Positions 1 through 64,000 of a DNA stretch of 64,000 bases are shown piece after piece. This DNA is from Candidatus Omnitrophota bacterium (GTDB lineage: Bacteria > Omnitrophota > Gorgyraeia > Zapsychrales > Zapsychraceae), in NCBI GenBank assembly GCA_020429915.1, contig JAGQKV010000002.1, positions 61 through 64,060 on the forward strand, written 5' to 3'. A program made the position numbers and the translations under genes. The notes below the pieces were generated by a model. The model searched no databases. It was given only the letters and a program-made list of their open reading frames with translations, and was not told the origin of the DNA. Positions within the stretch are counted from its first letter, which is position 1. Each line of letters opens with the position of its first letter.

Positions 1-1208
1 ACGGTCGGACCTGACGGAGCATTGGGCCCTGTGGGGACACCGGGGCCTGTCGGGTCGCTGGGACCTGTGGGATCGCCGGGAGCAGCCGGGACACCTGGAC
101 CGGTTGGAGCATTGGGTCCGGTGGGTAATTCAGTAGTTTGCGGAGCGTCGGGTCCGAACGGAGCGCCGGGACCCGTGGGTCCGTTGGGATCTACCGGAGC
201 GCCTGGCCCTGCCGGGGCGTTAGGCCCTGTCGGGTCGCTCGGACCTGTCGGATCACCGGGAACTGCGGGTCCAGACGGAGCGCCGGGACCTGTCGGGTCA
301 CTCGGGCCGGTCGGATCGCCGGGAACGGTCGGACCTGACGGAGCATTGGGCCCTGTGGGGGCACCGGGGCCAGTCGGGTCGCTGGGACCTGTGGGATCGC
401 CGGGAGCAGCCGGGGCACCTGGACCGGTTGGAGCATTGGGTCCGGTGGGTAATTCAGTAGTTTGCGGAGCGTCGGGTCCGAACGGAGCGCCGGGACCCGT
501 GGGTCCGTTGGGATCTACCGGAGCGCCGGGTCCTGCCGGGGCGTTAGGCCCTGTCGGGTCGCTCGGACCTGTCGGATCACCAGGAGTGCCGGGAACGGCC
601 GGACCTGACGGAGCGTCGGGTCCTGTGGGAGCGCCGGGACCTGTCGGGTCACTCGGGCCGGTCGGATCGCCGGGAACGGTCGGACCTGACGGAGCATTGG
701 GCCCTGTGGGGGCGCCGGGGCCTGTCGGGTCGCTCGGACCTGTCGGATCACCAGGAGTGCCGGGAACGGCCGGACCTGACGGAGCGTTAGGTCCTGAAGG
801 TGCGCCGGGACCGGTCGGGTCACTCGGACCTGTCGGATCACCAGGAGTACCGGGAACAGCCGGACCAGACGGAGCGTTCGGGCCAGACGGCGAGCCGGGA
901 CCTGTCGGGTCACTCGGCCCGGTCGGATCACCCGGTGTGCCGGGCATGGCCGGATCATTGGGCGTACCCGGTCCCGTCGGATCAGCGGGATCTTGCGGTA
1001 AGCCCGGCAATTCAGGCAGTCCCGGCGGGGCCGGCATCAGAACGATATCAGGATCACCCGGTCCTGTCGGCGGGGTTATTCCCCCCGGTCCCGACGGCGG
1101 CGTCGGTGGTGTCGGCGCGGCGACTTGCGCCAGCGCCGGTACGGCTGCGCCGAGTTGAACCGTGATGATTACGCTTGCAAGAATGGAAAAAAATCTTTTG
1201 AAGGTCAT
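1..1208 (-). CDS. Secreted Pro/Thr/Gly-rich triplet-repeat protein, 5' part only (runs off left window edge). Alternative reading: + strand collagen-like Gly-X-Y ORF 22..1158
   Basis: Minus-strand ATG at 1208..1206 with GGAG 7 nt upstream. Encodes MTFKRFFSILASVIITVQLGAAVPALA|QV, a classic signal peptide (basic n-region, hydrophobic core, AxA site), followed by (X-X-Pro)n repeats open to the window edge. The opposite strand is simultaneously open as Gly-X-Y because GGN codons pair with CCN codons sharing wobble positions. Strand call rests on the start/RBS/signal peptide only. Confidence 0.45.
   Translation of the reverse strand, partial: MTFKRFFSILASVIITVQLGAAVPALAQVAAPTPPTPPSGPGGITPPTGPGDPDIVLMPAPPGLPELPGLPQDPADPTGPGTPNDPAMPGTPGDPTGPSDPTGPGSPSGPNAPSGPAVPGTPGDPTGPSDPTGPGAPSGPNAPSGPAVPGTPGDPTGPSDPTGPGAPTGPNAPSGPTVPGDPTGPSDPTGPGAPTGPDAPSGPAVPGTPGDPTGPSDPTGPNAPAGPGAPVDPNGPTGPGAPFGPDAPQTTELPTGPNAPTGPGAPAAPGDPTGPSDPTGPGAPTGPNAPSGPTVPGDPTGPSDPTGPGAPSGPAVPGDPTGPSDPTGPNAPAGPGAPVDPNGPTGPGAPFGPDAPQTTELPTGPNAPTGPGVPAAPGDPTGPSDPTGPGVPTGPNAPSGPT
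7..1000. repeat. Tandem degenerate DNA repeats (324-bp unit at 7..330 and 331..; ~90-bp subunits at 601, 682, 772, ...) inside the triplet-repeat coding region
   Basis: Near-identical copies of ggacctgacggagcattgggccctgtggg... recur at 7, 331, 601, 682, 772. Differences between copies fall mostly on positions that are wobble in both candidate frames. Confidence 0.8.
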
Positions 1209-1412
1209 AGCAGTCTCCTGGTTAATAAAAAAATTCTTTACCATTCTATGGGCGAGCCACAATTGCGTCAATAGGACATGCTTGTACGCAGTTGCCTTTT
1301 TATGGTAATTATTTGAGATTACTATGTTTTGGAAAGATTACGGTGCGGCGGGTGGGAAAAAATACGGTCCGGCGCGGACTGATTGACCGGCGGGGCCGTG
1401 CGCGAAGAGTTA

Positions 1413-1610
1413 TTAGTAATGCGGCGGGGGTTCCTCGTCGTCGATGGGTTTGACCAGTTCTCCGCTCTCCATCTTTTCGGAGAACGTATTGATCTGATTT
1501 TGCAGGTCGCTCAGGGCCGTCTGTTGGCTGTTAATGACTTCCGTCAATTCCTCGATCTGCATATCGAGGTAAGCCACACGCTTTTCAAGTTCTATGATGC
1601 GCTCTTCCAT
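1413..1610 (-). CDS. slyX: SlyX-family protein (65 aa)
   Basis: MEERIIELEKRVAYLDMQIEELTEVINSQQTALSDLQNQINTF... is a coiled-coil pattern typical of SlyX. The internal ATG at 1610 has a GAGGA RBS. The longer track ORF 1413..1922 N-terminal extension is low-complexity, overlaps hpf and is rejected. Confidence 0.55.
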   Translation of the reverse strand: MEERIIELEKRVAYLDMQIEELTEVINSQQTALSDLQNQINTFSEKMESGELVKPIDDEEPPPHY

Positions 1611-1647
1611 ATATTGGAGGTCCTCTGTTCGGCGGAGGCGGACGGGA

Positions 1648-2040
1648 CTATTCGACCAAGGTGTCTTCGGTCTTTTCGTCAGGAAGCAACGCTTCGGGAG
1701 ACGACGGGACGCGACTCCGGTGACGCCGGCGGCGGATTTCTTCCCGTAAAAGCTGCTTGCCGCGCTTGAAGGCCTTGATGACATTTTTACAGAGGTCGGC
1801 TTCATCTTCGCTGCACTTTTCGGAGATGAAAATATCGTCGAGGTGCGGGACTTTGATATCGATCCGGACGCAGGCCGTATTGGCCTTTTGATGATGCTTG
1901 CTAAGTTTTTCGATAACGACATGGACCTTGGTTACATCCGGAGCGATGGTCTGTACCTTTTCGAATTTTTCGCGGATGATTTCATTTATTTTGGGGTGAT
2001 TGTGAATGTCATGGAAAGTAACTTCAAGCGGATTTAGCAT
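1648..2040 (-). CDS. hpf: Ribosome hibernation promoting factor / RaiA (sigma-54 modulation protein family)
   Basis: MLNPLEVTFHDIHNHPKINEIIREKFEKV...VHVVIEKLSKHHQKANTACVRIDIKVPHLDDIFISE matches the HPF/YfiA fold pattern. Start chosen at the internal ATG (2040) with a GAAAGG RBS. Confidence 0.7.
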   Translation of the reverse strand: MLNPLEVTFHDIHNHPKINEIIREKFEKVQTIAPDVTKVHVVIEKLSKHHQKANTACVRIDIKVPHLDDIFISEKCSEDEADLCKNVIKAFKRGKQLLREEIRRRRHRSRVPSSPEALLPDEKTEDTLVE

Positions 2041-2484
2041 GGGATGAACCTTTCTATCTTGTTGTTTCGGAATATTTTGCGCAAAATACCCTGTCACGCG
2101 GGGATGGCCTTCGGGGATTTTGTCCTGAAATATAAATCATTCTAGCAGATAACCGTCCGGGATAACAGCCCAAAATACGCGAAGTCCCGGAAATCCTCAG
2201 ATTTGGGGGTAACCGTACCTGTTCCGGTGGACGGTGCTGCGGCGCACGTAGGCCGGGGCCGGGCGTTTGCAGATATAGGTTTCGTACAGGCGGGTGAATA
2301 CGAGTATGATTCGACGAGAAATTGACATAACGACATCCTCCCTTGCGGTTGGCGTCCGGAGGGATGACCGGACGGGGTACTACGGGGATAAGTATACCAT
2401 CAAGTAGCGGGCAGGGACAACATTGAGTGATCAGACGAGTATCCTGCCGCCGGAAAATCTAGCCGTTGGCAGGGATTTCGAATG

Positions 2485-2880
2485 CTAAGGCGGTGCTTCC
2501 TGAGTGCCTCCAGCCTGACGGTCCATCTCCTGATCACTAGCAAGCTCCACCACTATCCCTTGATCACTGAACCCCGCCACCCGCACGAGGCTGGGCAGGA
2601 CCGGGGCGCGGTCCACGGGCTCCAGGTGGACCGGCAAATGAAATCCGTTAATATGCGCAATCTTCGGCCCGAGCAGTTCCCCGGGGTCGCCCTGTATGAC
2701 CGACACATACGTCCGCGTGCCGGGCAGGATGAACTGCAGTCCCGGACCGATCAGGCCGGTCATCCGTCCCATTTCAAGAACCGCCAGCCGTTCATCCTCA
2801 TGGATAATCTTGACGCACCGGGTGATCAGGAGGATCAGCAGCACGGCACCGGATAGCAGGATGAGGTAGTTGGTCATCAT
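2485..2880 (-). CDS. Small membrane-anchored protein with SPFH/band-7-like N-terminal motif, possibly truncated
   Basis: N-terminal TM helix, then ERLAVLEMGRMTGLIGPGLQFILPG resembling the entry of stomatin/HflC domains (ERxVVxRxGRxxxxxxPGLxFIxP). At only 131 aa it is too short for a full SPFH domain. Confidence 0.3.
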   Translation of the reverse strand: MMTNYLILLSGAVLLILLITRCVKIIHEDERLAVLEMGRMTGLIGPGLQFILPGTRTYVSVIQGDPGELLGPKIAHINGFHLPVHLEPVDRAPVLPSLVRVAGFSDQGIVVELASDQEMDRQAGGTQEAPP

Positions 2881-2914
2881 GGGTTAAAAAAAGCGGACCC
2901 GCCTCTCTGTGCAC

Positions 2915-4048
2915 CTAACTTTTGCGAGGCTTCCACTCTTTCTTCGGTCCCTTCAACTTGGGATCGATCTCGCGGCGGGATTCCTTCGACCATTCGCAGT
3001 GATAGTTGTCGATTAATTCGTTGTCCAACTCGTCGGCCTTCAGGGACATGTTGAAGATGTGCCGGCGGATATCGTCGGACAGGCCTGTTTTCAGGTCCGC
3101 CAGCCGCACCCGGTACGAGAGGTACACCGATGATTCATAAATGGCCAGGAAGTACGGCGGGACGGGATTGGACAGCAGGTAGCGGTACAGCGGCTCGAGC
3201 CCGGTCTTGGGGAGTTTCACCAGCGGACAGGTCGCCAGCAGGTACTTTTCTTTGTAGACGAAGATCCGGATTAAGGCGCTGCCCTGGTAAAATTCCCAGA
3301 ATTCGTACCCCGCGCGGGCGACCACCGGATCGATTTCGCGTACCCCCAGGGCCCCTTCCACGAATTCGGCCAGCGAACTCAGGGTCGCTTCCTGAAAAAG
3401 GTTTTTACCATCGAGTTTGTGTCCGCAGTGCGAACAATAGTCGGATTCTTCGACGATGAGTTGACTGCAGGACGGACACTTGACCGAAAACTGTTCCGGC
3501 CGGTTGGCACGGAATTCCTCCAGCTCCTTTACCAGAGCCTCGCTGGGCAGCGCGTAACCCATATTTTCGGCCTGCGCGATCTTGCAGGTGGTGACCCCGA
3601 TAATCCGACCTTCCGCGTCGAGCATGGGGCCGCCGCTGTTGCCCGGATTGATGGCCGCGTCCGTCTGGACATAATTGTTCTCGCCGATGTTCTGGCTCGG
3701 TGAAGAGACGATCCCCTCCGTCACGGTAAACGGCCGGCCGAAGGGAAAGCCCATCACATACACCTTGGCGCGCATCGTCAGTTCGTCGGAATTGACAAAC
3801 GCCGGGTCGGTCTGCCCGAGGTCCTCCTTGCATTCGAGAAAGGCCAGGTCGAGCGCCGGATTGATTTGCAGGACCCGGACCTTGTACTTGTCCTTGTCTT
3901 GCGTCTCCACCGCGACAAACCGGTTGCCGGCCACCACGTGATGGTTGGTGACGACCAGATTGTCCGACGGCAGATAGAACCCGGAGCCGGTCCCGCTGGA
4001 GGTGGTGACCTTGACGACGGCTGAGGAGTATTGGTCGATATCACTCAT
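2915..4048 (-). CDS. Trypsin-like (S1) serine peptidase with C-terminal zinc ribbon and YbjN-like domain
   Basis: TDAAINPGNSGGPM catalytic serine motif and HHV His region. CPSCS...CSHCGH zinc ribbon. C-terminal YLLATCPLVKLP...YFLAIYESSVYLSYRVRLADL resembles YbjN / T3SS-chaperone-like domains. Confidence 0.75.
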   Translation of the reverse strand: MSDIDQYSSAVVKVTTSSGTGSGFYLPSDNLVVTNHHVVAGNRFVAVETQDKDKYKVRVLQINPALDLAFLECKEDLGQTDPAFVNSDELTMRAKVYVMGFPFGRPFTVTEGIVSSPSQNIGENNYVQTDAAINPGNSGGPMLDAEGRIIGVTTCKIAQAENMGYALPSEALVKELEEFRANRPEQFSVKCPSCSQLIVEESDYCSHCGHKLDGKNLFQEATLSSLAEFVEGALGVREIDPVVARAGYEFWEFYQGSALIRIFVYKEKYLLATCPLVKLPKTGLEPLYRYLLSNPVPPYFLAIYESSVYLSYRVRLADLKTGLSDDIRRHIFNMSLKADELDNELIDNYHCEWSKESRREIDPKLKGPKKEWKPRKS

Positions 4049-4054
4049 GTGGTT

Positions 4055-4213
4055 GTATCCTGTGTGGAATATCGAATATCGAATATCGAAGGAGCATCGA
4101 ATTACCGAATATCGAATTCTGAAACTGTTTGTTTCGAGAATTCGGAGATTCGAACTTCGGGCTTCCTTCGATATTCGGATTTCGGGTTTCGATATTGATC
4201 ATCACGTTATCCG
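4055..4213. repeat. Intergenic repeat element, TTCGAATATCGAA family (copy A)
   Basis: (AATATCG)x3 then cgaattaccgaatatcgaattc ... ccttcgatattcggatttcgggtttcgatattg. Shares submotifs with copies at 9262..9440, 51447..51545 and 57306..57492. Confidence 0.7.
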
Positions 4214-5326
4214 TTACTTTGTCATAAGCATGACCTTCTGCACGAACCCATGCAGGTTGCGTGCCGCTTCGGGCCATTTTTTGCCGCTGACTTTTTTGAG
4301 CGCGTGGTTGAGCGCTTCTTCCACTTTGACCGGAGGCGAATACCGGTACAGCAAATTGTAAATGCCGAACGCCAGGTAGTAAAAACCGCTGACGAAGCGG
4401 TCATGGGCGATTTCCTTTTCGGCATTGGTGTAGTCGTTGCGCAGGATTTCCTGGACACGGGCCAGGGCCACGGGCGTGCGCACCGAAATGAAAAAGCTGG
4501 GAATATACATCGCCTTCTGAAAGCGGGCCTCGTCGTATTCTGAGCGCAGTTTGTGCAGGGCGTCCATGATCTCGGTCAGCTTTTCCGCGTCACTGAGCTG
4601 GCCCTTCTGCAGGCCGGAGCTGATCTGCTTCTCGATATCGGACCGGAGTTTGCCCTGCGGCGCCAGCACGCAATCGAGTTTCATCAGCGTCATGACCGCT
4701 GCGTCGAGCGCCACCGCGAAGCTGCGTTCGTCGCGCAGGTAGTCGATATAGGCGTCGAGTTCCTTAATGATATCATTGAAGTCTTTCCAGAGAGTCTTCT
4801 GCTGGCCTTTGGAAAAATGGCGTACCTCCGGCTCGCGAAAGCGTTCGGCGCCCAGCTCCTCGACAAAGATGTCGTCGTAGTAGTCGGCCTGGATACAGAT
4901 TTCATGGAAGACGTCATAAATCTTGGACGGCTCGCAGGCCTCCATCGGGGTCTGATAATAAAAGAAAAGCTCGTTGTTATGCAACTGGATCTGGCTGGTG
5001 GTGAGGACCGAAAAATTGATCTCGTTGATCTGCCGCAGCAGCGGGGTCATGTTGCCGTCGCCCAGCCGGACAAACGGAGCGATGATCTGGATGTATCCTT
5101 CACGGATCGCGACGTTGAGCACGGTCGACCCATGCGGGATGGCGATCTGGTCCGAATCGCGGAAGCGTTTCAGCGCGTAAGGATCGCAATAGTTGATGAT
5201 GTTGTGCAGGGTATCCCTCAGGCGGCCCTTTTCATAATACTCCACGGCCTTGTTCCAGTATTTGGCGTCATTCTTGGCCGAAAGGTTCCCCAGGATCGGT
5301 TTGTAATATTTGGGTGCGACTTTCAT
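4214..5326 (-). CDS. Hypothetical protein (370 aa)
   Basis: Long ORF with protein-like composition and no recognisable motif. Sits between two copies of the intergenic repeat family. Confidence 0.5.
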   Translation of the reverse strand: MKVAPKYYKPILGNLSAKNDAKYWNKAVEYYEKGRLRDTLHNIINYCDPYALKRFRDSDQIAIPHGSTVLNVAIREGYIQIIAPFVRLGDGNMTPLLRQINEINFSVLTTSQIQLHNNELFFYYQTPMEACEPSKIYDVFHEICIQADYYDDIFVEELGAERFREPEVRHFSKGQQKTLWKDFNDIIKELDAYIDYLRDERSFAVALDAAVMTLMKLDCVLAPQGKLRSDIEKQISSGLQKGQLSDAEKLTEIMDALHKLRSEYDEARFQKAMYIPSFFISVRTPVALARVQEILRNDYTNAEKEIAHDRFVSGFYYLAFGIYNLLYRYSPPVKVEEALNHALKKVSGKKWPEAARNLHGFVQKVMLMTK

Positions 5327-5359
5327 ATATAACTAAGTATAGGCACAGCCGGGCGCAGG

Positions 5360-7357
5360 TCAAGGGCTTCGCGGGGAATCTGCCTCCGCCGCAGCCGGCA
5401 TCTCGGGCTCGCGGTAGGCTTCCTCAGTTTTCTTTCGTTCAACGGCCGCCTCCAGGATTTCCACCAGCTCCTGCTCCCCGGCCGTGCGGGCGCGGTCGAG
5501 CGGGGTTTCGCCGCGGTTATTCTGACTCGTGGGATCGGCGAAATGGTTACGCAGCAGATAAACGGCCGTCTCCGTGGCGCCTTTTTCGACCACCAGATGC
5601 AGGCACTGATCGCCTTCGCCGGTTCTGACGGTCCAGTCCAGCTCCTCGAAGTCGGCCAGATACTGAAGAAAGCGTGTCTGGCCCAAACGACAGGCGTGGT
5701 GCAGGGCAGTCCACTCCGCTTTTCCCGGTTTATTTAACAAATCAGGATCTTCTTCCAGGATGAGCCTGGCGATCGCGATGGATCCCTTGCTTGCCGCCTG
5801 TTGCAAGCTGTAGACATCGACCGGACTGCCCTTTTCAATAAGCTTGCGGACGGTGCTGTAGGATTTGTGGATGACGGCGTGATGAATGGGTAGATACTGA
5901 TCGGCATCCTTGATGTCCAGCTTCGGATCGGAGTCGAGGATCAATTCCGCCAGCTTCCATTCCCGGTTCTGAACCGCCGTGTGCAACAAGGTCTCCCCGT
6001 CGCTGTTTTTGAGGTTGACGTCCCCGCCGTTTTTGAGATACAGGTACACGTCGACCAGGTCCCCCATGCTGATGGCCTTGTGGATGTCGTGGGGGCCGGG
6101 AGCCGGTCCGTCGCCCATGGCCCATTCGCGGGCCTTGACGAAGGTTTCCGCTTCGTCCCATGTCCCGAGGACCGGTCGGTCACCGATCAATTCAAATGCC
6201 TTCCTCGCGTGCACTTTATCCCGGAAGTGATACGCGAACCAAGCATACTTGTTGGCGACGCGGTATTTGTAGGGGGCCTGCGACATGTAATACTCGAGGT
6301 GTTGAAGCGTTTCTTCCCGGGTAAAGTCGAATTTCTTAAGGTAGTCGTTGAACCCGACATAATTCATGACGCTGAGCAGGATGTGCGCGCGCATCAGTTT
6401 GCGGTAATGCTCGTCCAGGTTAATGGTCGAACCCCGCATAAAATGTTCCAGTGCGCCCGGTCGGCCGCCCCAGCGCGGCAACAGGGTTACGGCCATTTGC
6501 CGGTACAACCGGGGATAATGGGGATCGACCTTTTGCCCCTTATCGAAAATGCTGCGCGTGGTCGTGTCGTCATGGCTGAGGCTCATCGCGATTAAGATCC
6601 AGCGGGCGTATACATCCACATTGTCGGGATGGTGCTGCAGGACGCGCTGAACCAAACGCTCGGCCTCGGTCAGTTTTTCGTGAAACCGTTGAAAACTTCC
6701 CTTGGTCACCGAATTGGCATAGTCACCGCCGCGATAGCTCCAGGCGAGACTGATCAGGGCCTCGATTTTGACCAGCTCCGGTAACACCGAGTCCGGGTAT
6801 TGGGTCTTCCACTCCTCCAGGGCGGCCAGGAATTTCGGCGTTTCTTCCTTGATGTCGAGGTCCCAGAACCCTTCCGCGATATCACTAACGAAGCCATGGT
6901 AGTGCTCCTGCCTGAGTTCGGGGTCCTGGTAAATGTAATCGCCGGCATACTCCAACAAGTCGTAGCGGCCGGCACCGAACAGCGCCGCAGTCATGGTGTC
7001 GAAGGTACCGTCCCGATTACGGGCAGACAGCTCTTCGCGAATGACCTGTTCATCGACATTCACGGTGTTGACCTTGCTCACCAACGAGTCGTCCATGGTC
7101 AAATCCAGCAGCACATCTCCCTTTTTGTTGTACAGCCTGTACGAACCGGACGCTTCGCCCTTTTGGTAGACCAGACGCATTCTCAGTTCATTGGTAAAAT
7201 AATAGGCTTCGCCGTCCCGTTTTCCTTCCACGTAGTGATACTTGGAGTCCAGCCCGCCGTTCCAGCGGTAGTCTAAATCCCATCCGTGAAGCTGGCCTTC
7301 GTGGTATTCCTGCTGTCTGTCTATACTACCGTTGGGAAAGTACCATGTTTGGTCCAC
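5360..7357 (-). CDS. MORN(YwqK-like)-repeat plus ankyrin-repeat protein
   Basis: N-terminal WYFPNG...EGQLHG MORN-variant repeats. C-terminal ankyrin repeats (GETLLHTAVQN..., LPIHHAVIHKS..., TALHHACRLGQ..., DQCLHLVVEKG..., GETPLDRART...). Confidence 0.75.
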   Translation of the reverse strand: MDQTWYFPNGSIDRQQEYHEGQLHGWDLDYRWNGGLDSKYHYVEGKRDGEAYYFTNELRMRLVYQKGEASGSYRLYNKKGDVLLDLTMDDSLVSKVNTVNVDEQVIREELSARNRDGTFDTMTAALFGAGRYDLLEYAGDYIYQDPELRQEHYHGFVSDIAEGFWDLDIKEETPKFLAALEEWKTQYPDSVLPELVKIEALISLAWSYRGGDYANSVTKGSFQRFHEKLTEAERLVQRVLQHHPDNVDVYARWILIAMSLSHDDTTTRSIFDKGQKVDPHYPRLYRQMAVTLLPRWGGRPGALEHFMRGSTINLDEHYRKLMRAHILLSVMNYVGFNDYLKKFDFTREETLQHLEYYMSQAPYKYRVANKYAWFAYHFRDKVHARKAFELIGDRPVLGTWDEAETFVKAREWAMGDGPAPGPHDIHKAISMGDLVDVYLYLKNGGDVNLKNSDGETLLHTAVQNREWKLAELILDSDPKLDIKDADQYLPIHHAVIHKSYSTVRKLIEKGSPVDVYSLQQAASKGSIAIARLILEEDPDLLNKPGKAEWTALHHACRLGQTRFLQYLADFEELDWTVRTGEGDQCLHLVVEKGATETAVYLLRNHFADPTSQNNRGETPLDRARTAGEQELVEILEAAVERKKTEEAYREPEMPAAAEADSPRSP

Positions 7358-8016
7358 AGTGTGCCGTCGGGATTGTACCAGGTGTGTTCTCCTTCCGTCT
7401 TGCCGTCTTTGTATGTGCGGGTCTCGGCAAGTTGTCCGTTGGGGTGAAAAAATTTTGACGGTCCATGCAGTCTGCCGCGGTAGAAGGACGACTCTTCCTT
7501 TAATGTCCCGTCTTCGTAGAAAAATTTACTTATTCCGTGCTGGAGATTGTTGACCCGCTCTTCTTCGGACTTCAGCGCTCCGCTCGGATAGTACCATTTA
7601 TTGATACCGTTCATCAGATTGTTCTTGAACTGATTGACGGAGTAGTACTGACCGTTTTCCAGGTAGCGCTTGATCTCGCCTTCCAACTAGCCGTTGTCGA
7701 AGTGATCTTCACTGCGGATCGTTCCGTCTTTGAGCCAGGTTTTGCCGGGACCGTGAGCTTTATCATTGAGGATGCCGTATTCTTCCGCCAGTTGGCCGTC
7801 GGCGTAATAAGTGCTGCGTATTCACCTGTTTTGTCCGAGCAGAAAAGGGATGAACTCATACCTTTGTTCCGTGTGCACCCGGCCGTTCATATGGTAAGTT
7901 CGCTTGACGGTTTCATCGTAAATCTTATAGCCGATGGCGCTCAGGATGATCAGCACCGCAATGTACAGCCCGAATCTCCTGATCATGTTAACCTCCTGTG
8001 CGCGGTGACTGTCCAC
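7321..8016 (-). pseudogene. Disrupted MORN-repeat (YwqK-family) membrane protein gene with two in-frame stops
   Basis: A single reading frame encodes an N-terminal TM anchor (MIRRFGLYIAVLIILSAIGYKIY) then MORN repeats (TYYADGQLAEEYGI..., LEGEIKRYLENGQYY..., WYYPSGALKSEE...). It is interrupted by TGA at 7822..7824 and TAG at 7687..7689 (DHFDNG*LEGEIK, where the repeat consensus expects Q). Confidence 0.5.
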
Positions 8017-8639
8017 GCCAGCGTGGAAAATTGTTTGAGGTCCACTTCATATCCCAATTCGCGCAGCACGGCCAGGTCGCGGTCGTGGATCCAGTAGTAT
8101 TCGTCCTCGGCCTCGTCCACCATGGCGCTGAGGCCTTCGGTCCGGTATTGGGCATTGATACGCTGCTGATCTTCTTCGGTGGAGTACATCAGGTCGCCGA
8201 AGACCATGATGCCGGCGGGATGCAGGGCTTCGTGGCAGGTCTGAATCAGGATTTGTTTTTCTTCCGGAGTGAGGTGATGAACGGTATAGGTGCTCACGAT
8301 GGCGTCGAACGGTTCCGGCGGGCTTTCAAAATACTGCAGCAGGTCGGTCTGGATCAGTTCATAGTTCCGGCCGCCGAGTTTTTCGCGGGCGATGGCCAGC
8401 ATCTTCCCGGAATTGTCCACCCCCACGATCTCCCCCGCCTGGATGAGATTCGAGAGGTTGCCCGTGCCGGTCCCCAGATCAAGGACGCGCCGGCAGTGGC
8501 GGGCGTTGACCTGACCGGCGACCCAGCCGAGCAGTTGCGCGTACCCGGCACGGTAGGGAATCTCTTCCTGTAGCACGTGCGCGTCGTACTCGTGCGCTTC
8601 GTCATCGTGATTAAATTTGTCCCCGTAACGGCTTTTCAT
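7983..8639 (-). CDS. Class I SAM-dependent methyltransferase
   Basis: VLDLGTGTGNLS motif I and downstream motifs; 218 aa. Confidence 0.75.
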   Translation of the reverse strand: MKSRYGDKFNHDDEAHEYDAHVLQEEIPYRAGYAQLLGWVAGQVNARHCRRVLDLGTGTGNLSNLIQAGEIVGVDNSGKMLAIAREKLGGRNYELIQTDLLQYFESPPEPFDAIVSTYTVHHLTPEEKQILIQTCHEALHPAGIMVFGDLMYSTEEDQQRINAQYRTEGLSAMVDEAEDEYYWIHDRDLAVLRELGYEVDLKQFSTLAWTVTAHRRLT

Positions 8640-8768
8640 GCGGCGGTGATTTCCGTCCGGCCCCCCTGTGGTCCTAACGGCGGTTTACGCGGGATTTATT
8701 CCGGTAAATCTTTCCAATTCTAGCACATTACGGTGAGATTGCTATTTTCGGCGGCGCTCGCCGTTTCG

Positions 8769-9233
8769 TTACATGCCGCGGAATAGAACCCGGCCGTACG
8801 GCAGGAACGGCCACGGGATGGAGACCATGACGAGCAGGAAGACTACCAGGACGGTGATCGCCATGCGTTTGAAGGCGGCCTTGGCGTCCGGGGCCTTTTT
8901 GACCAGGACATTGCCCACATGCAGCAGGATCACGCCCAGGACCATGGCGAAGATGTGCTCCACCGCCACGTAACGCAGCTGGGTGTCGGACATCGTCATC
9001 TTCATCCCCGCTTCGAAAGCGGCCTTGACGTTGGGACTGATAAAGTAGAGATACAGCCCCAGCATGACCTGCAGGTCGTAGACGATCATGGTGATCAGCC
9101 GGGTGGTGTGAAATTTCTTGTCGGCCTCCCCTCCGCCCAGCCAGCCGCGGAAGGATTTGATCAGGAGCAGGACCATAGTGAGCAGGACCAGCCAGCGGCC
9201 CCAACTGTGGACGAAGAGTGCGAAACTGTACAT
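8769..9233 (-). CDS. Integral membrane protein (4 predicted TM helices)
   Basis: Four hydrophobic stretches. Conserved His in TM1 (FALFVHSWGRWLVLL) and TM3 (VAVEHIFAMVLGVILLHVGN) suggests a possible heme or metal ligand. Confidence 0.55.
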   Translation of the reverse strand: MYSFALFVHSWGRWLVLLTMVLLLIKSFRGWLGGGEADKKFHTTRLITMIVYDLQVMLGLYLYFISPNVKAAFEAGMKMTMSDTQLRYVAVEHIFAMVLGVILLHVGNVLVKKAPDAKAAFKRMAITVLVVFLLVMVSIPWPFLPYGRVLFRGM

Positions 9234-9261
9234 GTTTTTACCTCAAGTAGTGTTTATAAAT

Positions 9262-9440
9262 TTCGAATATCGAATCCTCGAATGTTCGAGGGAAATCCGA
9301 ATCTTCGAAGTGCCGGATGAAATGACTGAAATCCCTTCGCTTGCTGAATTACGGTAAAACTATGGGGCCGTTTCGGTGATTTGGGAATTCGGTCATTCGA
9401 TATTCCTTCGAATATTCGAAGATTCGGATTTGGAGATTTA
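9262..9440. repeat. Intergenic repeat element, TTCGAATATCGAA family (copy B, two blocks)
   Basis: tttcgaatatcgaatcctcgaatgttcgagggaaatccgaatcttcgaag, and ggtcattcgatattccttcgaatattcgaagattcggatttggag nearly identical to the block at 57445..57480. Confidence 0.7.
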
Positions 9441-9448
9441 TTCTCCTG

Positions 9449-10474
9449 TCACTGTGCCGGCGTCGATCTCAGTGAGCCGAGCGGTCCCAAGGCAGCGTCG
9501 CCGATTTGCATGCTGTCGGCGAATTCTTCCAGCAGCCGGAAATGTTCTTCGTATTCGTCGACGGTCGTCATTAGCTGAAGTGAAAGGATCTGCCCGTCGA
9601 AGTAAAACTGGTACCATACGCTGCGCAATCCCTTGGGCATTTCCAGCCACATCAACGCGGCGTCATACCCGTGCAGTTGCTTTCTTTCCGGACCGCGTAC
9701 CGTGACTTCAGGGTTCTCCGTGACGGCCAGGGCGATCAGCCGGGCGTAGTCGACCGCCGACTCGACGTTCCGTGGCGGCGTGTCCACGGTAATGCCGATG
9801 CTCGGGACCGGCTGGGCTTCATTCTTGGTGTATAACAACAGTGCGCGCGAACCGTTATTAAGGAAGATGTTCTGCCGGCCGATCCATCCCGGCACCGCCT
9901 GCCAGCACATTTGCCGGCCGCTGCCGATCAGGACGCAGTCCGCCGTTCCGCCGCTGCCGATGCCGCGCATGCCGGCGCCTCCGGTGCGCACGGCATGGAT
10001 GAACTCGTTGGCCGTATGAAAGCCGTACCAGGACATCTGTTCGGGGAGTTCTCCGTTCCATAAGCTGTCCTTGCTGGCTGTCAGCATTTGGACAAAGAAA
10101 CCCGCCGGTTCGGCAGCGGGGTCCTGCTCAAGTGCCAAATACGCGTGTTCCATTGATCTCTTGATACGGCCGGCGGCATAATTGCCGAACATCGCGGCCT
10201 GGCGCGCCCGCAGGGATTCAGGTGATTCAGGGCTGAGCCTCATAACCTTGTCCGCGTACTCTTCGCAGGGCTCGACTTCGCCCACACTGCAGTGCAGATT
10301 GGCCAGCTCCAGATTCAATTTGACGCTGAGCGGATCATCATTCAGTAATTCCTGAATAACGGCCACACGGCCGCTGATATCCGTACCGACCGGCGCCAGA
10401 TACGTCTGTTGGGCGTGACCGGTGGCGGCTGTAAACAGCAGGATCAGGGTTCCCAGGACGAGACGAACCTTCAT
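9449..10474 (-). CDS. Secreted hypothetical protein (signal peptide)
   Basis: MKVRLVLGTLILLFTAATGHA|QQ signal peptide. 341 aa, no recognisable motif. Confidence 0.6.
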   Translation of the reverse strand: MKVRLVLGTLILLFTAATGHAQQTYLAPVGTDISGRVAVIQELLNDDPLSVKLNLELANLHCSVGEVEPCEEYADKVMRLSPESPESLRARQAAMFGNYAAGRIKRSMEHAYLALEQDPAAEPAGFFVQMLTASKDSLWNGELPEQMSWYGFHTANEFIHAVRTGGAGMRGIGSGGTADCVLIGSGRQMCWQAVPGWIGRQNIFLNNGSRALLLYTKNEAQPVPSIGITVDTPPRNVESAVDYARLIALAVTENPEVTVRGPERKQLHGYDAALMWLEMPKGLRSVWYQFYFDGQILSLQLMTTVDEYEEHFRLLEEFADSMQIGDAALGPLGSLRSTPAQ

Positions 10475-10883
10475 GGGAGGGGTCCTTTCATTAACCAGGC
10501 GCGGATGGAATTGCTCATAGACTGGCTATTATACCCGATGATCGGCGGTATTTTGATCCATTTTTTTGATTTGGTCCGGACCGCGACCCCGCTCCCCTTT
10601 TCCCAGGTCACCTCTTCGATGTCCCGGCGACGGATAAGACGACGTCCGCTCAGACGCGATACGTCCAAGGTGTCGATGCCGAGCAGGACACGCGTGCGGA
10701 TGCTCTCGGTCAACGCGTAAGCCGTGAGGATGGCGAAAAACACCAGGATCCCCAGGGCGGTATTTGACGCGTTGGCATTGATCGCGATTACGATGAGGAT
10801 TGTGAACACGATGCTGGCGGCAAAGATTGCCGCGACAAAGCCGAGCGGATGACGGAATTCTTTGATTTCGGACGGGTTCATCA
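10471..10883 (-). CDS. Small membrane protein with C-terminal bacterial PH-like domain
   Basis: Start taken at the internal ATG (MNPSEIKEF...), which overlaps the upstream gene stop (cTGATGaac, translational coupling). Two TM helices then a soluble C-terminus. The track N-terminal extension is low-complexity and rejected. Confidence 0.45.
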
Positions 10884-11396
10884 GCGCAGAAGTTTTATCA
10901 GGATGATAATCACTAACCAGATGGTCGCGAAAAACGGCAACGGCAGCCCCATGGCCACCGGCACCAAGGCCTCGGAATCGAGGATCGGGTCCTGTGCATG
11001 CTGCGGGTGGACCTTGCGGTAAATCCGGCTGGACAACACGGCCACCAGCGAATTCACCAGGATGATCAAAAACAGGTTCATCACTTTCCACTGCGGAGCC
11101 AGTTGTGACTCCAGCAGGATCACCGTCAGGATGTTGACGCAGATGGTGGTCAGAACGGCCCTGAGGACTTCGTTCATGTCCTTGACCACCGTGCTGAAGA
11201 CCCCGCCCATCCAGGAGATGTAAAAACTGACCGACATAAAGCCGACCATGCGCATGACCGGACTGTCGACCTCAAATATGCGCACCAGCGTGTTGTGCGC
11301 CGCGATAAAAAACAGCATCGGAACGGTCAGCGCGAAACCGATCAGATAGATACAGATGAAGATATTCTTCAGCAGGTTTCTGATGCGCGGCGACAT
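10881..11396 (-). CDS. Integral membrane protein
   Basis: Multiple hydrophobic helices; 171 aa; coupled to the downstream gene. Confidence 0.5.
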   Translation of the reverse strand: MSPRIRNLLKNIFICIYLIGFALTVPMLFFIAAHNTLVRIFEVDSPVMRMVGFMSVSFYISWMGGVFSTVVKDMNEVLRAVLTTICVNILTVILLESQLAPQWKVMNLFLIILVNSLVAVLSSRIYRKVHPQHAQDPILDSEALVPVAMGLPLPFFATIWLVIIILIKLLR

Positions 11397-11411
11397 GGGC
11401 CAGCCTCGTTG

Positions 11412-11513
11412 TTACCAGGAATCGGTGATCGAAATTTCCGTGTCAACGTTCTCCCGCCACCCGGCGCAGCCGGCGAGCGTGACGGTCAGTGTAACAAGTA
11501 TGGCATATATCAT
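11412..11513 (-). CDS. Possible small lipoprotein (33 aa)
   Basis: MIYAILVTLTVTLAGC with lipobox LAGC. Very short and the RBS is weak. Confidence 0.25.
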   Translation of the reverse strand: MIYAILVTLTVTLAGCAGWRENVDTEISITDSW

Positions 11514-11517
11514 CGGT

Positions 11518-11955
11518 TTAGCCCGCATCCGCAAGGTACTCCGCGAGCAGGATGACCAGCTCTTGTTGCCGGGTGAGGACTTCATCGACCACGGCCTTGT
11601 CCTGCGGATGAATGAATTCGGGGTCGCGGGTAATGTCCTGCCAGAAGCGGATTTCATCCTCGTAGAGCGGCAGCATCAGCTCGACGATATCGGCGGCCGA
11701 TTCGGCCTGGCTGATCAGTTCGTCCAGTTCCGCGTCGAGTTCCCCCGCCGCCTGATCGGATTCGGCGACTTGTTCCTTTTCTTCAACGGTCAATTCCTCG
11801 GGGGCCTCGCCGCGTTGCTGCTTGTTTTCCTCTATGCGCGGGATCATCGCTTCCCACGCCGCTTCCAGTTCCGCGGCAAGGGCGGCAATGCGTTCTTCCC
11901 GTTCCCCGCTGCCGGATTTATTCCGCATCGCGGCCAGGTGGCGGGCCGGTAACAT
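11518..11955 (-). CDS. Acidic hypothetical protein
   Basis: Glu/Asp-rich, helical. Start overlaps the valS stop (TGATG). Confidence 0.45.
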   Translation of the reverse strand: MLPARHLAAMRNKSGSGEREERIAALAAELEAAWEAMIPRIEENKQQRGEAPEELTVEEKEQVAESDQAAGELDAELDELISQAESAADIVELMLPLYEDEIRFWQDITRDPEFIHPQDKAVVDEVLTRQQELVILLAEYLADAG

Positions 11956-14552
11956 CAGCCCAGATTCTCCAGGACCGATTTTTGTTCTGTCAATTCATGC
12001 GCCAGTGCGGCAAGCCGTTCATTCTCTTTCTGTACGACATCCGCCGGGGCCTTGGCGAGGAAGTTCTCGTTGCTCAGGCGTTTTTCCAGGGAGTCGTGCG
12101 CTTTTTGCAATTCGACGATTTTCTTGGTGAGGCGCTGCTTCTCGGCGTCGATGTCGATCAGGTCGCCCAGCGGGACGGCGATCTTGACCTTGCCGACGAT
12201 GGCCGAGGCGCAGTTTTGGGTATCCACATCATCGCTGCCCAGGTTCAACTGTCCGATATTGGCGCGCGCCCTGATCATGTCCGCGTTCTGTTCGAGCAGC
12301 TGCAACGCGCCGTCGCCGGCCGTGGCATTGACGGTGATCTGTTCCTTGGGGCCGATATTCCACGTCGAGCGGATATTGCGCACGGCCACGATCGCGTCGA
12401 TCACCGTCTGCATTTCGGTCTCGGCGGCCGAATCGATCCATTTGCGGTGGCACACCGGCCAGCTTTGCCGGCAAAGCGGTCCCTGCTCCTTATACAAATG
12501 TTCCCAGATCTCCTCGGTGACGAACGGGATGAACGGGTGCATCATGGTCAGCGCGACGCTTAAGATCCCCACCGCCGTCTGTTGCACTGCCGGATCGTCC
12601 CAGCGGTCCTTGATGATCTCCAGGTACCAGTCGCAGTAATTGTTCCAGAAGAAATCGTAGATCAGATTCTCGGCCTCGGAATAATGATAGGTCTCGATCG
12701 CGTGACTGACATCGTGCAGGGTTTGATAGAGCCGCGATACGATCCACCGGCTGACCAGGTCCGCGGGTTCGGGCGGTTCGGTCTGCGGGGCTTCCTTCAC
12801 ATTCATCAGCACGAGCCGCGAGGCGTTCCAGATTTTGTTGGCGAAATTGCGCCCGACCTCGAAGTTGTCCTTGGAGATGTACAGGTCCTGCCCCGAATTA
12901 TGGATGAGGCTGAAGCGCAGGGCGTCGCCGCCGTACTCTTCCACAATCTCCAGCGGATCGATCGCGTTGCCCAGGGATTTGCTCATCTTGCGGCCCTTGT
13001 CGTCGCGCACGGTCCCGTGAATATAAACGTCGCGAAACGGGAGATCACCCATAAATTCATAACCGGCCATGATCATGCGCGCCACCCAAAAGAAGATGAT
13101 TTCCGAGGCGGTAAAAAGCGCGTCACCGGGATAAAAGAATTTCAGGTCCGCGTTGTCGTGCGGCCAGCCGAAGGTGGCGAACGGCCACAACCAGGAGCTG
13201 AACCAGGTGTCGAGGACGTCTTCGTCCTGACGAAGCGTGTTTTTCCCGGAAATGGCCTTCGCCTCTTCCTCATTCAAGGCGGCGTACTGATTGCCCTCTT
13301 CGTCGTACCACACCGGGATGCGGTGGCCCCACCAGATCTGTCGGGAGATGCACCAGTCACGGATGTTTTCCATCCAGTTCATGTAGACCTTTTCCCAGCG
13401 GGCGGGATGGAATCTGATGTCGCCGTTTTGCACCGCGGCGATGGCCGGCCGGGCCAGCGGCTCCATGCGGACGAACCACTGTTTCGACAGGTACGGCTCC
13501 ACAACTGAATGACAGCGGTAGCAATGTCCCACGGCGTGGGTGTGGTCTTCCCGTTTGACGAAGAATCCGTGTTTCTTGAGGTCTTCGACGATATCCTTGC
13601 GCGCGTCGAAACGGTCCCGGCCTTCGTAGTGGCCGGCATGCTCGTTCATGGTCCCGTCTTCGTTCATTACGTTGATGTGCGTCAGATCATGCCGGCGGCC
13701 CATTTCAAAGTCGTTGGGGTCATGCGCCGGGGTGACCTTGACCGCGCCGGTCCCGAATTCCGGATCGACAAACTCGTCGGGGATCACCGGGATCTCACGG
13801 TGCATCAGCGGCAGGATCAGGGTCTTGCCGATCGCGCCCTGATAGCGCGGGTCTGCCGGATTGACGGCTACAGCTGTGTCACCAAGCATGGTTTCCGGCC
13901 GGGTCGTGGCCACGATGATCCCGTTATCAGGGTCGTCTTTAAACGGATAGCGGATGTGCGTCAGCGCGCCCTGGGTCTCCTGGTGTTCGCTTTCTTCGTC
14001 GGAGAGCGCGGTATGGCAGCGCGGACACCAGTTGATAATCCGTTCACCGCGGTAGATCAGGTCTTTGTTGTACAGTTCGACGAACACCTTGCGGACCGCC
14101 AGGCTGTAACTGTCGTCCATGGTAAACGCGGTGCGCGGCCAATCGCAGGAAGCACCGATTTTCTTAAGCTGATTGATGATCGTGTCGCCGTATTGCTGCT
14201 TCCAGGACCACAGCCGTTCGAGCATTTTCTCACGGCCGAGATGATGCCGGTCGGTGCCTTCTTTGTGCAATTGTTTTTCCACGACGTTCTGGGTGGCGAT
14301 ACCGGCGTGATCGGTGCCCGGCATCCAGCAGGCCTCAAAGCCCTTCATCCGTTTGTAGCGCATGATAATGTCCTGCAGCGTATTGTTCAGGGCGTGGCCC
14401 ATGTGCAGGATCCCGGTCACGTTGGGCGGCGGGATGGTGATGACATACGGTTTTTTATCGCTGGGCTCGGCGTGAAAACAGTTTTCATCCTCCCAGTATT
14501 TCGCCCATTTGGCGTCACTGGTCTTAAAATCGTAGCGCTTAGGTAACTCCAT
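11955..14552 (-). CDS. valS: Valine--tRNA ligase
   Basis: HMGHALN (HIGH) and KMSKS motifs; 865 aa with C-terminal coiled coil. Confidence 0.97.
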   Translation of the reverse strand: MELPKRYDFKTSDAKWAKYWEDENCFHAEPSDKKPYVITIPPPNVTGILHMGHALNNTLQDIIMRYKRMKGFEACWMPGTDHAGIATQNVVEKQLHKEGTDRHHLGREKMLERLWSWKQQYGDTIINQLKKIGASCDWPRTAFTMDDSYSLAVRKVFVELYNKDLIYRGERIINWCPRCHTALSDEESEHQETQGALTHIRYPFKDDPDNGIIVATTRPETMLGDTAVAVNPADPRYQGAIGKTLILPLMHREIPVIPDEFVDPEFGTGAVKVTPAHDPNDFEMGRRHDLTHINVMNEDGTMNEHAGHYEGRDRFDARKDIVEDLKKHGFFVKREDHTHAVGHCYRCHSVVEPYLSKQWFVRMEPLARPAIAAVQNGDIRFHPARWEKVYMNWMENIRDWCISRQIWWGHRIPVWYDEEGNQYAALNEEEAKAISGKNTLRQDEDVLDTWFSSWLWPFATFGWPHDNADLKFFYPGDALFTASEIIFFWVARMIMAGYEFMGDLPFRDVYIHGTVRDDKGRKMSKSLGNAIDPLEIVEEYGGDALRFSLIHNSGQDLYISKDNFEVGRNFANKIWNASRLVLMNVKEAPQTEPPEPADLVSRWIVSRLYQTLHDVSHAIETYHYSEAENLIYDFFWNNYCDWYLEIIKDRWDDPAVQQTAVGILSVALTMMHPFIPFVTEEIWEHLYKEQGPLCRQSWPVCHRKWIDSAAETEMQTVIDAIVAVRNIRSTWNIGPKEQITVNATAGDGALQLLEQNADMIRARANIGQLNLGSDDVDTQNCASAIVGKVKIAVPLGDLIDIDAEKQRLTKKIVELQKAHDSLEKRLSNENFLAKAPADVVQKENERLAALAHELTEQKSVLENLG

Positions 14553-14576
14553 AGCTTATTCCGTGATATGTGCTAC

Positions 14577-14681
14577 GTGATAAGTGATACGAACAGTGAA
14601 GCGCCTGCTTTACGTCAACGGGCCTTCCTTTTGTGTGGCCTGCCGGACGATATGTCGTAAACTGTTCGTATCACTTATCAC
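14577..14681. promoter_or_regulatory. Perfect 21-bp inverted repeat (gtgataagtgatacgaacagt / actgttcgtatcacttatcac) separated by 63 bp, between valS and the upstream membrane-protein gene
   Basis: Arm 1 at 14577..14597, arm 2 at 14661..14681, exact reverse complements. Arm 2 overlaps the stop codon of gene 14678..16264. A related imperfect IR with GTGAT(C/A)AGTGAT motifs flanks the other end of that gene. Confidence 0.6.
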
Positions 14682-16264
14682 TTATCCCGTATCACGCCTT
14701 TCATTTTAGGTTCTCGTTCAATCGCTGTCTTATACGCGAATTTACCGATCAGTTCCCGGAATTCCGGCTTTTCGCGGACGTAGATATAGGTTTGATCGTC
14801 GATGTACACCAGATGCCAGTACGGCGACGCGGTCAGTGCCACGGTCAGCGGCGCGCGCTGGGCCAGCCAGCGGCTGAGGACGACCACATCAATGTGGTAG
14901 CTGCGCAGCGTCGCATCCCAGCCGGGACGGCCGGCGATCAGTTCGAAATAGATTTCATAGAAGGCGTCGCCCATGGTATCGAGACGGTTCTGGATGAAGA
15001 CCTTGTTGTCCGGGTACAGCTGATACGCCAGAAAGCCCCCCCAGTCCATGTCGTTGAGGATGTTGCCGCCGACGCGGTTGGTCTTCATGAATCGGACGGC
15101 GTCGAGTGGTAGCAGGTTCCGGTTGGCTCCGAATCCGAATTGATACGTACTTTGCGGTCCGCCTTTGGCCACGAGAAACACGCAGACCAGGGCCAGCGCC
15201 AGACCTGCCGTGATGCCGCGTTGTCCCAGAATCCGGCTGATACCGGCCGGCCATTCCCGGTCCCGGACGAGCAGCGACAGGTAGTGGATGATCACCGGCG
15301 CGCTGAAAACGGCGAAGATCGGGATCAGGTTGACGACCTTAAGTGCCAGGGCCGCGCCGATGACAAACACCAGCATGTCGAAGACGTCCACCCGTCGGAT
15401 CATGCCGAAGATTACCGTCACATAAAAGGCCAGCGCGCACCAGAAAACCGGCAGCATCGTGTAGCCGAAGACGCGCGGCGGAAAATATTCGGGGACCCGG
15501 TATTTGATGGCCAGGTACATACTTTCCAGCGGATATGTCCAGAAGCCGAATCCCGCCGGGGTCAGACAACAAGCCGCCGCAGCGAGGGCTGTGATCAGCG
15601 CCAAATGCCTCAGCATCGGACCGTCGACCGGATATTTAAGGTTGCCGTCGAACAGGTACGGCCAGGTGCGTGCCAATATCGCAGCCGCCAGATACGTCAG
15701 CAAAAGAATAAATCCGAAAATACTGCCGAAGTGCAGATTCGACCAGAGCGCCATCAGCGGGAGCACGTGCCACAGCCGGGTGATGCGTCCGTTTTTGTAG
15801 GCATGCAGCCGCGTGCCCAGGTACATCAACAGCAGGTATGTGATGACCTGCGGCCCGACGGTCAACCGGAAATGCGACAGAAAGACCGTCACCAGCGCGA
15901 TCCAGAAGATGATCAGCGGCGAGGCTTCCCGTTCGCGCATATGCTGCCACAATAAACCGATCATGGCCATGACCAGCGCGCTTTTGAGCATGATCACCCC
16001 GGTCAAGCCGCCCAGCGTCTGGGCCGCCCCGAAAAGGACCTCGCTCAGCCATTGCGGATTCGTCACCGGTAATCCCGCCTTGGTGATCGTAATCCGGTCC
16101 ACCATGGACAGCGACGGCTCCCGCAGCCACAAGTGACCGTTCAACAGCGATCCCCACAGCGTGAAGGTCTTGATTTTAAAGGTCGTCAGCAGACCTGTGC
16201 AGGCCAACAAGGTGATGAGCAAGTAGGTATGCGGGTTTTGGGGGAGTGGGATGTGGCGTTTCAT
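14678..16264 (-). CDS. Polytopic membrane protein, GT-C-like glycosyltransferase candidate
   Basis: About 12 TM helices in the N-terminal two thirds, then a soluble C-terminal domain. Architecture resembles ArnT/PMT/YfhO-type lipid-linked glycosyltransferases. Confidence 0.55.
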   Translation of the reverse strand: MKRHIPLPQNPHTYLLITLLACTGLLTTFKIKTFTLWGSLLNGHLWLREPSLSMVDRITITKAGLPVTNPQWLSEVLFGAAQTLGGLTGVIMLKSALVMAMIGLLWQHMREREASPLIIFWIALVTVFLSHFRLTVGPQVITYLLLMYLGTRLHAYKNGRITRLWHVLPLMALWSNLHFGSIFGFILLLTYLAAAILARTWPYLFDGNLKYPVDGPMLRHLALITALAAAACCLTPAGFGFWTYPLESMYLAIKYRVPEYFPPRVFGYTMLPVFWCALAFYVTVIFGMIRRVDVFDMLVFVIGAALALKVVNLIPIFAVFSAPVIIHYLSLLVRDREWPAGISRILGQRGITAGLALALVCVFLVAKGGPQSTYQFGFGANRNLLPLDAVRFMKTNRVGGNILNDMDWGGFLAYQLYPDNKVFIQNRLDTMGDAFYEIYFELIAGRPGWDATLRSYHIDVVVLSRWLAQRAPLTVALTASPYWHLVYIDDQTYIYVREKPEFRELIGKFAYKTAIEREPKMKGVIRDK

Positions 16265-16265
16265 C

Positions 16266-16365
16266 TGTGAGTGATCAGTGATCTGTGATCTGTGGCCAGG
16301 TGTGCTGTCACCCGAGAAGCAACGGGCCGGTCATTCTGATCACTTATCACCGATCACTTACTTTT
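16266..16365. promoter_or_regulatory. Imperfect inverted repeat with GTGATnnGTGAT motifs upstream of the membrane-protein gene
   Basis: tgtgagtgatcagtgatctgtgatctg ... tgatcacttatcaccgatcacttac; related to the IR at 14577..14681. Confidence 0.45.
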
Positions 16366-17923
16366 TGTCTTTTAGAAGTTTATATTCAATCGCATCCGTC
16401 AGCGCCTCCCAGGAGGCTTCGATAATGTTCTCGTGTACGCCGACGGTGGTCCAGGAGTCGTGGTCGTCCTGCGATTCGATGAGGACCCGCACCTTGGCGC
16501 CGGCCCCTTCCTTGGAATCGAGGACGCGGACCTTGTAGTCGACCAGGTGCATTTCCTTGAGGCTCGGATAAAACGGATTGAGGGCCTGGCGCAGCGCCTT
16601 GTCGAGTGCATCTACCGGGCCGTCTCCCTGGACGGCGGCGAACTGTTCCTTCCCCTCTACCGACAGGCGCACGATGGCCTCGGCAAAGATGCGGCCGTCC
16701 AGGCGCTTTTCCGAGTAGGTCCGGAAGGTTTCAATCTTATAGAACGGTTTGTACTTCTTAAGCTGGCGGGTCATGAACAATTCAAAGGAGGCGTCGGCCG
16801 CTTCAAACTGATATCCTCCGTGTTCCATGTCCTGCAGGTTCTTCATCAATTTGCGCGCCTGCGGCGACTTCTTGTCGAGTTGGATATTCATCTGCTCGGC
16901 CTTCTTGACGATCGGCATCTTGCCGGCCAGCTCGGAGGTGATAAAGCGGCGGTGATTGCCGACCAGTTCCGGATTGACGTGCTCATAGGCGAGCGGATTT
17001 TTCATCATCGCATCGATGTGCACTCCCCCCTTGTGGGCGAAGGCCGAGTGACCGACGAACGCCGCATTGTTCGGGATGAGGCTGTTGGAGATCTCACTGA
17101 TGAAATAACAGGTTTCCATGAGTTTCTTGAGGCTCGACTTGGGCACGCAGTCCAGTTTGAGTTTGGTCTGCAGGATCCCGATGACGGTGGCCAGATTGGC
17201 GTTCCCGCACCGTTCGCCCAGTCCGTTGAAGGTCCCCTGCACGTGCACGCATCCGGCGCGCACCGCGGCGATGGAATTCGCTACCCCCAGCTCCAGATCA
17301 TGGTGGCAGTGGATTCCCAAATCGACATGGAAATGCTGGCGGATCCCGGTGATGATTTCATAAACTTCGAAGGGCAGTGTGCCGCCGTTGGTGTCGCAGA
17401 AGATGATGCAGTCGGCGCCGGCTTCCTGGGCGGCGAGTACGGTCTTAAGCGCGTATTCCGGGTTGTTCTTGTAACCGTCGAAAAAGTGTTCGGCATCGTA
17501 GAAGACCCGCGCGCGGCGTTTCTTCAGGTACGCCACCGAGTCGCCGATCATCCGCAGGTTTTCGTCAAGCGTCGTCTTGATGACATCGGTGACATGCAGG
17601 TCCCACGTCTTGCCGAAGATACAGATAGTCTCGGCGCCCGACTGGATCAGCGCCCGGATATTGGCGTCTTCCGCGCATTTGACCTTGGCGCGGCGGGTGG
17701 ATCCGAAGGCGGTGACCCGGGCGCTCTTGAGCTTCTTGCCCTTAAAATGCTTGAAGTATTCTTTATCCTTGGGGTTCGAGCCCGGCCAGCCGCCTTCGAT
17801 GTAGTGCACGCCCAGCTCGTCGAGCTTGTGGGTGATCTTGATCTTGTCGTTGACCGTGTAGCTGACCCCTTCGGTTTGGCTTCCGTCGCGTAATGTGGTG
17901 TCGTAGATCGTTATTTTTTGCAT
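16358..17923 (-). CDS. cimA: (R)-citramalate synthase / 2-isopropylmalate synthase family
   Basis: IYDTTLRDGSQ, GGWPGSNPKD, HxH metal motif and the C-terminal LeuA-dimer regulatory domain (LeuA2/CimA type). Confidence 0.85.
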   Translation of the reverse strand: MQKITIYDTTLRDGSQTEGVSYTVNDKIKITHKLDELGVHYIEGGWPGSNPKDKEYFKHFKGKKLKSARVTAFGSTRRAKVKCAEDANIRALIQSGAETICIFGKTWDLHVTDVIKTTLDENLRMIGDSVAYLKKRRARVFYDAEHFFDGYKNNPEYALKTVLAAQEAGADCIIFCDTNGGTLPFEVYEIITGIRQHFHVDLGIHCHHDLELGVANSIAAVRAGCVHVQGTFNGLGERCGNANLATVIGILQTKLKLDCVPKSSLKKLMETCYFISEISNSLIPNNAAFVGHSAFAHKGGVHIDAMMKNPLAYEHVNPELVGNHRRFITSELAGKMPIVKKAEQMNIQLDKKSPQARKLMKNLQDMEHGGYQFEAADASFELFMTRQLKKYKPFYKIETFRTYSEKRLDGRIFAEAIVRLSVEGKEQFAAVQGDGPVDALDKALRQALNPFYPSLKEMHLVDYKVRVLDSKEGAGAKVRVLIESQDDHDSWTTVGVHENIIEASWEALTDAIEYKLLKDKK

Positions 17924-17970
17924 GATGTCCCTCGTTTACGGCTGGATGATAACGTTGCCGTGGTCGTATC

Positions 17971-19197
17971 CTATTTGGTGTTGCCCAATCCGAATACCGT
18001 ATGCAGGGCTTCGGTGGCCTTTTTCGCGTGCTTCTCCTCGATGATACAGGAGACGCTGATCTCCGAGGTCGAGATCATGTCGATGTTGATCTTCAGTTTG
18101 GCCAGCGTCTCGAACATCTTGGCGGCGATCCCGCGATGCGAGCGCATGCCCGATCCCACGATCGACACCCGCGCGACCGTCTTGTCGGAGGAGACCTGGC
18201 CGGCATTTATTTTCTTGGCGATGGCCTGGGAGGCTGCCAGCGCCTTGGTCAGCTCCTTGCGCGGGACCGTGAAGGAGATATCGGTCAGCCCGGATTGGGA
18301 GACGTTTTGCACAATAATGTCGACGTTGACGTCTTTTTGGGAAATCTCGGTAAAAATCCGTGCGGCGATGCCCGCTTTGTCCGGGACGGCGGTAATGGTG
18401 ATCTTGGCCTCCGAGGCATTCGTGGTTACCCCGCGTACCGCGACGTCTTCGATTTTCGGATTGGCTTTCACTATCATGGTTCCTTCCTCCTTGACAAAAC
18501 TCGATCGAACGTGGATCGGCATATTAAAACGTTTCGCGACTTCAATGGAACGCGCCTGCATCACCTGCGCGCCGAGCGACGCCATTTCGAGCATTTCCTC
18601 GAAGGTGATGGTCTTGATCTTGCGGGCCGATTTGACCACCCGCGGGTCGGTGGTGAAAATCCCGGTGACGTCGGTGAAGATTTCGCACACCTTCGCCTTC
18701 AGGGCCACGGCCAGCGCCACTGCGGTCAGGTCGGAGCCTCCCCGACCGAGCGTGGTGATTTCGCCGTCCGGTGAAAGCCCTTGGTAGCCGGCGACGATGA
18801 CGATTTTATTCCGGCTGTGTGCCTTGCGGATCCGCGGCGATTCAATCGATATGACCCGCGCCTTGGTGTGCGCCGAGTCGGTGCTGATCCCCACCTGCGG
18901 ACCGGTAAAGGCGATGGCGTCGTGACCTCTGGCCTTGATCGCCATGGCGAGCAAGGCTGAGGAAATCTGTTCTCCCGTGGACATCAGCAGGTCCATCTCG
19001 CGGTCCGGCGGGGTCGGGCACAACTTGAAGGCCATTTCTTCCAATTCGTCGGTCGTGTCTCCCAGGGCGGAGACCACCACGACCAGATTGTTGTCACTCT
19101 TCTTGCTTTCAATGATGCGGTCGGCGACGACCTTGATCCGGTCCAGATTCGCCACCGAAGATCCGCCGAATTTCTGAACGACGATGTGTTTCTTCAT
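17971..19197 (-). CDS. lysC: Aspartate kinase
   Basis: VQKFGGSSV N-terminal kinase motif; two C-terminal ACT domains. Confidence 0.9.
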   Translation of the reverse strand: MKKHIVVQKFGGSSVANLDRIKVVADRIIESKKSDNNLVVVVSALGDTTDELEEMAFKLCPTPPDREMDLLMSTGEQISSALLAMAIKARGHDAIAFTGPQVGISTDSAHTKARVISIESPRIRKAHSRNKIVIVAGYQGLSPDGEITTLGRGGSDLTAVALAVALKAKVCEIFTDVTGIFTTDPRVVKSARKIKTITFEEMLEMASLGAQVMQARSIEVAKRFNMPIHVRSSFVKEEGTMIVKANPKIEDVAVRGVTTNASEAKITITAVPDKAGIAARIFTEISQKDVNVDIIVQNVSQSGLTDISFTVPRKELTKALAASQAIAKKINAGQVSSDKTVARVSIVGSGMRSHRGIAAKMFETLAKLKINIDMISTSEISVSCIIEEKHAKKATEALHTVFGLGNTK

Positions 19198-19237
19198 AAC
19201 GTGATTCCCTTATTATTTCTTGCCGGTCCGCTGCGTG

Positions 19238-20446
19238 TCAGAAGCACAGGTTTTCCCGTACGAACCAACTGATCATTTCTTCCCCGCTCTTGAACTTGAT
19301 CCCCAGCGCGCGGGTGTTTTCCTCGTTGTAAAGCTCGGCGCCGTTGTGCTCGATGCCCTTGCCGTACATGGCGAAGCCGACGGGCTCGTGTGTGTGCGTG
19401 CGCAGCGCCACCGGTGTGGGGTGGTCCGGCAGGACCAGCATGCGACTGTCCGGATGCGCGTCGACATAATCGCGGATAGGCCCGACAATATGCTTGTCGA
19501 TGTTCTCGATGGCGCGGATTTTTTCCTTGTAGCTGCCCACGTGACCGGCCTCGTCCGGGGATTCGATATGGACGTAGACGTAGTCATGATCTTCCAGTGA
19601 GTTCAGGGCGTATTCGGCCTTGCCGGCATAATTCGTATCGAAATATCCGGTCGCGCCCGGGACATCGATGATGTCCAGTCCGGCCAGGCGGCCGATACCG
19701 TTGACCAGGTCCACAGCCGAAATGATGGACCCTTTCAAACCGTATTTCTGCGCGAACGGTTCGAGGTTGGGTTTTGTCCCCTGCCCCCACAGCCAGATCA
19801 TAGTGGCCGGATTTTCTTGCAAATCGATGCGCACCTGATTGACCGAATGCCCGGCAAAGATTTCCCGGGATTTGGCGATCAGATCACGGATGCGGGAGTC
19901 GAGCCTGCCCTGCGGCAGATAGCCGGTGATGTTCTTGTCGGAGATGTCATGCGGCGGCACTGTCTTGAGGGCCATGTACTCCTGCGGCGTATCGGTCCGC
20001 AGCACCATGATATGGCGGTAGCTTTTACCGGGATAAAAAACGATATCCTCGTCTTCGATTTCCTCGTTCAACGCCTGGATCAGGAGCGCGGCCTCATCCG
20101 TCCGGATGTGACCGGCGCTGTAGTCGATCATGATGCCGTCCCGCTCAGTGACGAGATTACAGCGGAAACTGACTTCATTGTCCTTGAGCGTGATGCCCAT
20201 ATTGGCGGCCTCGAGCGGCGAGCGGCCGGTCAGGCTGGTGCACGGGTCGTAGCCGAGGATGGCCATGTTGCCGACATCCGAACCCGGCGGCAGTTTGTCG
20301 GGAATGGTCTGCACCATACCGGTCATGCCGTGCTGGGCCAGGTAGTCCATGTGCGGGGTGCGCGCCACCTGCAGCGGGGTGCGCTTGTCGAGATCTTCGA
20401 CCGGATGGTCGAACATGCCGTCTGGGACGATGACGATATATTTCAT
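19238..20446 (-). CDS. Cofactor-independent phosphoglycerate mutase (ApgM) family protein; likely non-canonical homoserine kinase
   Basis: ApgM-family N-terminus MKYIVIVPDGMFDHP...TPHMDYLAQHGMTGM. Sits between thrC and lysC in a Thr operon with no thrB, the arrangement known for homoserine kinase analogs in Bacteroidetes-type thr operons. Confidence 0.8.
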   Translation of the reverse strand: MKYIVIVPDGMFDHPVEDLDKRTPLQVARTPHMDYLAQHGMTGMVQTIPDKLPPGSDVGNMAILGYDPCTSLTGRSPLEAANMGITLKDNEVSFRCNLVTERDGIMIDYSAGHIRTDEAALLIQALNEEIEDEDIVFYPGKSYRHIMVLRTDTPQEYMALKTVPPHDISDKNITGYLPQGRLDSRIRDLIAKSREIFAGHSVNQVRIDLQENPATMIWLWGQGTKPNLEPFAQKYGLKGSIISAVDLVNGIGRLAGLDIIDVPGATGYFDTNYAGKAEYALNSLEDHDYVYVHIESPDEAGHVGSYKEKIRAIENIDKHIVGPIRDYVDAHPDSRMLVLPDHPTPVALRTHTHEPVGFAMYGKGIEHNGAELYNEENTRALGIKFKSGEEMISWFVRENLCF

Positions 20447-21090
20447 ATCCGTTTTTCCACGATATCCAGGAGTTTATCGATCACGCCCTGGCGCGTGTTG
20501 TCATGCGCCAGGATGCGCTCCTTGTCGACCACAAAGCCGAGGTAGTTTCTTTCTTTCAATGTGTTGGCGACCACCAGATCACAATACGCCGCGTCGAACA
20601 AGCCCTTGGCGGCACCGACCGCCACGTCCCCGCTCATGTCGGGTTCGAGCTTGAAACCGACCAGCAGCGAATCCGTGCTGATCTTCCTCAGGGAGCGAAT
20701 CAATTTCGGCAACGGGACCAGGTCGAGCCGGATATCAGTCTGGTCGGACTTCATTTTCTCTTGCAGCGGGTTCCGGATCATATAGTCGCTGACCGCAGCC
20801 GCGTGAAAGATGGCGTCGTAGTGCTTTTTTTCTGCTACCAGTTCCGAGCGGATCAAGGCCATCAGGTCTTCGTAATATTTGAACGGGCGGACCGAGATCC
20901 CCTCGTCGGTCATGCGCCGTTCCACCGGTCCTTCGAAAACGGTGACTGAGGCCCCGCGCCGGCGGGCCTCGCGGGCCAGGCGTTGACCCAGCTCTCCGGT
21001 GGATATGTTGCTGATGACACGCACGGCATCAATCGGGACCCAAGTCGGACCGCAGGTGATCAGAATATTCTTTTGCGCAAGAGTACCCAT
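20443..21090 (-). CDS. Phosphopantothenate--cysteine ligase (CoaB)-like protein
   Basis: ILITCGPTWVPIDAVRVISNISTGELGQRLAREARRRGASVT...AAAVSDY...LVGFKLE matches the stand-alone CoaB/DFP C-terminal domain. Confidence 0.65.
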   Translation of the reverse strand: MGTLAQKNILITCGPTWVPIDAVRVISNISTGELGQRLAREARRRGASVTVFEGPVERRMTDEGISVRPFKYYEDLMALIRSELVAEKKHYDAIFHAAAVSDYMIRNPLQEKMKSDQTDIRLDLVPLPKLIRSLRKISTDSLLVGFKLEPDMSGDVAVGAAKGLFDAAYCDLVVANTLKERNYLGFVVDKERILAHDNTRQGVIDKLLDIVEKRI

Positions 21091-21121
21091 TCGCTTTGTG
21101 TCGGCGCAGACAATCCGAATC

Positions 21122-22180
21122 CTACAGGCCGATTTCCTTGAGGACGGCCATGAGGTTGTTGTCGACCGTCACCGGCTCGGCAATCGCCTTGATGGCGGTA
21201 TTCGGGTCTTTCAGTCCGTGACCGGTCAGGGTGCAGACGATCGTCGCCCCCCGGTCATCTTCGAAATAACCCGCCTCGCTCAACTTGAGCATGCCGGCCA
21301 CGCTGGCGGCTGAGGCCGGTTCGCAAAATACGCCTGTGTGCGCGGCCAAAATCTTGTACGCCTCCAGAATCTCCTCATCGGTGACCATGTCGATCAATCC
21401 TCCGGATTCGTCACGCGCGGCCTCCGCCTGCTTCCAACTGGCGGGATTGCCGATGCGAATCGCTGTAGCGATCGTCTCGGGTTTTTCGATAGGATGTCCG
21501 TGAACAATCGGGGCGGCACCGGCGGCTTGAAAACCCAGCATCTTCGGCAGCCGTTCGGAGATGCCGGCCGCTTCATATTCGTTATAGCCCTTCCAGTAGG
21601 CCGTGATATTGCCGGCATTACCCACCGGGATCGCGTGAAAGTGCGGGGCGTCCCCGAGGACGTCGCAGACTTCAAAGGCGGCCGTCTTTTGGCCTTCGAT
21701 ACGGTACGGATTGATCGAGTTAACCAGTTCAACCGGATAGCTGTCCGTGACTTCTTTGACGATATTCAAGGCGTCGTCAAAGTTTCCGCGGATCTGGATG
21801 ACTTTGGCCTTGTGGATCATCGCCTGTGCGAGTTTCCCCAGGGCGATATTTCCCTCGGGAATGATGACCACGCATTCCATGGTGCCGCTCTTGGCTGCGT
21901 AGGCGGCTGCCGAAGCCGACGTGTTTCCCGTCGAAGCGCACATCACGACCTTGGCGTTGTTTTCTTTGGCCATCGAAATCGCCATGGTCATGCCGCGGTC
22001 CTTGAACGACCCTGTCGGGTTGAGTCCTTCATATTTCAGGTACACGTTCAGGCCCGTCCGGCGGGACAGGTCCTCCGACGGGATCAGGGGCGTGTTGCAC
22101 TCGAGCAAGGTGACGATGCTTTCGTCCTTGATCTCGGGCAGGTATTTACGGTACGTTCGGATCAATCCTTCGTAAGGCAC
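21122..22180 (-). CDS. thrC: Threonine synthase
   Basis: [15 protein letters not shown]-lysine motif; 352 aa. Confidence 0.9.
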
Positions 22181-23505
22181 TATAGCTTCTCCATTCTGAT
22201 CGCCACCGGTTTGTGCCGGACGGTGTCGAGTTTTTGAATTTTCTTAAGGGCGGTGCGTACGACTTTTTCGGTCGTATAATCGGTCAGCATAATGACCGGC
22301 ACGGCCTTGAGCGCCCCGTCATGCTGTTGCTGAGAGACGGAGTTGATACCGATCCCCGCCCGGCCGAGGATGCCCGTCACCTGCGACAAGACTCCCGGCT
22401 CATCCACCGCGTGAATGCGGATGTAAAACTTGGTCTCGATATGGTCGATGCGCCGCGGCCGCAGGGCCTGGTTCTGCGTGAAATGGTTGCAGTACATCGG
22501 ATTGTTGGGCGCGTTGGCGGCGTTGATCAGGTCTGCGATGACGCCGCTGGCGGCCGCCATCTGGCCGGCGCCCTCCCCGGTGAGCATGACCTTGCCCAGC
22601 GGGTCCGCGTCGAGATAAATGGCATTGTACACCCCGTGGACGGCGGCCAGCGGGTGGTCCTTGCTGATCAACGTCGGATGCACGCGCGCCTCCAGACCGC
22701 CTTTGGATTCCTTGGCGATGGCCAGCAGCTTGATGCACAGGTCCAGGCTCTCCGCGTAGGCGATATCAATATGGGAAATATCGGTAATGCCTTCCGTATA
22801 GATCGATTTGACCGGCAGCATGCGCTGAAAGGCCAGAAAGGTCAGGATCGCCAGCTTATGCGTGCTGTCCATCCCGTTGACGTCCAGCGTGGGATCGGCC
22901 TCGGCATAGCCGCGTTTTTGCGCCTCAGCAAGTGCGTCGTCGAACGAGCACAATTTCTTGCTCATTTCGTCCAGGATAAAATTGCAGGTGCCGTTGATAA
23001 TTCCGTAAATGCCGCGATAGGCGTTGCCCGCGATCGTCTCGGACACCGTTTTAATCATCGGAATCCCGGCGCCGACAGCGGATTCGTAATACAAATGCCG
23101 GCCGTGTTGCTGCGCGATTTTAAAAAGCTCCAGCCCGTGATTGGCGATCAGGTCCTTGTTGGCTGTAATGACGTCTTTGCCGTTTCTCAGGGCCTGTTCG
23201 ACGATTTCCTTGGCGGGATGCTTGCCGCCGATCAGTTCGACGACGATATCGATGGCCGGATCATTGACGACATCCTGATACTTCTTGGTCCGTTTGACCG
23301 AACGCAGGCCGTGGATCCGCTTTTTGTCGATGCTGCGGTCGCAGATCGTGCGGATGTTGAACTCGGCATTATAACGTTTCTGAAAGGCGGTGCGGTTGCT
23401 GCGCAGGATCTTGACGACACCCTGGCCGACGGTCCCGTAACCGATCAGCCCGATTTGTAATTTACCGAATGCCTTGTCTTCGATCGCATCCAGCGGGTTA
23501 ATCAT
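22180..23505 (-). CDS. hom: Homoserine dehydrogenase
   Basis: [18 protein letters not shown](P) motif, catalytic domain, C-terminal ACT domain. Confidence 0.9.
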
Positions 23506-23884
23506 GGGTGACTCCGTCCGTGTTTTTCAGATAATCGATGAGTTTACTCAGGACGACCTGGGCTTCGGTGTTCAGTTCGTCGAATTCAAGGCGGGTTTCG
23601 TAGATAAGGTCTTTGGCCTTTTCGTTGCAGCCACGGACAATGCCCTGCAGGACGGTTGCATTGGTCAGAAAAGGCGTATTCAGCTCCACGCCCATACGGG
23701 TGTTGAGCTCAAACGGCTGGGCGGTGACGAAGCACATCCCCCCCTCGCTGATATTCTTCAGTTGGGTGAGCTCCATCCGGTTTTCCGGCGTACGCAGATC
23801 AAAATACCTCAGCAGGAAATGCTTGCGAAAGCGCTTGTGACGTCGGCGTTCATGGTAATCGTCTCGTTCTCTTCTGGGAAGCAT
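23498..23884 (-). CDS. PilZ-domain protein
   Basis: RRHKRF...DISEGG pattern (RxxxR ... D/NxSxxG); 128 aa; AAAGGAG RBS; first gene of the thr operon. Confidence 0.6.
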   Translation of the reverse strand: MLPRRERDDYHERRRHKRFRKHFLLRYFDLRTPENRMELTQLKNISEGGMCFVTAQPFELNTRMGVELNTPFLTNATVLQGIVRGCNEKAKDLIYETRLEFDELNTEAQVVLSKLIDYLKNTDGVTHD

Positions 23885-23969
23885 AGCGGAGTGCTCCTTT
23901 GATTGGGTTAGCGGAACGGATCGGTGCTGACTCTCAAGCCGTTCCCCTATGAGTTGCTATCAGATAAAA

Positions 23970-24043
23970 TCGGAGCGGTGAGATTCGAACTCACGACCCC
24001 AAGTCCCCCAGACTTGTACGCTAACCAGCTGCGCTACGCCCCG
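23970..24043 (-). tRNA. tRNA-Pro (anticodon GGG)
   Basis: Minus strand reads CGGGGCGTAGCGCAGCTGGTTAGCGTACAAGTCTGGGGGACTTGGGGTCGTGAGTTCGAATCTCACCGCTCCGA. Acceptor, D, anticodon (loop CTGGGGG) and T arms (GTTCGAATC) all pair. Confidence 0.85.
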
Positions 24044-24060
24044 ATAAAGTATTTCAAAGA

Positions 24061-24095
24061 GGACCGGCCGCTATTGCGGCCTTCCCTAATATTTA
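24061..24095 (-). terminator. Candidate terminator hairpin downstream of the giant gene
   Basis: GGCCGC-TATT-GCGGCC stem-loop followed on the minus strand by a moderately T-rich tract. It lies 20 nt upstream of tRNA-Pro, so it could instead be a processing structure. Confidence 0.3.
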
Positions 24096-24196
24096 CACGT
24101 CTTTATCACAATATATATAATACGAGCGTTAATTATACAAGATAAAGTCCTGAATGCAAATGGAAAAATTGCTGTAATTCGCTATTTTGAGCCACT

Positions 24197-27100
24197 TTAG
24201 AGCACGCTGGCTAGGGATTGGATGAGTGACGCGCGGGCGTCGGATTCCGGTGATGTGCGGCGGGACAAACGGGCCGTGCCGGCCGGGTCCTGCTGGACGG
24301 AGCGGGTATCCCCGTCGTCATTATCTTCTAAGCCTAACAGAGGTATAAGGTTAGGCAGCGGTGTGATGTTGATGATCACAGGCTGTACGCCGCGGATCTG
24401 GAGCGGATTCACAGGCATGGCGGTGCCTTCCGGGGTGATGAACTCAAAGGCATCCCCGGTGATTTGCAGATTCATGTTTCGAGTGTCAAAGTCGATCCCC
24501 CCGGGTTCTTCGGCTGTGAGCGCTTGGTCGAGCGGAATGACACTGATGCCTGTAGCGGCCAGTTCATCCCACTTTAGATCACCCGCAATCGGATCTGGCG
24601 ACTCAACGTCCACACGGACACTGCCGTTGTGGCGCACAGTTGTGGCAACGTCTTCATCTGTGATGAGATGATGCAAATAGAACGGAACCATATCTTCAAG
24701 TAACTTACGCGCTTCATCTGCGGTCATGGCCTGATCTTTCTTGACGGCGGAGATCTCCACCCGATCGAGCGGGGCGAAGCGCACCCGGGCGATAAAGTCA
24801 CCGTCCCGCTGGTAAAGTCGCGTGGCCTCGGCGATATTCTCTTCAGTAATCCAGTCCAGCGCGCCTACATCGGCCCCGCCTTCGATCATCTTGCCCCCAA
24901 TGAGCGTAAGGACCTTGCTGCGCAGGCGGGTCTTCAGAGGAGTGACAGCGGCGTCCGGCCGGGACGTGGCGGTCATGGCCTGGTCATCCCTGTCGCGATC
25001 GCGATTACGGAAGTTTTGCCAGCGGCGGAACATGCGGTACCCCACCAAACCGGCCAGCGCGGCCGATCCCGCCACCAGCAGGATTCTCTCCGGGTCCCGC
25101 AGGATCTCATCGAGCACGGCCATGTCCGGGGTGGCGTATGACCTGCTGTCGCGGACGACCGAGGGTTCGGCCTGACGTTCGGCGGCGAGGATGGCGCCGT
25201 CCACGATGTAACCGTTGGCGTCGAACGTGACGGTTTCCTCACCGATCGGTACCGACAGATTGCTTTCGGTAGCCACCTGGATGGCCGCGATATTGCGCAT
25301 GATGTGGTCCGCCATGAAGAATTTATCCTTCTTGAAGCGCGCGACAATGGCGTCACGCTTGATCAAGTCTTCGCCGTCGGTGGCGGCATATATCTCGGCC
25401 TTGCGTTGCCCCAAGGCCTTGGCTAGCCGGACCACGGCTTCGGTGGGGGTCATGTCGTATTTCTCGGATAATTCCATGACCATGATGTTATTGCGCCGCG
25501 CGATCTGGGCAATTTCGTCGTAGAGTTCGATTTTGATTTGGTCCAGCGGATCAAGGTACTCGTAATGTTCGCCGATCTTGATGTCGGGGTGATTACTGGA
25601 GGTGATCAAGCCGTAGCCTTGTTGCTCGACGGCATAGTTATCCCAGGACAGCCGCCGGCGCAGGGAAGCAACGGTGTAACCCAGGTCGTCACCGCGATGG
25701 AACAAACGCCCGTTGAGCGGATCGACGTTCGCGCCGATGGTAATTTCTTCGATGTCGGAGGCAACCACGATACCGTTGTGGATGATCACCTGACCGGCCT
25801 CAACGCTATCTTTGTCGGTCACCAGATTTACGACTTCCGTGACTTCGGTGTTGGTCTCCGTCGGGATGACATCGCCGTCGGCGCTGCGTAACGTGATGGT
25901 GCGCAATTCACGGACGGTCAGCTGATGCTTGAGCATCGCCTCTTTGGTGGATCCTTTGACCCCGCCGAAGTTCACGCTCATCCCGCTGACCGCCAGGATG
26001 CCGGCTTCTTTGAGCTCCTGTTCCACGCCGATGAAGGCGTTATTGGACCCTTCGATGATGATAATATCTTCCATCTCCGGTTCGTCCGCGTCCGCCTTGA
26101 GGAGCGACACGCCGGACCAGCCGCGTTCCTCCAAACGGTCCAACGCGTTTCCGAGTGTCAGCGAATAACTGGACCGTGCCGGATCACTGGTCGAATCCAG
26201 CAGATCGCGAATCTTTCGACCGATAATGAGCTCGTCATCGCCTTCATATTCCGCTAAAAAGGCGTTCAGTTCCTCTATCATCTGCTCGGTCACACGGCCT
26301 TCCAGGTTGGCATTTTCCAGGGCGCGGCGGACTGAGACAGGACGCTGCTGGAGGGGCTTTTTGATAAATCCGCCCATCGCCGCCGGAACCAGGAGGTTGA
26401 TGTCGACGGCTTCCGTGTCCAGAATCTGCGCGCCTTTCAGGTGCTGCACTCCCTCCTGTTCGGGCATCCACTGCAGGACATTGCGTTCTCCCGGAGAGAT
26501 GTTGTTAAGGTCTTGCAGTTCCGCTATGGTGAATCCTTCCGGTTTATAAACCACGCCGTTAATGTCTGATATGGCGACAACTCTGATGCCTCCCCGCACC
26601 ATCTTCAGGGCGATCGATCCGCCTACATCCCCGGCACCGACAACGGCGGCGCGCTGCGTCGCGGGATGGATTCCCTTATACTCGAGAATCGTTTTGATAC
26701 TGTGCCACGTCGAATCTCCGGTGACCGCCAGTTCGACGTGGGAGATGGCGCCCACTTTGGCGGATCCGCCGGTCACGGCGCTGCCGATGATCTTGACGAT
26801 TTCATCCTTGAGCTTACGGTTGAAGACGCGCTCGACGACCACACTGCCGTTTTCCTTGCCCTTGGGCAGTTCCAGCAACAGGCGTTTGCGCATGAAGCCG
26901 ATGAGACTGTCGTCAAGGAATTTGCGGCCTGTATCGCGCTCGATTTCGGCCAACGCGCGGCCGTAACTTGACAAGGTCAAGTTGAAGATATCGACGCCGT
27001 GCGCGTGCATGGTACGCACTTCATTCATCAAGTGCATGGTATAGCGGCGGACGATACCCGCGATAATCGTTTCCTGGTTGTCGGAGGACATGCCTACGTC

Positions 27101-30100
27101 CGGCCCCCCGTCATAGACTTCCATGAGGCCGACGTCCACCATGGCCCGCGCCCAGGCGCGCAGCAAATCGTCCTTCAGTGACGTTGCGTCCTGATTCACC
27201 CCGAAGTACGTCTTGGCGCCGGCATAACCGATACCGGCCAGGACGTTCTTGGAATATTGTGAAACCGAGAGGTTGTTCAAATCTTCATACGCGCCTTTCA
27301 TGATATCGTGCGCCACTTCGTCGATATTTCGCTTTTGCGGATCGTTCGCACGGGCCACCGGCTCGGCGTAACGGATGCCCCCCTTGGTGTGATCGGCTTC
27401 GCTGAGATCGACGAGCTGGGTAATCGCGTAGAAACGGTCGGGCAGATAGATGAAGACGATTTCCTTTTTGTTTTCAAAACCGGTTAGCGGGACCCCCTTA
27501 AAACGGATGGCGATCGCCTCGCGGCTGCCGCCGCTGGTTTCTTCCCGCTTCTCCGGTTCGACCACATCAGCGCTGGTGGCGGTGATATTCTTGACGGCGC
27601 GTTCGTACAGGATGGTCAACCACTGCGTCTCCGATCCCGCGAGCAGTTCCTCCAGGGCCTCTTCTTCGCCTTGCGGATTGTAGAGGTAACGGATCATGGC
27701 GGCGGCGATCTGCGGATGCGCCACGAGCTCCTCGATGGCGGCGATGCCGTCGAAGTATTCTCCCCGGTTATGCTTCACTTCGTAGTGCGAGAGTATTTCC
27801 AGGAACGTAGCGGCGCCCAGGAGTATATCCCGGCGGCGCGGTTCCACGTCGGCCAGGACCTGATCGAGTCCGGCACGGTTGGTTTTCTGATCGCGTTGAC
27901 TGTTGAGGTAACGCAGCGCCTCGGGACGTGTCTTGCGCTTTTGCGTATCGGCAGCGCCCAGCACCTGTTCCTCAATAGATGCCCCGGTTGCGACGGGAGT
28001 CGTCATGGCCGCGTCACTGGTTTTGAGTCGTTTGTCGAGTCCGATAAAGTTTTGAGCCTGTAAAGCGCGGCTCTCCTGTTCACGCAGACTGGCCTCTGCC
28101 ATACGGGCAGTTTTCAGGCTGGAGTCGAAGGACCCGGACAGCGCCTCACGCATGCGCACCGCGGCCAAAACGTCGTCGGAATCGGTTGCCGTCCTTTGTT
28201 CCAAGCGTCCCTCGGCGTTAAACACGTAGGTGTCCTTGCCTACCTTGATGGACAAGTCGCTGGCGGAAACCAGACGTTTGATGGCGATCTTGCGGGCGAC
28301 GTTCAGCGGGAAGAAGAATCCGTCTGTCTCGAATTTATCCACAATCCGTTGAATAGCTTCTTCGACCCGTTCGTCGTCCGAAGTGTCCAGTTCGCGTTTC
28401 TTGGCGGCGATCATCTTGGTAACCTTGCGAACGGCCTGTGACGGCATCATCTTCAGCTCCAACTTCTCTGCGTCGGCGCCATTGCGGGCCAATTCCATGA
28501 CCATCGTGTTCATGCGTTTGGCGATCCCCTTGATATCCTGGTACGCGGTGACACGGATTTCCTGGACCGGATCAATAAACACGGCTGAGTTGCCCTGCCT
28601 GAGGTCGGGGTGATTGCTGGCGATGATTTTCCCCTGGCTGTCGAGTTTCACCACGAAGTTGTCCCAAATCAGGGTCTTCACCTGATCGCGATGACGGTAA
28701 GGTAGTTGAATGCCTTGACTCGTCAGGCGCCCCTCGAACAAATCCAGGTTTGTCCCGGCGAGGATATCGGCGACCGTGGAGTGTATGACGCGGCCGTCCT
28801 GCATGACAATTTCCCCGAGGACTTCACTGCCCGTGTAATTGGTGACCGTGAAGCGATCATTGACGCGAATGGCCGGGCTGGTGACCACATCGGTCCCTTC
28901 CGAACGAACGATGATCCGTTGCAGCTGTTCGGTGGTGAACCGATGTTTAATGTAGTCCTCCAAATAAGAGCCGTAGGCCCCGCCGAATCCGATGCTGGTG
29001 GCGCTGAACGCCAGGATTCCCTTGCGATGCAGTGTCCGTTCGTAACCGTTGATCGAGTTGAATCCGCCTTCGATATAGATCAGCGGATCGCGGTCCGGAT
29101 CGTCATCCAAGCTGCGCAGCCGGTCGATGGCGCCTTCATCCAGCTTATGTCCCGGTGCCATCGAAATCAGGATGTCCAGGTCGATCATGTCTTTGTCGCC
29201 CAGCGACCCCAAGGGAAGGTGGCGGACGCCTGTGCTTTCCGCCGGCATCCATTTCAGGACGTTTCTTTCGTTCAGGGCGATATTGTCCAGCCGTTGCAAG
29301 TCCCGGACGCTGAAGCCTTCCTTTTTATAGACCGTTCCGTTGATGTCTTCGATCGCCACAACCTGGTACCCCATGCGGGTGAGCATGAGCGCCAGCGATC
29401 CGCCGGTCGTGGCCCCGCGGATACCGATCTTGCGGCTGCGCAAATCGCGGTCCGGCAGGTATTCGTCGATCGCCTCGATGCTCATGGCCGCACTGAATGC
29501 TGTCAGCGACCATTCCTTCAGCGCGTTGAACTCGGTGTCGGTCAGACGTCCCGTGGCCGCCGATCCGATCGTCCGCGCGATCTCCGACTCGAGTCGCGAA
29601 TTGAAGAGTTTGACCAGCGACGTCCCTCCGTTTTGCTGACCCAGATGCATGGAGGCGACCACCCGTTGCCGTAACGAATCCATCAGCGGGTCATGCAGGA
29701 AACGCCTCGGTGTTTCGGCGCCGTCCTCGAGTTCAGCCAGCAACATCCCGTACTGCGATGTGGACTTGATTTTGGACAGGTCCTCTCCGATGGACGGAAT
29801 GGTTTTCATCAGTTCCAATTCATTCCGCAGGTGATCCCGATAACGGGTGCCGATCGCCTGGGCCAGCGTATCTTGATCCTTGGCCGTCATACCGGATTCG
29901 GTCCCGATCACATAACGGGAGGCCACTCCGGCATCCACGTAAGATCTCGCCAGTGATTTGAGCAGGACGGTTTTGATATTCTTTGAGTCCGGGAAGACCG
30001 ACATTACCGTTTTGGCCCCGGAGAACGGTGTTTGGGTAATGGTGTTGCGGGCGAACTTCGAACGGGAAATCAGGTCAACCTCGGCAAAGGTGTTTTGGAA

Positions 30101-33100
30101 ATGATCGTAGGCGACCTGGTCTTCCGGTATCAGCCGTCCTCTTTCATCCCGGCGCTTGAGGACCTTGTAACGGATGCCGCCCTGTGCCAGGGATCCGGTC
30201 CCGTTCGGCCGGTCAACAATTTGTGTGAGGGCATAGAAGTATCCGGGACGGTACGAGAAGACGTAGTCCACCACCCGCGGGTCGTCGGTCAGGGCGCGGC
30301 CGCTGATGACCAGGGTCACGGGATCATAATCCTTGCGCATGGCCGTGTAGATATTGGAAGATTTAACATGACGGACCGCGTTGTTAAAGACTTTGTTCAG
30401 CCAGGCCGTACCGGAATGTTCGATCATCTCCTGGACGTTTTCCGCAGAGGTCTCCCCGGCGAAGTAACGGTCGAAGGCGGCCACGATCTCAGGATTATCC
30501 GCCAACTCCTGGCGGGCGGCGATGCCGTCGAATTCAAAATCATCCGCGGCAGCGGCGTAAAGTTCCAGGAATTGAGTCGCCGCCAACAGGGCGTCTTTAA
30601 CCGCGGGGCTGATCTGTTCATCCGGGATGGCATTGAGACCCGAGCGGTAGTTCCGCTGGCGACGGATGTCGGACAGGAACACCTTTTCCGGCTGGCTCAA
30701 TTCGCGGCTGGCGCGGATCATGTCCGGGATATCCAAATCCGCCGCGGCAAACTCTTCTCTTAAGTATTCATGAGTATATTCGGTGGCGGCCTCCTGATCC
30801 GCGGTTTGCCGGCCGATCCGCGAGATGAGTTCGTGGGTCAGTAGTAATCGCCGCAGCTTGTCGACTTTGTCGCTGAAAAAGTACGGGTGAAGTATCACTA
30901 CTTTCTTCCCGACGCTCGAATGGGCCGCGAACGGATTTCCGTTTTCGGCCACGGGCAGCTTGTAGACGATGTCGTCTCTGTTTTGAGTGGTGGTGTCGGT
31001 CGTGATGACGATACGGAAGTCCCGCAACCGTTCGAGTACGACCGGATCGGTTTCGGGGCGTTTCAGGAGGCGCTCGATTTCGTCAATGAGGACCCCCGCG
31101 TATTCCGCATAGCGACCGTTATCGTCCGTATCAATCTGGACTTCCCCGTCGATGATCTGGACCCGCATTTCGACGGGCGACTCGAGTTTCAAAACCTGTT
31201 CGGTTAAGGGCACCGTTAAGTCGGCGAACGTGGCCATATCGCTGTGGTTGTCGATCCGGCCGAGGACAGCGCTGTCCTGTGCGACCGGCAGGCCCCCGCT
31301 AAGGGCGGCCTTGCGCAGCGGCACTTTTCCTTTTTCCAGAGCGTCAAGATATTCCACGGCGCGCGTCAGGGTTTCGTCGATATGGATCATTAATTCCGTT
31401 AAGCGGTCCGCATCCGCGGGCAGTAATCCCCGTAGCAAAAAGGCGCGGTCCTGGATCTGGTGATAGTCAACGACCAGGTCTTCGACGGTGCGTTGGGCGG
31501 CCTGCGGAGCATACGGTCCGAACTTGAAGGCGTCGAGAAAACGCTGATTCACGAAGCTGTACAAAGTCTGGGCCTCGCGCCAATTCGCCGGTTCTCCCTG
31601 GTTTGCCGCGGCAATGGCGGTCCAGTGTTCCAGGTCCTGTTGTTTGACCTGGATCATCCGGCGCAGTTCTTCGGCCGGCGCTGTGGACACCCAGCGGATC
31701 ATTTCCAAGGTGGCGTCGGCCCCGTCCTTCAGGCTTTTCAGGCGCTGGATCAGGGTTTGCGGGACTTCGTTGCCAACGGCGATCCGTCGGTTGATGTCAC
31801 CCGAAATTTCCGCCAGCTGCCGGTCAAAGTCGATTTCAAATTTCCGGAGGGCCGACTCCCGGACCTCCTGCGCCCGGGCATTCGAAAAGAAATCCAGGGG
31901 ATCGTACATCAGGAAGTAAATCACAGCGCCCAGGCCCGTCAGGCCCAGACCGAGGCGGAACACGTCGCGCCGGTTCAGCATGGCCATATCCTTGGAGACC
32001 GAATAGTCGGTGAAGGTGATCTCGCGGATCACCTCCGCATCAAAATAGCCGGCTCCCGTAAAGATGGCGGACGGTTGCAGATCATCGTCCACCCGTTCGA
32101 AAATTGTTCGTACGGGATTTTGCGGATCGTCCCGGGTCACGATCTCCAGCGGAGTTCCCCGGTTGATCAGTCGGCCGTCCGGGCGGGTGCCGCGCTGGAA
32201 ATTGACAAAGTCGGCCAGCGACGGAAAGCGCATCTTGACGGCAATGACCATACCGTTGACCGTGACGTATTCCCTGACGTACGGCGTGTACAGGAAGTTG
32301 AACCGGATCTCGGCGAGAGCGGCGGCGATCTCTTCGGTGTCCATGTCCGTACTCGGACCGACGCGTTCGGCAAAGAGACGCCAGTCTATTGAGGAACTGA
32401 TGATATGAAACAGGCTGCGCATCAGACCGATCGGATAGTCCAGGGTGTATCCGTCCGGAGAGGCGTTGAGTGAGAGTACGACGTCCCTGGTCAGGGACTC
32501 CGGCAGCATGGCCACAAAGGTATGTTCGGTCTCAAAGATATCGCGGGTAATCGCCGCGGGATCGTAGGGCTGCCGGTGACGTGTTAATGTTTGGCGCAAG
32601 GCGTTTGAGATTTGAGCCCGGATGCGTTGGTCCAGCTGCATGTCGTCGGCCAGGACCTCCCAGCGGATAACAGCTTGTTCGATACTCAGGGCCTCGCCCA
32701 GGGCCGTGGCGACGACCTCTTCCTCGACCCCCAGACGTTCGGCGATGGTGTCCACCGCATCAATGAGCACGGCTGCGTCGGCCTCCACATAGGGTAACGT
32801 GAAGAGTTCGGCCACGTTCTGATCGAGGTAGCCCAGTGTCTTCCCGGTTGCGTCTTCGGAGACAATGGCAACGATCCGTCCGGCAAAATCCGTTTCGTCC
32901 GCGAAAAACCACGTCAGTAATTTATCGCTGACAGCGGCCCGGTCGCTCAGGTCCGTCCGTTCGGGAAAGAAGCGGCTTAAATATTCCAGGACGCGCTGGG
33001 AATCGGTAACCGTTGTCGGCTGGAGTTCTTCCAGTGGAACCGGCGTGTTTTGGGCCAGTGCCGTTTCGATTTGTTCGCGTAGCCGGCGTAAACGCATGCG

Positions 33101-36100
33101 GTGCGCGCGGTCCGGTCCGTCGGCAAGCAGGGCTGCGTCATCGGTATAACGGGATAGATACGCCAGATTGTCGCCTTGCAGGATGAGCCGTAGCGCGGAA
33201 AACTCGTCTACGATGTAGCGGACCAGCAGATCGGCTGTTGTGTGGCGCCGCAGATACAGCTGCTCGAGCAACTGGCCGATGGGACTCGACCGCAAGGCGC
33301 GCGCCTCGGGTGCGTCCGGCAACTCATCGATATCATTCAGCAATGGTAACGCGTTGAGCAACGGCGCCAAAAGTTGATAAAATTCACGCGCCTCGTCACG
33401 GGATAATTCGACATGATACTCCTGCGGGTCGTCCCGCAGAATCCCGATTACATCGTCAATATTGGTCCCGTCGAATTGTAGCAATGCCCTGGCCAAACGG
33501 CGTTGGTCGTTGTTAAACAGAAGATAGCGGATCCGGTTTTCCAGTGATTCGCGTGCCCGGCGGATCACCACGTCCTGCATTCCCTGCATGAATTCTCCTT
33601 GCGGGCTCATTCCGATCAGGTCGCGGTATTGCTGCAGTGCCAGACCGACTTTCCGGACAGCCAGCACATCGAGCGGATGGCCGTAGATCAGGTTCGAGAG
33701 GATTGCGTCTCTGACGATAGCCAGGCTCGGCTCGCTGAGCTTCAGCCGGGGATCATTCAATCCCCGTGCCCATGCTAAATTCTCGAGGAATTTTTCAACA
33801 TCCGGGATTTCCCTTTGCTCCATCCAGGCCTGAAGATCATCGTCTTTGGCCAACAGGGCGGTGTCCGCCTGGACGCGGATATCAGCATTGTCCAGGCTGG
33901 TAGTAAGAGTGCGGCTTAAGGAAGCCAGCACGGCCCTGTCCGCCGCGGATCCGGCAAGCAATTCGCGGGGCAGGTCCGTGGAAATGGTCGCCAGCCATGT
34001 CTCGAGCATCCCGCGGGCGCGCCGCACATAGGCGCGCAGTTCTTTTTCACCGGTTGCCTCCGCAGGGACTTCCAGATACATTCCGGATATGACCTTATCG
34101 TCGACCAGCCACAGGTAAGGCGCCTCGGCCCGCGGCAGGATTGTTGATTCTGACAGGCGGAACAACGGCGCCAGGGCGAACTGGTCGGCCAGGTAGCGCT
34201 GCACCTGCCGGGTCAGGCCGATCTGCCGTCGGTCGATGACTTCGGGCCCGACCGACCACAGCCGGATAGCCGAGGTTTCGATCTCTTCGCCTTGATTGTC
34301 CATGAACACGCCCTTCTCAACCACAGCGTCGATTCCTTCATTATCAATACGGCTGAGGGTTTCGTTCATGGATTGAATGCCGAACAAGAGCCGGATGCGG
34401 TCCGTCGCCGACAGCATGGCCGCGTCATTGCCTCCGTCGAATTCGGGTTCGTCCAACGGATTCAGCTCGGGCGCGCCGGCCGGTTTCCAGGTGATGGATA
34501 CCCGGTTCGCCAAGGTAGAGATGCTGACCTCGCCGGGTTGATTGGTCGGGTTCGCCCGTTTCAGTTTTCCTTCGACAAAGGCCAACAGGCCTTCGGGCGT
34601 GCCGGCTGTATCCCAGCGCACCAGCGGCGCGTGGTTCAGGAGGACCAGGACCGGGAGTTTTTCCTCGTATTGCTGATTATAGGTTTCAGCGTAGGTCATC
34701 GCGGCGGTCAGGGCGGCTTGCAACCGGTGTTGTTCAATTACGATCATCGCTTCATCCCGCCGTAGCTCGACGCGACTGTCGTCGGCGATCTGGGTTTGAC
34801 GATAGGCACGGCGCGGGACCGCCTTACCGTTGACCAGAACGACGGTCCGTTCGATATCCCGGCGTCCGACGCGCAGCAATCCCTCCACCGAGATTCCCGG
34901 CTCGACGTAATACGGTCTTTGATTGCCCTTTTCGTTAGTGATATTCAAGCGGTAGCGGGATTGGTGCTGGGCATCTTCCTTGATATTCCAGACGATTCCG
35001 TACAATTCATCCACGACGTCCTGACCGGCCACGGCCTCCGCTGGCAGGCGGATCAGGATCGCTCGCGCCTCTTTGATGCGACGGGCGGCCCGGATGAGTC
35101 CGGGTTCGGGATTGTCTACGGTAAAATAGTCGTCCTCGAGATCGTTCAGCAGTTGCAGAGCGGCCTCAAATTCCTCGTCATTGATGGCCTGGGTGATTTC
35201 CTCGCTGCGATCGATAATGTCCTGCCGGCGGAATTCAGCGAACAGGCTGGCGGCGCTTTCTTTAAGGTTGGTGGCGATCCGTTCGATATCCGTCAGACGG
35301 TCGTTGAGCCGCGTGATGATCCGTTGAAGATGCAGCTCGGCCCGTTTAAACGCGTCCTGGGCGATCAGCTCGATGACCGGAGTGAAATCGATGGCCGCGG
35401 TCACCTTGGATTCCACGAAACCGCGTTCGGTCCACTTTTGCAACTCCTCCAGTTTTTCGGTAATCACCACGCGGTCGCGCCGGGACAACGTAACGGCCCG
35501 GCCGCGTTCCTGACGCTGCGAAGCGCTCTTGAGTTTCTTGGCGTAGTAATCCAGATCGGTTTTGTTTTTCAGAATGACCATATACTCGGCCAGCTCGGAG
35601 GCGATTTTTCGAATCTGGCCTTCAAAGGCCTTGCGCCGGCTGCGGTAGCGGACATCGTCCCATACCATCAGCTTCGGCGATTGAATGCGCTCGGTCAACT
35701 CTGTGACACGGTCCTTGATGTTATCCTTGAGTTCGCCCTTGGCCAGGGCTTCTCCTTCCGGCAGAGTCGTGATGATATCACGCAAAGCACGCAGATCTGT
35801 CTCAATATCTTTGTAGGTCTCCAAAGTTTTAAAGTATCGCAGCCGGTAGATTCCCAGCAGGAAATTGATCTGTTTTATAGCCGCGTCGATCTCGCCTTTA
35901 TTGGCCAGACGGCGGATCCGGTCGAGACGGGTGTGAACGTTCACCGGACGTTTTTGCCGTACGGTGACCCGCGGTTCGTCTTCTCCGCTTTTGGGTTTTT
36001 CGATATCGATGTCAAAGGTACCCAACCGGTATGTCCGGACCCGGTTGCCGACCCAATCCTGAGTCTCGATCACGCGCCGGAATTTGCGGCCGCGCAGGCG

Positions 36101-39100
36101 CTGGATGCGGTATTCCAATTCAATCTCGAGGGCGCTGGCGCTGTTGATGGCCCCCTCCAGGGCGTTCATGGCCGGCGTCGGATGGCGGATGCCGTCGCGG
36201 GATTGGCCGGTTTGCAGCAGTCCGGCCACCATCAGCTGTGTCTTGATCATCAGCCGGTTGGTGCGGATCGCCAGCAGGTTGAGCCGCGCCAGCGCTTCGC
36301 GGTCTCCGAGTGCATCGGCGCGGCGTATCTGCGCGGAAATGCGGCGTCGGTCGCGCTTCAGGTCCTTGAGCGCATCGCTGTAAAAATCATATCCTTTCTT
36401 AAGGACGATATTCACCGGCATTTCGTTGAAGAGTTGACGCATATCCAGGATCAGCTGCTGCTCGCGGCGCTCGATTACCGCCAGATCGTCGTCGGTCTCA
36501 GCGTTACGGCGCAGGGCCATGATGGCCTCGGACTCACCGTAAAGCAGACCCAGCCGTTGGCGGATTTCGATGGAGGCCCGGCGTTCATTGTTGCGTTCGT
36601 TCTCTTCCCGTTCGGGTACGAGCCGGTACTCCCGCGGTTTGATCTCCAGGCGGTCGGCGGCGTCCGACAGCATCGCGAGGTCTGTGCTGATCGGCAACCC
36701 TTCAAAGAAATTGGCATGCACATCAATGTAGACGCCGTTCTCGATCACATACATCAGCACCTGTCCGCGCTTTGTCTCCAGATGCTTTGCTACCGATTGG
36801 GTGGCCACAGGCAAGATCGTATCGAGCGGCTGGTCTGCCGGATAACGCCCGACGATGTCGCCGTTTATGTAGACAAGCAATTCACGTTCGTTTTCCCTGG
36901 CGAGTTGATGGGCATCCCGCATGGACGTGCGAAAATCGGTATCCGAGAGCAACAGGGCCTCGTCGACCTGTCCGCGGTTCATTCCGGCCGGAACGACCAC
37001 TGTTGCCTCCGCACCTTCGGTCAATCCGCTGGCGGAAAGTTGGGCCGGCAGGTCCGCGGAGGTATTCAGATAGATGCTGCTGCCGGCCGAATAGATCGTC
37101 AACTTGCCGCGGCGTGAGGCCAGCTCCTTTTGCAGTTGGGTTTTGAGGCCGTCCAGAACGGCGTCCAGGTTTATGCCCGGATCGATGCTGCGCAGCCGTT
37201 CGCCGTCGAGAAACAGATACACTTTGGTCGCCTGCTTTTGCGCGGAGGCAAAGGTCTCCCGCAGGATTGACTCAAAGGCGGCCTCGGGAAATTCAATGGA
37301 TTGTCCGGAAGATAATCCCGGCAAGCGGTGGATGATGATCGGGACGAGACCGGGGTCAGAAGTGACTGAGGTCGCCGCTTCCACGCTGAAGCTGAAATGA
37401 TCGTGCAGGTCCGCGGAGGTGTCCAGATAGATGCTGCCTCCCGCGCGGAACATGGTCAGGTTGCCGGTCCGCCGGCCGAGTTTGGCCTGGGCCACCTCAA
37501 GAGCTTCACTGCGGGCCTGGTCCGGATCGGTCGAATTCGAAAACTGTTTGATGACGTCTCTGTCGAGATAAACGAAGACATCCTGACCGCGTTGGAGAGC
37601 ATCTGCGAAGGCATCCATCAGCATTGCCCCGAAGGCGTCTTTCGGAACGCGGATCGTCCGGTCGATGATCAGGGCGTTGGGGGCCGGGGTGATGCGTATG
37701 ATCTTCCCGTCGAAGCCGACATTGATGTTGCCGACCAGGGCCTCGGCCTTGTCGATGTGCTCCTCGCCGATGAGTCCATGCGCGCTTTGCGGCAGTTCGG
37801 CGGCGATGCGATCCCGCAGCAAGCGGCGATAGGTCGCGACCAGTCGCGACATTTTATGCGCCAGTGCGATCCGTTGCGGGTTCGGCCGGGTTATGCCCGG
37901 TTCCAGAGTCGCGGGATCCCATTCGTCGTAGCCGGTGGCCGTGCGGATAAAGTATTTTCCGGAGCGCCGGGACAGCGGAGCCAACTCTTCCTCGCTTAAC
38001 TCGTCAAGTGGCCGGTCGATTTCCGTGGGGTGCTGGGCGAGCTGCTGTTCGGTCTGGTCGATGGTCTGTGCGTAAAGTCCGAGCAGGATCGCGCGGTGCA
38101 AATGATGTAAGGCTTGGGTGCCGGGGTCGCTGCTCAATCGCAGTAAACGTTTTTCCAGGACATTCAGCTGTCCGGCGACAATCGGAATCGCGTCTTCTCC
38201 GCTGGCCAATAGCCGTCTGATGGCGTTTTGGCGCATACGCGGACTGGCCCACGACAGGCGGTTGAGCAGATGTTCTTCCATCGTGGAAGCGAAAACGGCT
38301 TGGTCGTCCCCTTCATTCTGGCGAAGCCCGGCATAAGTTTGCACCGTGTGATAATTCCTGGTCAATGCCGCCGTACGGAGTCTTTCCGTCATGCCTTCGG
38401 TGATAGACTCAGCGGAGAGCTGAGCCATGTCGACACCGCCCGAGAAATAACGGCGCGGGATGGGGGTGCCGGTATCCGGATCCTGGTCTTCGCGGATGTA
38501 GTCAAAAACTCCCTTTTGCAAGGCCGCCAGGTATTGGTTATAGATCGACTCTTTGACATCCCGGTCTTCAATCTCAATGCCGTCGACCTTGTTGCGGTTG
38601 ACGTATAACCGCCCGAGAATGCTGTCGCGCAGATTTTTTTTGTACCAGGCCGCTAATATCAGAGAATGGAATATTTGCCGCAGCGGGGCAAAGTTGCGGC
38701 CGGAATTAATTTCACGTTCGATTTCGGGAATGAGGATTTCGCGTACGACATCATCCGAGATCCCGGTCAGGACTTCGTCATCCGTCGTCCCGGAGTTCAA
38801 CGCCGCGTGATGGCGCAGGGCCAGATAGTCCTCTTCCAGCATGACCTTCAGATGACTGTCGGCAATAAAGACATTCGGTCCGTTCACATAGATCTGCGCG
38901 CGCTCCGGAATGATCCAGATCTTGTTGAAGGTATTCATCGGGATCTCGGTTGTCCCGAAGCGCTGCAGCGCCTTTTGTTGCACGCGATCCCAGAAGCGGC
39001 GGCCGAGCTCGTCTTCCGGATACATCATCGACGCGCTCAACTGTTTAAGCAGATAGTCCTGGGCGAGCATGTCCCGGCCCATGGCCGTGTGGCTGAGCGG

Positions 39101-39475
39101 GTCGGCAATAATCCTGTCTTCTTCATAAGGTGACAGGTTGACCCACAGCTCGTTTTCCGGCACGGTGAGCGCGGCGAAAAAGTAATGGATGAGTTTTTGA
39201 GAGGCGGCGGTCAGATCGTCGCCGGCGGCCTGGTCGTCGCCGGTATCGATGAGGAAATTGATTTGCAGGGGATCTTCGGGGGAGAGTTGAATGCCGGTGA
39301 CAATCGGCGGCGTGAAGGTCTCGCTGGTCTCGACGCGCGCCCCGGGTACCGGCATCAGCGCAGTCTGCGCGTAAACAGCCTGCGGTGCGACGAGGCTGAC
39401 GGTAAAGCTGCAGATGACCAGCCAAACGACCGTGTTCCGGCCAATGTCGCTCCATTTGTGCAGACCCATAATCAT
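24197..39475 (-). CDS. Giant (~5,090 aa) multidomain protein with signal peptide, tandem repeats, two TM helices and two tandem Glu/Leu/Phe/Val-type dehydrogenase (large-GDH-like) modules
   Basis: Uninterrupted 15.4 kb ORF (track 24197..39607). Preferred start is ATG 39475 (MIMGLHKW...) with GGAAGGGGG 9 nt upstream, giving signal peptide MIMGLHKWSDIGRNTVVWLVICSFTVSLVAPQAVYA|QT. Module 2 (~25900..27810) carries TKGGIRY, GYAGAK, GGPDVGM and Rossmann AVVGAGDVGGSIALKMVRGGIRVVAISDINGVVY..., then EGSNNAF...GILAVSGMSVNFGGVKGS, matching ELFV_dehydrog motifs. Module 1 (~28950..30600) is a diverged copy (QGGIRY, SGAK, GATTGGSLALML...VVAIEDINGTVY). TM helices at ~31900..31960 and ~25050..25100. Confidence 0.85.
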   Translation of the reverse strand: MIMGLHKWSDIGRNTVVWLVICSFTVSLVAPQAVYAQTALMPVPGARVETSETFTPPIVTGIQLSPEDPLQINFLIDTGDDQAAGDDLTAASQKLIHYFFAALTVPENELWVNLSPYEEDRIIADPLSHTAMGRDMLAQDYLLKQLSASMMYPEDELGRRFWDRVQQKALQRFGTTEIPMNTFNKIWIIPERAQIYVNGPNVFIADSHLKVMLEEDYLALRHHAALNSGTTDDEVLTGISDDVVREILIPEIEREINSGRNFAPLRQIFHSLILAAWYKKNLRDSILGRLYVNRNKVDGIEIEDRDVKESIYNQYLAALQKGVFDYIREDQDPDTGTPIPRRYFSGGVDMAQLSAESITEGMTERLRTAALTRNYHTVQTYAGLRQNEGDDQAVFASTMEEHLLNRLSWASPRMRQNAIRRLLASGEDAIPIVAGQLNVLEKRLLRLSSDPGTQALHHLHRAILLGLYAQTIDQTEQQLAQHPTEIDRPLDELSEEELAPLSRRSGKYFIRTATGYDEWDPATLEPGITRPNPQRIALAHKMSRLVATYRRLLRDRIAAELPQSAHGLIGEEHIDKAEALVGNINVGFDGKIIRITPAPNALIIDRTIRVPKDAFGAMLMDAFADALQRGQDVFVYLDRDVIKQFSNSTDPDQARSEALEVAQAKLGRRTGNLTMFRAGGSIYLDTSADLHDHFSFSVEAATSVTSDPGLVPIIIHRLPGLSSGQSIEFPEAAFESILRETFASAQKQATKVYLFLDGERLRSIDPGINLDAVLDGLKTQLQKELASRRGKLTIYSAGSSIYLNTSADLPAQLSASGLTEGAEATVVVPAGMNRGQVDEALLLSDTDFRTSMRDAHQLARENERELLVYINGDIVGRYPADQPLDTILPVATQSVAKHLETKRGQVLMYVIENGVYIDVHANFFEGLPISTDLAMLSDAADRLEIKPREYRLVPEREENERNNERRASIEIRQRLGLLYGESEAIMALRRNAETDDDLAVIERREQQLILDMRQLFNEMPVNIVLKKGYDFYSDALKDLKRDRRRISAQIRRADALGDREALARLNLLAIRTNRLMIKTQLMVAGLLQTGQSRDGIRHPTPAMNALEGAINSASALEIELEYRIQRLRGRKFRRVIETQDWVGNRVRTYRLGTFDIDIEKPKSGEDEPRVTVRQKRPVNVHTRLDRIRRLANKGEIDAAIKQINFLLGIYRLRYFKTLETYKDIETDLRALRDIITTLPEGEALAKGELKDNIKDRVTELTERIQSPKLMVWDDVRYRSRRKAFEGQIRKIASELAEYMVILKNKTDLDYYAKKLKSASQRQERGRAVTLSRRDRVVITEKLEELQKWTERGFVESKVTAAIDFTPVIELIAQDAFKRAELHLQRIITRLNDRLTDIERIATNLKESAASLFAEFRRQDIIDRSEEITQAINDEEFEAALQLLNDLEDDYFTVDNPEPGLIRAARRIKEARAILIRLPAEAVAGQDVVDELYGIVWNIKEDAQHQSRYRLNITNEKGNQRPYYVEPGISVEGLLRVGRRDIERTVVLVNGKAVPRRAYRQTQIADDSRVELRRDEAMIVIEQHRLQAALTAAMTYAETYNQQYEEKLPVLVLLNHAPLVRWDTAGTPEGLLAFVEGKLKRANPTNQPGEVSISTLANRVSITWKPAGAPELNPLDEPEFDGGNDAAMLSATDRIRLLFGIQSMNETLSRIDNEGIDAVVEKGVFMDNQGEEIETSAIRLWSVGPEVIDRRQIGLTRQVQRYLADQFALAPLFRLSESTILPRAEAPYLWLVDDKVISGMYLEVPAEATGEKELRAYVRRARGMLETWLATISTDLPRELLAGSAADRAVLASLSRTLTTSLDNADIRVQADTALLAKDDDLQAWMEQREIPDVEKFLENLAWARGLNDPRLKLSEPSLAIVRDAILSNLIYGHPLDVLAVRKVGLALQQYRDLIGMSPQGEFMQGMQDVVIRRARESLENRIRYLLFNNDQRRLARALLQFDGTNIDDVIGILRDDPQEYHVELSRDEAREFYQLLAPLLNALPLLNDIDELPDAPEARALRSSPIGQLLEQLYLRRHTTADLLVRYIVDEFSALRLILQGDNLAYLSRYTDDAALLADGPDRAHRMRLRRLREQIETALAQNTPVPLEELQPTTVTDSQRVLEYLSRFFPERTDLSDRAAVSDKLLTWFFADETDFAGRIVAIVSEDATGKTLGYLDQNVAELFTLPYVEADAAVLIDAVDTIAERLGVEEEVVATALGEALSIEQAVIRWEVLADDMQLDQRIRAQISNALRQTLTRHRQPYDPAAITRDIFETEHTFVAMLPESLTRDVVLSLNASPDGYTLDYPIGLMRSLFHIISSSIDWRLFAERVGPSTDMDTEEIAAALAEIRFNFLYTPYVREYVTVNGMVIAVKMRFPSLADFVNFQRGTRPDGRLINRGTPLEIVTRDDPQNPVRTIFERVDDDLQPSAIFTGAGYFDAEVIREITFTDYSVSKDMAMLNRRDVFRLGLGLTGLGAVIYFLMYDPLDFFSNARAQEVRESALRKFEIDFDRQLAEISGDINRRIAVGNEVPQTLIQRLKSLKDGADATLEMIRWVSTAPAEELRRMIQVKQQDLEHWTAIAAANQGEPANWREAQTLYSFVNQRFLDAFKFGPYAPQAAQRTVEDLVVDYHQIQDRAFLLRGLLPADADRLTELMIHIDETLTRAVEYLDALEKGKVPLRKAALSGGLPVAQDSAVLGRIDNHSDMATFADLTVPLTEQVLKLESPVEMRVQIIDGEVQIDTDDNGRYAEYAGVLIDEIERLLKRPETDPVVLERLRDFRIVITTDTTTQNRDDIVYKLPVAENGNPFAAHSSVGKKVVILHPYFFSDKVDKLRRLLLTHELISRIGRQTADQEAATEYTHEYLREEFAAADLDIPDMIRASRELSQPEKVFLSDIRRQRNYRSGLNAIPDEQISPAVKDALLAATQFLELYAAAADDFEFDGIAARQELADNPEIVAAFDRYFAGETSAENVQEMIEHSGTAWLNKVFNNAVRHVKSSNIYTAMRKDYDPVTLVISGRALTDDPRVVDYVFSYRPGYFYALTQIVDRPNGTGSLAQGGIRYKVLKRRDERGRLIPEDQVAYDHFQNTFAEVDLISRSKFARNTITQTPFSGAKTVMSVFPDSKNIKTVLLKSLARSYVDAGVASRYVIGTESGMTAKDQDTLAQAIGTRYRDHLRNELELMKTIPSIGEDLSKIKSTSQYGMLLAELEDGAETPRRFLHDPLMDSLRQRVVASMHLGQQNGGTSLVKLFNSRLESEIARTIGSAATGRLTDTEFNALKEWSLTAFSAAMSIEAIDEYLPDRDLRSRKIGIRGATTGGSLALMLTRMGYQVVAIEDINGTVYKKEGFSVRDLQRLDNIALNERNVLKWMPAESTGVRHLPLGSLGDKDMIDLDILISMAPGHKLDEGAIDRLRSLDDDPDRDPLIYIEGGFNSINGYERTLHRKGILAFSATSIGFGGAYGSYLEDYIKHRFTTEQLQRIIVRSEGTDVVTSPAIRVNDRFTVTNYTGSEVLGEIVMQDGRVIHSTVADILAGTNLDLFEGRLTSQGIQLPYRHRDQVKTLIWDNFVVKLDSQGKIIASNHPDLRQGNSAVFIDPVQEIRVTAYQDIKGIAKRMNTMVMELARNGADAEKLELKMMPSQAVRKVTKMIAAKKRELDTSDDERVEEAIQRIVDKFETDGFFFPLNVARKIAIKRLVSASDLSIKVGKDTYVFNAEGRLEQRTATDSDDVLAAVRMREALSGSFDSSLKTARMAEASLREQESRALQAQNFIGLDKRLKTSDAAMTTPVATGASIEEQVLGAADTQKRKTRPEALRYLNSQRDQKTNRAGLDQVLADVEPRRRDILLGAATFLEILSHYEVKHNRGEYFDGIAAIEELVAHPQIAAAMIRYLYNPQGEEEALEELLAGSETQWLTILYERAVKNITATSADVVEPEKREETSGGSREAIAIRFKGVPLTGFENKKEIVFIYLPDRFYAITQLVDLSEADHTKGGIRYAEPVARANDPQKRNIDEVAHDIMKGAYEDLNNLSVSQYSKNVLAGIGYAGAKTYFGVNQDATSLKDDLLRAWARAMVDVGLMEVYDGGPDVGMSSDNQETIIAGIVRRYTMHLMNEVRTMHAHGVDIFNLTLSSYGRALAEIERDTGRKFLDDSLIGFMRKRLLLELPKGKENGSVVVERVFNRKLKDEIVKIIGSAVTGGSAKVGAISHVELAVTGDSTWHSIKTILEYKGIHPATQRAAVVGAGDVGGSIALKMVRGGIRVVAISDINGVVYKPEGFTIAELQDLNNISPGERNVLQWMPEQEGVQHLKGAQILDTEAVDINLLVPAAMGGFIKKPLQQRPVSVRRALENANLEGRVTEQMIEELNAFLAEYEGDDELIIGRKIRDLLDSTSDPARSSYSLTLGNALDRLEERGWSGVSLLKADADEPEMEDIIIIEGSNNAFIGVEQELKEAGILAVSGMSVNFGGVKGSTKEAMLKHQLTVRELRTITLRSADGDVIPTETNTEVTEVVNLVTDKDSVEAGQVIIHNGIVVASDIEEITIGANVDPLNGRLFHRGDDLGYTVASLRRRLSWDNYAVEQQGYGLITSSNHPDIKIGEHYEYLDPLDQIKIELYDEIAQIARRNNIMVMELSEKYDMTPTEAVVRLAKALGQRKAEIYAATDGEDLIKRDAIVARFKKDKFFMADHIMRNIAAIQVATESNLSVPIGEETVTFDANGYIVDGAILAAERQAEPSVVRDSRSYATPDMAVLDEILRDPERILLVAGSAALAGLVGYRMFRRWQNFRNRDRDRDDQAMTATSRPDAAVTPLKTRLRSKVLTLIGGKMIEGGADVGALDWITEENIAEATRLYQRDGDFIARVRFAPLDRVEISAVKKDQAMTADEARKLLEDMVPFYLHHLITDEDVATTVRHNGSVRVDVESPDPIAGDLKWDELAATGISVIPLDQALTAEEPGGIDFDTRNMNLQITGDAFEFITPEGTAMPVNPLQIRGVQPVIINITPLPNLIPLLGLEDNDDGDTRSVQQDPAGTARLSRRTSPESDARASLIQSLASVL

Positions 39476-39720
39476 GTGCTCATTCCCCCTTCCGCAGTTG
39501 GTGTGCGGCAAGTCAAAGGCATAGACGGTATCATTAAGCGGTCCCGGACAGTAATCCGGACCGGAAAAAGAACAAAAAAAATCCCGCTTGGAAATAGACG
39601 GAATCACTAAAGTTGCTCAAATTGTGAGACGAGATTGGGGAATATGGATAGTGGGTGTTGCGTATATATAAGAATATATTAGTGTCACTAGTTTGTCAAA
39701 TATTTATACGGGATTCAACC

Positions 39721-39738
39721 CGGACACACTAGGACACC
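39721..39738 (+). promoter_or_regulatory. Conserved upstream motif CGGACACACTAGGACACC, 42 nt before a TATAAT -10 box of the nuclease gene
   Basis: The 12-mer CACACTAGGACA is shared with the recN upstream region at 47500..47511, at the same spacing (42 vs 44 nt) from a TATAAT box. It contains the direct repeat GGACAC-N4-GGACAC. Confidence 0.4.
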
Positions 39739-39782
39739 TTTTTTTCGCCTTTTTCCTTAACCCGAGGCGGAAATTCCCTATA

Positions 39783-40859
39783 ATGAGGGCTATGACCACT
39801 GTGACCGCCGAATCCCGCTATCAGCAACTGATCACCCGTATCGAGAAGATATATCTGGATGCCCGCCAGGAGTCCAAAAAACGGGTCAATCAGGTGATTC
39901 TGGACGCCTACCGCCGGATCGGACGGCAGATTGTGGAGGTCGAACAGGGCCGCCAGCTGCGCGCTGCCTATGGGGAGCGCCTCCTCGACTCCCTGTCGGA
40001 GGACCTGACCGAGCGTTTCGGCCCCGGTTTTTCGGTAAGTAATCTGCGGTATATGCGCCAGTTTTATCTGGCCTACCGTGATCAGGAAACCAAGGCCGAA
40101 CTGCCCTGGACGCATTACCGCAGCCTGCTGAGCATCAAAGACCCCGATCTGAGGGACTATTATGCCCGCCAGGCCACGACTCATGAGTGGAGCGCCCGCG
40201 AGCTGGATCGCTATCTTAAGATCGACAAAGTGGATCGTGAACGTCTTTCAGGTTCCAAAAACAAACGGGTCACTCCCATAGCGGCACCGGAAGCACGGTT
40301 GACAGTCACGCGCGGCGGACTGTATACTTTCGCCGTGATCAATGCCCCGATGGGCGGGATCCTGCGGACCCCCCTGCTGATCGATTGCGGTTTCCGGATT
40401 TATCGCGAAATGACCTACCGCAAGATCGGTCCGTTGAAAAACGGTGATGTGGTGGTGTCAAAGAAAAGCGCCGCCGGTTTCAGTATCCGGCGTTGTGAGG
40501 ATCAGAGTGCACCGCGCTTTTTCTACAAGGCGGTCATCGAAAGGATCATCGACGGGGATACATTGTTGTGTGTGATCGACACCGGCTTCGACAATTGGAC
40601 CCGCCAACGGTTGCGGCTGCGTGACATCAGCATTCCGGAGTTGAACACCGGTCGCGGCCGCAAGGCCAAATCGTTTGTGCAGGAGGCTTTGCGTGAATGT
40701 CCGTGTGTGGTGGTGAACACGCACCCGGTTGAAAAAAACGGCGGCTACCTCGCCGACCTCTACTATCTCCCCGGTTCCGGCGACGGGCGCGCCATAGCCG
40801 TGTCCGGCCGTTTTCTCAATCAGGACCTCATCGATCAGGGCCTGGCATCACTGGCCTGA
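39783..40859 (+). CDS. DUF1016 (YhcG-like) N-terminal domain fused to a thermonuclease (SNase)-like domain
   Basis: The N-terminal half (...GFSVSNLRYMRQFYLAYRD...LPWTHYRSLLSIKDPDLRDYYARQATTHEWSARELDRYL) matches the DUF1016_N pattern (GFS..NL..MR.FY..Y ... LSW.H...LL ... WS.R.L). The C-terminal half (DGDTLLCVIDTGFDNWTRQRLRLRDISIPE...GYLADLY) matches SNase (DGDT...VRL.GID.PE...). Start is ATG 39783 or 39792; the track's 39693 start is rejected. Confidence 0.6.
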   Translation: MRAMTTVTAESRYQQLITRIEKIYLDARQESKKRVNQVILDAYRRIGRQIVEVEQGRQLRAAYGERLLDSLSEDLTERFGPGFSVSNLRYMRQFYLAYRDQETKAELPWTHYRSLLSIKDPDLRDYYARQATTHEWSARELDRYLKIDKVDRERLSGSKNKRVTPIAAPEARLTVTRGGLYTFAVINAPMGGILRTPLLIDCGFRIYREMTYRKIGPLKNGDVVVSKKSAAGFSIRRCEDQSAPRFFYKAVIERIIDGDTLLCVIDTGFDNWTRQRLRLRDISIPELNTGRGRKAKSFVQEALRECPCVVVNTHPVEKNGGYLADLYYLPGSGDGRAIAVSGRFLNQDLIDQGLASLA

Positions 40860-40885
40860 ATCTTCCGGATCCCACTTTTCTATTG

Positions 40886-41890
40886 CTATTCGCTCTTGGA
40901 TTTGCGCGTCATGAGTTCGGCGACAGCGTCGGCGGGCTTTTTGCCTTTGTAGAGGATATTATAGACTTCCTCCGAAATGGGCATTTCCACTTCATATTGG
41001 CGGGAGAGTTTGTACACGCTCTTGGCGGTCTCGACGCCTTCGGCGACCATGTCCATGGATTTGAGGATCTTTTCGATAGGCTTACCTTCACCCAGCAGTT
41101 CTCCGACGGTGCGGTTGCGGCTGGCCGGGCTGACGCACGTGGTGACCAGGTCCCCCAGGCCGGTCAGGCCCGAGAATGTCTTGGCGCGCGCGCCCATGGC
41201 CTTGCCGAGTCGTGAGATCTCGGCGAGCCCCCGGGTCAGGATCGCGGCCTTGGTATTGGAACCGTAACCCAGACCGTCGCACAGGCCGCAGGCCACCGCG
41301 ATCACGTTCTTGAGGCTCCCTCCCAGCTCCACGCCGATTACGTCGCTGTTGGTGTAGACACGAAACCATTCCGAATGAAAGATGGCCTGCAGGTGCTTGG
41401 CTGTTGACATGTGTTTGCAAGCCACCACCGCGGATGAGGGGATTTTACGGGCGACCTCCGAGGCGATAGTCGGTCCGGACAGCACCGCGATGTTATTGCG
41501 CTGCAGCTCACGTTCGATTAATTGCGACATGCGCAGCAGGCTTTCGTGCTCAAAGCCCTTGGTGACGCTGATAATTAATTTTTGCTTGAAGTCGACGCGC
41601 GTTTTTTTGATTTGTTTCAGAACGGAGAGCGCGTACTTGGAAGGCACCGCGAACACCATAATATGGCAATAATCCAGCGTATCGCGCAGGTCTTCGCACG
41701 GTTCGATCAGTTTGGGCAGGCGGACGCCGGGCAGGAACTTCGAATTATAGCGGTTCCTCTTCATCTGCCGGACATACTGCGGGAAAGGACCCCACAACCG
41801 GACGGGATAGTTGTTGAGGGCCAGATGGACGGCCAGGGTCGTCCCCCAGCTGCCGTCCCCGATCACACTGACTGTATTTTTGCTCGTCAC
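40886..41890 (-). CDS. gpsA: Glycerol-3-phosphate dehydrogenase [NAD(P)+]
   Basis: VSVIGDGSWGTTLA N-terminal Rossmann motif; GpsA-length C-terminal domain. Confidence 0.9.
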   Translation of the reverse strand: MTSKNTVSVIGDGSWGTTLAVHLALNNYPVRLWGPFPQYVRQMKRNRYNSKFLPGVRLPKLIEPCEDLRDTLDYCHIMVFAVPSKYALSVLKQIKKTRVDFKQKLIISVTKGFEHESLLRMSQLIERELQRNNIAVLSGPTIASEVARKIPSSAVVACKHMSTAKHLQAIFHSEWFRVYTNSDVIGVELGGSLKNVIAVACGLCDGLGYGSNTKAAILTRGLAEISRLGKAMGARAKTFSGLTGLGDLVTTCVSPASRNRTVGELLGEGKPIEKILKSMDMVAEGVETAKSVYKLSRQYEVEMPISEEVYNILYKGKKPADAVAELMTRKSKSE

Positions 41891-42004
41891 GCCGCTGAAT
41901 CCTCCTGGTTAAGCAATAAAAATTATACACAGGATTGGGCGTTCGCAAAGGGAAATCGGGAAAAATTGGAAGCCGTCTTGAAAAGTTGCCTAATAATTAG
42001 GCAC

Positions 42005-43858
42005 TCATGGGCGGGTCCGGTTTACCCGAAAAAGGGTAAACAATTCGTTCTCGTGCAGTTTGGTGAGGGTTTGATTGCTGCTTTTGGGCGCGGCGAAACG
42101 GGTAAAGACGATGTAATCCGCCCGGTATTTTCCCAGACCATTGACGATCGCCGGTTGCAGCGGCCCGTCGGGAATCACCTTGAAGTGTTTGAGATCGGCG
42201 ACGCGTTGCTGCCACTCCTTCAGGGCGTGATAGTCGAATCCGACGATGCCGCAGTCGCGGTAAGAGACAATAATGCTGCGTTCCGAACCGATGCGAAAGC
42301 CGCCCATCTCCATGTTGTACGGGACCATCAATAAGGCGTCCTTCGGGGTGTTGTCGCGCACGAAATATTGCATCTCTTCCCAGTTGCGTTGCAGCTGCCA
42401 GAATCCGCCGCCGGTGGTCGTGACCTTAACGAAGTTGTAATGCAGGATGCCGAAATATATCGCCGCCGCTGCCAGCGGCACTCCCGCCCACGCCCCGCGT
42501 ATCGCCGGTGATCCGGTCACGGCCGGACGAATCAAAGTCATCAGATAGGCACCGGTCAACAGGCCGGCGGCGCTGGCGATGATACGGAATTTTGTTCCCT
42601 CCAGTCCGAATCCCCTGTCGAGGACCAGAAACAGTACGGCCGCCGCCGTCAGCGGCATCAGTCCAAAGACCCAGCGCCGGGCGCCTGTGCGGTCCGCCGG
42701 AGCGGTCCTGCCGGTCATGATCAAGGCCGCCGCCAGGCCCGTCAGGACGGCGGCGCCGACCATATCCCGGTAACTCAGAAAGAACAGCGCCAACGCCGCG
42801 AGGTATGCCCGGTCGGGACGATCCGACGCGGCCTCCCGGCAGATCCACCAGGTGGTATAGCCCATCAGGACGAAATTGATGTATTGCAGATTGCGGATCA
42901 GGTTGAGGTCGATGACCAGGCGGTTCGGGATCAAATAGGTGAAGACAAACGAGACCAGGATCAGCCCCGTCCCGCACAGGCACACGGCCTGGGACTGGCG
43001 GCTGCGGCGGAAGGGCTCGTTGAAGATGATGTTGAAGAGGTACAGGACCAGCAAAAAGAGGTACGGTCCCAGATGGGTCAAGGCCGATTTCCACCCGGAG
43101 AAGACCTCCGTCAGCGGTGTGGTCTGAAACAGAAAGTTCTGCGGACAGGCCAGCAGGAACAGGTCCATCCAGCCGTCGTATAAACCCGGCGCGGGCGGAT
43201 CCCCTCCGAACTTCTTGGGCAGGACCCAGCACAGAAACGGCAGCGCGCAGGCCGTAAAGGCGGCCCCGGCGGCGAAAATGCGTTTCCACTGCCAGCCCAG
43301 CAGGAGATACGTTCCCAGGTACAGCATCGGCAACAGGGCGTAGAGTGCGTTAAAATTCGCGGCGATACCGAACAAGGCCGCGGCCCACAGGGTGCGCTCG
43401 CGGTACAGACAATACAACCCGGCCACAATAACCGCCAGCGCGAACTCCTGATGGGAAAACGTGCGGTACAGGAATTCCTCGGTGCGACCGATCCAAAACG
43501 ACATCAGGACCGCCGCCACCGCGGTCAGCGTGCTGCCGGAGACAAAGCGCCACAACTTCAGCGAAAACAGGAAAAAGACATACCGGCTGAGGACGTAAAG
43601 TACCAAATAAGCCGCGGGAATCTGTCCGACGCTGAGGACCTTGGCCAGTAACGGATACATATAGGAAGAGAAATTTTGCCGCAGGCTTTCGACGTAGTAG
43701 TCGCCGGCGTACAATTGCGGATCGATCAGGTGTTTGAGCAGCGGGATCTCCAGGGCCTGGTCGTCCCAGCCGTAGATATAGCGGTTGGTGGCCAGGAAGG
43801 CGCCGAGGATGATGAGACTGAGCAGATAGTGATTGGCGAAGAGTTTTCGCAATGGCAT
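42005..43858 (-). CDS. Large polytopic membrane protein, glycan-polymerase / GT-C-like candidate
   Basis: About 12 or more TM helices with a C-terminal soluble domain. Start taken at MPLRKLF (43858) to avoid overlapping the GT2 gene. Adjacent to the GT2 enzyme. Confidence 0.55.
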   Translation of the reverse strand: MPLRKLFANHYLLSLIILGAFLATNRYIYGWDDQALEIPLLKHLIDPQLYAGDYYVESLRQNFSSYMYPLLAKVLSVGQIPAAYLVLYVLSRYVFFLFSLKLWRFVSGSTLTAVAAVLMSFWIGRTEEFLYRTFSHQEFALAVIVAGLYCLYRERTLWAAALFGIAANFNALYALLPMLYLGTYLLLGWQWKRIFAAGAAFTACALPFLCWVLPKKFGGDPPAPGLYDGWMDLFLLACPQNFLFQTTPLTEVFSGWKSALTHLGPYLFLLVLYLFNIIFNEPFRRSRQSQAVCLCGTGLILVSFVFTYLIPNRLVIDLNLIRNLQYINFVLMGYTTWWICREAASDRPDRAYLAALALFFLSYRDMVGAAVLTGLAAALIMTGRTAPADRTGARRWVFGLMPLTAAAVLFLVLDRGFGLEGTKFRIIASAAGLLTGAYLMTLIRPAVTGSPAIRGAWAGVPLAAAAIYFGILHYNFVKVTTTGGGFWQLQRNWEEMQYFVRDNTPKDALLMVPYNMEMGGFRIGSERSIIVSYRDCGIVGFDYHALKEWQQRVADLKHFKVIPDGPLQPAIVNGLGKYRADYIVFTRFAAPKSSNQTLTKLHENELFTLFRVNRTRP

Positions 43859-43866
43859 GGCGGGGA

Positions 43867-44571
43867 TTACTTCCAGACGAAGACTTCGCGGCAATTCTGC
43901 CACATGTAGGCCGCGCCCCATTTGATGACCTGCAATTTGGCGACGCCTCCCTCCCGGGCCGGTTCGTCGCCGGGGATCTCGGCAATCTTCAAATTACGCT
44001 TGGCGGCCCGGATCGACAACAGCGGTTCCCAGCTGACCACGGTGCGAAAGAGTTTCTCTTCGAAGTCGTAGCTGTTGTCTTTGTCCAGGTCAAGTTCCTG
44101 GATGAGGTCCTTGCGGTAGATCCGGTAGATCACCATGGCATCATGATAGCGGTGTCCGTGCAGCAGGCTGATGCTGGTGGAAAAAAGCCAGTTGCCGAAG
44201 GCCGTCACGGGGGTGTCGTCGTAGCTCTTGGCCCCCTGCGCGTAACGCGACACGATGACCATGTCATACCCTTCTTTGTATTTGGCGATGGCCTCGGGAA
44301 TAAGTTCGGGGATGGAATTGCCGTCCGGACTGAAGGTGAGGATAACGTCGCCCTTCATATGCGGCAGGGCCTCCATGTACGCATGGCGCATCCCCATCTT
44401 CTTCTGGATAACCACGTCATACCCCTGCTCTTTCGCGTATTCAACCGTGCCGTCGGTGGACTGCCCGTCGACGACCAGGATCTGATCGACCCATTCGTTT
44501 TTGATCCGCGGCATGATTTCCTGCATGCCCTGGTACTCGTTGAGGGTAGGAACGACTAATGTGACTTTCAT
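43867..44571 (-). CDS. Family 2 glycosyltransferase (polyprenol-phosphate / dolichol-P mannosyltransferase-like)
   Basis: VVPTLNE...VVDGQSTDGT...DxD-type region, typical of small GT2 polyprenyl-phosphate glycosyltransferases. Confidence 0.8.
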   Translation of the reverse strand: MKVTLVVPTLNEYQGMQEIMPRIKNEWVDQILVVDGQSTDGTVEYAKEQGYDVVIQKKMGMRHAYMEALPHMKGDVILTFSPDGNSIPELIPEAIAKYKEGYDMVIVSRYAQGAKSYDDTPVTAFGNWLFSTSISLLHGHRYHDAMVIYRIYRKDLIQELDLDKDNSYDFEEKLFRTVVSWEPLLSIRAAKRNLKIAEIPGDEPAREGGVAKLQVIKWGAAYMWQNCREVFVWK

Positions 44572-44770
44572 AATATGACACCATTATACAGATTGGGGGT
44601 GAAAGTGAAAGGCTTAATTTAGCGTTAAGCGGTGAGCGGCTAGAGACCAGAAAGTGGGTGGGGATTAGAAATGAGTTCGAGAAGCGGTTGTTTCCGGATA
44701 ATATCCTCCGACGCGTCTCACTATCGACTCTCCGCTGATCTCTGTCTTCACTCTAGCCGCCAAACGCTGT

Positions 44771-44813
44771 CCGCTGAAAATACGAAGGGGGCTCCGGTTT
44801 ATCCGGAGCCCCC
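44771..44813 (-). terminator. Rho-independent terminator after tRNA-Gly
   Basis: GGGGGCTCCGG-ttta-TCCGGAGCCCCC perfect 11-bp stem followed on the minus strand by TTCGTATTTTCAG. Confidence 0.75.
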
Positions 44814-44824
44814 TTGCGCAAGAG

Positions 44825-44895
44825 AGCGGGCGATGAGAATCGAACTCACGTATCAAGCTTGGAAGGCTTGTGTTCTGCCACTGAACTACGCCCGC
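44825..44895 (-). tRNA. tRNA-Gly (anticodon TCC)
   Basis: Minus strand reads GCGGGCGTAGTTCAGTGGCAGAACACAAGCCTTCCAAGCTTGATACGTGAGTTCGATTCTCATCGCCCGCT. Anticodon stem CAAGC/GCTTG with loop CTTCCAA. Confidence 0.85.
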
Positions 44896-45023
44896 AAAGG
44901 CAGTCTGTAGGGGTTAGCGATTAGCGGTTAGAAAGTGAATAGTTCATAGGGATTAGTCAAATACCATCCGCTAACCGCTATGCCCTTCTAACCGCTAGAC
45001 GCTAACCGCTAAACACTGATTTA

Positions 45024-45105
45024 TGGGCAGTGGAGGATTCGAACCCCCGAAGGGAAACCCAACAGATTTACAGTCTGTCCTCGTTGACCGCTTGAGTAAC
45101 TGCCC
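45024..45105 (-). tRNA. tRNA-Tyr (anticodon GTA), long variable arm
   Basis: Minus strand reads GGGCAGTTACTCAAGCGGTCAACGAGGACAGACTGTAAATCTGTTGGGTTTCCCTTCGGGGGTTCGAATCCTCCACTGCCCA. Anticodon loop CTGTAAA. Confidence 0.85.
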
Positions 45106-45393
45106 AGTGATCTCGTGCATATTATGTGGAAATGGCACCAAAGGTGTATGCGTCTATTCGTGTAAGTGTGTATGCGTTTTCAGGTAGCGTAAAACATGTA
45201 GGTCGGAGTCAATCATTTTTGAGATAGGGCAACCTGCAATCCAGTTCCAATATGCAATGATCTGATCGGTGTATGAATGTAGGGGCTTGTGCGAAGATTC
45301 ATACCTTGCCTACGCACGGCATGAGGACGCATATACCCATACATTCATACACAGAAATGATGGCAAGCCAATAAAACAATCTTGCCGCAAGAA

Positions 45394-45466
45394 AGCTGGC
45401 GAGAGGCCTCGAACCCCCGACCTGCTGATTACAAGTCAGCTGCTCTACCAACTGAGCTACGCCAGC
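45394..45466 (-). tRNA. tRNA-Thr (anticodon TGT)
   Basis: Minus strand reads GCTGGCGTAGCTCAGTTGGTAGAGCAGCTGACTTGTAATCAGCAGGTCGGGGGTTCGAGGCCTCTCGCCAGCT. Anticodon loop CTTGTAA. Confidence 0.85.
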
Positions 45467-45722
45467 GAAAACTTCAAAAATTTATATCCAGAAAGTGTTC
45501 GCTGTGCCCGGCGTAGCCCAACGCGATAGCCATTGGGCGAAGACGGGCCAGCCGTGCTTTCTGGAAAAAGTCATAAGTCAAAGAAAACCCGCCCGGACGC
45601 ATTGTCCGCGGCGGTGGGTTATCACGAGAATAACACATATTTCGTGTGAAACGAGCATTATTTATAGCAGAATATCCCGGCAGTGTAAAGACAGTTTTTG
45701 GCGAATTGGGACGCCGCAGCGG

Positions 45723-46913
45723 TTACTGGTCTTTATCCTCTTCCGTTTGGTAGATCAGATTGCCTTTTTTGTCGTAGACCTCACTGAAGCTGAGCTCTCC
45801 CATGTCGTAAATGCTCTTTTTGTAGAGTTTTCCGTTGGGAAAGTATTCTTCGACTTCCATGGTTTTATCGTCTTCGCTGCGGGTGATGATCTGCTTCAGG
45901 GTCCCGTCATCGTACCAGGCGCGGGTTGTGCCGACCATCTTGTTGTTTTCCCAATAAGCCTCGGTGAGGATTTGCCCGGCCTGGTTGAAGGTCTTGGTCA
46001 CCCCGTGCAATTCACCTCCACGGTAGGTCCCGGTCCCTTTCACGGAACCGTCCCGGTGGTAGGTGATGACTTCCCCCAGCCGTTTGCCGCCGGCATAGTT
46101 TTCCTTGGTCATGAGCTGGCCGTTGGGATAGAAATCTTTGGCCTGTCCTTCCAGGATGCCGTTTTCGTAATTCTTGACGGATTTCCACTCCCCGTTCTTG
46201 TAATACTCCCGGTTTTGTCCGTGGAGTTTACCTTCCTTATAGTGCTTGAGGCTGGAAAGTTGTCCGTCCCGGTAGTATTCGCGGTGCGGCCCGTCCGGTA
46301 ATCCGTTCTTGTAGGCCTTGATGCTCATCTGCGTGCCGTCGGAAAAGAAGCTCTTGACGATCCCCTCCGGCTTGCCTTCGATATAGGTTTCCTCACGCAA
46401 CAAGGATTTGTTGTCGTAATAGTGTTTGAAATCCCCTGTCCGTTTGTCCGCGGCAAACTGTCCGGTCGAGTGGATCTCCCCGTTGGGATGATAAGAGAGG
46501 TACGGGCCTTCCATCAGTCCTTCCTTGACGTGGAGGACCTCCTTCGGCGTGCCGTCTTCGTAGTATTCCCGGATTTCCCCGTCCAGTTTGTCGTTCTTGT
46601 TGTTCCCTTCGAGATGAAGCTGGCCGTTTTCATAGTACTTCTTGAAGGGGCCCTGTTTAAGTCCATCCACATACTGGTAAATGCGTTGCAGCCGGCCGTC
46701 TTCAAAATACACGGTGGACAGACCGTGCAGCTTGCCGTTGCGGTAGTTTTCCTCAAGTTTTATATTGCCGTTGGGAAAGTGTTCGAGATAAGGCCCGTTC
46801 TGGGGCGGTCCGGACTCACAGCCGCATAACAGCGTGCCGATTAGCAGGAGGACACTCAGGCGGGTCAGTTTGCCGATAGTTAGTTGGGGTGTCATCAGCT
46901 CTGGAATTCCCAT
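45723..46913 (-). CDS. MORN-variant repeat (YwqK-family) lipoprotein
   Basis: Signal peptide with lipobox LLCGC, followed by at least 12 tandem repeats of the YxxNGxxxxEGxxxNGxxxG type. Confidence 0.75.
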   Translation of the reverse strand: MGIPELMTPQLTIGKLTRLSVLLLIGTLLCGCESGPPQNGPYLEHFPNGNIKLEENYRNGKLHGLSTVYFEDGRLQRIYQYVDGLKQGPFKKYYENGQLHLEGNNKNDKLDGEIREYYEDGTPKEVLHVKEGLMEGPYLSYHPNGEIHSTGQFAADKRTGDFKHYYDNKSLLREETYIEGKPEGIVKSFFSDGTQMSIKAYKNGLPDGPHREYYRDGQLSSLKHYKEGKLHGQNREYYKNGEWKSVKNYENGILEGQAKDFYPNGQLMTKENYAGGKRLGEVITYHRDGSVKGTGTYRGGELHGVTKTFNQAGQILTEAYWENNKMVGTTRAWYDDGTLKQIITRSEDDKTMEVEEYFPNGKLYKKSIYDMGELSFSEVYDKKGNLIYQTEEDKDQ

Positions 46914-47347
46914 TTCAGTTTTCCATCATCCTTGTCGATCGTTACCCGGACACGCGGTTTGACGCGGGCTTCACGGAAGGTCTTGGTCACCGGGTAAAAT
47001 TCCACCGTCCACTTGCCGGGATCCAGGTCGTGCAACCGTGGGCGGGTGAAATAATAGTCATTTTCATAGCCCCGGAAGATCACCTCGGATTGCGCGATGA
47101 CCTTGGCCTCATCTTCGTCCACCCCGTCTCCTTTGGACACGGCAAACTGATAGGCATGCATGACTTTGAATTTGGCTGATTTAACATCGACCTTCGGATA
47201 CCCGGCCGGCGCGCTGTCCTGACTCTCCAGCGTTGGCGTGGAGGAATCGAGCAAGGGGCTGCCGTTAGGGGCCAGTGACGATGAAAATGTACAGCCGGAG
47301 ATTATACACAAGGTGCAGAAAACCAGGGAGCAGATTCGTGTGTGCAT
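46895..47347 (-). CDS. Hypothetical lipoprotein
   Basis: Start at MHTRICSLVFCTLCIISGC (lipobox ISGC). About 150 aa soluble domain. Confidence 0.5.
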   Translation of the reverse strand: MHTRICSLVFCTLCIISGCTFSSSLAPNGSPLLDSSTPTLESQDSAPAGYPKVDVKSAKFKVMHAYQFAVSKGDGVDEDEAKVIAQSEVIFRGYENDYYFTRPRLHDLDPGKWTVEFYPVTKTFREARVKPRVRVTIDKDDGKLKWEFQS

Positions 47348-47496
47348 GATCAACGTTTCCTTTCGTCGCAAAAAAATGCAAGAGCGCAATCGAGTCCGTT
47401 CAGGCTAACAATACAGCTGACAGCCCTTTAGAGGTCATGGGCTGTAAAGGTCTCTAGTGTAAAATATTAAATAATTACTGTCAATAAGACAAACCG

Positions 47497-47512
47497 GAGC
47501 ACACTAGGACAG
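47497..47512 (+). promoter_or_regulatory. Conserved upstream motif GGAGCACACTAGGACAG, 44 nt before a TATAAT box upstream of recN
   Basis: Shares CACACTAGGACA followed by CCTTTTT(T)GCC with 39725..39747. TATAAT at 47556..47561. Confidence 0.4.
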
Positions 47513-47608
47513 CCTTTTTGCCGTAAAATCCGCTATTTTTCCGCCGGATTTCCGCTATAATACCAGCAAATACCCCGTAAACCGTGGTATTCCCCTCCAA
47601 CCCTGTTC

Positions 47609-49285
47609 ATGAGCACTATGCTGACCCGGCTGTTTATCAGAAATTTCGGACTGATCGATGAAGTGGCCCTTGAATTCGGCCCCGGGCTGAATGTCCTGAC
47701 CGGTGAAACCGGTGCAGGCAAATCGATCCTGATCGAGGCTCTGCGTGTGGCACTCGGCGGGCGGCTGACGGCCACCCACATCCGTGACGCCCAAAAGCCC
47801 TGCGTTATCGAGGCCGTTTTTGACCTGACGAGTGCCAAGGGGATTAATTTTGAGGAAATCGGCGAATATTTTGAGGGCGGCACCGCGGACCTGATCATCC
47901 AGCGAACGGCCGCCGCGGACGGTAAGACCAAGCTGAGAATCAACGGTCTGAGCGCGACCGCCACCCAGCTCAAACAGCTTGGCCGCTTTCTGGTCGACTT
48001 TCACGGGGCTCACGATCATCAGCTGCTTCTCTCCGAGGACCAACACATCCGGATACTGGACCGACTCATCGATTTCGGCACGACAAGGGCCGAATATCAG
48101 GATTTATACGCCGCGTTTGAGGAGGTCTCCCGGCAGTGGCGGGAGCTCAAAAATCTCGCCCAGACCCGTGAGCGCGAACTGGATATGCTACAGCACCAGG
48201 TCTCCGAGCTGGAGCAGGTCCCGCTGGAGGCGGACGAATATGAACGGGTCAAAAGCGACTTAGCCAAGATCGACAATCTCGAGCGGCTCAGCGAATGCCT
48301 GGCGCAGCTGCTGGACCTGTTTGAGAATGACGAATACGGCATCAGCGGCCGCATCCAGAAGCTCTTTTCTCCCCTGCGGCAGTTGACCGAGACCGACGAA
48401 ACCACCGCCGAAATGATGGACCGGCTCGAGGAGTTTCAGTCCCGCGGCGAAGATCTGGCTTCCACTTTAAATGATTACGCGCAGAGCATGGATTTCGACG
48501 GGGGCACAGCCGAAGAGGTCCGGCGCAACGCCGATATCTACGATGAGATCCTTCGCAAATACGGTCCCGGCATCGCCGACGCGCGAGGGTTCTATTCGCG
48601 GGCCGCCGAGCGCCTGCGCTTGCTGTCCGATCTTGAGCATAATGACGCCGAACTGCGCGCCCGGCGCGCGGAACTTGAGTCCAAACTCAAGGTGGCTGCG
48701 AAGGCGGTGACCAAAAAAAGGAAGGCCGCCGCCAAGGATCTGAAGACGACGATCGAAAAGGAATTGAAGGAACTCGGCATCGCCGACGTGGTCTTCGAAT
48801 GCCGTTTAAGCGCTGGTGAATTGAACGCGGACGGGACCGATGAGGTCGCGTTTTATATCTCACCGAACGCCGGATTTGAACCCAAACCGCTGGCCGAGAT
48901 CGTCTCCTCCGGTGAGGCGGCGCGGGTGATGCTGGCTCTGAAAAAAGCGCTGATTAAGGTCGATCCCATCCCGGTGCTGATCTTTGATGAGATCGATGCC
49001 CAGATCGGCGGCCGGCTCGGGACGGTCACCGGACAGAAGTTGCGTGACATCTCCGGCCGGCGCCAGGTCATCCTGATCACCCATCTCCCCCAGATCGCCA
49101 GTTTTGCCGATCAACACTACAAGGTCGTCAAGACCACCAGAAACAAGGCCGCCATCACCGAAGTCCTCCCCCTCGACAAAACCGCCCGCATCGAAGAGCT
49201 CGCCCATATGATGAGCGGCAGTGAGAAAACGCAAATCTCCCTCGATCATGCCAGAAAATTGTTGGTGAGTGCCGGCCGAAAATAG
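47609..49285 (+). CDS. recN: DNA repair protein RecN
   Basis: N-terminal Walker A GETGAGKS, long coiled coil, C-terminal ABC signature/Walker B region; 558 aa. Confidence 0.92.
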   Translation: MSTMLTRLFIRNFGLIDEVALEFGPGLNVLTGETGAGKSILIEALRVALGGRLTATHIRDAQKPCVIEAVFDLTSAKGINFEEIGEYFEGGTADLIIQRTAAADGKTKLRINGLSATATQLKQLGRFLVDFHGAHDHQLLLSEDQHIRILDRLIDFGTTRAEYQDLYAAFEEVSRQWRELKNLAQTRERELDMLQHQVSELEQVPLEADEYERVKSDLAKIDNLERLSECLAQLLDLFENDEYGISGRIQKLFSPLRQLTETDETTAEMMDRLEEFQSRGEDLASTLNDYAQSMDFDGGTAEEVRRNADIYDEILRKYGPGIADARGFYSRAAERLRLLSDLEHNDAELRARRAELESKLKVAAKAVTKKRKAAAKDLKTTIEKELKELGIADVVFECRLSAGELNADGTDEVAFYISPNAGFEPKPLAEIVSSGEAARVMLALKKALIKVDPIPVLIFDEIDAQIGGRLGTVTGQKLRDISGRRQVILITHLPQIASFADQHYKVVKTTRNKAAITEVLPLDKTARIEELAHMMSGSEKTQISLDHARKLLVSAGRK

Positions 49286-49303
49286 GGCCGGGTGTCACCG
49301 CCT

Positions 49304-49996
49304 TCACTTCATTTTCGGGAGCGACGGGTTCAGTTCGGAAACCAAAAACCACAGGCACGGGATGCCTATGATCAGCAGGGTCTCGATGAGTTCCTCGGTC
49401 AGTTCATGGCTGCCGAACAGATGAACGTCCTGCGCGGTTTCGATCAGCATCAGGACCAGGATGGCAAGTACAAAGGAGCGGAATTCGTTTTTGAACCAGC
49501 CGGGTTTGACCCGGAAGATGGCCAACGTCTCCGAGCGGAACAGACTTTGAAGTGTCGGAATCCAGCGGCGTGTTTTCCGTTGGTATTGTGGATAGCTGAC
49601 CGGGAATTGCTCGACCAGCCACTGCTCCTCCCGGCGGATTTGCGGTAAATAAATGACGCAAAATCCGGCGAGGAACAGAAAGAATATCCACCATTGAAAC
49701 AGCGTGACGATAATCCCCGTTCCGATAAGGAATGTCCCGATATACATCGGGTTGCGGACCAGTCGGTATATTCCGGAGGTGACCAGTTGGTGCCCGTTTT
49801 GCGAAGCCTCCTTCTTGTGGTTCCGGGCGACGATCCGGACAAGAAATCCGCAGCACAACAACGCCAGCCCCAAGAGGTCGGTGAGTTCCTCCGGGCCCTC
49901 ACTTTTCCAGACGGGAAAGAACAGCCGCCAGTTCAGTATCACGACGATGAGGGAAAAGACCATCGCCATCCCTTGATATTTGATTCGGGTTTTCAT
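49304..49996 (-). CDS. Isoprenylcysteine carboxyl methyltransferase (ICMT)/phospholipid methyltransferase family membrane protein
   Basis: LVTSGIYRLVRNPMYIG motif plus several TM helices. Start at the internal MKTRIKYQ. Confidence 0.65.
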   Translation of the reverse strand: MKTRIKYQGMAMVFSLIVVILNWRLFFPVWKSEGPEELTDLLGLALLCCGFLVRIVARNHKKEASQNGHQLVTSGIYRLVRNPMYIGTFLIGTGIIVTLFQWWIFFLFLAGFCVIYLPQIRREEQWLVEQFPVSYPQYQRKTRRWIPTLQSLFRSETLAIFRVKPGWFKNEFRSFVLAILVLMLIETAQDVHLFGSHELTEELIETLLIIGIPCLWFLVSELNPSLPKMK

Positions 49997-50238
49997 CGGG
50001 GTTTCTCCTGTTGATCGATCAATGGGGGGTGCCGGTCGACCGGCCATCCTAATAAAGTTAGTGTAGCAGTAAGCTCAAAAAAGTATAGAGGCAATATTTA
50101 CCGGATTTAATGGGAGGGCCAAGTCACGGCCTCCTCCTTGATTTTTCCCCTCCCCTGTGCTAATTTACCATCTTCTTCGAATTCGGACCGGATCACCCGG
50201 TTTGTTATAGATTTCAACCATAATTGAAGGAGCGTATC

Positions 50239-51444
50239 ATGAAAAAGATCGGTATATTGACCAGCGGCGGGGATTGCGGGGGATTGAACGCGGTCGTCAA
50301 GGGCGCCGCGCAAATGGGCCTGACGCTGGGCATAAAATCGTACGTCATCCCCAACGGCTACGCGGGGCTGTACAATCTCGAGGAATTCGACAATCTGGTC
50401 GAGTTGACCCCCAACCGGGTGGATTTCGTTAACTCAAATCTGGCTGGTTCCGAGGCAGGCCATTCGCGGGTCAAGATCAAGAAGATCGACAACCCCGAGA
50501 AGTACGAGCGGATTAAGCGGGGGTTGAAGAAATTCGATATCGACGGCCTGGTGATCTCCGGGGGGGACGACTCCGGATCGGTTATGGTCGACCTCAACGA
50601 GCACGGCATCAAGTGCATCCATGCGCCAAAGACCATGGATCTCGACCTGCAGTCCTATTCCGTCGGTTTCGACTCGACCGTCAACCGGATCGCCGTGTTT
50701 GCCGAGGACATCAAGACCACCGGCCGCACCCACAACCGTATCATCATCATGGACGTCTTCGGCCGCTACGCGGGACACACCGCCTTCCGTTCGGGGATTG
50801 CCGCCGAGGCGGATGCCATTCTGATCCCGGAGATCCCGGTCAATTTCGACGTGGTTTATGAGCACTGCAAGGAGCGCTTCATGCATCGTGTGCGCAGCAG
50901 CGACGTGAAGGCCGGGACCTATCTGGTCATCGTGGCCGAGGGGCTGCGTGACGCCAGTGGTAACGAGTTGATCGATGAGACCGCTCCTCCCGACGCCTTC
51001 GGGCACAAGCGCCTGGCCGGGGCCGGCAAGTTCGTGACCAATCAGCTCAGTGCGCGATTTAAGGCCGATGCGGACGTTAAGGACTTTATGAAGGAACAAA
51101 AGATGTTCGTCGAGGGATTATACGAAGTTCCGGAAGTCCGCGCCGTATCTCCGGGCCACCTCGTGCGTTGCGGTCACTCCTCGGTGTACGACGTAAACTT
51201 CGGCAAGGAAGTCGGCGGATCGGCGGTGGTGCTGTTGAATAACGGTATTACGGGAAAGACCGTGGTCGGCGTCAATCACGGGATCATCGAGTACCAGGAC
51301 ACCTCCGAGGTCATCAAGCAGCGTCACGTCGACTTGGCCACCGTCTCTTTCTATGAAAAGCTGGGGATCTGTTTCGGTCGCCGGCCGGTGGATAAGGAGC
51401 TCACTTTCAGGGAAAAGACGGGGACGATTGAACGGTTCATGTAA
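50239..51444 (+). CDS. pfk: 6-phosphofructokinase (long ATP/PPi-type)
   Basis: IGILTSGGDCGGLNA and GGDDSG motifs. GAAGGAG RBS 7 nt upstream of ATG 50239. Confidence 0.88.
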   Translation: MKKIGILTSGGDCGGLNAVVKGAAQMGLTLGIKSYVIPNGYAGLYNLEEFDNLVELTPNRVDFVNSNLAGSEAGHSRVKIKKIDNPEKYERIKRGLKKFDIDGLVISGGDDSGSVMVDLNEHGIKCIHAPKTMDLDLQSYSVGFDSTVNRIAVFAEDIKTTGRTHNRIIIMDVFGRYAGHTAFRSGIAAEADAILIPEIPVNFDVVYEHCKERFMHRVRSSDVKAGTYLVIVAEGLRDASGNELIDETAPPDAFGHKRLAGAGKFVTNQLSARFKADADVKDFMKEQKMFVEGLYEVPEVRAVSPGHLVRCGHSSVYDVNFGKEVGGSAVVLLNNGITGKTVVGVNHGIIEYQDTSEVIKQRHVDLATVSFYEKLGICFGRRPVDKELTFREKTGTIERFM

Positions 51445-51446
51445 TT

Positions 51447-51545
51447 TTTGAATATCGAAATCCGAATTTCGAATCATCTCGTCTGCGAATTGTCAAACGG
51501 ACCATGTGGTCCAGTTCGGTCATCAGGTCCTTCGATATTCGGATT
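51447..51545. repeat. Intergenic repeat element, TTCGAATATCGAA family (copy C)
   Basis: tttttgaatatcgaaatccgaatttcgaatc ... ccttcgatattcggatttcgc, placed between the pfk stop and the terminator. Confidence 0.65.
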
Positions 51546-51556
51546 TCGCAATACAA

Positions 51557-51596
51557 TAAAAAAGGCTGACATGCGTAATGCACGTCAGCCTTTTTT
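51557..51596. terminator. Bidirectional Rho-independent terminator
   Basis: AAAAAAA-GGCTGAC...GTCAGCC-TTTTTT. Serves pfk (+) and the mgtE/small-protein transcript (-). Confidence 0.7.
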
Positions 51597-51616
51597 GTGA
51601 AAATTTAATGTTGCTG

Positions 51617-51763
51617 TTACTCTTCTTCCTCGTAAATTCGCGTGATGATTTTCTTGGTTTGTTTGGCCTGCCTGCCTTTAGGCGGGCCGTCGCTGAAGCT
51701 GGTGTTGTCGCGGTATTTCTTGGTTTGTTTCTTCATCCTTTGCATGTCTTCCGATTGCTTCAT
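51617..51763 (-). CDS. Small Lys-rich protein (48 aa)
   Basis: MKQSEDMQRMKKQTKKYRDNTSFSDGPPKGRQAKQTKKIITRIYEEEE with a strong AAAGGAG RBS, 22 nt downstream of mgtE. Below the ORF track size cutoff. Confidence 0.4.
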   Translation of the reverse strand: MKQSEDMQRMKKQTKKYRDNTSFSDGPPKGRQAKQTKKIITRIYEEEE

Positions 51764-51785
51764 AGAACGACTCCTTTGGTGCGCA

Positions 51786-53144
51786 TTAGTGGATGAGTGA
51801 TAACAGGCTCGTCGCGAATCCGAGCGTGAGCAGAAATCCGCACATGTCGGTGACCGTGGTCAAGATGGGTCCCGATGCCAAGGCAGGATCTTTGCCCCAT
51901 TTTTGCAGGACCAGCGGGATCGTCCCGCCGATGCAGACTGCGATAATCGTGTTAAAGAGCAAGGCCCCCCCGATGACGAGGCCGAGATAAAAATTTCCTT
52001 TCCAGAGAAAAGCGACGCCACCGAGCAGGATTCCCAAGACGGTTCCGTTGATGAGTCCGACGATGGACTCTTTTAGTATAACATTAATAATATCCGTTGG
52101 CTTGCTGATTCCCAAAGTTATTTCCCGGATGCTGACCGCCACGGCCTGATTCCCCGAGCAGCCGCTCATGTCCGAAATGATGGGCAGAAACACGGCCAGC
52201 GCGATCACCGCCGACACGGTGTCCTGGTACATTGCGATAACACTCGCTGCCGCAATGTTTAAGAGAATGTTGATGCTCAGCCAGGAGAGTCGGCGCTTGG
52301 AGCGTACCAGCAGCGGCATCGAACGCAGCTCCTCACCCCCCACAATCCCGCTTGATTTGAGGTAATTGTCAGCTTCACGCTCCCCAACGGCCTCCATAAC
52401 CTCGTATCTTAGGGCGACGCCAGCCAGCCGGCCCTTACGGTCGATGACCGGGATGCCGAGAAACTCGTGTGTCTCAAAGAGATCCAGCAATTCATCCAGA
52501 TCGGCATCAACTGACACCATGGTCAGCTCGCCTTTCATAACCTTACCGACCGGTGTGTCGCGTGGGGTCCAGACCAGGGTCCGCAGCGGCAGCACCCCTC
52601 GCAGGCAGCCGTCCCGGTCCACCACATACACATACTGAATGTCGTATTCCCCGTACTGCTCCCTGTTCTCGCGCAGGTCATCCAGGACATCCCCTACCTT
52701 CATATTTTCGGGGTAGGACAACACTGCGGTGTTCATGATCCCGCCGGCGGTGTCTTCCTCGTATTTCAGGAGCTGGCGGACCTCCTTGCGGTCCTTCAAC
52801 GGCAGGTTGGCGATGATCGCCTGTGTGGCGTCATCAGAGCTAATCTCATTAAGGATGTCGATCTGGTCATTGATGGGCAGCATCTCGACCACGTCCGCGG
52901 CCGTCTCGTGATTCATGGCCTCGATCAGTCCGGCCCCCTGCTCGTCCGAGAGGTCCTGGATGATCTCCGCCGCTTGGTCCGGTGAGATCAGCTCAAAGAT
53001 GCGGTCGATCGCCTCCCGGTCCAGTCGGGCAAAGGTGCGGGCGCGTTCGGAGGGCGCCAGCGTCCCGATATAATGCTCGAGTTCAACCGGGTCGCCGGCC
53101 TCCACGTGTTCCAGCAGGATTTTCCAGGGGGTGTCTTGGCTCAT
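51786..53144 (-). CDS. mgtE: Magnesium transporter MgtE
   Basis: MgtE N-domain, tandem CBS domains, and C-terminal TM domain with the GN/D-rich MgtE signature. Confidence 0.9.
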   Translation of the reverse strand: MSQDTPWKILLEHVEAGDPVELEHYIGTLAPSERARTFARLDREAIDRIFELISPDQAAEIIQDLSDEQGAGLIEAMNHETAADVVEMLPINDQIDILNEISSDDATQAIIANLPLKDRKEVRQLLKYEEDTAGGIMNTAVLSYPENMKVGDVLDDLRENREQYGEYDIQYVYVVDRDGCLRGVLPLRTLVWTPRDTPVGKVMKGELTMVSVDADLDELLDLFETHEFLGIPVIDRKGRLAGVALRYEVMEAVGEREADNYLKSSGIVGGEELRSMPLLVRSKRRLSWLSINILLNIAAASVIAMYQDTVSAVIALAVFLPIISDMSGCSGNQAVAVSIREITLGISKPTDIINVILKESIVGLINGTVLGILLGGVAFLWKGNFYLGLVIGGALLFNTIIAVCIGGTIPLVLQKWGKDPALASGPILTTVTDMCGFLLTLGFATSLLSLIH

Positions 53145-54424
53145 GATTCCCGGAGATATCCCCAGCTGTGCAGCCGGTCGCTGTCTTCATACCAGCGGTC
53201 GCCGATATCGGTGCGATAGTACATACTGGGGATCATGATATTGCTGACCCGGCTGTAGGCCTGGGCCTGCGCCTGGCGCAACGTCATCCCGGTACCGCAC
53301 ACGACCAGAATCACACCGGTATTGCCGGCGACCAGCCACTGGTCATTGATCTTCTTGACGTCCACGATGTGCACGCCGTCGTAGTTGGGTTTCTTGAAGA
53401 AGATCACTGCGTCCTTGGACATGTTGCGGAAGGTCTGATGGTCGTTGAACGGGTACGGCGGGACGATAATGCGGACGCCGATCTGGAAGCCGGACTTGGT
53501 CTTGAACTGGGTGAGCGTCCCGTCGGCCAGCCCGTAGAAAAATTCGCTGATCGGCATCTGGATGCCTTCCTGTTGGATGCTGATGGTGGGATACCCGAAG
53601 CGGGCGGTGAACTCCAGCGGATAAATCCCCTGCGCGTTGACGATGCAGTTGATGTCGATGTAACCCACATAGCCTTCTTCCCGCAGCTTGGGTTCCATTT
53701 TTTTAAGCGTCGCGTTGAAGATCTTGTTTTCGCCGCTCCAGTACATCGACGTGCCCATCTCACCGGTAGACGGCCCGATATTTCCGGGAAAGAGTTTCTT
53801 GTGTTCGAAATTGATGTTGATCGGCAGCGCGAATTGTTTGCCGTTGAAAAATGCGCCGACCGCGATCTCGACGCCGGTGACCCGCCGCTGCAGCTGAAAG
53901 ACCTTGATCTTGTTCGACCAGGCCTTCCTGTATCCTTCCAGGACCTGCAGCACGTCCTGCCCGGTCTCGTCTTCCCCGACGAAGAGCAGTCGTTTGATAT
54001 TCTGAGCCTCCCCGCTGGGCTTGATGACGTAGCGGTTGGGATTTTTGCGGACGTACTCCAGGGCGTCATCGAAGGAGGTGAATTCCACGAAGGGGATGAT
54101 GTTCACGCCGTATTTCTTGAGTTCTTCCTGGCCGAAGGTGCGGTCATCCTCGAGCCGGTCGGTGTACTCGGTCCCGCCGATGACGCGTTTCCCCTTTTTG
54201 CGCAGCTCGGCGGCGAGCTTGCCGTGACCGAGCACATCATCGAAGACGATTACGTCAGCCCAGTCGGCGTCCGCCCGCCAGTTGTCGCTTTTGGGAACAA
54301 AGCCGTCAGCAATGTCGCGGGCGTCTTTGTTTTTGATGAAGTATTTGACCTGGTGACCTTCGGTAGCGACATGCCAGGCGATGTCGTTGATCAGGCCATC
54401 GTAAGAGACAAAAAGGAATTTCAT
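53141..54424 (-). CDS. ATP-grasp enzyme, phosphoribosylamine--glycine ligase (PurD)-like
   Basis: FEHKKLFPGNIGPSTGEMGTSMYW resembles PurD QDHKRxxDGDxGPNTGGMGAYSP. ATP-grasp layout, divergent N-terminus. Stop overlaps the mgtE start (ATGA). Confidence 0.6.
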   Translation of the reverse strand: MKFLFVSYDGLINDIAWHVATEGHQVKYFIKNKDARDIADGFVPKSDNWRADADWADVIVFDDVLGHGKLAAELRKKGKRVIGGTEYTDRLEDDRTFGQEELKKYGVNIIPFVEFTSFDDALEYVRKNPNRYVIKPSGEAQNIKRLLFVGEDETGQDVLQVLEGYRKAWSNKIKVFQLQRRVTGVEIAVGAFFNGKQFALPININFEHKKLFPGNIGPSTGEMGTSMYWSGENKIFNATLKKMEPKLREEGYVGYIDINCIVNAQGIYPLEFTARFGYPTISIQQEGIQMPISEFFYGLADGTLTQFKTKSGFQIGVRIIVPPYPFNDHQTFRNMSKDAVIFFKKPNYDGVHIVDVKKINDQWLVAGNTGVILVVCGTGMTLRQAQAQAYSRVSNIMIPSMYYRTDIGDRWYEDSDRLHSWGYLRES

Positions 54425-54533
54425 ACGGCGGGTACTCCTTTCTGATTGGCGGGTCCGTTTCCTTGACCATATTAGCGTATTTTGAGGAAAATTAAAGGGA
54501 TTTTGCGCTGGGATGCGGCTTGGGAGTGGTCGT

Positions 54534-55112
54534 TTACAAAGCCCAATTGATAAACCGGCCTCCTTCCGAACGCGTTAAGGGCGCGACAGTGTCGAAGCGG
54601 GTTTTGAGTTCGAGGATCTGGTTGGTGGTGGGATTGCTGAAGACGGCGAGGCTGTAATTGGTGTCGCCGATAATAAAAATCACCGCCCGCCGGCACGGCA
54701 GTTGGCGCAGCTGATGGATCCAGGTGCGTCCGGCGCGGCAGGCGATTTCGAACTGGGCCAGGCGGTTTTTGGTGACCTTGGACAGCTGGATCTGGTTGAT
54801 CATCGCCTCCGATTTAAAGCGGCCGTATTGCTTCACATATTTGGACGGGTCGAAGCGGCGGTCGAAATCGGTGACGTACAGCCCCTTCTTGCTGTACTGA
54901 AATTCCGGGGACAGGACCCACAACAGGTAGGTCAGCGATGAAATCTTCTGCGGATGAAAGTCCCCGCCGGCGATCAACTCTTTGATCTCCGGCCAGCCCA
55001 CCGTATAGCGCATCCCCTTGGGCCAGCTCTTCAGCTTGAGGTATCGGGAGACCTCCTCTTTGTTGAATTCCGGTTCGGGATGAAAAATGATGACGGAGCG
55101 GTCCGACGGCAT
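54534..55112 (-). CDS. Hypothetical protein (192 aa)
   Basis: ORF with protein-like composition; no motif recognised. Confidence 0.4.
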   Translation of the reverse strand: MPSDRSVIIFHPEPEFNKEEVSRYLKLKSWPKGMRYTVGWPEIKELIAGGDFHPQKISSLTYLLWVLSPEFQYSKKGLYVTDFDRRFDPSKYVKQYGRFKSEAMINQIQLSKVTKNRLAQFEIACRAGRTWIHQLRQLPCRRAVIFIIGDTNYSLAVFSNPTTNQILELKTRFDTVAPLTRSEGGRFINWAL

Positions 55113-55129
55113 GCTGATGTAACCTCCTG

Positions 55130-56179
55130 TTAGGTCCGAAACGGCGTCGCGTCCAAGCCGTCATGGCGTTGGCCGGAGTCGCGCATTTGCGGAGCCCCGG
55201 TGCCGCTTTCAAAAATCTTGTTGCCGTCCGGATCGAACTCTTCGATATAAATCAGATTGTGGTTTTGATAGTACTTGATGACCCGTAGCGTTCCGGACAG
55301 ATAGTATTCAAAGCTGCGGCCCTGGAACTGACCGTTCTCAAAATGATACCGGCTGTACAGGTTCCCGTCCGGCAGGTAGATCTCGCGGTCGGCGTGCAAA
55401 CGTCCGTCGCGAAAGCGGCGGATGAGCATCGGCCGTCCGTCGGCGTAATCGAGTCGGTGTTCGCCCTGCAGCGGCCGGCCTTCCGAATCATAAAAGACAT
55501 TGCTGCGCGCGGTCAGCTTATCGATTATCTTACCGTTTATATCATAAACGGCAACCTCTCCGTGCGGTTTTCTGTTGACGAAGGCCGCGCTCTGCCACAG
55601 GCCGCCGTTCGGATAAAAGTACTCGGCGCGGTGGACGATGGTGTCCTCGGGCGCGGTGAAGCGGTACGACAGCTGGCCGTTGTCATAGAAATTGACGTAG
55701 GTCCCCCGCGGCAGGCCGCCGGCAAAGATATAGTCCTGCCGGAGTTGTCCGTCAAAATAGTAACATTTTTTGACGCCGTGAAGTCGGCCGTCCTGAAAAT
55801 TCGTCAGCATACGCAATTGTCCGGAGGCAAAAAGATCACGGCACCGCGACTGCGTGTGCCCGTCCGCTGTCCGGTGTTCACACTCCTGCCGCCCGGTGCG
55901 GTACTCCTTGATCTCCCTTTCGGCTACCGGACCTTGATCCGCGCTGAGGCTATTGTTGCTTGCAAGAGGGGAAATGACAACGTATCCCGAGAGGACTCGT
56001 GCAATGATGCAGCCGTTAAGAAAGATTTGTGTGAAAGCGTGTGATATCCGTTGTCGGCTTGGATGCCTTTTTGCCAGTATCCGAAATCCGCAACCAAACT
56101 TGGTTTCCATAGACTGATGGCGACTATTGAGAGGACAGGTAATACGCATGCCAGAAAGATAATCCGCCAGCGCAACCAC
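55130..56179 (-). CDS. MORN-variant repeat (YwqK-family) protein; N-terminus uncertain
   Basis: YxDGxLxxE/GxxxxGxxxG repeats run from about residue 85 onward. The first ~85 aa of this frame look non-protein-like. The overlapping ORF 55924..56262 in another frame encodes a TM anchor and ends exactly where the MORN repeats begin, suggesting a frameshift. Confidence 0.55.
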   Translation of the reverse strand: MVALADYLSGMRITCPLNSRHQSMETKFGCGFRILAKRHPSRQRISHAFTQIFLNGCIIARVLSGYVVISPLASNNSLSADQGPVAEREIKEYRTGRQECEHRTADGHTQSRCRDLFASGQLRMLTNFQDGRLHGVKKCYYFDGQLRQDYIFAGGLPRGTYVNFYDNGQLSYRFTAPEDTIVHRAEYFYPNGGLWQSAAFVNRKPHGEVAVYDINGKIIDKLTARSNVFYDSEGRPLQGEHRLDYADGRPMLIRRFRDGRLHADREIYLPDGNLYSRYHFENGQFQGRSFEYYLSGTLRVIKYYQNHNLIYIEEFDPDGNKIFESGTGAPQMRDSGQRHDGLDATPFRT

Positions 56180-56321
56180 AGATTCTGTTTGCTTTGATCA
56201 TGGTTGGTGTGATTGTCGTTATTTGGTATCTTAGCCCCGCTATTTTCGCTGGAGTTAGTCATTTTTTTTCCGACTTCGTTATGAAGTAATCTCTATATTT
56301 CTACCCCCGCGGGGACGGCTT

Positions 56322-56852
56322 TCAGTCATTCAGGTAGGCGATTACAATGGAACGGTTCTTCTGTTGTTGCATCCATTCGCGAAGGTCCTTCAGGATCTCA
56401 TATTTTGCGCCGAATTTCTCTCTGTACACGAGCTCCATTGCCGCCTGATGGGCATCCTTGCGGACCTTCTTTTGCCATTGAGTTGTAAAAACTTTGTTTA
56501 GCTCATCATGCAGGCCGTGGCTGTACAAAACCTTGAACTCATTGGCATCCATCCATATTCCGTTACAGCGCAGGCAGTGATCGAGATAAAAATCGATTCC
56601 GTGCCCCACCTTGAATTTCACCAGGATATGCCCGCAATCAGGGCAGATTTTTCCCTTCAGCGAATCACCATTCTCATGTGAGAACTCATTGTACATTAAT
56701 TTCTCACTGCGTTCGTCCCGTCGGTTGAGGTAGACTTCATACTTTGAAGAGGATATCCATTGACCATGGCAACGGGAACATTCCTTTACAAGAAGTCCCG
56801 TGATGATCTCCTTCTCGCTCAATGTCGCGCTTTCGCAATTCGGACAGTACAT
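56322..56852 (-). CDS. Double zinc-ribbon protein
   Basis: CPNC...CSRC and CPDC...CLRC pairs; AAGGAG RBS. Confidence 0.6.
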   Translation of the reverse strand: MYCPNCESATLSEKEIITGLLVKECSRCHGQWISSSKYEVYLNRRDERSEKLMYNEFSHENGDSLKGKICPDCGHILVKFKVGHGIDFYLDHCLRCNGIWMDANEFKVLYSHGLHDELNKVFTTQWQKKVRKDAHQAAMELVYREKFGAKYEILKDLREWMQQQKNRSIVIAYLND

Positions 56853-56870
56853 GGCATTCTCCTTGATTAA

Positions 56871-57275
56871 TCAGTGAGCGGTTCGATGACCTCGTGGGTA
56901 TGGTGGATGCCTTCCATCACGGTGGCCGTAGTGGGGATGTTTGCCGGCTTCGCGTTTCTGCCATTCGTAAACGTCGTCGGTGATGATCAGGCGGCGATGG
57001 CTTTTGATCGGTTTGCGAAAGGCCGGTTTTTCACCGATCGTTTCGGCGCGGGCGTTGATCATTTTAAAGCCGATTTTTTCGTCCTTGGCCCAAGACGGCA
57101 CCAGCCCCCAGCGTGCGCGGAGCAGTTCGTCGGGACGCTCATTGAGGATCACCGGCACACTCTGTTCCGGTGCGATATTAAACCACGGCTTCAAATCATC
57201 GACGATCTTCCTCAAACGGAAACGCTTGAGCAGTTTTTCTTTTTCCGTCCGGGTTTGGGCAAACCTTCCACACAT
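56871..57275 (-). CDS. SOS response-associated peptidase (SRAP/YedK family), C-terminally short
   Basis: MCGRFAQ N-terminus (catalytic Cys2), then ...NIAP...RWGLVPSWAKD...NARAET...RRLIITDDVYEWQK. Ends in a His-rich tail after ~133 aa instead of continuing through the AGLWE/His region. Confidence 0.6.
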   Translation of the reverse strand: MCGRFAQTRTEKEKLLKRFRLRKIVDDLKPWFNIAPEQSVPVILNERPDELLRARWGLVPSWAKDEKIGFKMINARAETIGEKPAFRKPIKSHRRLIITDDVYEWQKREAGKHPHYGHRDGRHPPYPRGHRTAH

Positions 57276-57305
57276 GCCGTGCCTCCATTTAATCGGTATT
57301 GACGG

Positions 57306-57492
57306 AATATCTTCGAATATCGAAGGAAATTCCAATTTCCTAATTACCGAATGTTCGAAACTCGGGATAAGGGTGAAACTATATTTACAAGACTACATCT
57401 TTTCGACGATGGGCGCCGGTGGCGTTTCGAAAATTCGAGGATTTGGTCATTCGATATTCCTTCGATATTCGAAGATTCGATATTCGAAATTC
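57306..57492. repeat. Intergenic repeat element, TTCGAATATCGAA family (copy D)
   Basis: cttcgaatatcgaaggaaattcc..taattaccgaatgttcgaaac...ggtcattcgatattccttcgatattcgaagattcgatattcgaaattcc. Near-identical to the block at 9391..9437 and related to 4060..4130. Confidence 0.7.
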
Positions 57493-57495
57493 CAC

Positions 57496-57996
57496 TCAAA
57501 GCTCCTTGACCATCGCAAAGTCATCCATCACAAACCCCTCCCCGATATCCTGCACCACCGATCCGGTGTTTTCAAATCCGCAGGCCTCGTAAAAGGCGAT
57601 CGTCTCTTTGTTATTCTTGTTGACGGTCAGATGAATTCGCTTGCAGCTCGCGTCGGCCGCCAGCTGTTGGATGTAGTCGAACGTCTGCCGTCCCAGGCCG
57701 CGGCCGCGCTGGCCTTCCAGCAGATATATTTTGCTTAAAAACAGCGAGTTGTCCCCCGAGTCCGTACGCAGTGAGAAATAACCGATGTAAATGTCATCAA
57801 GCTTGATGAGAAAATACGCGTACTGCTCCTCGATAATTTGTCTCCCGATGGCCTCGGCCGACTGGAAGTTTTCCAGCATATACCGGACCTGTTTCGGGCC
57901 GATGATCGGGACGTAGTGTTCTTGCCAGATATCGAAGGCCAGGCGTTCGCAGAGGCTGATGTGTTGCGGGGTGTTTACGGGAATAAATTTTAGCAT
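57496..57996 (-). CDS. GNAT family N-acetyltransferase
   Basis: LEGQRGRGLGRQTF (motif A Q/RxxGxG/A) and C-terminal YEACGF. Confidence 0.8.
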   Translation of the reverse strand: MLKFIPVNTPQHISLCERLAFDIWQEHYVPIIGPKQVRYMLENFQSAEAIGRQIIEEQYAYFLIKLDDIYIGYFSLRTDSGDNSLFLSKIYLLEGQRGRGLGRQTFDYIQQLAADASCKRIHLTVNKNNKETIAFYEACGFENTGSVVQDIGEGFVMDDFAMVKEL

Positions 57997-58092
57997 GGAG
58001 AAATTCTGGGATGCGTAGATAAAATGGCGGAAATCGGACGGCGATCAGCGAATGCTTCCGCATGAGATCAACGGTCAAGCAGTTCCTGGTTT

Positions 58093-58491
58093 CTACGGCA
58101 TGATTCCTGCTGAATTAGCACTTTTTTGCGAAACGATCCGGGCGCTGGAGCCGGTCTCGGCATTGACCTCGACCACCACCTCATCAATTTTCTCACCGCG
58201 CCGGTCGCCGACTTTATTGTCCAGCCCGGTGCGGAAAAAGACATGCCATATGTTGTCATCCGCCAGGAACTTGGCCTCGGCCACGTGCCATACCGAAACG
58301 TCCTGGTCCAGGCCGGTCAGGATCACATGCCGCTGGGCGAGCAGGACCGCCTCGTTGCGGTCGATCCCGTCACTGATGTTGACGGTCTTGGCCTTTGACA
58401 GCAACTGGTCATAGTTCATCACCGCCGTACATCCGACCAGCAGTACGGCGATCGTTAGCTTCGGCAGATATGGACGTGCCGGTTTCAACAT
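58093..58491 (-). CDS. Hypothetical lipoprotein
   Basis: MLKPARPYLPKLTIAVLLVGC (lipobox LVGC); 110 aa mature domain. Confidence 0.5.
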   Translation of the reverse strand: MLKPARPYLPKLTIAVLLVGCTAVMNYDQLLSKAKTVNISDGIDRNEAVLLAQRHVILTGLDQDVSVWHVAEAKFLADDNIWHVFFRTGLDNKVGDRRGEKIDEVVVEVNAETGSSARIVSQKSANSAGIMP

Positions 58492-58533
58492 GCGCTTATT
58501 ATAGCAAGTCGGAAAATTTTTCTGAAAGGAATT

Positions 58534-59091
58534 TTAAACGTTCAGATTGCGGGAACGTTCGGGCACGGGCTCGCCACCGGTCGCGGGCAGCGGCAGATCA
58601 AGCCGTCCGGCGCCGCTGATCTGAAGGAAACTGTTGAGTTCCAGGGTGTCGTAGGCAATATGCTGAGTGGCCAGCGTGCGCAGATTGGCCGGAAACAGCC
58701 CCAGCAGCGGGAACGTCTGACCGGCCTGGCGGACCACCAGCGGCGCCTCCTTTTCGTGCATCAGGAGCAGGTCATAGATCCGCGGATCGGCGGCATATTC
58801 CTGGCAGGGGGCAATCATGTAGAGATCGCCCAGATCGGAGTTGAGTATGGCCTCCAGCGCCCCCATCGGACCGCAATGGCTGTAATTATCGGGGACGTTT
58901 TTCAGGTGGCCGAGGCTGTCGGGGACGTCCTGGGCATGGCCGACCAACACGGTTTCCTGGCAGAAGGTGTCGATCGCATTGTAAATATTCTCAATGATGG
59001 TCAGGCCGTTGGGCTGCACAAGGCCGGCCTTGTGGCAGCCGGCGGTGCGGCCCTCGCCTCCGCACAGGATCGCTCCGATGATTTTAGACAT
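58534..59091 (-). CDS. MobA-like nucleotidyltransferase (molybdenum cofactor guanylyltransferase family)
   Basis: IIGAILCGGEGRTAG N-terminal NTP-transferase motif (compare MobA GxILAGGxxxRMG); 185 aa. Confidence 0.55.
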   Translation of the reverse strand: MSKIIGAILCGGEGRTAGCHKAGLVQPNGLTIIENIYNAIDTFCQETVLVGHAQDVPDSLGHLKNVPDNYSHCGPMGALEAILNSDLGDLYMIAPCQEYAADPRIYDLLLMHEKEAPLVVRQAGQTFPLLGLFPANLRTLATQHIAYDTLELNSFLQISGAGRLDLPLPATGGEPVPERSRNLNV

Positions 59092-59500
59092 GGACGGTGA
59101 TCTCGCTTTCTTTTAATTGGGAGTCGATTTTGCAGATATGGTTCACGATCCAGTCTTCGACCATATCGTGGATTTTCCAAGCCAGTTCGACGCTCTGTCC
59201 CTCCCGTTCGTAGCGTTCCATAAAATTACGGTAAGCATACAGGAAGTTGCGGTGGGCGCACTGATTGTCCGCCGCCGCAGGGCAGTTACGTTTGTACATG
59301 CAGTTTTCTTCGTATTGAAAGTGTTTGCGGGAGTAGTCGGCGAGAGAATGCAGGATATGCTCGATATCGATGTCGTCAGCTTTGTCGCGGAGTTGTTTTT
59401 CCAGAGCGTTGCAGAATCCAAATATCCATTGATGCTGATGATCGATTTCCCGGATTCCGATTTCGTATTTTCGATCCCAAGTCAACATGCGTGTGCGCAC
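59084..59500 (-). CDS. Hemerythrin-like metal-binding protein
   Basis: W...Y..GI.EIDHQH ... HF..EE ... H....DWI..HI pattern of bacteriohemerythrin His/Glu ligands. Confidence 0.7.
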   Translation of the reverse strand: MRTRMLTWDRKYEIGIREIDHQHQWIFGFCNALEKQLRDKADDIDIEHILHSLADYSRKHFQYEENCMYKRNCPAAADNQCAHRNFLYAYRNFMERYEREGQSVELAWKIHDMVEDWIVNHICKIDSQLKESEITVHV

Positions 59501-59631
59501 ATCCTCCTCAAGACTGTTAAACCGGTCGGCTGGTGCTGGGAAATACTGTAAAAGATTACTCTTTTACTGTAGCACAAATCTCAAAAGGTTCAACATTCTC
59601 GTGTACGGATGTGCGCGGCACGGGCGGGGCC

Positions 59632-60681
59632 TTACCACTCCAGGGCGCCGCCGGTCTGGTATTCGGTGACCCGGCTTTCGAAGAAGTTCTTTTCCTTTTT
59701 TAGGTCAATCACTTCGCTCATCCACGGGAACGGGTTGGATGATCCGTACATTTTGGGCAGGCGCAGCCGCTCGTAACGGCGGTCGGCCAGGTACTGGATG
59801 TACTCTTGAATGAGCTGCTGATTCAGTCCGAGAATCCCGTTGGGCAGACATTCCGCGATGTAGGCCTGTTCCAGCGATACCGCGCTCTTGATGAATTCCG
59901 TGATGTCGGCCTTGAAGGCTTCTTCCCACACCTGCGGATTTTCATCCACGATGGCGTTGATCAACTCGATGCCGAAGTTCATGTGGATGCTCTCATCGCG
60001 CAGGATGTATTGAATCTGTTCGCATGTGCCGGGCATATGATTGTGGCGGCCGAAGGACAGCATCGTCACAAAACCGCCGTAGAAAAAGATACCTTCGGTG
60101 ATCACGTAGAGCCCCACCAAATTCTTGATAAAGGTCTGCAGGCCCTCCTTGGTCTTCAGGTCGTCCGGGTTCATCTCGAGCACACTGCTGGTGCAACTCA
60201 TCGCGTGCGAGTCTTTTTCATAAATCGCCTCGACTTCGCGGTACATGTTGAACATTTCGCCCTCATCGAGCCCCAGCGACTGGACGATGTATTGGAAGGC
60301 GTGGACATGAATGGCCTCCTCGAAGGCCTGGCGCAGCAGGTATTGCCGGCATTCCGGATTGTCCACGCAGCGGTACACCGCCAGCACGAGATTGTTGCCG
60401 ACCAGCGTCTCGGCTGTTGCAAAGAATCCGAGAACCCGTTTGATGACGTGGCGCTCGTCCGCGGAGAAAATATTGGTTGCCTTCCACTGCTCAATGTCAC
60501 GCTGCATCGAAACTTCGGTGGGCATCCAATGATTGGCGCAGCCGTCGAGATAAAAATTCCACGCCCAACGGTATTTGATCGGGACCAGCTGGTTGCAGTC
60601 GACGGTGCGGTCGTTGTTGATAATTTTTTTGTCGTCAACGGTGATCCGCTGCTGGCTCATGCGGAATGTCGGTTCGGACAT
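59632..60681 (-). CDS. nrdB: Ribonucleoside-diphosphate reductase small subunit (class I R2)
   Basis: [36 protein letters not shown], diiron ligand spacing, and a C-terminal tail typical of R2. Confidence 0.9.
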
Positions 60682-60719
60682 GCGTGGCTCCTTGTCTGGC
60701 GAATTAGTGGCGGTATGGT

Positions 60720-60896
60720 TTATTCCGTGGATATGCCGAGCGGATTGTCGGCGAAACGGCTGTTGAGCTCACGCTCGCACTGACGAACCGAGTACCGTAG
60801 CGATCCGATCAGCAGGCGGAGTTTTTCACTATCGAGTTTCTTGAGATTTTCCTGTTCAATGTTGAGGAGTTCCTGCAGAATTTTCAGTTTGATCAT
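60720..60896 (-). CDS. Small coiled-coil protein (58 aa)
   Basis: [29 protein letters not shown]... with a strong GGAGGGAG RBS. The track's longer N-terminal extension overlaps the radical-SAM gene and is Gly/Arg low-complexity. Confidence 0.35.
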
Positions 60897-60919
60897 AATC
60901 GATTCTCCCTCCGTCCCGT

Positions 60920-61690
60920 TCAGCATTCCGGGACGGTATGTTGCGGTTCGCAGTTCACGTCTTCTTTGCGGGGCCGGTCGTAGACGGTCACCGCCGGCAT
61001 GCCGTGGAACAGTTCTTTTACCCGCGCGATTCCCTCCGGGGAGAGCGGGGTGGCCACCGAAGGGCGCAGCGGAGTGTTGATCTGGACTTCGTCCGGACCG
61101 ATGTCCCGCACCAGCCGGGCGATCGCCTCCGCGCAGTGCAGGTTCTCCGCTACGAACATCACCTGAATGGCCAGCGTCCCCCAATAGGCGCTTTGAAAGT
61201 TCCTCAATCCCGTCAGGGTCTGCTCAAAGCTGATGCCGTCAAGCGCCTGGTCGATCATCCGGAAACTGCGTTCGTCAAAGGCATCCAGTTTGGCGATGAC
61301 CAGGTCGGCCATGCCCACGTCGCGGCGGACGTCGTGCTGATAAAGCAACGTGCCGTTAGTGATCACGGCCGTTTCATACGATGTGTAGTCCTTGACGGCG
61401 CGGATCATGTCGCCGAGATTGGCGGCCAGTGTGGGCTCGCCGCGGCCGGAAAAGGTAATGTAGTCGATATCCAGCATCGCCGGCAGCATGCTCAGTTCAG
61501 TGCGGATGCGTTCGGTAGAGACATACACCGCGCGTTCATTCGTTAAGTGATGAGTATGTCCGAGTTGACAATAGATGCAGTCGAGATTGCAGATCTTGAC
61601 GGAATCCGAGAGTGGATCCACGCCGAGTGAGCGGCCGATCCGCCACGAGTCAAAAGGGCCGTAAAAGTACTGGCATGGCGATACTTTCAT
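60920..61690 (-). CDS. Radical SAM domain protein
   Basis: CNLDCIYC CxxxCxxC motif and GRGEPT glycine-rich SAM motif; 256 aa. Confidence 0.7.
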   Translation of the reverse strand: MKVSPCQYFYGPFDSWRIGRSLGVDPLSDSVKICNLDCIYCQLGHTHHLTNERAVYVSTERIRTELSMLPAMLDIDYITFSGRGEPTLAANLGDMIRAVKDYTSYETAVITNGTLLYQHDVRRDVGMADLVIAKLDAFDERSFRMIDQALDGISFEQTLTGLRNFQSAYWGTLAIQVMFVAENLHCAEAIARLVRDIGPDEVQINTPLRPSVATPLSPEGIARVKELFHGMPAVTVYDRPRKEDVNCEPQHTVPEC

Positions 61691-61737
61691 AACTGCATAA
61701 TAGCATGTCGTTATGTTTATTTAAAGGGATTATTTGA

Positions 61738-62130
61738 CTACACCAGGTCGGAGATCCGGGTGCTTTTCAGAAAGTCATAGTAGGCTTCGCGCACCGCCTT
61801 CCAGCGATGATGGATGACGCAGGGATTGCTGTCGGTGCAGCGTTTGAGGCCGAGCGCGCATTCGGACCACAGGGTGACATTGTCGATGGGTTCGACTATG
61901 TCGTAGAGGGTGATTTTGCTGGCCGGCCGCGCCAGGCGAAATCCACCGCCGGTCCCCTTTTGGGAGACCACCAGCCCGTGACTGGCCATGGATTGCAGCA
62001 TCTTGCCCAGGTAATTGCGCGGCGCCATGATGGATTGGGCGATGGCTCCCGCCCCCTGGTATTCGCCTTTTTCGAGTTTGGCCAACTCGATGAAGGCCTT
62101 GATGACTTGGGTACTCGTTTTACTCAGCAT
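61738..62130 (-). CDS. Rrf2 family transcriptional regulator (IscR/NsrR-like, Cys-ligated cluster type)
   Basis: N-terminal wHTH (ISQSIMAPRNYLGKMLQSMASHGLVVSQKGTGGGFRLA) plus three Cys (C..C.....C) in the C-terminal half. Confidence 0.8.
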   Translation of the reverse strand: MLSKTSTQVIKAFIELAKLEKGEYQGAGAIAQSIMAPRNYLGKMLQSMASHGLVVSQKGTGGGFRLARPASKITLYDIVEPIDNVTLWSECALGLKRCTDSNPCVIHHRWKAVREAYYDFLKSTRISDLV

Positions 62131-62345
62131 AAGGTTGTCATGGTTAAAATACTTGCTGATTCTAGCACAATTTTACGGCCGGGACGAAAAATTTCCGTAC
62201 CAATTGGCGGATGGGTCATTCGCGGAGGCTTCCCCGGCCGGCACCGACCCTCCGAAGCCGGGGAAATTGACATTGCGCCCGGTCTTATGGTGTGTTAATT
62301 TACTTCTATTATTACAAACTGTTTTCAACATTCTTGGTGTTTTCC

Positions 62346-63770
62346 ATGACGGAATCTCCCGCCGCTCCGCCTCCGGCGTCGAAAGAACGCTTAAACCGTT
62401 GGCTGATCGCGGTTTTTCTCATCGTCCTGATGGCCGGAACGTTTATCGTACGGCAGCGCAACATCATCGATACAAAGTACAGGTCGATTGATGAGTACGT
62501 GTATCACCGCATGGCGGTACAGGTCCAATGGGGTTGGGAAAATTATCACACCCAACCTTACGGTCACATACTGGCTGAAAAAGGCCGCGATGTGCCCGCG
62601 TATTTTTTCCAGCCGTTGTACAAGCATCCGCCGTTGTTTACGATGGCCAATCTGCTTTCCTACCAGATCTTCGGGATCACTCCCATGTCGCCGTTTTATG
62701 TAGCGCTGTGCTGCGGGCTGCTGATGATCCCGCTGGTGTATCATATCGGCGCCTTGGTTTATAACCGCCTGGTCGGTCTGGTCGCTGCCTTTATCATGGC
62801 CTTTGATCCGATCGGGATCATGGTGTCGCAAAAGATGTGGATGGATTCGATGATCGGTCTGCTGGCGGTAACCTCGCTTTACGCCTTCATTGTCGCCGTG
62901 CAAGAATCCCGGGGCAGGTATTTCATCACCGCCGGAATTATTAGCGGATTCGGGGCTCTGACCAAATATACGGGTGCCGTCGGTTCCGTCGTGATGGCCG
63001 CTTACGCCCTTCTTTTCGATCGGCAGTTGCTGCGCAACAAGTATTTCTGGCTGGCCATGATTATCCCGCTGCTGATGCTGATCCCGTGGCTGATATGGAA
63101 CCTGCAGGTGTTCGGTTGGGATTATTTCGGGATGCAGGTCGGGCTCCATTCCAGCGGCTCCCACGCGGGCAAATTCAAGCGCAATCTGCTGATTCTCGCT
63201 GGACTGGCGGTGATTGGGGCGGTCTTTTTTCTGCGTTATTACCCGGGCCTTAAGTCACGGCCCCAGTTCTGGACCAACCTGCGAATAGGTCTGGGCTGCG
63301 CGGCGGTCCTGCTCCTGTGGGAAAGTATTCTCAAGAGTTTTTACGTGGCGCATCTGCCTTTGACCAGCTGGACCGGCTCGACTTTTTACGGTGCCTCACC
63401 CGCGTTTTATTTAAACCGGCTCCTCGAGTGGAACCTGATCCATTTCTTCGCCCTTCTCGCCTTGTTCCTACCCACGGAGGAACTGTCGGCGGGAGAAAAG
63501 ATTTTGCGTCTCGGCTTAGTTCTGGTCCTGCTTATTTTCACAGCCTGGGGCGCCTTTCAGTGCCGCTACATCATCGCGGCCGTGCCGCTGGGCATCCTCA
63601 TCGGCACCAACCTCCTCTATGATCTGTGGAGGAATACGGAGTTGCTGGAGTCGCTGCCGGCGCGCATCGCCGGCCGTTCGGCGATTATCGTATTTGTTTA
63701 CATGATCATGGTGCGGATGCTTTTCATCAACCAGCACATCAGCTATACCAATAACATGTGCTATTTTTAA
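62346..63770 (+). CDS. GT-C family glycosyltransferase (ArnT/PMT, GT39/GT83-like)
   Basis: First periplasmic loop with IDEYVYHRMA (DE motif), many TM helices, ArnT-like topology. Start at MTESPAAPP (internal to the track ORF). Confidence 0.7.
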   Translation: MTESPAAPPPASKERLNRWLIAVFLIVLMAGTFIVRQRNIIDTKYRSIDEYVYHRMAVQVQWGWENYHTQPYGHILAEKGRDVPAYFFQPLYKHPPLFTMANLLSYQIFGITPMSPFYVALCCGLLMIPLVYHIGALVYNRLVGLVAAFIMAFDPIGIMVSQKMWMDSMIGLLAVTSLYAFIVAVQESRGRYFITAGIISGFGALTKYTGAVGSVVMAAYALLFDRQLLRNKYFWLAMIIPLLMLIPWLIWNLQVFGWDYFGMQVGLHSSGSHAGKFKRNLLILAGLAVIGAVFFLRYYPGLKSRPQFWTNLRIGLGCAAVLLLWESILKSFYVAHLPLTSWTGSTFYGASPAFYLNRLLEWNLIHFFALLALFLPTEELSAGEKILRLGLVLVLLIFTAWGAFQCRYIIAAVPLGILIGTNLLYDLWRNTELLESLPARIAGRSAIIVFVYMIMVRMLFINQHISYTNNMCYF

Positions 63771-63786
63771 CGGGGGCGTGCGGTTT

Positions 63787-64000
63787 ATGTTTCCAAGAAC
63801 TTTACTGCGTCCGTTGATTGCGGTCGGTCTTATTTTATTGATGGCCGGGGCCTTTGCCGTCCGGCAGGAAAGCATCCTGCAGTCGCGCATCCATTCCATT
63901 GACGAGATAGTCTATTTCCGTATGGCCATGCAGGTCAGGAAAGGTTGGCAACACTATCACACGATGCCGTATGGACGCGAGCTGGCCGACAGGGGCCGCG
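63787..64000 (+). CDS. Second GT-C glycosyltransferase paralog, 5' part only (runs off right edge)
   Basis: MFPRTLLRPLIAVGLILLMAGAFAVRQESILQSRIHSIDEIVYFRMAMQVRKGWQHYHTMPYG is clearly paralogous to the N-terminus of the preceding gene. Confidence 0.6.
   Translation, partial: MFPRTLLRPLIAVGLILLMAGAFAVRQESILQSRIHSIDEIVYFRMAMQVRKGWQHYHTMPYGRELADRGR

Follow-up and report, generated by a model that had tools for sequence, protein, structure and literature searches.

Small noncoding elements that are dispersed in bacterial genomes, such as the Correia, ERIC, and RPE elements, have long terminal inverted repeats, give hairpin transcripts, and are present or absent at orthologous sites, and the RPEs of Rickettsia insert in frame in genes. 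The REP, BIME, and REPIN sequences are intergenic palindromes that are mobilised by RAYT transposases and often occur as inverted pairs in operon transcripts, roles in mRNA stability having been proposed for them.

The GGGAATC heptamers of Xanthomonas, as described in the passages of Rehm et al. 2015 that deal with them, form about 70-75 facing opposite-strand pairs per genome, which are able to form stem-loops (PMC4692102). According to the same passages, about 90% of these repeats are intergenic, mostly between genes of the same direction and closer to the stop of the upstream ORF than to the next start, the array length differs between related species, and the G-rich unit has been studied for G-quadruplex formation; heptanucleotide repeats are also stated there to be over-represented in many bacterial genomes for an unknown reason (PMC4692102). 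TAACTGA heptamers are found in Beggiatoaceae, Cyanobacteria, and Bacteroidetes, with 169 direct sets and 1 inverted, and have been proposed as binding sites for a translational regulator (MacGregor 2015, PMC4679880). REPs, in the passages that define them, are 20-40 nt long and carry a GTAG or CGTC head (PMC3733652, PMC2817692).

In the window, which is the whole 64-kb stretch of DNA that was analysed, four intergenic gaps hold copies of one short self-complementary repeat with CGAATAT-like 7-base units, and this repeat is best interpreted as a dispersed element resembling MITEs or foldback elements, of the type with inverted heptanucleotide pairs that Xanthomonas and cyanobacteria are known to carry. 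The DNA belongs to an uncultured Candidatus Omnitrophota bacterium: its LeuRS has its best match, at 73% identity, in an Omnitrophota MAG, and proteins closely similar to those of the window carry the names Omnitrophica or Omnitrophota. Three features of MITEs were found, namely, terminal inverted repeats, small noncoding dispersed homologous copies, and presence or absence at orthologous sites. The repeat resembles the Correia, ERIC, and RPE elements in its size, inverted repeats, and presence/absence pattern, and a look-alike of it lies in frame inside thiC in the manner of the Rickettsia RPEs, but, unlike with them, no clean target-site duplication was found at one of its sites (site A), where the flanks are diverged, and no parent insertion sequence was found in the window and ~15 kb beyond. 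Its arms consist of short units in tandem, an uncommon design for a bacterial MITE, and eukaryotic foldback elements offer a closer parallel in this respect. The features of the Xanthomonas- and STRR-type repeats were found as well, namely, tandem degenerate 7-nt units in facing opposite-strand arrays that are intergenic and nearer to the upstream stop, and, as with the Xanthomonas repeats, the facing pairs are inverted and vary in length (PMC4692102). However, the CGAATAT units have no G-runs, the distinct units of the arms follow one another in a fixed order, with a conserved core, which gives them a more element-like character than a plain repeat array has, and look-alikes occur across phyla, whereas cross-phylum relatives are not reported in the passages on the Xanthomonas repeats (PMC4692102). 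STRR and TAACTGA repeats are likewise intergenic 7-nt tandem repeats in distant phyla, often close to gene starts, for which a mechanism of spread is not known (PMC4679880), but the elements described here are inverted pairs with a common core, and the cyanobacterial STRR and TAACTGA repeats are looser relatives than the Xanthomonas repeats.

An earlier note on this DNA had suggested a MITE/REP-like element. This stands with regard to homologous, noncoding copies that have long inverted arms and are present or absent at orthologous sites, but not with regard to a strict REP or REPIN: the arms are 50-70 nt long, end in GGAAT(A/T)T, and lack the GTAG/CGTC head that the defining passages give for REPs, and no RAYT (Y1 transposase) gene was found among the window proteins with Pfam matches. 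An integron attC site was also rejected, as there were no RYYYAAC ... GTTRRRY cores at the ends of the elements and the neighbours are housekeeping genes with no cassette array. Full-text searches for CGAAT-type heptamer strings returned unrelated papers only, searches on repeats in Omnitrophota found nothing relevant, and Rfam gave no match; the CGAAT-type family thus appears to have no description in these sources, which is not proof of novelty.

Four homologous foldback copies

The sequence TTCGAATATCGAA, searched with up to two mismatches, had 13 matches in the window compared with 2.0 expected, a count reached in 0 of 100 shuffles, and 12 of the 13 were inside the four loci. The 14-mer TCCTTCGATATTCG occurred five times in the 64 kb, every time in the four loci. 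Furthermore, a profile of all eight arms was constructed and was rebuilt with one locus left out each time, and these leave-one-locus-out profiles recovered the two arms of the omitted locus at 16-48 bits, whereas 20 Markov-shuffled windows, to which the full eight-arm profile and not the leave-one-out profiles was applied, reached 10.6 bits at most. Therefore, the four loci are homologous copies and not products of chance. Fortuitous similarity of AT-rich, low-complexity intergenic DNA would fit with the low GC content of the loci (0.40-0.41, compared with ~0.56 for the window) and their internal repetitiveness, but this explanation, which retains practically no probability, is already refuted by these motif counts and profile scores, together with the finding that the other intergenic regions examined in the window had no match to the arm profile. 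The arm profile search found no further copies in the 64-kb window and ~15 kb beyond its two ends, so that about 79 kb of this genome contains 4 copies, each 110-190 bp long, all of them intergenic and noncoding. A link to restriction sites by TCGA avoidance was not indicated, TCGA being not avoided outside the elements (O/E 1.33).

The earlier note had thus correctly described the four loci as sharing sequence beyond random similarity, and their alignment was far above that of shuffles; it was also right that they are AT-richer than the genome and that the block at 9391..9437 reappears at 57445..57480, where 36 of 37 positions are identical apart from one 1-nt indel. The contexts that it had named were confirmed to be upstream of the genes for the trypsin-like protease, a 154-aa membrane protein, and SRAP, and directly past the pfk stop. 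What it missed was that every locus is one long imperfect inverted repeat. Each is a foldback of 110-190 bp with two inverted arms of 50-70 nt, which consist of degenerate 7-8 nt units reading ..CGAATAT.. on the left and ..ATATTCG.. on the right, with a core of CGAAGG...CCTTCGATATTCG. In an inverted-repeat search, the arms were 48-70 nt long and 71-81% complementary, and the centre between them, of 4-60 nt, was different in each copy. When placed in a common orientation, the eight arms aligned at 56-80% identity, all to one consensus, which for the right arm is GTTTCGA-GAATTCG-GNGATTCG-GTCATTCG-ATATTCC-TTCGATATTCG-AAGATTCG-ATATTCG-AAATTCC; the third unit of this order, between GAATTCG and GTCATTCG, is also written G.GATTCG. 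The spacing between nearest-neighbour TTCG/CGAA motifs was most often 7 (15 cases) or 8 (12 cases), and Tandem Repeats Finder detected an array of period 7 with 3.4 copies and a 100% match at 4067-4090, with weaker 7-8 nt arrays in the other three copies. The palindromic submotifs from which the earlier note took the blocks to be built are indeed present, but as a by-product of the 7-8 nt tandem units being oppositely oriented on the two arms.

Element A (4062..4200; arms 4062-4128 and 4132-4200, with a 4-nt tip) carries the (GAATATC)x3.4 array at 4067-4090 and fills the 165-nt gap from the stop of the gene at 4214-5326(-) to the start of the trypsin-like protease gene at 2915-4048(-). Its RNA was predicted to fold almost end to end, with a minimum free energy (MFE) of -55.1 kcal/mol and a z of -5.8, and the z was -5.7 when it was folded as single-stranded DNA. 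Element B (9256..9440; arms 9256-9316 and 9372-9440, with a unique centre of ~55 nt) is located between the stop of the gene at 9449-10474(-) and the start of the gene at 8769-9233(-). Its main stem is formed by the pairing of 9294-9313 with 9415-9431, it holds the perfect palindrome TTCGAATATTCGAA at 9407-9420, and its RNA MFE is -61.9 (z -5.2).

Element C (51445..51556; arms 51445-51492 and 51506-51556) is a shorter, degraded copy, with arms of 48 nt that are 71% complementary and score 31.7-32.5 bits. It begins 1 nt past the pfk stop codon (51444), and immediately after it comes a distinct terminator outside the family (51558..51596), which is of the canonical bidirectional intrinsic type with a 17-bp stem, an A-run, and a T-run, is common to pfk and the convergent mgtE operon, and is the sole strong terminator call near the elements. 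The RNA fold of -62.5 kcal/mol (z -7.3) at this locus is that of a fragment including the adjacent terminator; the value for the element alone is -38.0. Element D (57303..57494; arms 57303-57362 and 57423-57494, with a unique centre of ~60 nt) lies between the stop of a GNAT gene (57496) and the start of the SRAP gene (57275). Its arms, of 53 nt with 81% complementarity and about 60-62 nt between them, include a right arm near-identical to that of element B, and its RNA MFE is -67.2 (z -4.1). As for the SRAP gene itself, its call is 134 aa long and a zinc-ribbon ORF of 176 aa comes after it (56322-57275), whereas the SRAP gene of three relatives (L215-L217) has 219-220 aa, so that SRAP may be truncated or rearranged in this genome.

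All four loci folded when the RNA folding proposed in the earlier note was carried out (z -4.1 to -7.3), the elements alone having predicted folds of -38 to -67 kcal/mol. Elements A, B, and D lie 2-17 nt from the upstream stop codon on one side and 18-30 nt from the start of the next gene on the other, and the ribosome-binding sites (AGGA, GAGGT, and GGAGG) are therefore outside the stems. The identity of these three elements as intrinsic (Rho-independent) terminators was rejected, the terminator scan having given no U-tract after the stem and no terminator-like call at any of them; over the promoter and terminator scans, the overall counts were at the shuffle level. A search of the whole window against Rfam 15 at the gathering score detected tRNAs only, and one at E up to 5 with the elements and 15 related loci gave chance-level hairpin matches only. 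For annotation, these loci are to be regarded as repeats and not as promoters or small RNA genes.

Filled and empty sites among relatives

This species and its ~94% relative carry the element at sites A, C, and D, which in sister species are empty or different. At site A, the gap of 165 nt is found in the window and in the ~94% relative (L083-85), and it is reduced to 2 nt in L086 (87% protein identity) and 5 nt in L087 (80%), in which the upstream protein is homologous up to its last residues. No clean target-site duplication was found in the filled/empty alignment of this site, where the flanks are diverged (80-87% protein identity). Element A differs between the window and L083 by five substitutions, being 97% identical compared with about 94% overall DNA identity of the aligned region. 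The substitutions in L083, which include two parallel T-to-A changes in adjacent units, are non-compensatory, and the predicted stability is -49.2 kcal/mol there, compared with -55.1 in the window. The intergenic region at 2434-2546 is another fast-changing gap, unalignable with L083-85 and 112 nt long here compared with about 149 nt there.

At site C, the ~94% relative (L210) has a fuller copy, an almost perfect 60-bp hairpin with arm scores of 41.6 and 52.7 bits and a z of -10.5, relative to which the copy in the window has an 11-nt and a 19-nt indel, one on each arm, as well as a changed centre. In the sister L208, the element is absent, with only about 30 nt from the pfk stop to the terminator. 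At site D, the element is present in the ~94% relative (L215), the window having 15 additional nt on one arm and L215 12 additional nt on the other; thus, the indels between orthologous copies at sites C and D are of 11-19 nt. Those at site D delete heptamer-array sequence, the best interpretation being that each copy independently lost about two units of an originally symmetric element. The sister L216 (87% GNAT) has a different heptamer hairpin at this site, formed by GTAAGAA / TTCTTAC with a z of -4.7, and L217 (74% GNAT) has a short gap and no hairpin. In L216, GTAAGAA inverted repeats are present on both sides of the GNAT gene (9820-9978 and 10526-10636), one of them exactly at the position of element D, and the copy upstream of the GNAT gene (9820-9978) folds no better than shuffles (z -0.7). 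In L086 and L003, the orthologous gene has no element B upstream of it, and its upstream neighbour is a different one.

The arm profile had 0 matches at nhmmer E <= 1e-3 in the sister loci L086, L087, L208, L209, L211, L212, and L003 and 0 matches at E <= 1e-2 in L216 and L217. The sister-species DNA searched amounted to roughly 110 kb in all, compared with four loci in about 79 kb here, which points to a recent expansion of the family in this species lineage. The copies were gained in the lineage of this species and the ~94% relative, and the filled and empty orthologous sites in very close relatives date these gains.

Indels between close relatives, together with the parallel T-to-A changes noted above for element A, could also be accounted for by growth in place, in which local 7-nt microsatellites would expand by slippage and become palindromic via template switching, without transposition, with the similarity between loci coming from gene conversion or convergence. 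The GTAAGAA array of L216 aligns to a GTAAAAA-containing stretch in L217, and many different heptamer families are found in this clade, both of which would be in line with such growth. However, distinct units, GGTCATTCGATATTCCTTCGATATTCGAAGATTCG among them, follow one another in a long non-periodic order that is common to all eight arms and that independent expansion cannot produce, and site A in the sisters, with its gap of 2-5 nt, is without any seed sequence; growth in place is thus considered improbable.

The comparison with relatives also bears on the shared regulator-binding array that the earlier note had put forward as an alternative, in which the units would be operators of a transcription factor and the flanking genes its regulon. 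Palindromic submotifs such as TTCGAATATTCGAA do look like the operators of dimeric proteins, and three copies precede genes, but no common function links the flanking genes (protease, membrane protein, SRAP, and the 3' end of pfk), and element C lies between a stop codon and a terminator. Moreover, the motif is absent at the orthologous sites examined and all sister-species loci searched, the number of units varies between near-identical genomes, and the sole sigma-70-like match among the elements, TCGAAA-17-TATAGT in the centre of element D, is weak and at chance frequency. This proposal was therefore not upheld, and an operator role is very improbable.

Taken together, the four loci probably, by a modest preference, belong to a single family of small foldback repeats, which are noncoding and whose behaviour is that of a non-autonomous, MITE-like mobile element. 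The long inverted arms, the significant folding as both RNA and DNA, the orthologous indels, and the filled and empty sites argue for this, as do look-alikes elsewhere that have defined termini, one of them in frame inside thiC. The elements would multiply in a copy-and-paste manner, through an enzyme whose gene lies elsewhere or through recombination among the copies; a search of the 64-kb window and ~15 kb beyond found no transposase gene or other ORF with these arms on both sides. Elements A, B, and D lie between same-strand genes and are thus probably co-transcribed with them as long imperfect RNA hairpins of -38 to -67 kcal/mol, which could serve as exonuclease barriers or RNase III sites by analogy with the REP, ERIC, and Correia elements, any such effect at the RNA level being presumably secondary to selfish spread. 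On the other side, the 97% identity of element A relative to the about 94% overall is compatible with mild constraint, with which a host function of the element would likewise be compatible, and the other heptamer hairpin in the GNAT-SRAP gap of L216 may indicate that such sites favour hairpins or that hairpins arise there, as opposed to inserting at random.

Heptamer hairpins of other families

Other hairpins of like architecture with different units are present in this genome and its relatives. A GTGATAA hairpin with 36-nt arms of 89% complementarity is located at 14553-14677, directly upstream of leuS, and a hairpin of GTGGTAA/GTGATAA units occupies a like position in L003 (9901-9990), an Omnitrophota MAG with 73% LeuRS identity; L004 has a non-heptamer palindrome upstream of leuS. 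The leuS-upstream hairpin may represent a conserved structure in the leuS leader. An AGTGATC hairpin is found at 16265-16357, TTAGCGG-type hairpins at 44618-44778 and 44901-45018 around tRNA genes, and an inverted repeat for which no heptamer unit was established at 45266-45355, these further hairpins around the tRNA genes being held in the spacers between tRNA-Gly, tRNA-Tyr, and tRNA-Thr (44572-45722). L086 has GTGATCA and TTAGCGG hairpins, with a TTAGCGG-type one at 10328-10449.

The main rival to the mobile-element reading is that the host needs hairpins as cis-acting intercistronic RNA structures, acting as 3' stabilisers, RNase III/RNase E processing sites, or decoupling elements, so that selection, and not mobility, would explain their presence. 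This is unlikely, although several findings are in its favour: all four copies fold far better than shuffles, three of them lie between same-strand genes just past the stop and leave the next ribosome-binding site free, a hairpin of a different sequence family is held in the GNAT-SRAP gap of L216, the leuS-upstream hairpin is kept between species at the LeuRS identity given above, and element A is more similar to its L083 counterpart than the aligned region is overall. However, there are sisters without a hairpin, the gene pair at site A being 2-5 nt apart and L217 having none at site D, and the substitutions between orthologous copies are non-compensatory and lower the stability, as demonstrated for element A. 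The arms are merely 71-81% complementary, and a purely structural role needs no long ordered arm sequence common to unrelated loci. That different heptamer families occupy one gene boundary in sister species, as at GNAT-SRAP, is significant in this regard, and the filled and empty sites, the turnover of families, and the cross-phylum core described below make the question of a mobile element or a host-made structure testable.

A gene at 14678-16357, between a leuA-like gene and leuS, encodes a 528-aa polytopic membrane protein and is bounded on both sides by GTGATNN hairpins (16265-16357 and 14553-14677). It is absent in seven related Omnitrophota loci (L003-L008 and L010), in which its two neighbours are adjacent, and it looks like a gene inserted at a hairpin. 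Its candidacy as a transposase was rejected, the product being a polytopic membrane protein with no family match.

Look-alikes in other phyla

JGI metagenomes were scanned with an 18-base pattern from one arm, with a 2-4 nt gap, and about 118 matches were evaluated. In at least 37 of these, the 220 nt upstream contained three or more oppositely oriented CGAA[T/G] units, which is the foldback design of the elements described above. Among the matches listed, the units of these look-alikes are CGAATGA, CGAATGT, or CGAATAT, the inner boundary is CGAAGG...CCTTCG, and many have defined outer ends, which are GAACCGCAGAAT...ATTCTGCGGTTC or CAGAAT. Three of the look-alike contigs were assigned by their flanking proteins to Acidobacteria (L116), Desulfobacterales (L141), and Planctomycetes (L139). 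A CGAAT-type foldback was found in frame inside thiC at 8330-8470 of L162 and in the same gene of L164, where a variable loop is lengthened by about 40 residues, and the protein with the foldback matches the 420-position Pfam ThiC model over 487 residues. In viral contigs, the same pattern gave two matches, one of which was in a coding region and the other a lone partial arm, with no full element.

The same core and architecture thus occur in at least four phyla. It is conceivable, and can be put forward tentatively, that the CGAAT-type foldback with the CGAAGG...CCTTCGATATTCG core constitutes one undescribed class in Omnitrophota, Acidobacteriota, Desulfobacterota, and Planctomycetota, being either a horizontally spreading element with ends made of 7-nt arrays or the footprint of a shared machinery that makes and renews heptamer palindromes at intergenic sites. 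Such a shared palindrome-making machinery would also explain the different heptamer families at one gene boundary in close relatives.

In L113 (6814-7160), and also in L090, L114, L147, and L161, the foldback has a conserved centre (GGAATCGCTTCGCTCAG-like), and that of L113 lies within a 303-nt unit bounded by 44-nt direct repeats (CAAAGTTTCTTTCTCGATCAGACTGG). ATTCG-type heptamers form no foldback in L138 (5343-5738) but recur there in tandem, in units of roughly 50 nt with spacers rich in C/T, on a contig carrying a VgrG protein assigned to Fibrobacter sp.

Two further observations concern repetitive and giant coding regions of the window. The region at 1-1271 (- strand) is GC-rich (0.71), contains 9/18/90-nt tandem repeats, and encodes a Pro/Gly-rich repeat protein (PTGPGAPSGPNAPSGP...); it aligns differently in a 99.93%-identical strain (L002), and the genes called downstream are offset by 327 nt between L001 and L002. 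The stretch at 24197-39607 (- strand) is one ORF of 5136 aa, and in L087, from a sister species, one gene call reaches 9504 residues; this clade appears to be characterised by giant proteins.

Follow-up and report, generated by a model that had tools for sequence, protein, structure and literature searches.

The enzymes closest to those described here are the ELFV dehydrogenases (small hexameric GDH/LeuDH, PF00208+PF02812) and the large 180-kDa GDH of Mycobacterium smegmatis (PDB 7a1d). ELFV dehydrogenases are soluble cytoplasmic oligomers, and in the hetero-hexameric GDH of Thermus thermophilus (PDB 3aoe), GdhA serves as the regulatory subunit and GdhB as the catalytic subunit. In contrast, the protein examined in this study (NCBI MCA9392677.1) carries two such modules in tandem within a signal-peptide-bearing chain of 5,092 amino acids.

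Giant proteins of Omnitrophota have been presented as 'Archaeovorins' (West-Roberts et al. 2023, 10.1101/2023.11.21.568195) and as 'multi-enzyme metabolic clusters' (Nielsen & Lui 2026, 10.64898/2026.06.07.730766). The proteins treated in these studies span 10,000 to >30,000 amino acids, with many TM helices, SecA_DEAD or C39 domains, and PGI, PPDK, GT5, radical SAM, methyltransferases and HAD as shared enzyme domains. The family of MCA9392677.1 belongs to the same phylum, likewise places cytoplasmic-type enzymes in long signal-peptide/TM polypeptides, and poses the same puzzle regarding the site of enzyme action. However, MCA9392677.1 is much shorter, with at most two TM candidates and neither SecA_DEAD nor C39. 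Term searches showed that neither ELFV nor glutamate dehydrogenase nor polyprotein is mentioned in these papers, and the passages returned contain nothing similar to the head/tail bracket or DxAM junction described below. Nevertheless, because multi-enzyme signal-peptide giants were already known in Omnitrophota, the statement in a first-pass annotation that the architecture matches no described family was too strong.

Polymorphic toxin/effector systems (CdiA, Rhs; Zhang et al. 2012, PMC3482391), which have the junction motifs VENN and DPxGL, provide an analogy rather than a case of membership. Like these systems, the family appears to join a constant trafficking part to highly variable, cassette-like cargo, with short conserved border motifs and many paralogs per genome. 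Unlike them, it is constant at both ends with the cargo internal, and this cargo comprises housekeeping-type metabolic enzymes, not nucleases or deaminases. Furthermore, no immunity gene follows the giant gene, whose downstream neighbours are tRNA-Pro, PilZ and hom.

An intact 15-kb gene under purifying selection

The gene resides in a 64,000-nucleotide stretch of Candidatus Omnitrophota DNA (the window; contig JAGQKV010000002.1). An uninterrupted minus-strand ORF extends over 24197..39607 and holds 5,136 codons when counted from GTG. The frame is still open upstream of the ATG at 39475, as far as this GTG at 39607. The NCBI entry, from a Candidatus Omnitrophica MAG, uses the ATG and thus the 5,092-residue form. 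Amino-acid positions given below count from the Met at 39475. The gene and its putative signals are as follows.

24197..39475, minus strand: coding sequence of the giant protein, 5,092 amino acids from ATG 39475, stop at 24197..24199
39485..39493, minus strand: Shine-Dalgarno-like GGAAGGGGG, 9 nt upstream of ATG 39475, read off the sequence
39671..39699, minus strand: promoter-like site TTGACA-17-TATTCT upstream of the gene, consensus match only
24066..24081, minus strand: terminator-like GC hairpin and T-rich tract between the stop codon and tRNA-Pro, consensus match only

These observations agree with the previous description of a real 15-kb gene, with one minus-strand ORF and an RBS-like site before the start at 39475. 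Its extreme length and MAG origin are the only grounds for suspecting an assembly chimera or a decaying pseudogene, and no support for such an artefact was found. The identical 5,136-amino-acid product is called on 19 contigs, drawn from Logan and ENA and up to 763 kb in length, and the gene adjoins hom both on a MEGAHIT-style contig (k141_...) and on a scaffold of another ENA assembly. The PilZ-hom-thrC synteny is kept in independent assemblies, the 90% cluster of the protein holds intact variants, and a 94%-identical ortholog fragment (L003) is likewise intact. GC content is even along the gene. Comparison with the 94%-identical ortholog yields an overall dN/dS of 0.09, with values of 0.042 and 0.056 for GDH-like modules 1 and 2, 0.086 for the tail, and 0.33 for the mini-module region (amino acids 4791-4990). 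The gene is therefore under purifying selection. Assembly continuity, for which the first-pass annotation had called for a check, is confirmed by the 19 contigs, the two independent hom-adjoining assemblies and the intact ortholog, which exclude a chimera. Together with synteny, dN/dS and even GC, these results effectively refute the artefact, to which we attach almost no credence.

A signal peptide, head and tail characterize a large Omnitrophota family

The two ends of the protein carry the following features.

39368..39475, minus strand: predicted Sec-type signal peptide, amino acids 1-36, cleavage between VYA and QT, assigned by eye and hydropathy
38432..39355, minus strand: conserved family head domain, amino acids 41-348 (~310 amino acids)
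24338..24511, minus strand: conserved family C-terminal tail, amino acids 4989-5046 (~60 amino acids), HMM E 1.7e-11

The N-terminus (MIMGLHKWSDIGRNTVVWLVICSFTVSLVAPQAVYA, then QT) has a K/R n-region, a hydrophobic core of 15 residues and a VYA-Q site; by eye and hydropathy only, these features fit the Sec-type signal peptide proposed previously. The family consensus at the cleavage site is ...AQ(A/S) followed by LNLPxPGT. Head motifs are WVNLSPYE, GRDMLAQDYLLKQ, FNKIWIIPE, LKVMLEEDY, PEIEREIN.G.NF..LRQ and PRRYFSGG, and the tail reads PGGIDFDTRNMNL...GVQPVIINITPLPNLIPLLGL, where the family pattern is GGIDF...PVIINI...LLGL. The parts that define the family are the first ~350 amino acids (signal peptide and head) and the last ~100, which include the tail.

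An N-terminal query matches 910 protein clusters with head identities of 50-69%, and every protein with the tail motif (58/58) also has the head motif. GTDB species genomes hold at least 575 family loci. Among the best 79 of these, labels are Omnitrophota/Omnitrophica, 'uncultured Planctomycetales' or plain 'bacterium', and some MAGs are listed 5-6 times. One locus carries a tandem array of four members, one of them 2,845 amino acids long. Cargo Pfam families across members include PGK, PGI, Pro_dh, Radical_SAM, PPDK_N, HAD, methyltransferases, DnaJ and Macro. Three homologous giants bear GDH, namely P0151 (4,821 amino acids), P0152 (3,302) and P0153 (1,915), each with signal peptide, head, GDH module(s) and tail.

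The matches of the giant to the head HMM (E 9e-151) and to the tail HMM place it in this very large paralog family with variable enzyme cargo, contrary to the earlier view that it stands apart. That view holds insofar as no well-annotated family with the exact architecture was found. Neither head nor tail has a model in Pfam or NCBIfam, the head has no PDB match, and neither a paper nor a curated model turned up in our search for the bracket formed by head and tail, for the junction motif or for the paired GDH modules. Judged from its sequence, the giant is an oversized representative of a large Omnitrophota family, as yet uncurated, in which signal peptide, head and tail bracket swappable cytoplasmic-type enzymes. 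Because the head lacks invariant Cys, His or Ser, it would more probably serve in binding than as a hydrolase. The tail has a pLDDT of 86-95 in the P0095 model, and the high pLDDT of both regions in a single AF2 model suggests that head and tail may dock. An argument against the export proposed below is that no conserved secretion or processing genes were found beside three family loci.

Cargo modules are bordered by a short junction motif

Within the ~4,600 amino acids of cargo, a small domain occurs in three copies, accompanied by helical blocks and by a pair of divergent GDH-like modules in tandem. Cargo features outside this pair are listed below, with junction motifs taken from a motif scan.

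36635..37690, minus strand: three tandem repeats of ~115 amino acids, amino acids 596-711, 715-834 and 837-947 (BLAST, HMM)
34745..36685, minus strand: Arg/Glu/Leu-rich cargo block, amino acids 931-1577, 56% identical to P0151 amino acids 639-1279
36668..36682, minus strand: junction motif DLAML, amino acid 932
34742..34756, minus strand: junction motif DEAMI, amino acid 1574
34412..34426, minus strand: junction motif DAAML, amino acid 1684
31976..31990, minus strand: junction motif DMAML, amino acid 2496, directly before hydrophobic segment 1
28001..28015, minus strand: junction motif DAAMT, amino acid 3821, in the linker between the GDH modules
24971..24985, minus strand: junction motif DQAMT, amino acid 4831
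24722..24736, minus strand: junction motif DQAMT, amino acid 4914
24506..24982, minus strand: two mini-modules of ~75-85 amino acids, amino acids 4832-4918 and 4919-4990, ending in DQAMT and DQALT

The three diverged repeats recognized in the first-pass annotation were borne out by BLAST (E 1e-11 to 9e-18) and by a repeat HMM that finds exactly three copies. One copy each occurs in P0031 and P0151, and the triplication is lineage-specific. The Arg/Glu/Leu-rich block has DLAML and DEAMI junctions at its edges and a weak ThiS-like beta-grasp match (amino acids 1518-1571) at its C-terminal end.

The motif D-x-A-M-[LT] occurs seven times in the giant versus 0.27 expected (maximum 3 in 500 shuffles), and 30 times in 52 complete family members versus 1.9 expected. 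Many family junctions lie within ~70 amino acids after the head or ~30 before the tail, and conserved blocks shared between giants begin and finish at them. From these sequence patterns, the motif seems to separate cargo modules. It sits where the models have pLDDT <50, and the linkers that bear it are flexible. Mini-module copy number in the 94%-identical ortholog differs from that of the giant.

Only one of the two GDH-like modules retains the catalytic residues

28106..30697, minus strand: GDH-like module 1, amino acids 2927-3790, degenerate site (LAQGGIRY, FARNT, GTESGM, GATTGG)
25106..27931, minus strand: GDH-like module 2, amino acids 3849-4790, catalytic residues and GxGxxG kept

As expected from the first-pass annotation, ELFV dehydrogenase models match the giant (PF00208, E 1.1e-29, 104 bits, three stretches; PF02812, E 7e-6, 26.1 bits with a cut-off of 25.3), whereas the alternative it had offered, PF05088 (Bac_GDH), gave no match in the Pfam search. 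The predicted duplication with an ELFV fold is present, but the units measure ~860-940 amino acids instead of ~600, and are mutually 30-40% identical. They are only 15-22% identical to ELFV dehydrogenases and 7a1d, and phmmer E values against canonical GDHs are only ~1e-5 to 1e-8. In the predicted model, the modules add to these enzymes a unit of six helices at the N-terminus, an inserted helical part, a beta-rich subdomain (model residues 680-793) and helices at the C-terminus. Eight other proteins with this divergent GDH module also start with signal-peptide-like N-termini.

Module 2 keeps K4031 (HTKGGIRY), K4076 (SKNVL), K4088 (AGAK), D4126 (GPDVG) and GAGDVGG (amino acids 4280-4286), the equivalents of K89, K113, K125, D165 and GxGxxG, and has a lineage-specific insertion of ~80 amino acids (4378-4458). 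At the same four positions module 1 has Q/E, R, K and E, with the loop GA-TTGG. This pattern repeats in P0151 and P0152, such that two substrate lysines and the GxGxxG loop of module 1 are gone in 3/3 lineages carrying a pair. The modules are therefore not equivalent, and the full dehydrogenase motif set previously ascribed to each does not apply to module 1. Two features of canonical GDHs, a GG following the catalytic Lys and the TGK motif, are missing from module 2, which makes both its activity and its substrate uncertain. By analogy with Thermus GdhA, module 1 may have a regulatory role. However, GdhA and GdhB are separate cytoplasmic polypeptides of ~420 amino acids, whereas the giant's pair is fused in one chain and far more divergent.

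Location, processing and activity of the giant protein

We tentatively favour the explanation that the giant is an outsized member of an Omnitrophota-specific 'bracketed cargo' family, with Sec signal, head, tail and variable linker-joined cargo, and that it is exported along with its GDH pair. The whole chain would leave via Sec, head and tail would act jointly as a constant anchoring or sorting unit, and the cargo would be active beyond the cytoplasm (periplasm, cell surface, or on or in a host cell). Module 2 would be a catalytic NAD(P)-dependent amino-acid dehydrogenase, with module 1 as a degenerate, non-catalytic partner in an intramolecular pseudo-dimer. However, an NAD(P)-dependent enzyme, like the ATP-, SAM- and Fe-S-dependent enzymes of the paralogs, is biochemically awkward outside, given that these cofactors are cytoplasmic. 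In addition, two hydrophobic segments could be true TM helices that place the GDH modules in the cytoplasm.

31904..31963, minus strand: hydrophobic segment 1, amino acids 2505-2524, VFRLGLGLTGLGAVIYFLMY, candidate TM helix
25028..25084, minus strand: hydrophobic segment 2, amino acids 4798-4816, ILLVAGSAALAGLVGYRMF, then RRWQNFRNRDRDRDD, candidate TM helix

Both segments exist where hydrophobic helices had been noted earlier, although their TM nature is an interpretation. By hydropathy no other stretches past the signal peptide are as hydrophobic, and the GDH pair lies exactly between the two, as would suit a bitopic-loop membrane protein with 2,500 N-terminal amino acids outside, the GDH pair in the cytoplasm with access to NAD(P), and 275 C-terminal amino acids outside. 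An even number of spans would leave head and tail on one side, and SP+TM is the architecture reported for 39% of Omnitrophota long proteins (10.64898/2026.06.07.730766). However, P0151, P0153 and P0001 carry the same modules with neither segment at the aligned positions; segment 2 is shared with the 94%-identical ortholog, but P0001 and P0151 lack it. The hydrophobic cores span only 16-17 residues, and the K/R-rich flanks (+3 on the N side of segment 1, +6 on the C side of segment 2) would point outward, the reverse of what is needed. Moreover, most tabulated complete family members have no hydrophobic window between signal peptide and tail, yet carry cytoplasmic-type enzymes. The out/in/out topology proposed in the first-pass annotation is thus unsupported, because the segments are missing in homologous giants and the flanking charges run against the positive-inside rule, and we consider this arrangement unlikely.

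The bracketed-cargo explanation is compatible with a polyprotein, in which the giant would be cut at D-x-A-M-[LT], and perhaps also after the tail GG, into separate functional proteins, setting the GDH pair free as an ordinary-sized enzyme. The 15- to 40-fold enrichment of the motif in disordered linkers at module borders, its conservation at the protein but not the nucleotide level, and the gain and loss of mini-modules between junctions across 94%-identical orthologs all suit such processing. Cleavage of Omnitrophota giants has also been proposed by West-Roberts et al. (10.1101/2023.11.21.568195), who lacked cleavage sites. However, domain searches found no protease in the giant, nor does one lie beside three family loci, and P0153 has the family architecture without the strict D.AM motif, which may instead be a structural cap or docking motif. 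Processing of this kind is doubtful in our estimation. Also rather improbable, it seems, is a reading in which neither GDH-like module performs dehydrogenase chemistry and the two serve a surface or adhesion protein as scaffolds, either structural or ligand-binding, such as sensors of nucleotides or amino acids. The clear degeneracy of module 1, the absence of GG and TGK from module 2, the distance from canonical GDHs and the extracytoplasmic site implied by the predicted signal peptide are consistent with this idea. In contrast, four lineages preserve in module 2 all four principal catalytic/substrate residues, an intact GxGxxG and the acidic residue that follows beta-2, and the module's dN/dS of 0.056 indicates strong constraint.

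An intact 15-kb gene

The first-pass annotation described an uninterrupted 15-kb ORF on the minus strand, and this is what the window sequence contains: a single open frame at 24197..39607 (-). The preferred start is the ATG at 39475, with GGAAGGGGG 9 nt upstream, and the resulting product of 5,092 amino acids (hereafter, the giant) has the same start in its NCBI record (MCA9392677.1, source label Candidatus Omnitrophica). The elements found next to the gene are as follows.

24197..39475 (-): the giant gene
Upstream of the giant gene: promoter-like site
3' of the giant gene, ahead of tRNA-Pro: GC hairpin and T-rich tract
23969..24044 (-): tRNA-Pro(GGG), directly downstream of the giant gene
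23498..23884 (-): PilZ-domain gene, 128 aa, between tRNA-Pro and hom, overlapping the start of hom
44824..45466 (-): tRNA-Gly(TCC)/Tyr(GTA)/Thr(TGT) cluster, ~5 kb upstream of the giant gene

An assembly chimera, which the annotation had named as a possible failing, and a pseudogene were both considered. An identical product of the 5,136-aa ORF is present on 19 contigs (Logan and ENA; the longest is 763 kb), and the gene order giant-PilZ-hom-thrC is common to two differently named assemblies. An ortholog fragment with 94% identity, at locus L003, is intact, and comparison with it yields a dN/dS of 0.092 overall, 0.042 for the first duplicated dehydrogenase-like unit (module 1) and 0.056 for the second (module 2), at a dS of ~0.3-0.35. 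Together, the identical contigs, the shared gene order, the intact ortholog and the low dN/dS values therefore exclude both explanations. GC content is even along the gene.

A large family with a shared head and tail

The architecture of the giant had been presented as one that matches no described family. However, a query comprising residues 30-620 matched 910 protein clusters (E 1e-183 to ~1e-111 among the 120 listed), nearly all of which are unnamed or labelled Omnitrophota. Nearly all are also 350-1,030 aa in length and exhibit ~50-60% identity over a domain of ~320 aa. A word-indexed homolog search returned nothing longer than 1,031 aa and missed the query's own cluster, and therefore its lack of giants is not evidence of their absence; giants were found by an exhaustive search of representative proteins.

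Family members share the order signal peptide, head, variable middle (cargo) and tail. The head carries the motifs WVNLSPYE, GRDMLAQDYLLKQ, FNK[IV]WI[IV]P, LKVMLEEDY, PEIE.E[IV]N.G..F..LRQ and PR[KR]YFSGG, and the tail reads GGIDFNP.NLNL...G..PVIINI.P...L.LLGL. The tail motif was detected in 58 of 133 proteins examined, every one of which also has the head motif (58/58); many of the tail-less proteins are annotated as partial or lie on short contigs. The HMMs for head (E 9e-151, aa 41-348) and tail (E 1.7e-11, aa 4989-5046) match the giant and nothing else in the 64-kb window.

Three homologous giants that also bear dehydrogenase modules, P0151 (4,821 aa, Omnitrophota, named by NCBI "ARMT1-like domain-containing protein"), P0152 (3,302 aa) and P0153 (1,915 aa), have the same head and tail, and the heads of P0151 and P0152 are 62-64% identical to that of the window protein. 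Since head and tail are shared by giants and short proteins, the giant is an extreme-length member of a large paralog family rather than an isolated architecture.

At least 575 family loci were detected in the GTDB species genomes scanned. Among the best 79 loci listed, the source MAGs are labelled Omnitrophota or Omnitrophica, "uncultured Planctomycetales" (TPA bins), "Planctomycetales bacterium" (one case) or "bacterium", and some MAGs recur 5-6 times. One locus from an Omnitrophota MAG (L007:6592-22894, GCA_029261055.1) has four consecutive family genes encoding 1,126, 964, 2,845 and 1,870 aa, the last running off the locus end, and thus the family expands in tandem arrays with a wide range of sizes. 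The 2,845-aa member carries PRK, CYTH and DHH domains. Precomputed Pfam assignments of cargo in other members include PGK, PGI, DnaJ, Macro, DUF218, AAA_18, proline dehydrogenase, HAD, radical SAM, PPDK_N, nucleotidyltransferase, starch synthase, methyltransferases, LMW phosphatase and GNAT.

A structure model was prepared for a short member, P0095 (640 aa), from a 119-sequence alignment. Its head (residues 30-345, pLDDT ~90-97) and tail (580-630, pLDDT 86-95) are modelled with high confidence, and its cargo is modelled poorly. The high tail pLDDT and the strict co-occurrence of the tail with the head suggest that the two parts may act together. Polar residues that are invariant in the head comprise N, T, D, Y, K, Q, E and R but no Cys, His or Ser, which argues that the head would be a binding or anchoring module rather than a hydrolase. 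The head domain has no PDB match.

Regions outside the dehydrogenase modules

K/R residues, a hydrophobic core of 15 residues and the sequence VYA|QT make residues 1-36 resemble a Sec/SPase I signal peptide, in agreement with the export signal proposed earlier. A lipoprotein signal was rejected: LVIC is not a canonical lipobox, and its Cys is not conserved across the head/tail family. The three tandem repeats noted previously are also present (~115 aa each, aa 596-947). One copy each occurs in P0151 and in another homologue, P0031, and therefore the triplication is recent.

Pfam and NCBIfam searches at E <=10 returned no match for the head or the last 300 aa, apart from a chance VPg match. PDB sequence searches with aa 931-1700 and 1685-2926 returned none at E <=1. 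The sole Pfam/NCBIfam match beyond the dehydrogenase modules is a sub-threshold ThiS/MoaD-like beta-grasp at aa 1518-1571 (34763..34924 (-); Pfam E 0.0014, NCBIfam E 0.0037). This match stops exactly at the sequence DEAMI, one of the junctions described below; P0151 is arranged alike, ending in ADQAM.

Two dehydrogenase-like modules, one with catalytic residues and one degenerate

The duplication reported by the first-pass annotation is real, with units at aa 2927-3790 and 3849-4790 that are 30-40% identical, yet each is ~860-940 aa rather than ~600 aa. The proposed amino-acid-dehydrogenase (ELFV) fold is likewise upheld. Pfam PF00208 (ELFV_dehydrog, the NAD(P)-binding domain) matches three stretches across both modules (E 1.1e-29, 104.3 bits versus a cut-off of 23.4), and also matches P0151 and P0152. 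PF02812 (ELFV_dehydrog_N, the substrate/dimerisation domain) matches module 1 marginally (26.1 bits versus a cut-off of 25.3, E 7e-6), and this domain is also covered in the fold search. A third expected profile, PF05088 (Bac_GDH, the large bacterial enzymes L-GDH115/180), gave no match in the giant at E up to 1, and NCBIfam GDH equivalogs matched only weakly, far under their cut-offs. Foldseek recovered the two-domain GDH fold (E 8e-11, probability 1.0). The best match, 7a1d, aligns over 494 residues, versus ~360 for small GDHs, yet at a TM-score of only 0.39, and any structural similarity to the large enzymes past the catalytic core would be tentative.

Modules from four lineages were aligned with eleven canonical GDH-like sequences, and the two modules, treated earlier as equivalent, proved not to be so. 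Module 2 retains the substrate lysines K4031 (HTKGGIRY) and K4076 (SKNVL), the catalytic lysine K4088 (AGAK) and the catalytic aspartate D4126 (GPDVG), which correspond to K89, K113, K125 and D165 in C. symbiosum numbering. All four are conserved in P0151, P0152, P0153 and another homologue, P0001. Module 2 also keeps the GxGxxG loop (GAGDVGG), an acidic residue after beta-2 (AISD) and the GGV..S segment, and is without the GG after the catalytic lysine and the TGK motif. In contrast, the two substrate lysines are replaced by Q/E and R in module 1, whose aspartate position holds E and whose glycine loop is degenerate (GA-TTGG instead of GxGxxG); a lysine is present at the catalytic position. 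The same division recurs in P0151 and P0152, and the only module of P0153 is of the module 2 type.

Purifying selection is strong on both modules (dN/dS 0.042 and 0.056). The simplest reading of these residues is one potentially active enzyme and a conserved, putatively non-catalytic partner, for which the closest analogy may be the Thermus GdhA/GdhB hetero-hexamer (3aoe). Module 2 also has an insertion of ~80 aa inside its NAD-binding domain (aa 4378-4458, 26102..26344 (-)), modelled with low confidence. It is absent from module 1, P0001 and P0151, and P0152 has a different insertion at that site.

The modules are remote in sequence from ordinary GDHs (phmmer E ~1e-5 to 1e-8), and only 13 matches at E <1e-10 were found among 1.84 billion representative proteins. 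Except for two short proteins or fragments of 234 and 260 aa, these are 765-5,905 aa long; the three with a named source are all labelled Omnitrophota or Omnitrophica, and two of these three are annotated by another fused enzyme (butyrate kinase, 6-phosphogluconolactonase). A search of genome and metagenome contigs with GDH-module patterns yielded no confirmed relatives, and P0001 was the sole match in a profile search. Eight other large proteins inspected, with the same divergent GDH-like module (P0154, P0156, P0158, P0159, P0160, P0164, P0165 and P0192; one source-named, Omnitrophota) carry neither head, tail nor DxAM motifs. All eight have signal-peptide-like N-termini, and thus the exported setting of this GDH clade is not confined to the head/tail family.

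A recurrent motif at module borders

A short motif, D-x-A-M-[LTSMIV] (extended consensus DxAML[SAG][DE][DE]), recurs in the family in numbers far above those in shuffled sequences.

Occurrence of the junction motif in head/tail-family proteins
Protein or set: observed; expected from shuffles
Window giant: 7; 0.27 (maximum 3 in 500)
P0151: 8; 0.20
P0152: 5; 0.19
52 complete family members: 30; 1.9

Of the 30 motifs in complete members, 15 follow the head by no more than ~70 aa and 11 precede the tail by no more than ~30 aa. Blocks conserved among the giants are bounded by the motif at both ends, and in both AF2 models the motifs sit in low-confidence linkers. No junction motif was found in the GDH-module proteins that are without head and tail. 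A DNA-level recombination site was rejected, since synonymous positions of the motif vary. Given its enrichment, border position, lack of synonymous conservation and absence from the GDH-module proteins without head and tail, the motif is a protein-level junction signal specific to the head/tail family. It may mark cleavage sites, mediate docking or cap a structure.

Immediately before its tail, the L003 ortholog contains an additional mini-module of 66 aa that ends in DQAQT (L003:about 5600-5900), and the pre-tail region evolves much faster (dN/dS 0.33 versus this 94%-identical ortholog) than the remaining protein. These findings suggest that modules continue to be gained and lost at junctions.

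Topology and possible sites of enzyme action

Hydropathy analysis reveals segments that stand out at aa 2505-2524 and 4798-4816, which the first-pass annotation had taken as two TM helices, giving a topology in which head and tail lie outside and the GDH pair lies inside. Such an even number of spans would keep head and tail on one side of the membrane, and a cytoplasmic loop would solve the cofactor problem for the GDH pair. However, both segments are missing at the aligned positions of P0151, P0153 and the 59%-identical P0001, and their hydrophobic cores comprise only 16-17 residues. In that arrangement the basic residues that flank them (NRRD ahead of segment 1, RMFRRWQNFRNR past segment 2) would point outward, against the positive-inside rule, and the tabulated complete family members mostly have no hydrophobic window from signal peptide to tail. 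These observations weaken the out/in/out topology, which we consider unlikely.

We lean slightly toward reading the giant as a modular multi-enzyme protein of the Omnitrophota head/tail family that is exported and carries, as part of its cargo, a putative active/inactive pair of GDH-like modules. A more tentative proposal, which we hold to be possible though rather improbable, is that head, tail and D-x-A-M-[LT] junctions constitute an undescribed, phylum-wide system for export across the membrane and processing of cassettes of cytoplasmic-type enzymes, here including the GDH pair. If such a system exists, cleavage at the junctions might release the enzymes, whose site of action might be a host or prey cell, at its surface or within it, or else an extracytoplasmic metabolic space.

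Relation to known giant proteins

Omnitrophota are ultra-small bacteria, for the most part uncultivated, and a predatory or parasitic way of life has been proposed for them. Where their giant, enzyme-rich proteins with export signals act, and whether the chains are processed, is a recognised puzzle.

West-Roberts et al. (10.1101/2023.11.21.568195) describe Omnitrophota giants of >30 kaa whose glycolytic, PPDK and GT5 domains are predicted to lie outside the cell, and propose proteolytic processing at cleavage points that are not known. Nielsen & Lui (10.64898/2026.06.07.730766) class Omnitrophota proteins of >=10 kaa, including "multi-enzyme metabolic clusters", and give a signal peptide and/or TM helices for 94% of long proteins. 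Seymour et al. report giant ORFs as common and poorly annotated. Multi-enzyme giants as a general phenomenon are therefore already known. Term searches in these three papers located neither ELFV nor glutamate dehydrogenase, the passages retrieved describe neither a conserved head/tail frame nor a junction motif, and a wider literature search returned nothing relevant. Within the searchable literature, neither the frame, the motif nor the GDH pair appears to have been described.

The giant resembles the published proteins in its Omnitrophota origin and in carrying cytoplasmic-type enzyme domains (ELFV) behind a signal peptide. Published examples (Archaeovorin, >=10 kaa class) have at least 10,000 aa, numerous TM helices and SecA_DEAD or C39 peptidase domains, whereas the giant is 5,092 aa long, has two TM candidates and matches neither SecA nor C39. 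Membership among polymorphic toxins was also rejected. In those systems the C-terminal toxin domain varies and a cognate immunity gene comes next, whereas the giant ends in the constant tail and is followed by tRNA-Pro, PilZ and hom.

The first-pass observations were therefore sound with regard to the gene, its repeats and its duplicated dehydrogenase modules; in their interpretation, the dehydrogenase modules and signal peptide stand, and uniqueness and topology do not. The single gene is less exceptional than at first sight. The locus instead offers a tractable 5-kaa example of Omnitrophota giant proteins, built on a constant frame (signal peptide, head, junction motifs, tail) common to hundreds of smaller paralogs. 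This frame provides testable handles on an open Omnitrophota question that are absent from earlier work, namely candidate sites of cleavage or junction, a head domain open to expression and localisation experiments, and a GDH-pair cargo whose activity is easy to assay. Were the enzymes to work outside the cytoplasm or in a host, central metabolism would be externalised in an unusual way; were they to stay inside, it would be necessary to rethink the signal-peptide logic for the entire family.

Genomic neighbourhood

A secretion system, protease or sortase-like gene was sought beside three family loci; none is conserved there, and paralog arrays were seen instead. An Rfam scan of the window returned tRNAs only. 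The giant gene is flanked by housekeeping genes, with PilZ, hom, thrC, coaB, apgM and lysC downstream and a DUF1016 nuclease gene and gpsA upstream. Further genes upstream, at 45723..46913 (-) and 42005..44571 (-), encode a MORN-repeat protein and a glycosyltransferase-like pair (GT87/DUF6798, GT2). These probably have cell-envelope functions, and no link between them and the giant gene was found. The small PilZ gene keeps the same position in independent assemblies and in the related species.

What the first reader, a model, noticed from the sequence alone, without database searches (positions are those of the whole stretch)
25900..30600. Within the giant gene, module 2 keeps canonical catalytic motifs while module 1 looks degenerate
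Module 2 (~25900..27810) retains TKGGIRY (the Lys-Gly-Gly of the catalytic KGG(I/L)R(F/Y) motif), GYAGAK (GGAKGG-like) and GGPDVGM (the PAPD(V/M)(G/N)T motif). It also has a clean GxGxxG Rossmann (VVGAGDVGGSIALKMVRGGIRVVAISD) and the EG(A/S)N...GIL..S......GGV...S(Y) C-terminal motif. Module 1 (~28950..30600) is clearly homologous (FDGIAARQELADNPEIVAAFDRYF vs FDGIAAIEELVAHPQIAAAMIRYL; YFYALTQIVD vs FYAITQLVD) but has QGGIRY (Lys lost), SGAK and GTESGMT. This is the pattern expected for an active enzyme paired with a regulatory or pseudo-enzyme duplicate.
Basis: partly seen in the sequence, partly recalled or inferred. Interest (0 to 1): 0.6.

Follow-up and report, generated by a model that had tools for sequence, protein, structure and literature searches.

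The report
Tandem glutamate-dehydrogenase-like pair, one remodelled
A 5,100-residue protein of an uncultured Omnitrophota bacterium carries two tandem glutamate-dehydrogenase-like modules: the second keeps every catalytic and cofactor residue, and the first keeps the fold but has a fixed, conserved set of active-site replacements, so it looks like an enzyme fused to a stabilised non-catalytic partner.

Summary
Every quoted motif sits at the stated coordinates inside one minus-strand gene (24197-39607, 5,136 codons; likely start at 39475). The two modules are homologous (34% identity, E 4e-77). Both match Pfam ELFV_dehydrog, and both predicted structures hit only glutamate dehydrogenases (GDH).

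Module 2 (M2) keeps the equivalents of C. symbiosum GDH K89, Q110, K113, K125, D165 and S380, plus GxGxxG and EGxN. Module 1 (M1) has K89Q, K113R, residue 164 to T, D165E, a broken GxGxxG and N to F.

The Lys lost in QGGIRY is the substrate-specificity Lys. The catalytic Lys (K125) is kept in both modules (SGAK and AGAK).

M1 is not decaying. Its replacements are identical in the three known orthologous lineages. It is conserved at 47-52% against 51-65% for M2, and it is the faster-evolving, derived copy.

The R/T/E trio also arose independently in the second module of another tandem giant protein (P0017). It was found in no other of about 170 sampled domains.

Best reading: M2 is a working amino-acid dehydrogenase and M1 is a cofactor-poor ligand-binding or structural partner, like Thermus GdhA/GdhB but fused. 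Activity is untested, and a Sec-type signal peptide leaves the cellular location unresolved.

The parts
24197..39607 (-). Giant ORF of 5,136 codons from the first GTG. The likely real start is the ATG at 39475 (M45), giving 5,092 aa. All residue numbers in this report use the 5,136-codon frame: aa p corresponds to nt 39607-3(p-1).
   Evidence: Searches give the ORF. An identical protein is in public collections on 23 contigs, and the NCBI model MCA9392677.1 (Candidatus Omnitrophota, hypothetical protein) is 5,092 aa. A GGAAGGGGGAA Shine-Dalgarno-like run lies just upstream of ATG 39475, and a TTGACA-17-TAATAT promoter-like site lies at about 39670-39698.
39365..39475 (-). Signal-peptide-like N-terminus (aa 45-81, MIMGLHKWSDIGRNTVVWLVICSFTVSLVAPQAVYAQ). 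It has basic residues, then a hydrophobic core, then V-Y-A before Q.
   Evidence: Hydropathy scan. The same hydrophobic core followed by (A/V)YAQ/R is seen in P0002, P0003, P0005 and in the consensus of 26 N-domain homologues. That it is cleaved by signal peptidase is inferred from the -3/-1 rule, not tested.
38276..39364 (-). Phylum-specific N-terminal domain (aa about 82-444), uncharacterised.
   Evidence: It is 63% identical to P0002 and P0003. It has at least 673 homologues at E<=1e-3; nearly all that carry a name are called Candidatus Omnitrophota/Omnitrophica, and some are fused to other domains. It has no Pfam, NCBIfam or PDB sequence match.
28178..30700 (-). Module 1 (aa 2970-3810): a GDH-fold module with a remodelled active site.
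   Evidence: Searches give the boundaries. Pfam PF00208 E 3.7e-7. AF2 model pLDDT 76.6. Foldseek top hits are all GDH.
30182..30184 (-). Module 1 Q3142, at the position of C. symbiosum GDH (CsGDH) K89 (gamma-carboxylate specificity Lys).
   Evidence: The position is E in P0002 and Q in P0003.
30047..30058 (-). Module 1 K3184-F-A-R3187. K sits at the CsGDH Q110 position and R at the K113 position (alpha-carboxylate Lys).
   Evidence: The HMMER alignment to PDB 1v9l also pairs this R with the corresponding Lys.
30011..30013 (-). Module 1 K3199, equivalent to the catalytic Lys (CsGDH K125). It is retained.
   Evidence: This Lys is kept in nearly all sampled ELFV domains (two A/Q exceptions among about 113 environmental domains).
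29897..29902 (-). Module 1 T3236-E3237, in place of (G/P)164-D165 of GDH.
   Evidence: IGTESG is conserved in all three module 1 orthologues.
29399..29416 (-). Module 1 GATTGG (aa 3398-3403), in place of the GxGxxG dinucleotide loop. It is one residue shorter and the second Gly is missing.
   Evidence: P0003 has GAAMGA at this site, so the loop is also variable.
29060..29062 (-). Module 1 F3516, in place of the Asn of the EGxN motif.
25202..27931 (-). Module 2 (aa 3893-4802): a GDH-fold module with a complete catalytic and cofactor residue set.
   Evidence: Pfam PF00208 E 4.7e-21. AF2 model pLDDT 87.4, pTM 0.85. Foldseek gives GDHs at E about 3e-14 and TM (target) 0.55-0.61, and M. smegmatis L-GDH180 at TM (query) 0.42.
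27098..27385 (-). Module 2 substrate-site residues: K4075 (K89), Q4117 (Q110), K4120 (K113), K4132 (K125), P4169-D4170 (164-165).
26621..26638 (-). Module 2 GAGDVG (aa 4324-4329), an intact GxGxxG.
   Evidence: The motif is GxGDVG in nearly the whole Omnitrophota family.
25949..26044 (-). Module 2 N4522 (EGSNN) and S4553 (GGVKGS, the CsGDH S380 position).
26108..26362 (-). Lineage-specific insertion of about 85 aa inside the NAD domain of module 2 (aa 4416-4500).
   Evidence: It is not aligned in P0002 or in module 1, and its pLDDT is 44-58 in the model.
24329..24520 (-). Conserved C-terminal element (aa 5030-5093, GGIDFD...PVIINITPLPNLIPLLGL). It is shared with the roughly 600-aa proteins that carry the N-terminal domain.
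   Evidence: The profile of alignment A3 matches both ends of P0001, P0002, P0003 and P0005.
31907..31963 (-). Hydrophobic, transmembrane-like segment (aa 2549-2567) upstream of module 1. It is not conserved in the orthologues.
25028..25084 (-). Hydrophobic, transmembrane-like segment (aa 4842-4860) just after module 2.

Best explanation
The finding lies in a single gene of an uncultured Candidatus Omnitrophota bacterium. The protein starts with a Sec-type signal peptide and a phylum-specific N-terminal domain and ends with a matching C-terminal element. In between lie two tandem modules of about 840-910 aa.

Each module is a complete Glu/Leu/Phe/Val-dehydrogenase (ELFV) fold with four additions:
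- an N-terminal helical bundle of about 115 aa;
- a 21-aa loop between the K89 and K113 positions;
- a helical insertion of about 100 aa between domain I and the NAD domain;
- a beta-rich insertion of about 115 aa before the C-terminal helices.

Module 2 keeps all residues that bind glutamate (K89, Q110, K113, S380), carry out catalysis (K125, D165) and bind the dinucleotide (GxGxxG, EGxN). It is most likely an NAD(P)-dependent, glutamate-type amino-acid dehydrogenase.

Module 1 arose from the same ancestor by duplication before the three known lineages split, and then evolved faster. It fixed Q/E at position 89, K-x-x-R in place of Q110-x-x-K113, and T-E in place of (G/P)164-D165. It also has a shortened glycine loop lacking the second Gly, and F in place of the EGxN Asn.

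Module 1 keeps the fold, the catalytic Lys and a basic pocket, but probably cannot bind the cofactor or do the canonical chemistry. It most likely serves as a non-catalytic partner of module 2, either ligand-binding or structural, held next to it in cis.

What is shown: the homology, the fold, the residue states, their conservation, their polarity and their convergence. What is inferred: activity of module 2, inactivity of module 1, and physical pairing or regulation.
For: 1. Homology and fold are established.

2. The residue table comes from two independent alignments (MAFFT, hmmalign). Module 2 of the window, P0002, P0003, P0004 and P0005 all read K/Q/K/K/P/D/G/G/G/N/S. Module 1 of the window, P0002 and P0003 all read (Q/E)/K/R/K/T/E/G/-/G/F/(S/T).

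3. The duplication predates the split of the lineages. Window module 1 scores 886 bits against P0002 module 1 but 496 bits against P0002 module 2. The tree agrees.

4. Module 1 is under purifying selection: 52/47/49% identity among orthologues, against 65/51/52% for module 2.

5. Module 1 is the derived and faster copy. All 16 outgroups are closer to module 2, and all single-module relatives keep K113, D165 and GxGxxG.

6. The change is convergent. P0017 (5,292 aa) has its own tandem pair, 47% identical to each other and only 16-24% identical to the window modules. Its second copy has MTRRIA and VPSTEKG, that is K113R, 164T and D165E.

7. The state is rare. About 113 further ELFV domains from genomes and metagenomes gave KKPD 107 times and RKTE only in the two module 1 orthologues.

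8. Relatives of the module are fused to metabolic enzymes. The fullest case is P0009, which carries acetate/butyrate-kinase-like, phosphotransacylase, 4Fe-4S and TPP domains. This argues that the canonical-type module is a working amino-acid dehydrogenase.

9. There is a precedent. The Thermus thermophilus GDH heterohexamer contains a catalytically inactive, regulatory GdhA alongside GdhB (PMC9570180).
Against: - There are no biochemical data for any member of this family.
- K to R and D to E are conservative changes, and the catalytic Lys is kept. Residual or altered activity in module 1 cannot be excluded. Pseudo-enzymes called from sequence alone sometimes turn out to be active (PMC10211241 abstract).
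- The module 1 model is only moderately confident (pLDDT 76.6, built from an 8-sequence alignment). Its low-confidence stretches coincide with the active-site loops, so pocket geometry could not be examined.
- Only three orthologous lineages exist.
- Topology is a problem. P0003, P0005 and the shorter relatives have a signal-peptide-like N-terminus and no hydrophobic span before the module. The simplest reading places the modules outside the cytoplasm, where NAD(P) is not expected. That would undermine activity of module 2 as well.
- No contact between module 1 and module 2 has been shown.
Confidence: 0.55

Rival explanations
1. Module 1 is an active enzyme with a new specificity or chemistry. 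On this reading R3187 still binds the alpha-carboxylate, E3237 replaces Asp as the proton shuttle, Q/E at position 89 selects a neutral or basic side chain, and the altered glycine loop accommodates a different cofactor or cofactor pose.
For: The catalytic Lys, the GG-x-R of the first motif, the Ser at the S380 position (Thr in P0003) and a basic pocket are retained. Module 1 is under purifying selection. The R/T/E trio is a coordinated change that has recurred, as expected for a functional solution. Position 89 varies with presumed specificity across the family: K, L or A.
Against: Loss of the second Gly of GxGxxG together with a one-residue deletion is hard to reconcile with normal dinucleotide binding. 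This loop also varies among the module 1 orthologues (TTGG against AMGA). The Asn of EGxN is replaced by Phe. No characterised ELFV enzyme with R113/E165 was found in the PDB sequence searches or among about 170 sampled domains.
Confidence: 0.2
2. Neither module is a working dehydrogenase. Both are GDH-fold scaffolds or ligand-binding units of an exported or surface giant protein. The intact motifs of module 2 would then be kept for binding, for example of glutamate-like or nucleotide-like ligands, rather than for turnover.
For: Family members that are complete at the N-terminus, apart from P0015 and P0030, begin with a signal-peptide-like segment. Most have no hydrophobic span before the module. 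Published giant Omnitrophota proteins are predicted to be largely extracellular and adhesive or degradative (bioRxiv 10.1101/2023.11.21.568195; PMC10066038).
Against: Module 2 conserves the complete catalytic set, including D165, K125 and GxGDVG, across every lineage. Binding alone would not require that. Relatives are fused to cofactor-dependent cytoplasm-type enzymes and even to a REC-HTH regulator, which argues against a purely extracellular scaffold. The authors of the giant-gene preprint themselves call the localisation predictions unreliable.
Confidence: 0.2
3. The motif resemblance is spurious, or the giant ORF is an assembly or annotation artefact.
For: Single-sequence matches to the N-terminal Pfam domain PF02812 fall below the gathering score in both modules.
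Against: The identical protein was called on 23 independent contigs, and orthologues exist in two other genomes. The PF00208 match is above threshold for both modules. The profile-to-PDB search gives E down to 5e-101, though that profile includes six canonical GDHs. The structure model is high-confidence and Foldseek probability is 1.00.
Confidence: 0.01

Closest known systems
Small hexameric glutamate dehydrogenases of the ELFV family (e.g. C. symbiosum 1BGV, T. maritima 1B26/2TMG, P. islandicum 1V9L)
   Same: Both have the two-domain fold (substrate domain I plus a Rossmann NAD domain). Module 2 has the same residues at K89, Q110, K113, K125, D165 and S380, plus GxGxxG and EGxN.
   Different: Sequence identity is only about 15-24%. 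Each module is twice the size, because of an N-terminal helical bundle, a 21-aa loop, a helical insertion of about 100 aa and a beta insertion of about 115 aa. The modules read K-T rather than K-G-G after the catalytic Lys. They are embedded in tandem in a 5,100-aa protein that has a signal peptide.
Thermus thermophilus hetero-hexameric GDH (GdhA regulatory and inactive, GdhB catalytic; PDB 3AOE)
   Same: An active GDH paralogue is physically combined with a catalytically inactive paralogue that has a regulatory role (PMC9570180). 3AOE chains are among the sequence and fold hits.
   Different: In Thermus these are two separate 420-aa polypeptides that assemble 4:2. Here there are two fused modules on one chain. 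Whether module 1 is regulatory is untested. Which residues inactivate GdhA was not compared.
Large GDHs (L-GDH180 of Mycobacterium smegmatis, PDB 7A1D/9HV0)
   Same: A GDH catalytic core is flanked by long helical N- and C-terminal extensions. This gives the best whole-module structural coverage (TM normalised to the query 0.42-0.43 over about 1,010 columns).
   Different: There is no Pfam Bac_GDH match, and the sequence signal to 7A1D is marginal (E 0.05). The L-GDH180 entries contain one polypeptide type, so no degenerate partner chain; the window protein has a tandem pair.
Tandem active/pseudo-enzyme domains in one chain, such as receptor protein-tyrosine phosphatases with D1 and D2 domains
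   Same: The architecture is conceptually the same: a duplicated catalytic domain in tandem, with one copy active and the other a conserved pseudo-enzyme (bioRxiv 10.1101/805119 abstract).
   Different: The fold and chemistry are unrelated. This is an analogy only.
Published Omnitrophota giant proteins ('Archaeovorins', dockerin-type)
   Same: Same phylum. They are very long, poorly annotated ORFs with divergent enzyme-like domains.
   Different: Those proteins exceed 20-30 kb of coding sequence, and the full-length giants of the preprint have numerous transmembrane helices and mostly SecA-DEAD domains. This protein is 15 kb, has at most three hydrophobic segments, and shows no SecA, dockerin or discoidin hit. 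GDH-like domains are not mentioned in either paper.

Membership tests
ELFV amino-acid dehydrogenase superfamily (Pfam PF00208 + PF02812) | Significant match to the NAD-binding domain model PF00208, above the gathering score | tested here: met
   Module 2 scores 76 bits and module 1 scores 30.5 bits, against a cut-off of 23.4.
ELFV amino-acid dehydrogenase superfamily (Pfam PF00208 + PF02812) | Match to the N-terminal (dimerisation/substrate) domain model PF02812, above the gathering score | tested here: not met
   Scores are 16.1 and 12.7 bits against a cut-off of 25.3. Domain I is nevertheless present according to the profile alignment (102 bits for domain I against 2TMG) and the predicted fold.
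ELFV amino-acid dehydrogenase superfamily (Pfam PF00208 + PF02812) | Two-domain GDH fold | tested here: met
   Foldseek against the PDB returns only GDHs and related enzymes as top hits, with probability 1.00, for both models.
Catalytically competent GDH (C. symbiosum numbering) | Catalytic Lys (K125) in the G-G-x-K motif | tested here: met
   K4132 in module 2 and K3199 in module 1. This Lys is kept in nearly all sampled ELFV domains.
Catalytically competent GDH (C. symbiosum numbering) | K113 (alpha-carboxylate) and D165 (proton transfer) | tested here: inconclusive
   Met in module 2 (K4120, D4170). Not met in module 1 (R3187, E3237). Residue roles are taken from bioRxiv 10.1101/2024.12.26.630402.
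Catalytically competent GDH (C. symbiosum numbering) | Glutamate specificity pair K89 + S380 | tested here: inconclusive
   Met in module 2 (K4075, S4553). In module 1 position 89 is Q3142 (E in P0002) while S3547 is kept.
Catalytically competent GDH (C. symbiosum numbering) | GxGxxG dinucleotide-binding loop | tested here: inconclusive
   Met in module 2 (GAGDVG). Not met in module 1 (GATTGG, one residue shorter, second Gly absent).
Catalytically competent GDH (C. symbiosum numbering) | NAD(P)-dependent oxidative deamination activity | not testable with these tools
   This requires an enzyme assay.
Active/inactive GDH paralogue pair (Thermus GdhA/GdhB type) | Two GDH paralogues physically associated, one lacking activity and modulating the other | tested here: inconclusive
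   Paralogy and covalent linkage are shown. Inactivity of module 1 is inferred from its residues only. Modulation of one module by the other could not be tested.
Large GDH (Bac_GDH, L-GDH115/180) | Sequence membership in the Bac_GDH family | tested here: not met
   No Bac_GDH Pfam hit at E<=1. 7A1D matches only at E 0.05. The structural resemblance is partial (TM normalised to the query 0.42).
Omnitrophota giant proteins of West-Roberts et al. | >30,000 aa, numerous transmembrane helices, SecA-DEAD domain | tested here: not met
   The protein is 5,136 aa, has three hydrophobic segments and has no SecA hit.

The most novel reading that the evidence does not exclude
Omnitrophota may use a phylum-specific export or anchoring cassette, made of a signal peptide, a conserved N-terminal domain of about 370 aa and a C-terminal element of about 70 aa, to place cytoplasm-type metabolic enzymes outside their own cytoplasm. 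The cargo would include glutamate-dehydrogenase-like pairs, phosphoglucose isomerase and NUDIX domains, and the location would be the cell surface or a host or prey cell. Signal-peptide-bearing relatives that lack this cassette carry a whole amino-acid fermentation chain. In that setting the GDH pair would act on host amino-acid pools. The convergently evolved R/T/E partner module would be a cofactor-independent sensor or clamp that gates the active module.
Probability: 0.12. Interest if true: 0.85.

Novelty: new variant of a known kind. Interest (0 to 1): 0.6.

Why it matters
GDH is a textbook enzyme, and the only natural case found here of an active GDH combined with an inactive paralogue is the two-polypeptide Thermus system. 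This finding adds four things:
- The same logic is fused into one chain.
- It sits inside a giant protein of a phylum known only from metagenomes and a few co-cultures.
- The non-canonical copy has a precise three-residue signature (K113R, 164T, D165E).
- That signature has evolved twice independently.

This gives a directly testable hypothesis about how a GDH active site is converted into something else. It also provides a sequence signature for finding such partners. It is one of the few interpretable footholds in the otherwise unannotated giant proteins of Omnitrophota. Finally, it exposes a conflict between a signal peptide and NAD(P)-, Fe-S- and ATP-type domains, which bears on where these proteins act.

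Tried and rejected
- **Word-indexed protein search.** It returned nothing for the 1,833-aa two-module query and nothing for the second module of P0017, although both proteins are in that collection. These are tool misses, not evidence of absence. The exhaustive representative search was used instead.
- **More orthologues.** The scan of GTDB species genomes found only the genomes of P0002 and P0003.
- **Short-term constraint.** The eight cluster-mates of the window protein are essentially identical to it (one substitution in one member) or are fragments, so nothing could be measured. dN/dS across lineages was not attempted because identity is only 47-65% and synonymous sites are presumably saturated.
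- **A third, hidden module.** A family HMM finds exactly two modules in the protein and none elsewhere in the window.
- **An alternative alignment of module 1.** HMMER against 1V9L placed D3244 of module 1 under D165 (2.3 bits). I rejected it. The gap-free alignment of module 1 to module 2, the spacing from K125 (38 residues in both modules) and the unambiguous P0017 pair all place T-E there.
- **The N-terminal domain.** A PDB profile search and Pfam gave nothing.
- **Literature.** No paper in the library links Omnitrophota giant proteins to GDH-like domains, and no tandem GDH pseudo-enzyme was found.

Full report
**What is at the locus**

The interval 25900-30600 lies inside one minus-strand ORF, 24197-39607, of 5,136 codons. 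The identical protein is present in public assemblies on 23 contigs. NCBI lists it as a hypothetical protein of a Candidatus Omnitrophota MAG (MCA9392677.1, 5,092 aa).

The NCBI model starts at M45. That ATG (39475) is preceded by GGAAGGGGGAA and, further upstream, by a TTGACA-17-TAATAT site, so it is the likely start. I keep the 5,136-codon numbering throughout.

The neighbouring genes are ordinary housekeeping genes: hom, thrC-like, coaB, apgM, lysC, a leuA/cimA-like gene, valS, gpsA, a PilZ gene and tRNA-Pro.

**Checking the observation**

All quoted peptides are present at the stated coordinates.
- Module 1 (M1) is aa 2970-3810, nt 28178-30700.
- Module 2 (M2) is aa 3893-4802, nt 25202-27931.
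- They share 34% identity at E 4e-77, plus a second segment at E 4e-49.

A family HMM finds exactly these two copies and no third.

Both modules match Pfam ELFV_dehydrog above threshold (M2 76 bits, M1 30.5 bits, cut-off 23.4). The N-terminal domain model is below threshold for both.

With a 19-sequence alignment, AlphaFold2 gives a confident model of M2 (pLDDT 87.4, pTM 0.85). Its PDB neighbours are all glutamate dehydrogenases (E about 3e-14, target TM 0.55-0.61). The mycobacterial L-GDH180 covers the most of the module (query TM 0.42).

M1, modelled from 8 sequences, gives pLDDT 76.6 and again only GDH neighbours (E about 1e-6). The motif matches are therefore real homology, not chance.

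**Anatomy of a module**

Compared with 410-470-aa GDHs, each module carries these additions:
- an N-terminal helical bundle of about 115 aa;
- a 21-aa loop between the K89 and K113 positions;
- a helical insertion of about 100 aa between the D165 motif and the NAD domain;
- a beta-rich insertion of about 115 aa before the C-terminal helices.

The window's M2 has one more feature: a lineage-specific, low-confidence insertion of about 85 aa (aa 4416-4500).

**Residue mapping**

Residue roles for C. symbiosum GDH were taken from bioRxiv 10.1101/2024.12.26.630402:
- K89 and S380 bind the gamma-carboxylate and set specificity.
- Q110 and K113 face the alpha-carboxylate.
- The carbonyl of residue 164 contacts the amino group.
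- D165 is catalytic.

That K125 in GGxKGG is the catalytic Lys is established knowledge of the family. I did not find it quoted in the text I read.

Two independent alignments, MAFFT and hmmalign to a family profile, agree:

| Position (CsGDH) | M2 | M1 |
|---|---|---|
| K89 | K4075 | Q3142 |
| Q110 | Q4117 | K3184 |
| K113 | K4120 | R3187 |
| K125 | K4132 | K3199 |
| 164 | P4169 | T3236 |
| D165 | D4170 | E3237 |
| GxGxxG | GAGDVG | GATTGG, one residue shorter, second Gly missing |
| EGxN Asn | N4522 | F3516 |
| S380 | S4553 | S3547 |

Spacing supports the mapping: 113 to 125 is 12 residues in both modules, and 125 to 165 is 38 in both.

The Lys lost in QGGIRY is the specificity Lys. The catalytic Lys is present in both SGAK and AGAK.

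**Is module 1 decaying?**

No. An exhaustive HMMER search of 1.84 billion representative proteins found very few relatives: 13 at E<=1e-10.
- Two further proteins carry the same tandem pair: P0002 (4,821 aa) and P0003 (3,302 aa).
- P0004 is an M2-type fragment.
- P0005 has a single M2-like module.

P0002 and P0003 were the only true relatives in a scan of 185,579 species genomes. No further tandem orthologue appeared in the metagenome scan.

Each window module is most similar to its positional counterpart in the other proteins. For M1, that is 886 bits against 496 bits. The duplication therefore predates the split of the lineages.

All three M1 copies carry the same states: Q/E, K-x-x-R, T-E, the shortened loop and F. 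All M2-type copies carry the canonical states.

Among orthologues M1 is 52/47/49% identical and M2 is 65/51/52%. All 16 outgroups are more similar to M2 than to M1. M1 is therefore the derived, faster-evolving copy, and it has since been held by purifying selection.

**Convergence**

P0017 is a 5,292-aa protein from a JGI metagenome. It has its own tandem pair.
- Its first module is canonical: MTRKIA, GGGGKG, VPAPDRG.
- Its second reads MTRRIA, GGGAKG, VPSTEKG. That is K113R, 164T and D165E again, with the catalytic Lys kept and, in this case, GxGxxG intact.

The two P0017 modules are 47% identical to each other and only 16-24% identical to the window's modules. They form their own branch, so this duplication is independent.

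Among about 60 domains from the representative search, and about 113 more from fetched genomic and metagenomic loci, the R/K/T/E combination occurs only in these four partner modules.

A coordinated three-residue change that recurs only in the second copy of tandem pairs argues for a defined alternative state. One possibility is an Arg-Glu pair spanning the site normally filled by the substrate's alpha-carboxylate and amino groups. That specific mechanism is my inference.

**Is module 2 an enzyme?**

The family to which the modules belong is a distinct clade of ELFV domains. Every member that carries a source name is from Candidatus Omnitrophota.

Single-module members keep K113, K125, D165 and GxGxxG. 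They vary at position 89 (K, L or A), the position that sets side-chain specificity.

They are fused to other enzyme domains:
- P0009 (position 89 is Leu) continues into acetate/butyrate-kinase-like, phosphotransacylase, 4Fe-4S and TPP-binding domains. Together these would form a complete chain from amino acid to acyl-phosphate to ATP.
- P0006 carries a Zn-alcohol-dehydrogenase domain.
- P0012 carries a glucosamine-6-P isomerase/6-phosphogluconolactonase-type domain.
- P0041 combines a receiver domain and LuxR HTH domains.

This supports a catalytic role for the canonical-type module. With K89 and S380 present, it points to a glutamate-like substrate for M2. This is inferred from domain co-occurrence, not shown.

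**The unresolved conflict**

The protein, its orthologues and most relatives begin with a signal-peptide-like segment. In the window protein this consists of basic residues, a hydrophobic core and V-Y-A before Q.

P0003, P0005 and the shorter relatives have no hydrophobic span between that segment and the GDH-like module. The window protein has one such span (aa 2549-2567), but it lies in a lineage-specific region.

Read at face value, the modules are exported, and NAD(P) is not expected outside the cytoplasm. Yet relatives carry Fe-S, TPP, kinase and DNA-binding domains.

Three possibilities remain:
- The N-terminal segment is not an export signal.
- The proteins are anchored with their bulk in the cytoplasm.
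- They act in another cell.

Published work on Omnitrophota giant proteins also calls localisation predictions unreliable, and does not mention GDH-like domains.

**Comparison with known systems**

The fold and the residue set of M2 make it a divergent member of the ELFV superfamily.

The best functional precedent for the pair is the Thermus thermophilus GDH heterohexamer. There GdhA is catalytically inactive and regulatory, and GdhB is catalytic (PMC9570180). In the window protein the two paralogues are fused.

Receptor tyrosine phosphatases with D1 and D2 domains are an architectural analogy only.

Two alternative classifications fail:
- Large GDH: there is no Bac_GDH match.
- The published >30,000-aa giant proteins: the size differs, there is no SecA domain, and there are few hydrophobic spans.

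**Verdict**

The most likely reading (0.55) is an active glutamate-type dehydrogenase module fused to a stabilised, cofactor-deficient partner module that binds a ligand or provides an interface.

The alternatives are:
- a neo-functionalised but active M1 (0.2);
- two non-catalytic scaffolds (0.2);
- an artefact (0.01).

The thing is a new variant of a known kind. Its interest lies in the convergent R/T/E signature, the fused enzyme/pseudo-enzyme architecture, and the foothold it gives in Omnitrophota giant proteins.

Noticed in passing
window 38276-39364 (aa 82-444) and 24329-24520 (aa 5030-5093), minus strand: The giant protein's N-terminal domain (about 370 aa) and a C-terminal element (about 70 aa, GGIDxD...PVIxNIxP...LLG) act as conserved 'bookends'. 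The N-terminal domain has at least 673 homologues at about 45-60% identity; nearly all that carry a name are Omnitrophota. Many of these proteins are about 600-640 aa long, and a profile built from them matches both ends of the giant proteins. Others insert different cargo between the ends (phosphoglucose isomerase, NUDIX, ankyrin repeats, an outer-membrane beta-barrel domain). There is no Pfam, NCBIfam or PDB sequence match.
   Followed up: partly
P0017 (JGI 3300009513, Ga0129285_10000633; locus L122 12-15890), aa 695-1344 and 1386-2160: This is an independent tandem pair of GDH-like modules in another 5,292-aa protein. The second copy has the same K113R/164T/D165E state as the window's module 1 but keeps GxGxxG. 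The order is reversed relative to the window protein: canonical copy first, variant second.
   Followed up: partly
P0009 (MBN1354397.1, Candidatus Omnitrophota, 2,232 aa, N-terminally partial): This single polypeptide joins a GDH-like module (Leu at the K89 position) to acetate/butyrate-kinase-like, phosphotransacylase (PTA_PTB), 4Fe-4S dicluster and TPP-binding domains. That is a whole amino-acid fermentation route on one chain. Other relatives fuse the module to a Zn-alcohol dehydrogenase domain (P0006), a glucosamine-6-P isomerase-like domain (P0012), or a receiver domain plus LuxR HTH domains (P0041).
   Followed up: partly
window 39473-39475 and 39480-39700, minus strand: The longest ORF starts at GTG 39607. 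However, an ATG at 39475 (M45) has a GGAAGGGGGAA ribosome-binding-like run just upstream, and a TTGACA-17-TAATAT promoter-like site lies about 200 nt upstream. The NCBI model also starts at M45, so the first 44 codons are probably not translated.
   Followed up: yes
window 36635-37660 (aa 650-991), minus strand: There are three tandem repeats of about 110 aa in the N-terminal half of the giant protein. Copies 1 and 2 are 34% identical (E 5.5e-13). Copies 2 and 3 are 20% identical (E 2.5e-5). They have no family match.
   Followed up: partly
window 34763-34924 (aa about 1562-1615), minus strand: There is a weak, sub-threshold ThiS/beta-grasp-like match inside the giant protein (Pfam E 0.017; TIGR01683 E 0.0024).
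   Followed up: no
window 31907-31963 and 25028-25084, minus strand: Two internal transmembrane-like hydrophobic segments (aa 2549-2567 and 4842-4860) flank the two modules in this protein. They have no counterparts at equivalent positions in P0002 or P0003. The flanking charges give conflicting topology signals.
   Followed up: partly
window 23498-23884 (-) and 23969-24044 (-): A small PilZ-domain gene and a tRNA-Pro(GGG) lie immediately downstream of the giant gene. A DUF1016_N (nuclease-like) gene lies on the opposite strand immediately upstream (about 39783-40859).
   Followed up: no
window 14678-16264 (-): A 528-aa ORF sits among the housekeeping genes and has no Pfam or NCBIfam match.
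   Followed up: no
window 20443-21090 (-): A stand-alone 215-aa protein matches only the C-terminal (CoaB) domain of the DFP family. This suggests a split coaBC.
   Followed up: no
tool behaviour: The word-indexed protein search failed to return P0001 and P0017 when queried with parts of those same proteins, although both are cluster representatives in that collection. 'No hits' from that tool should therefore not be read as absence.
   Followed up: partly
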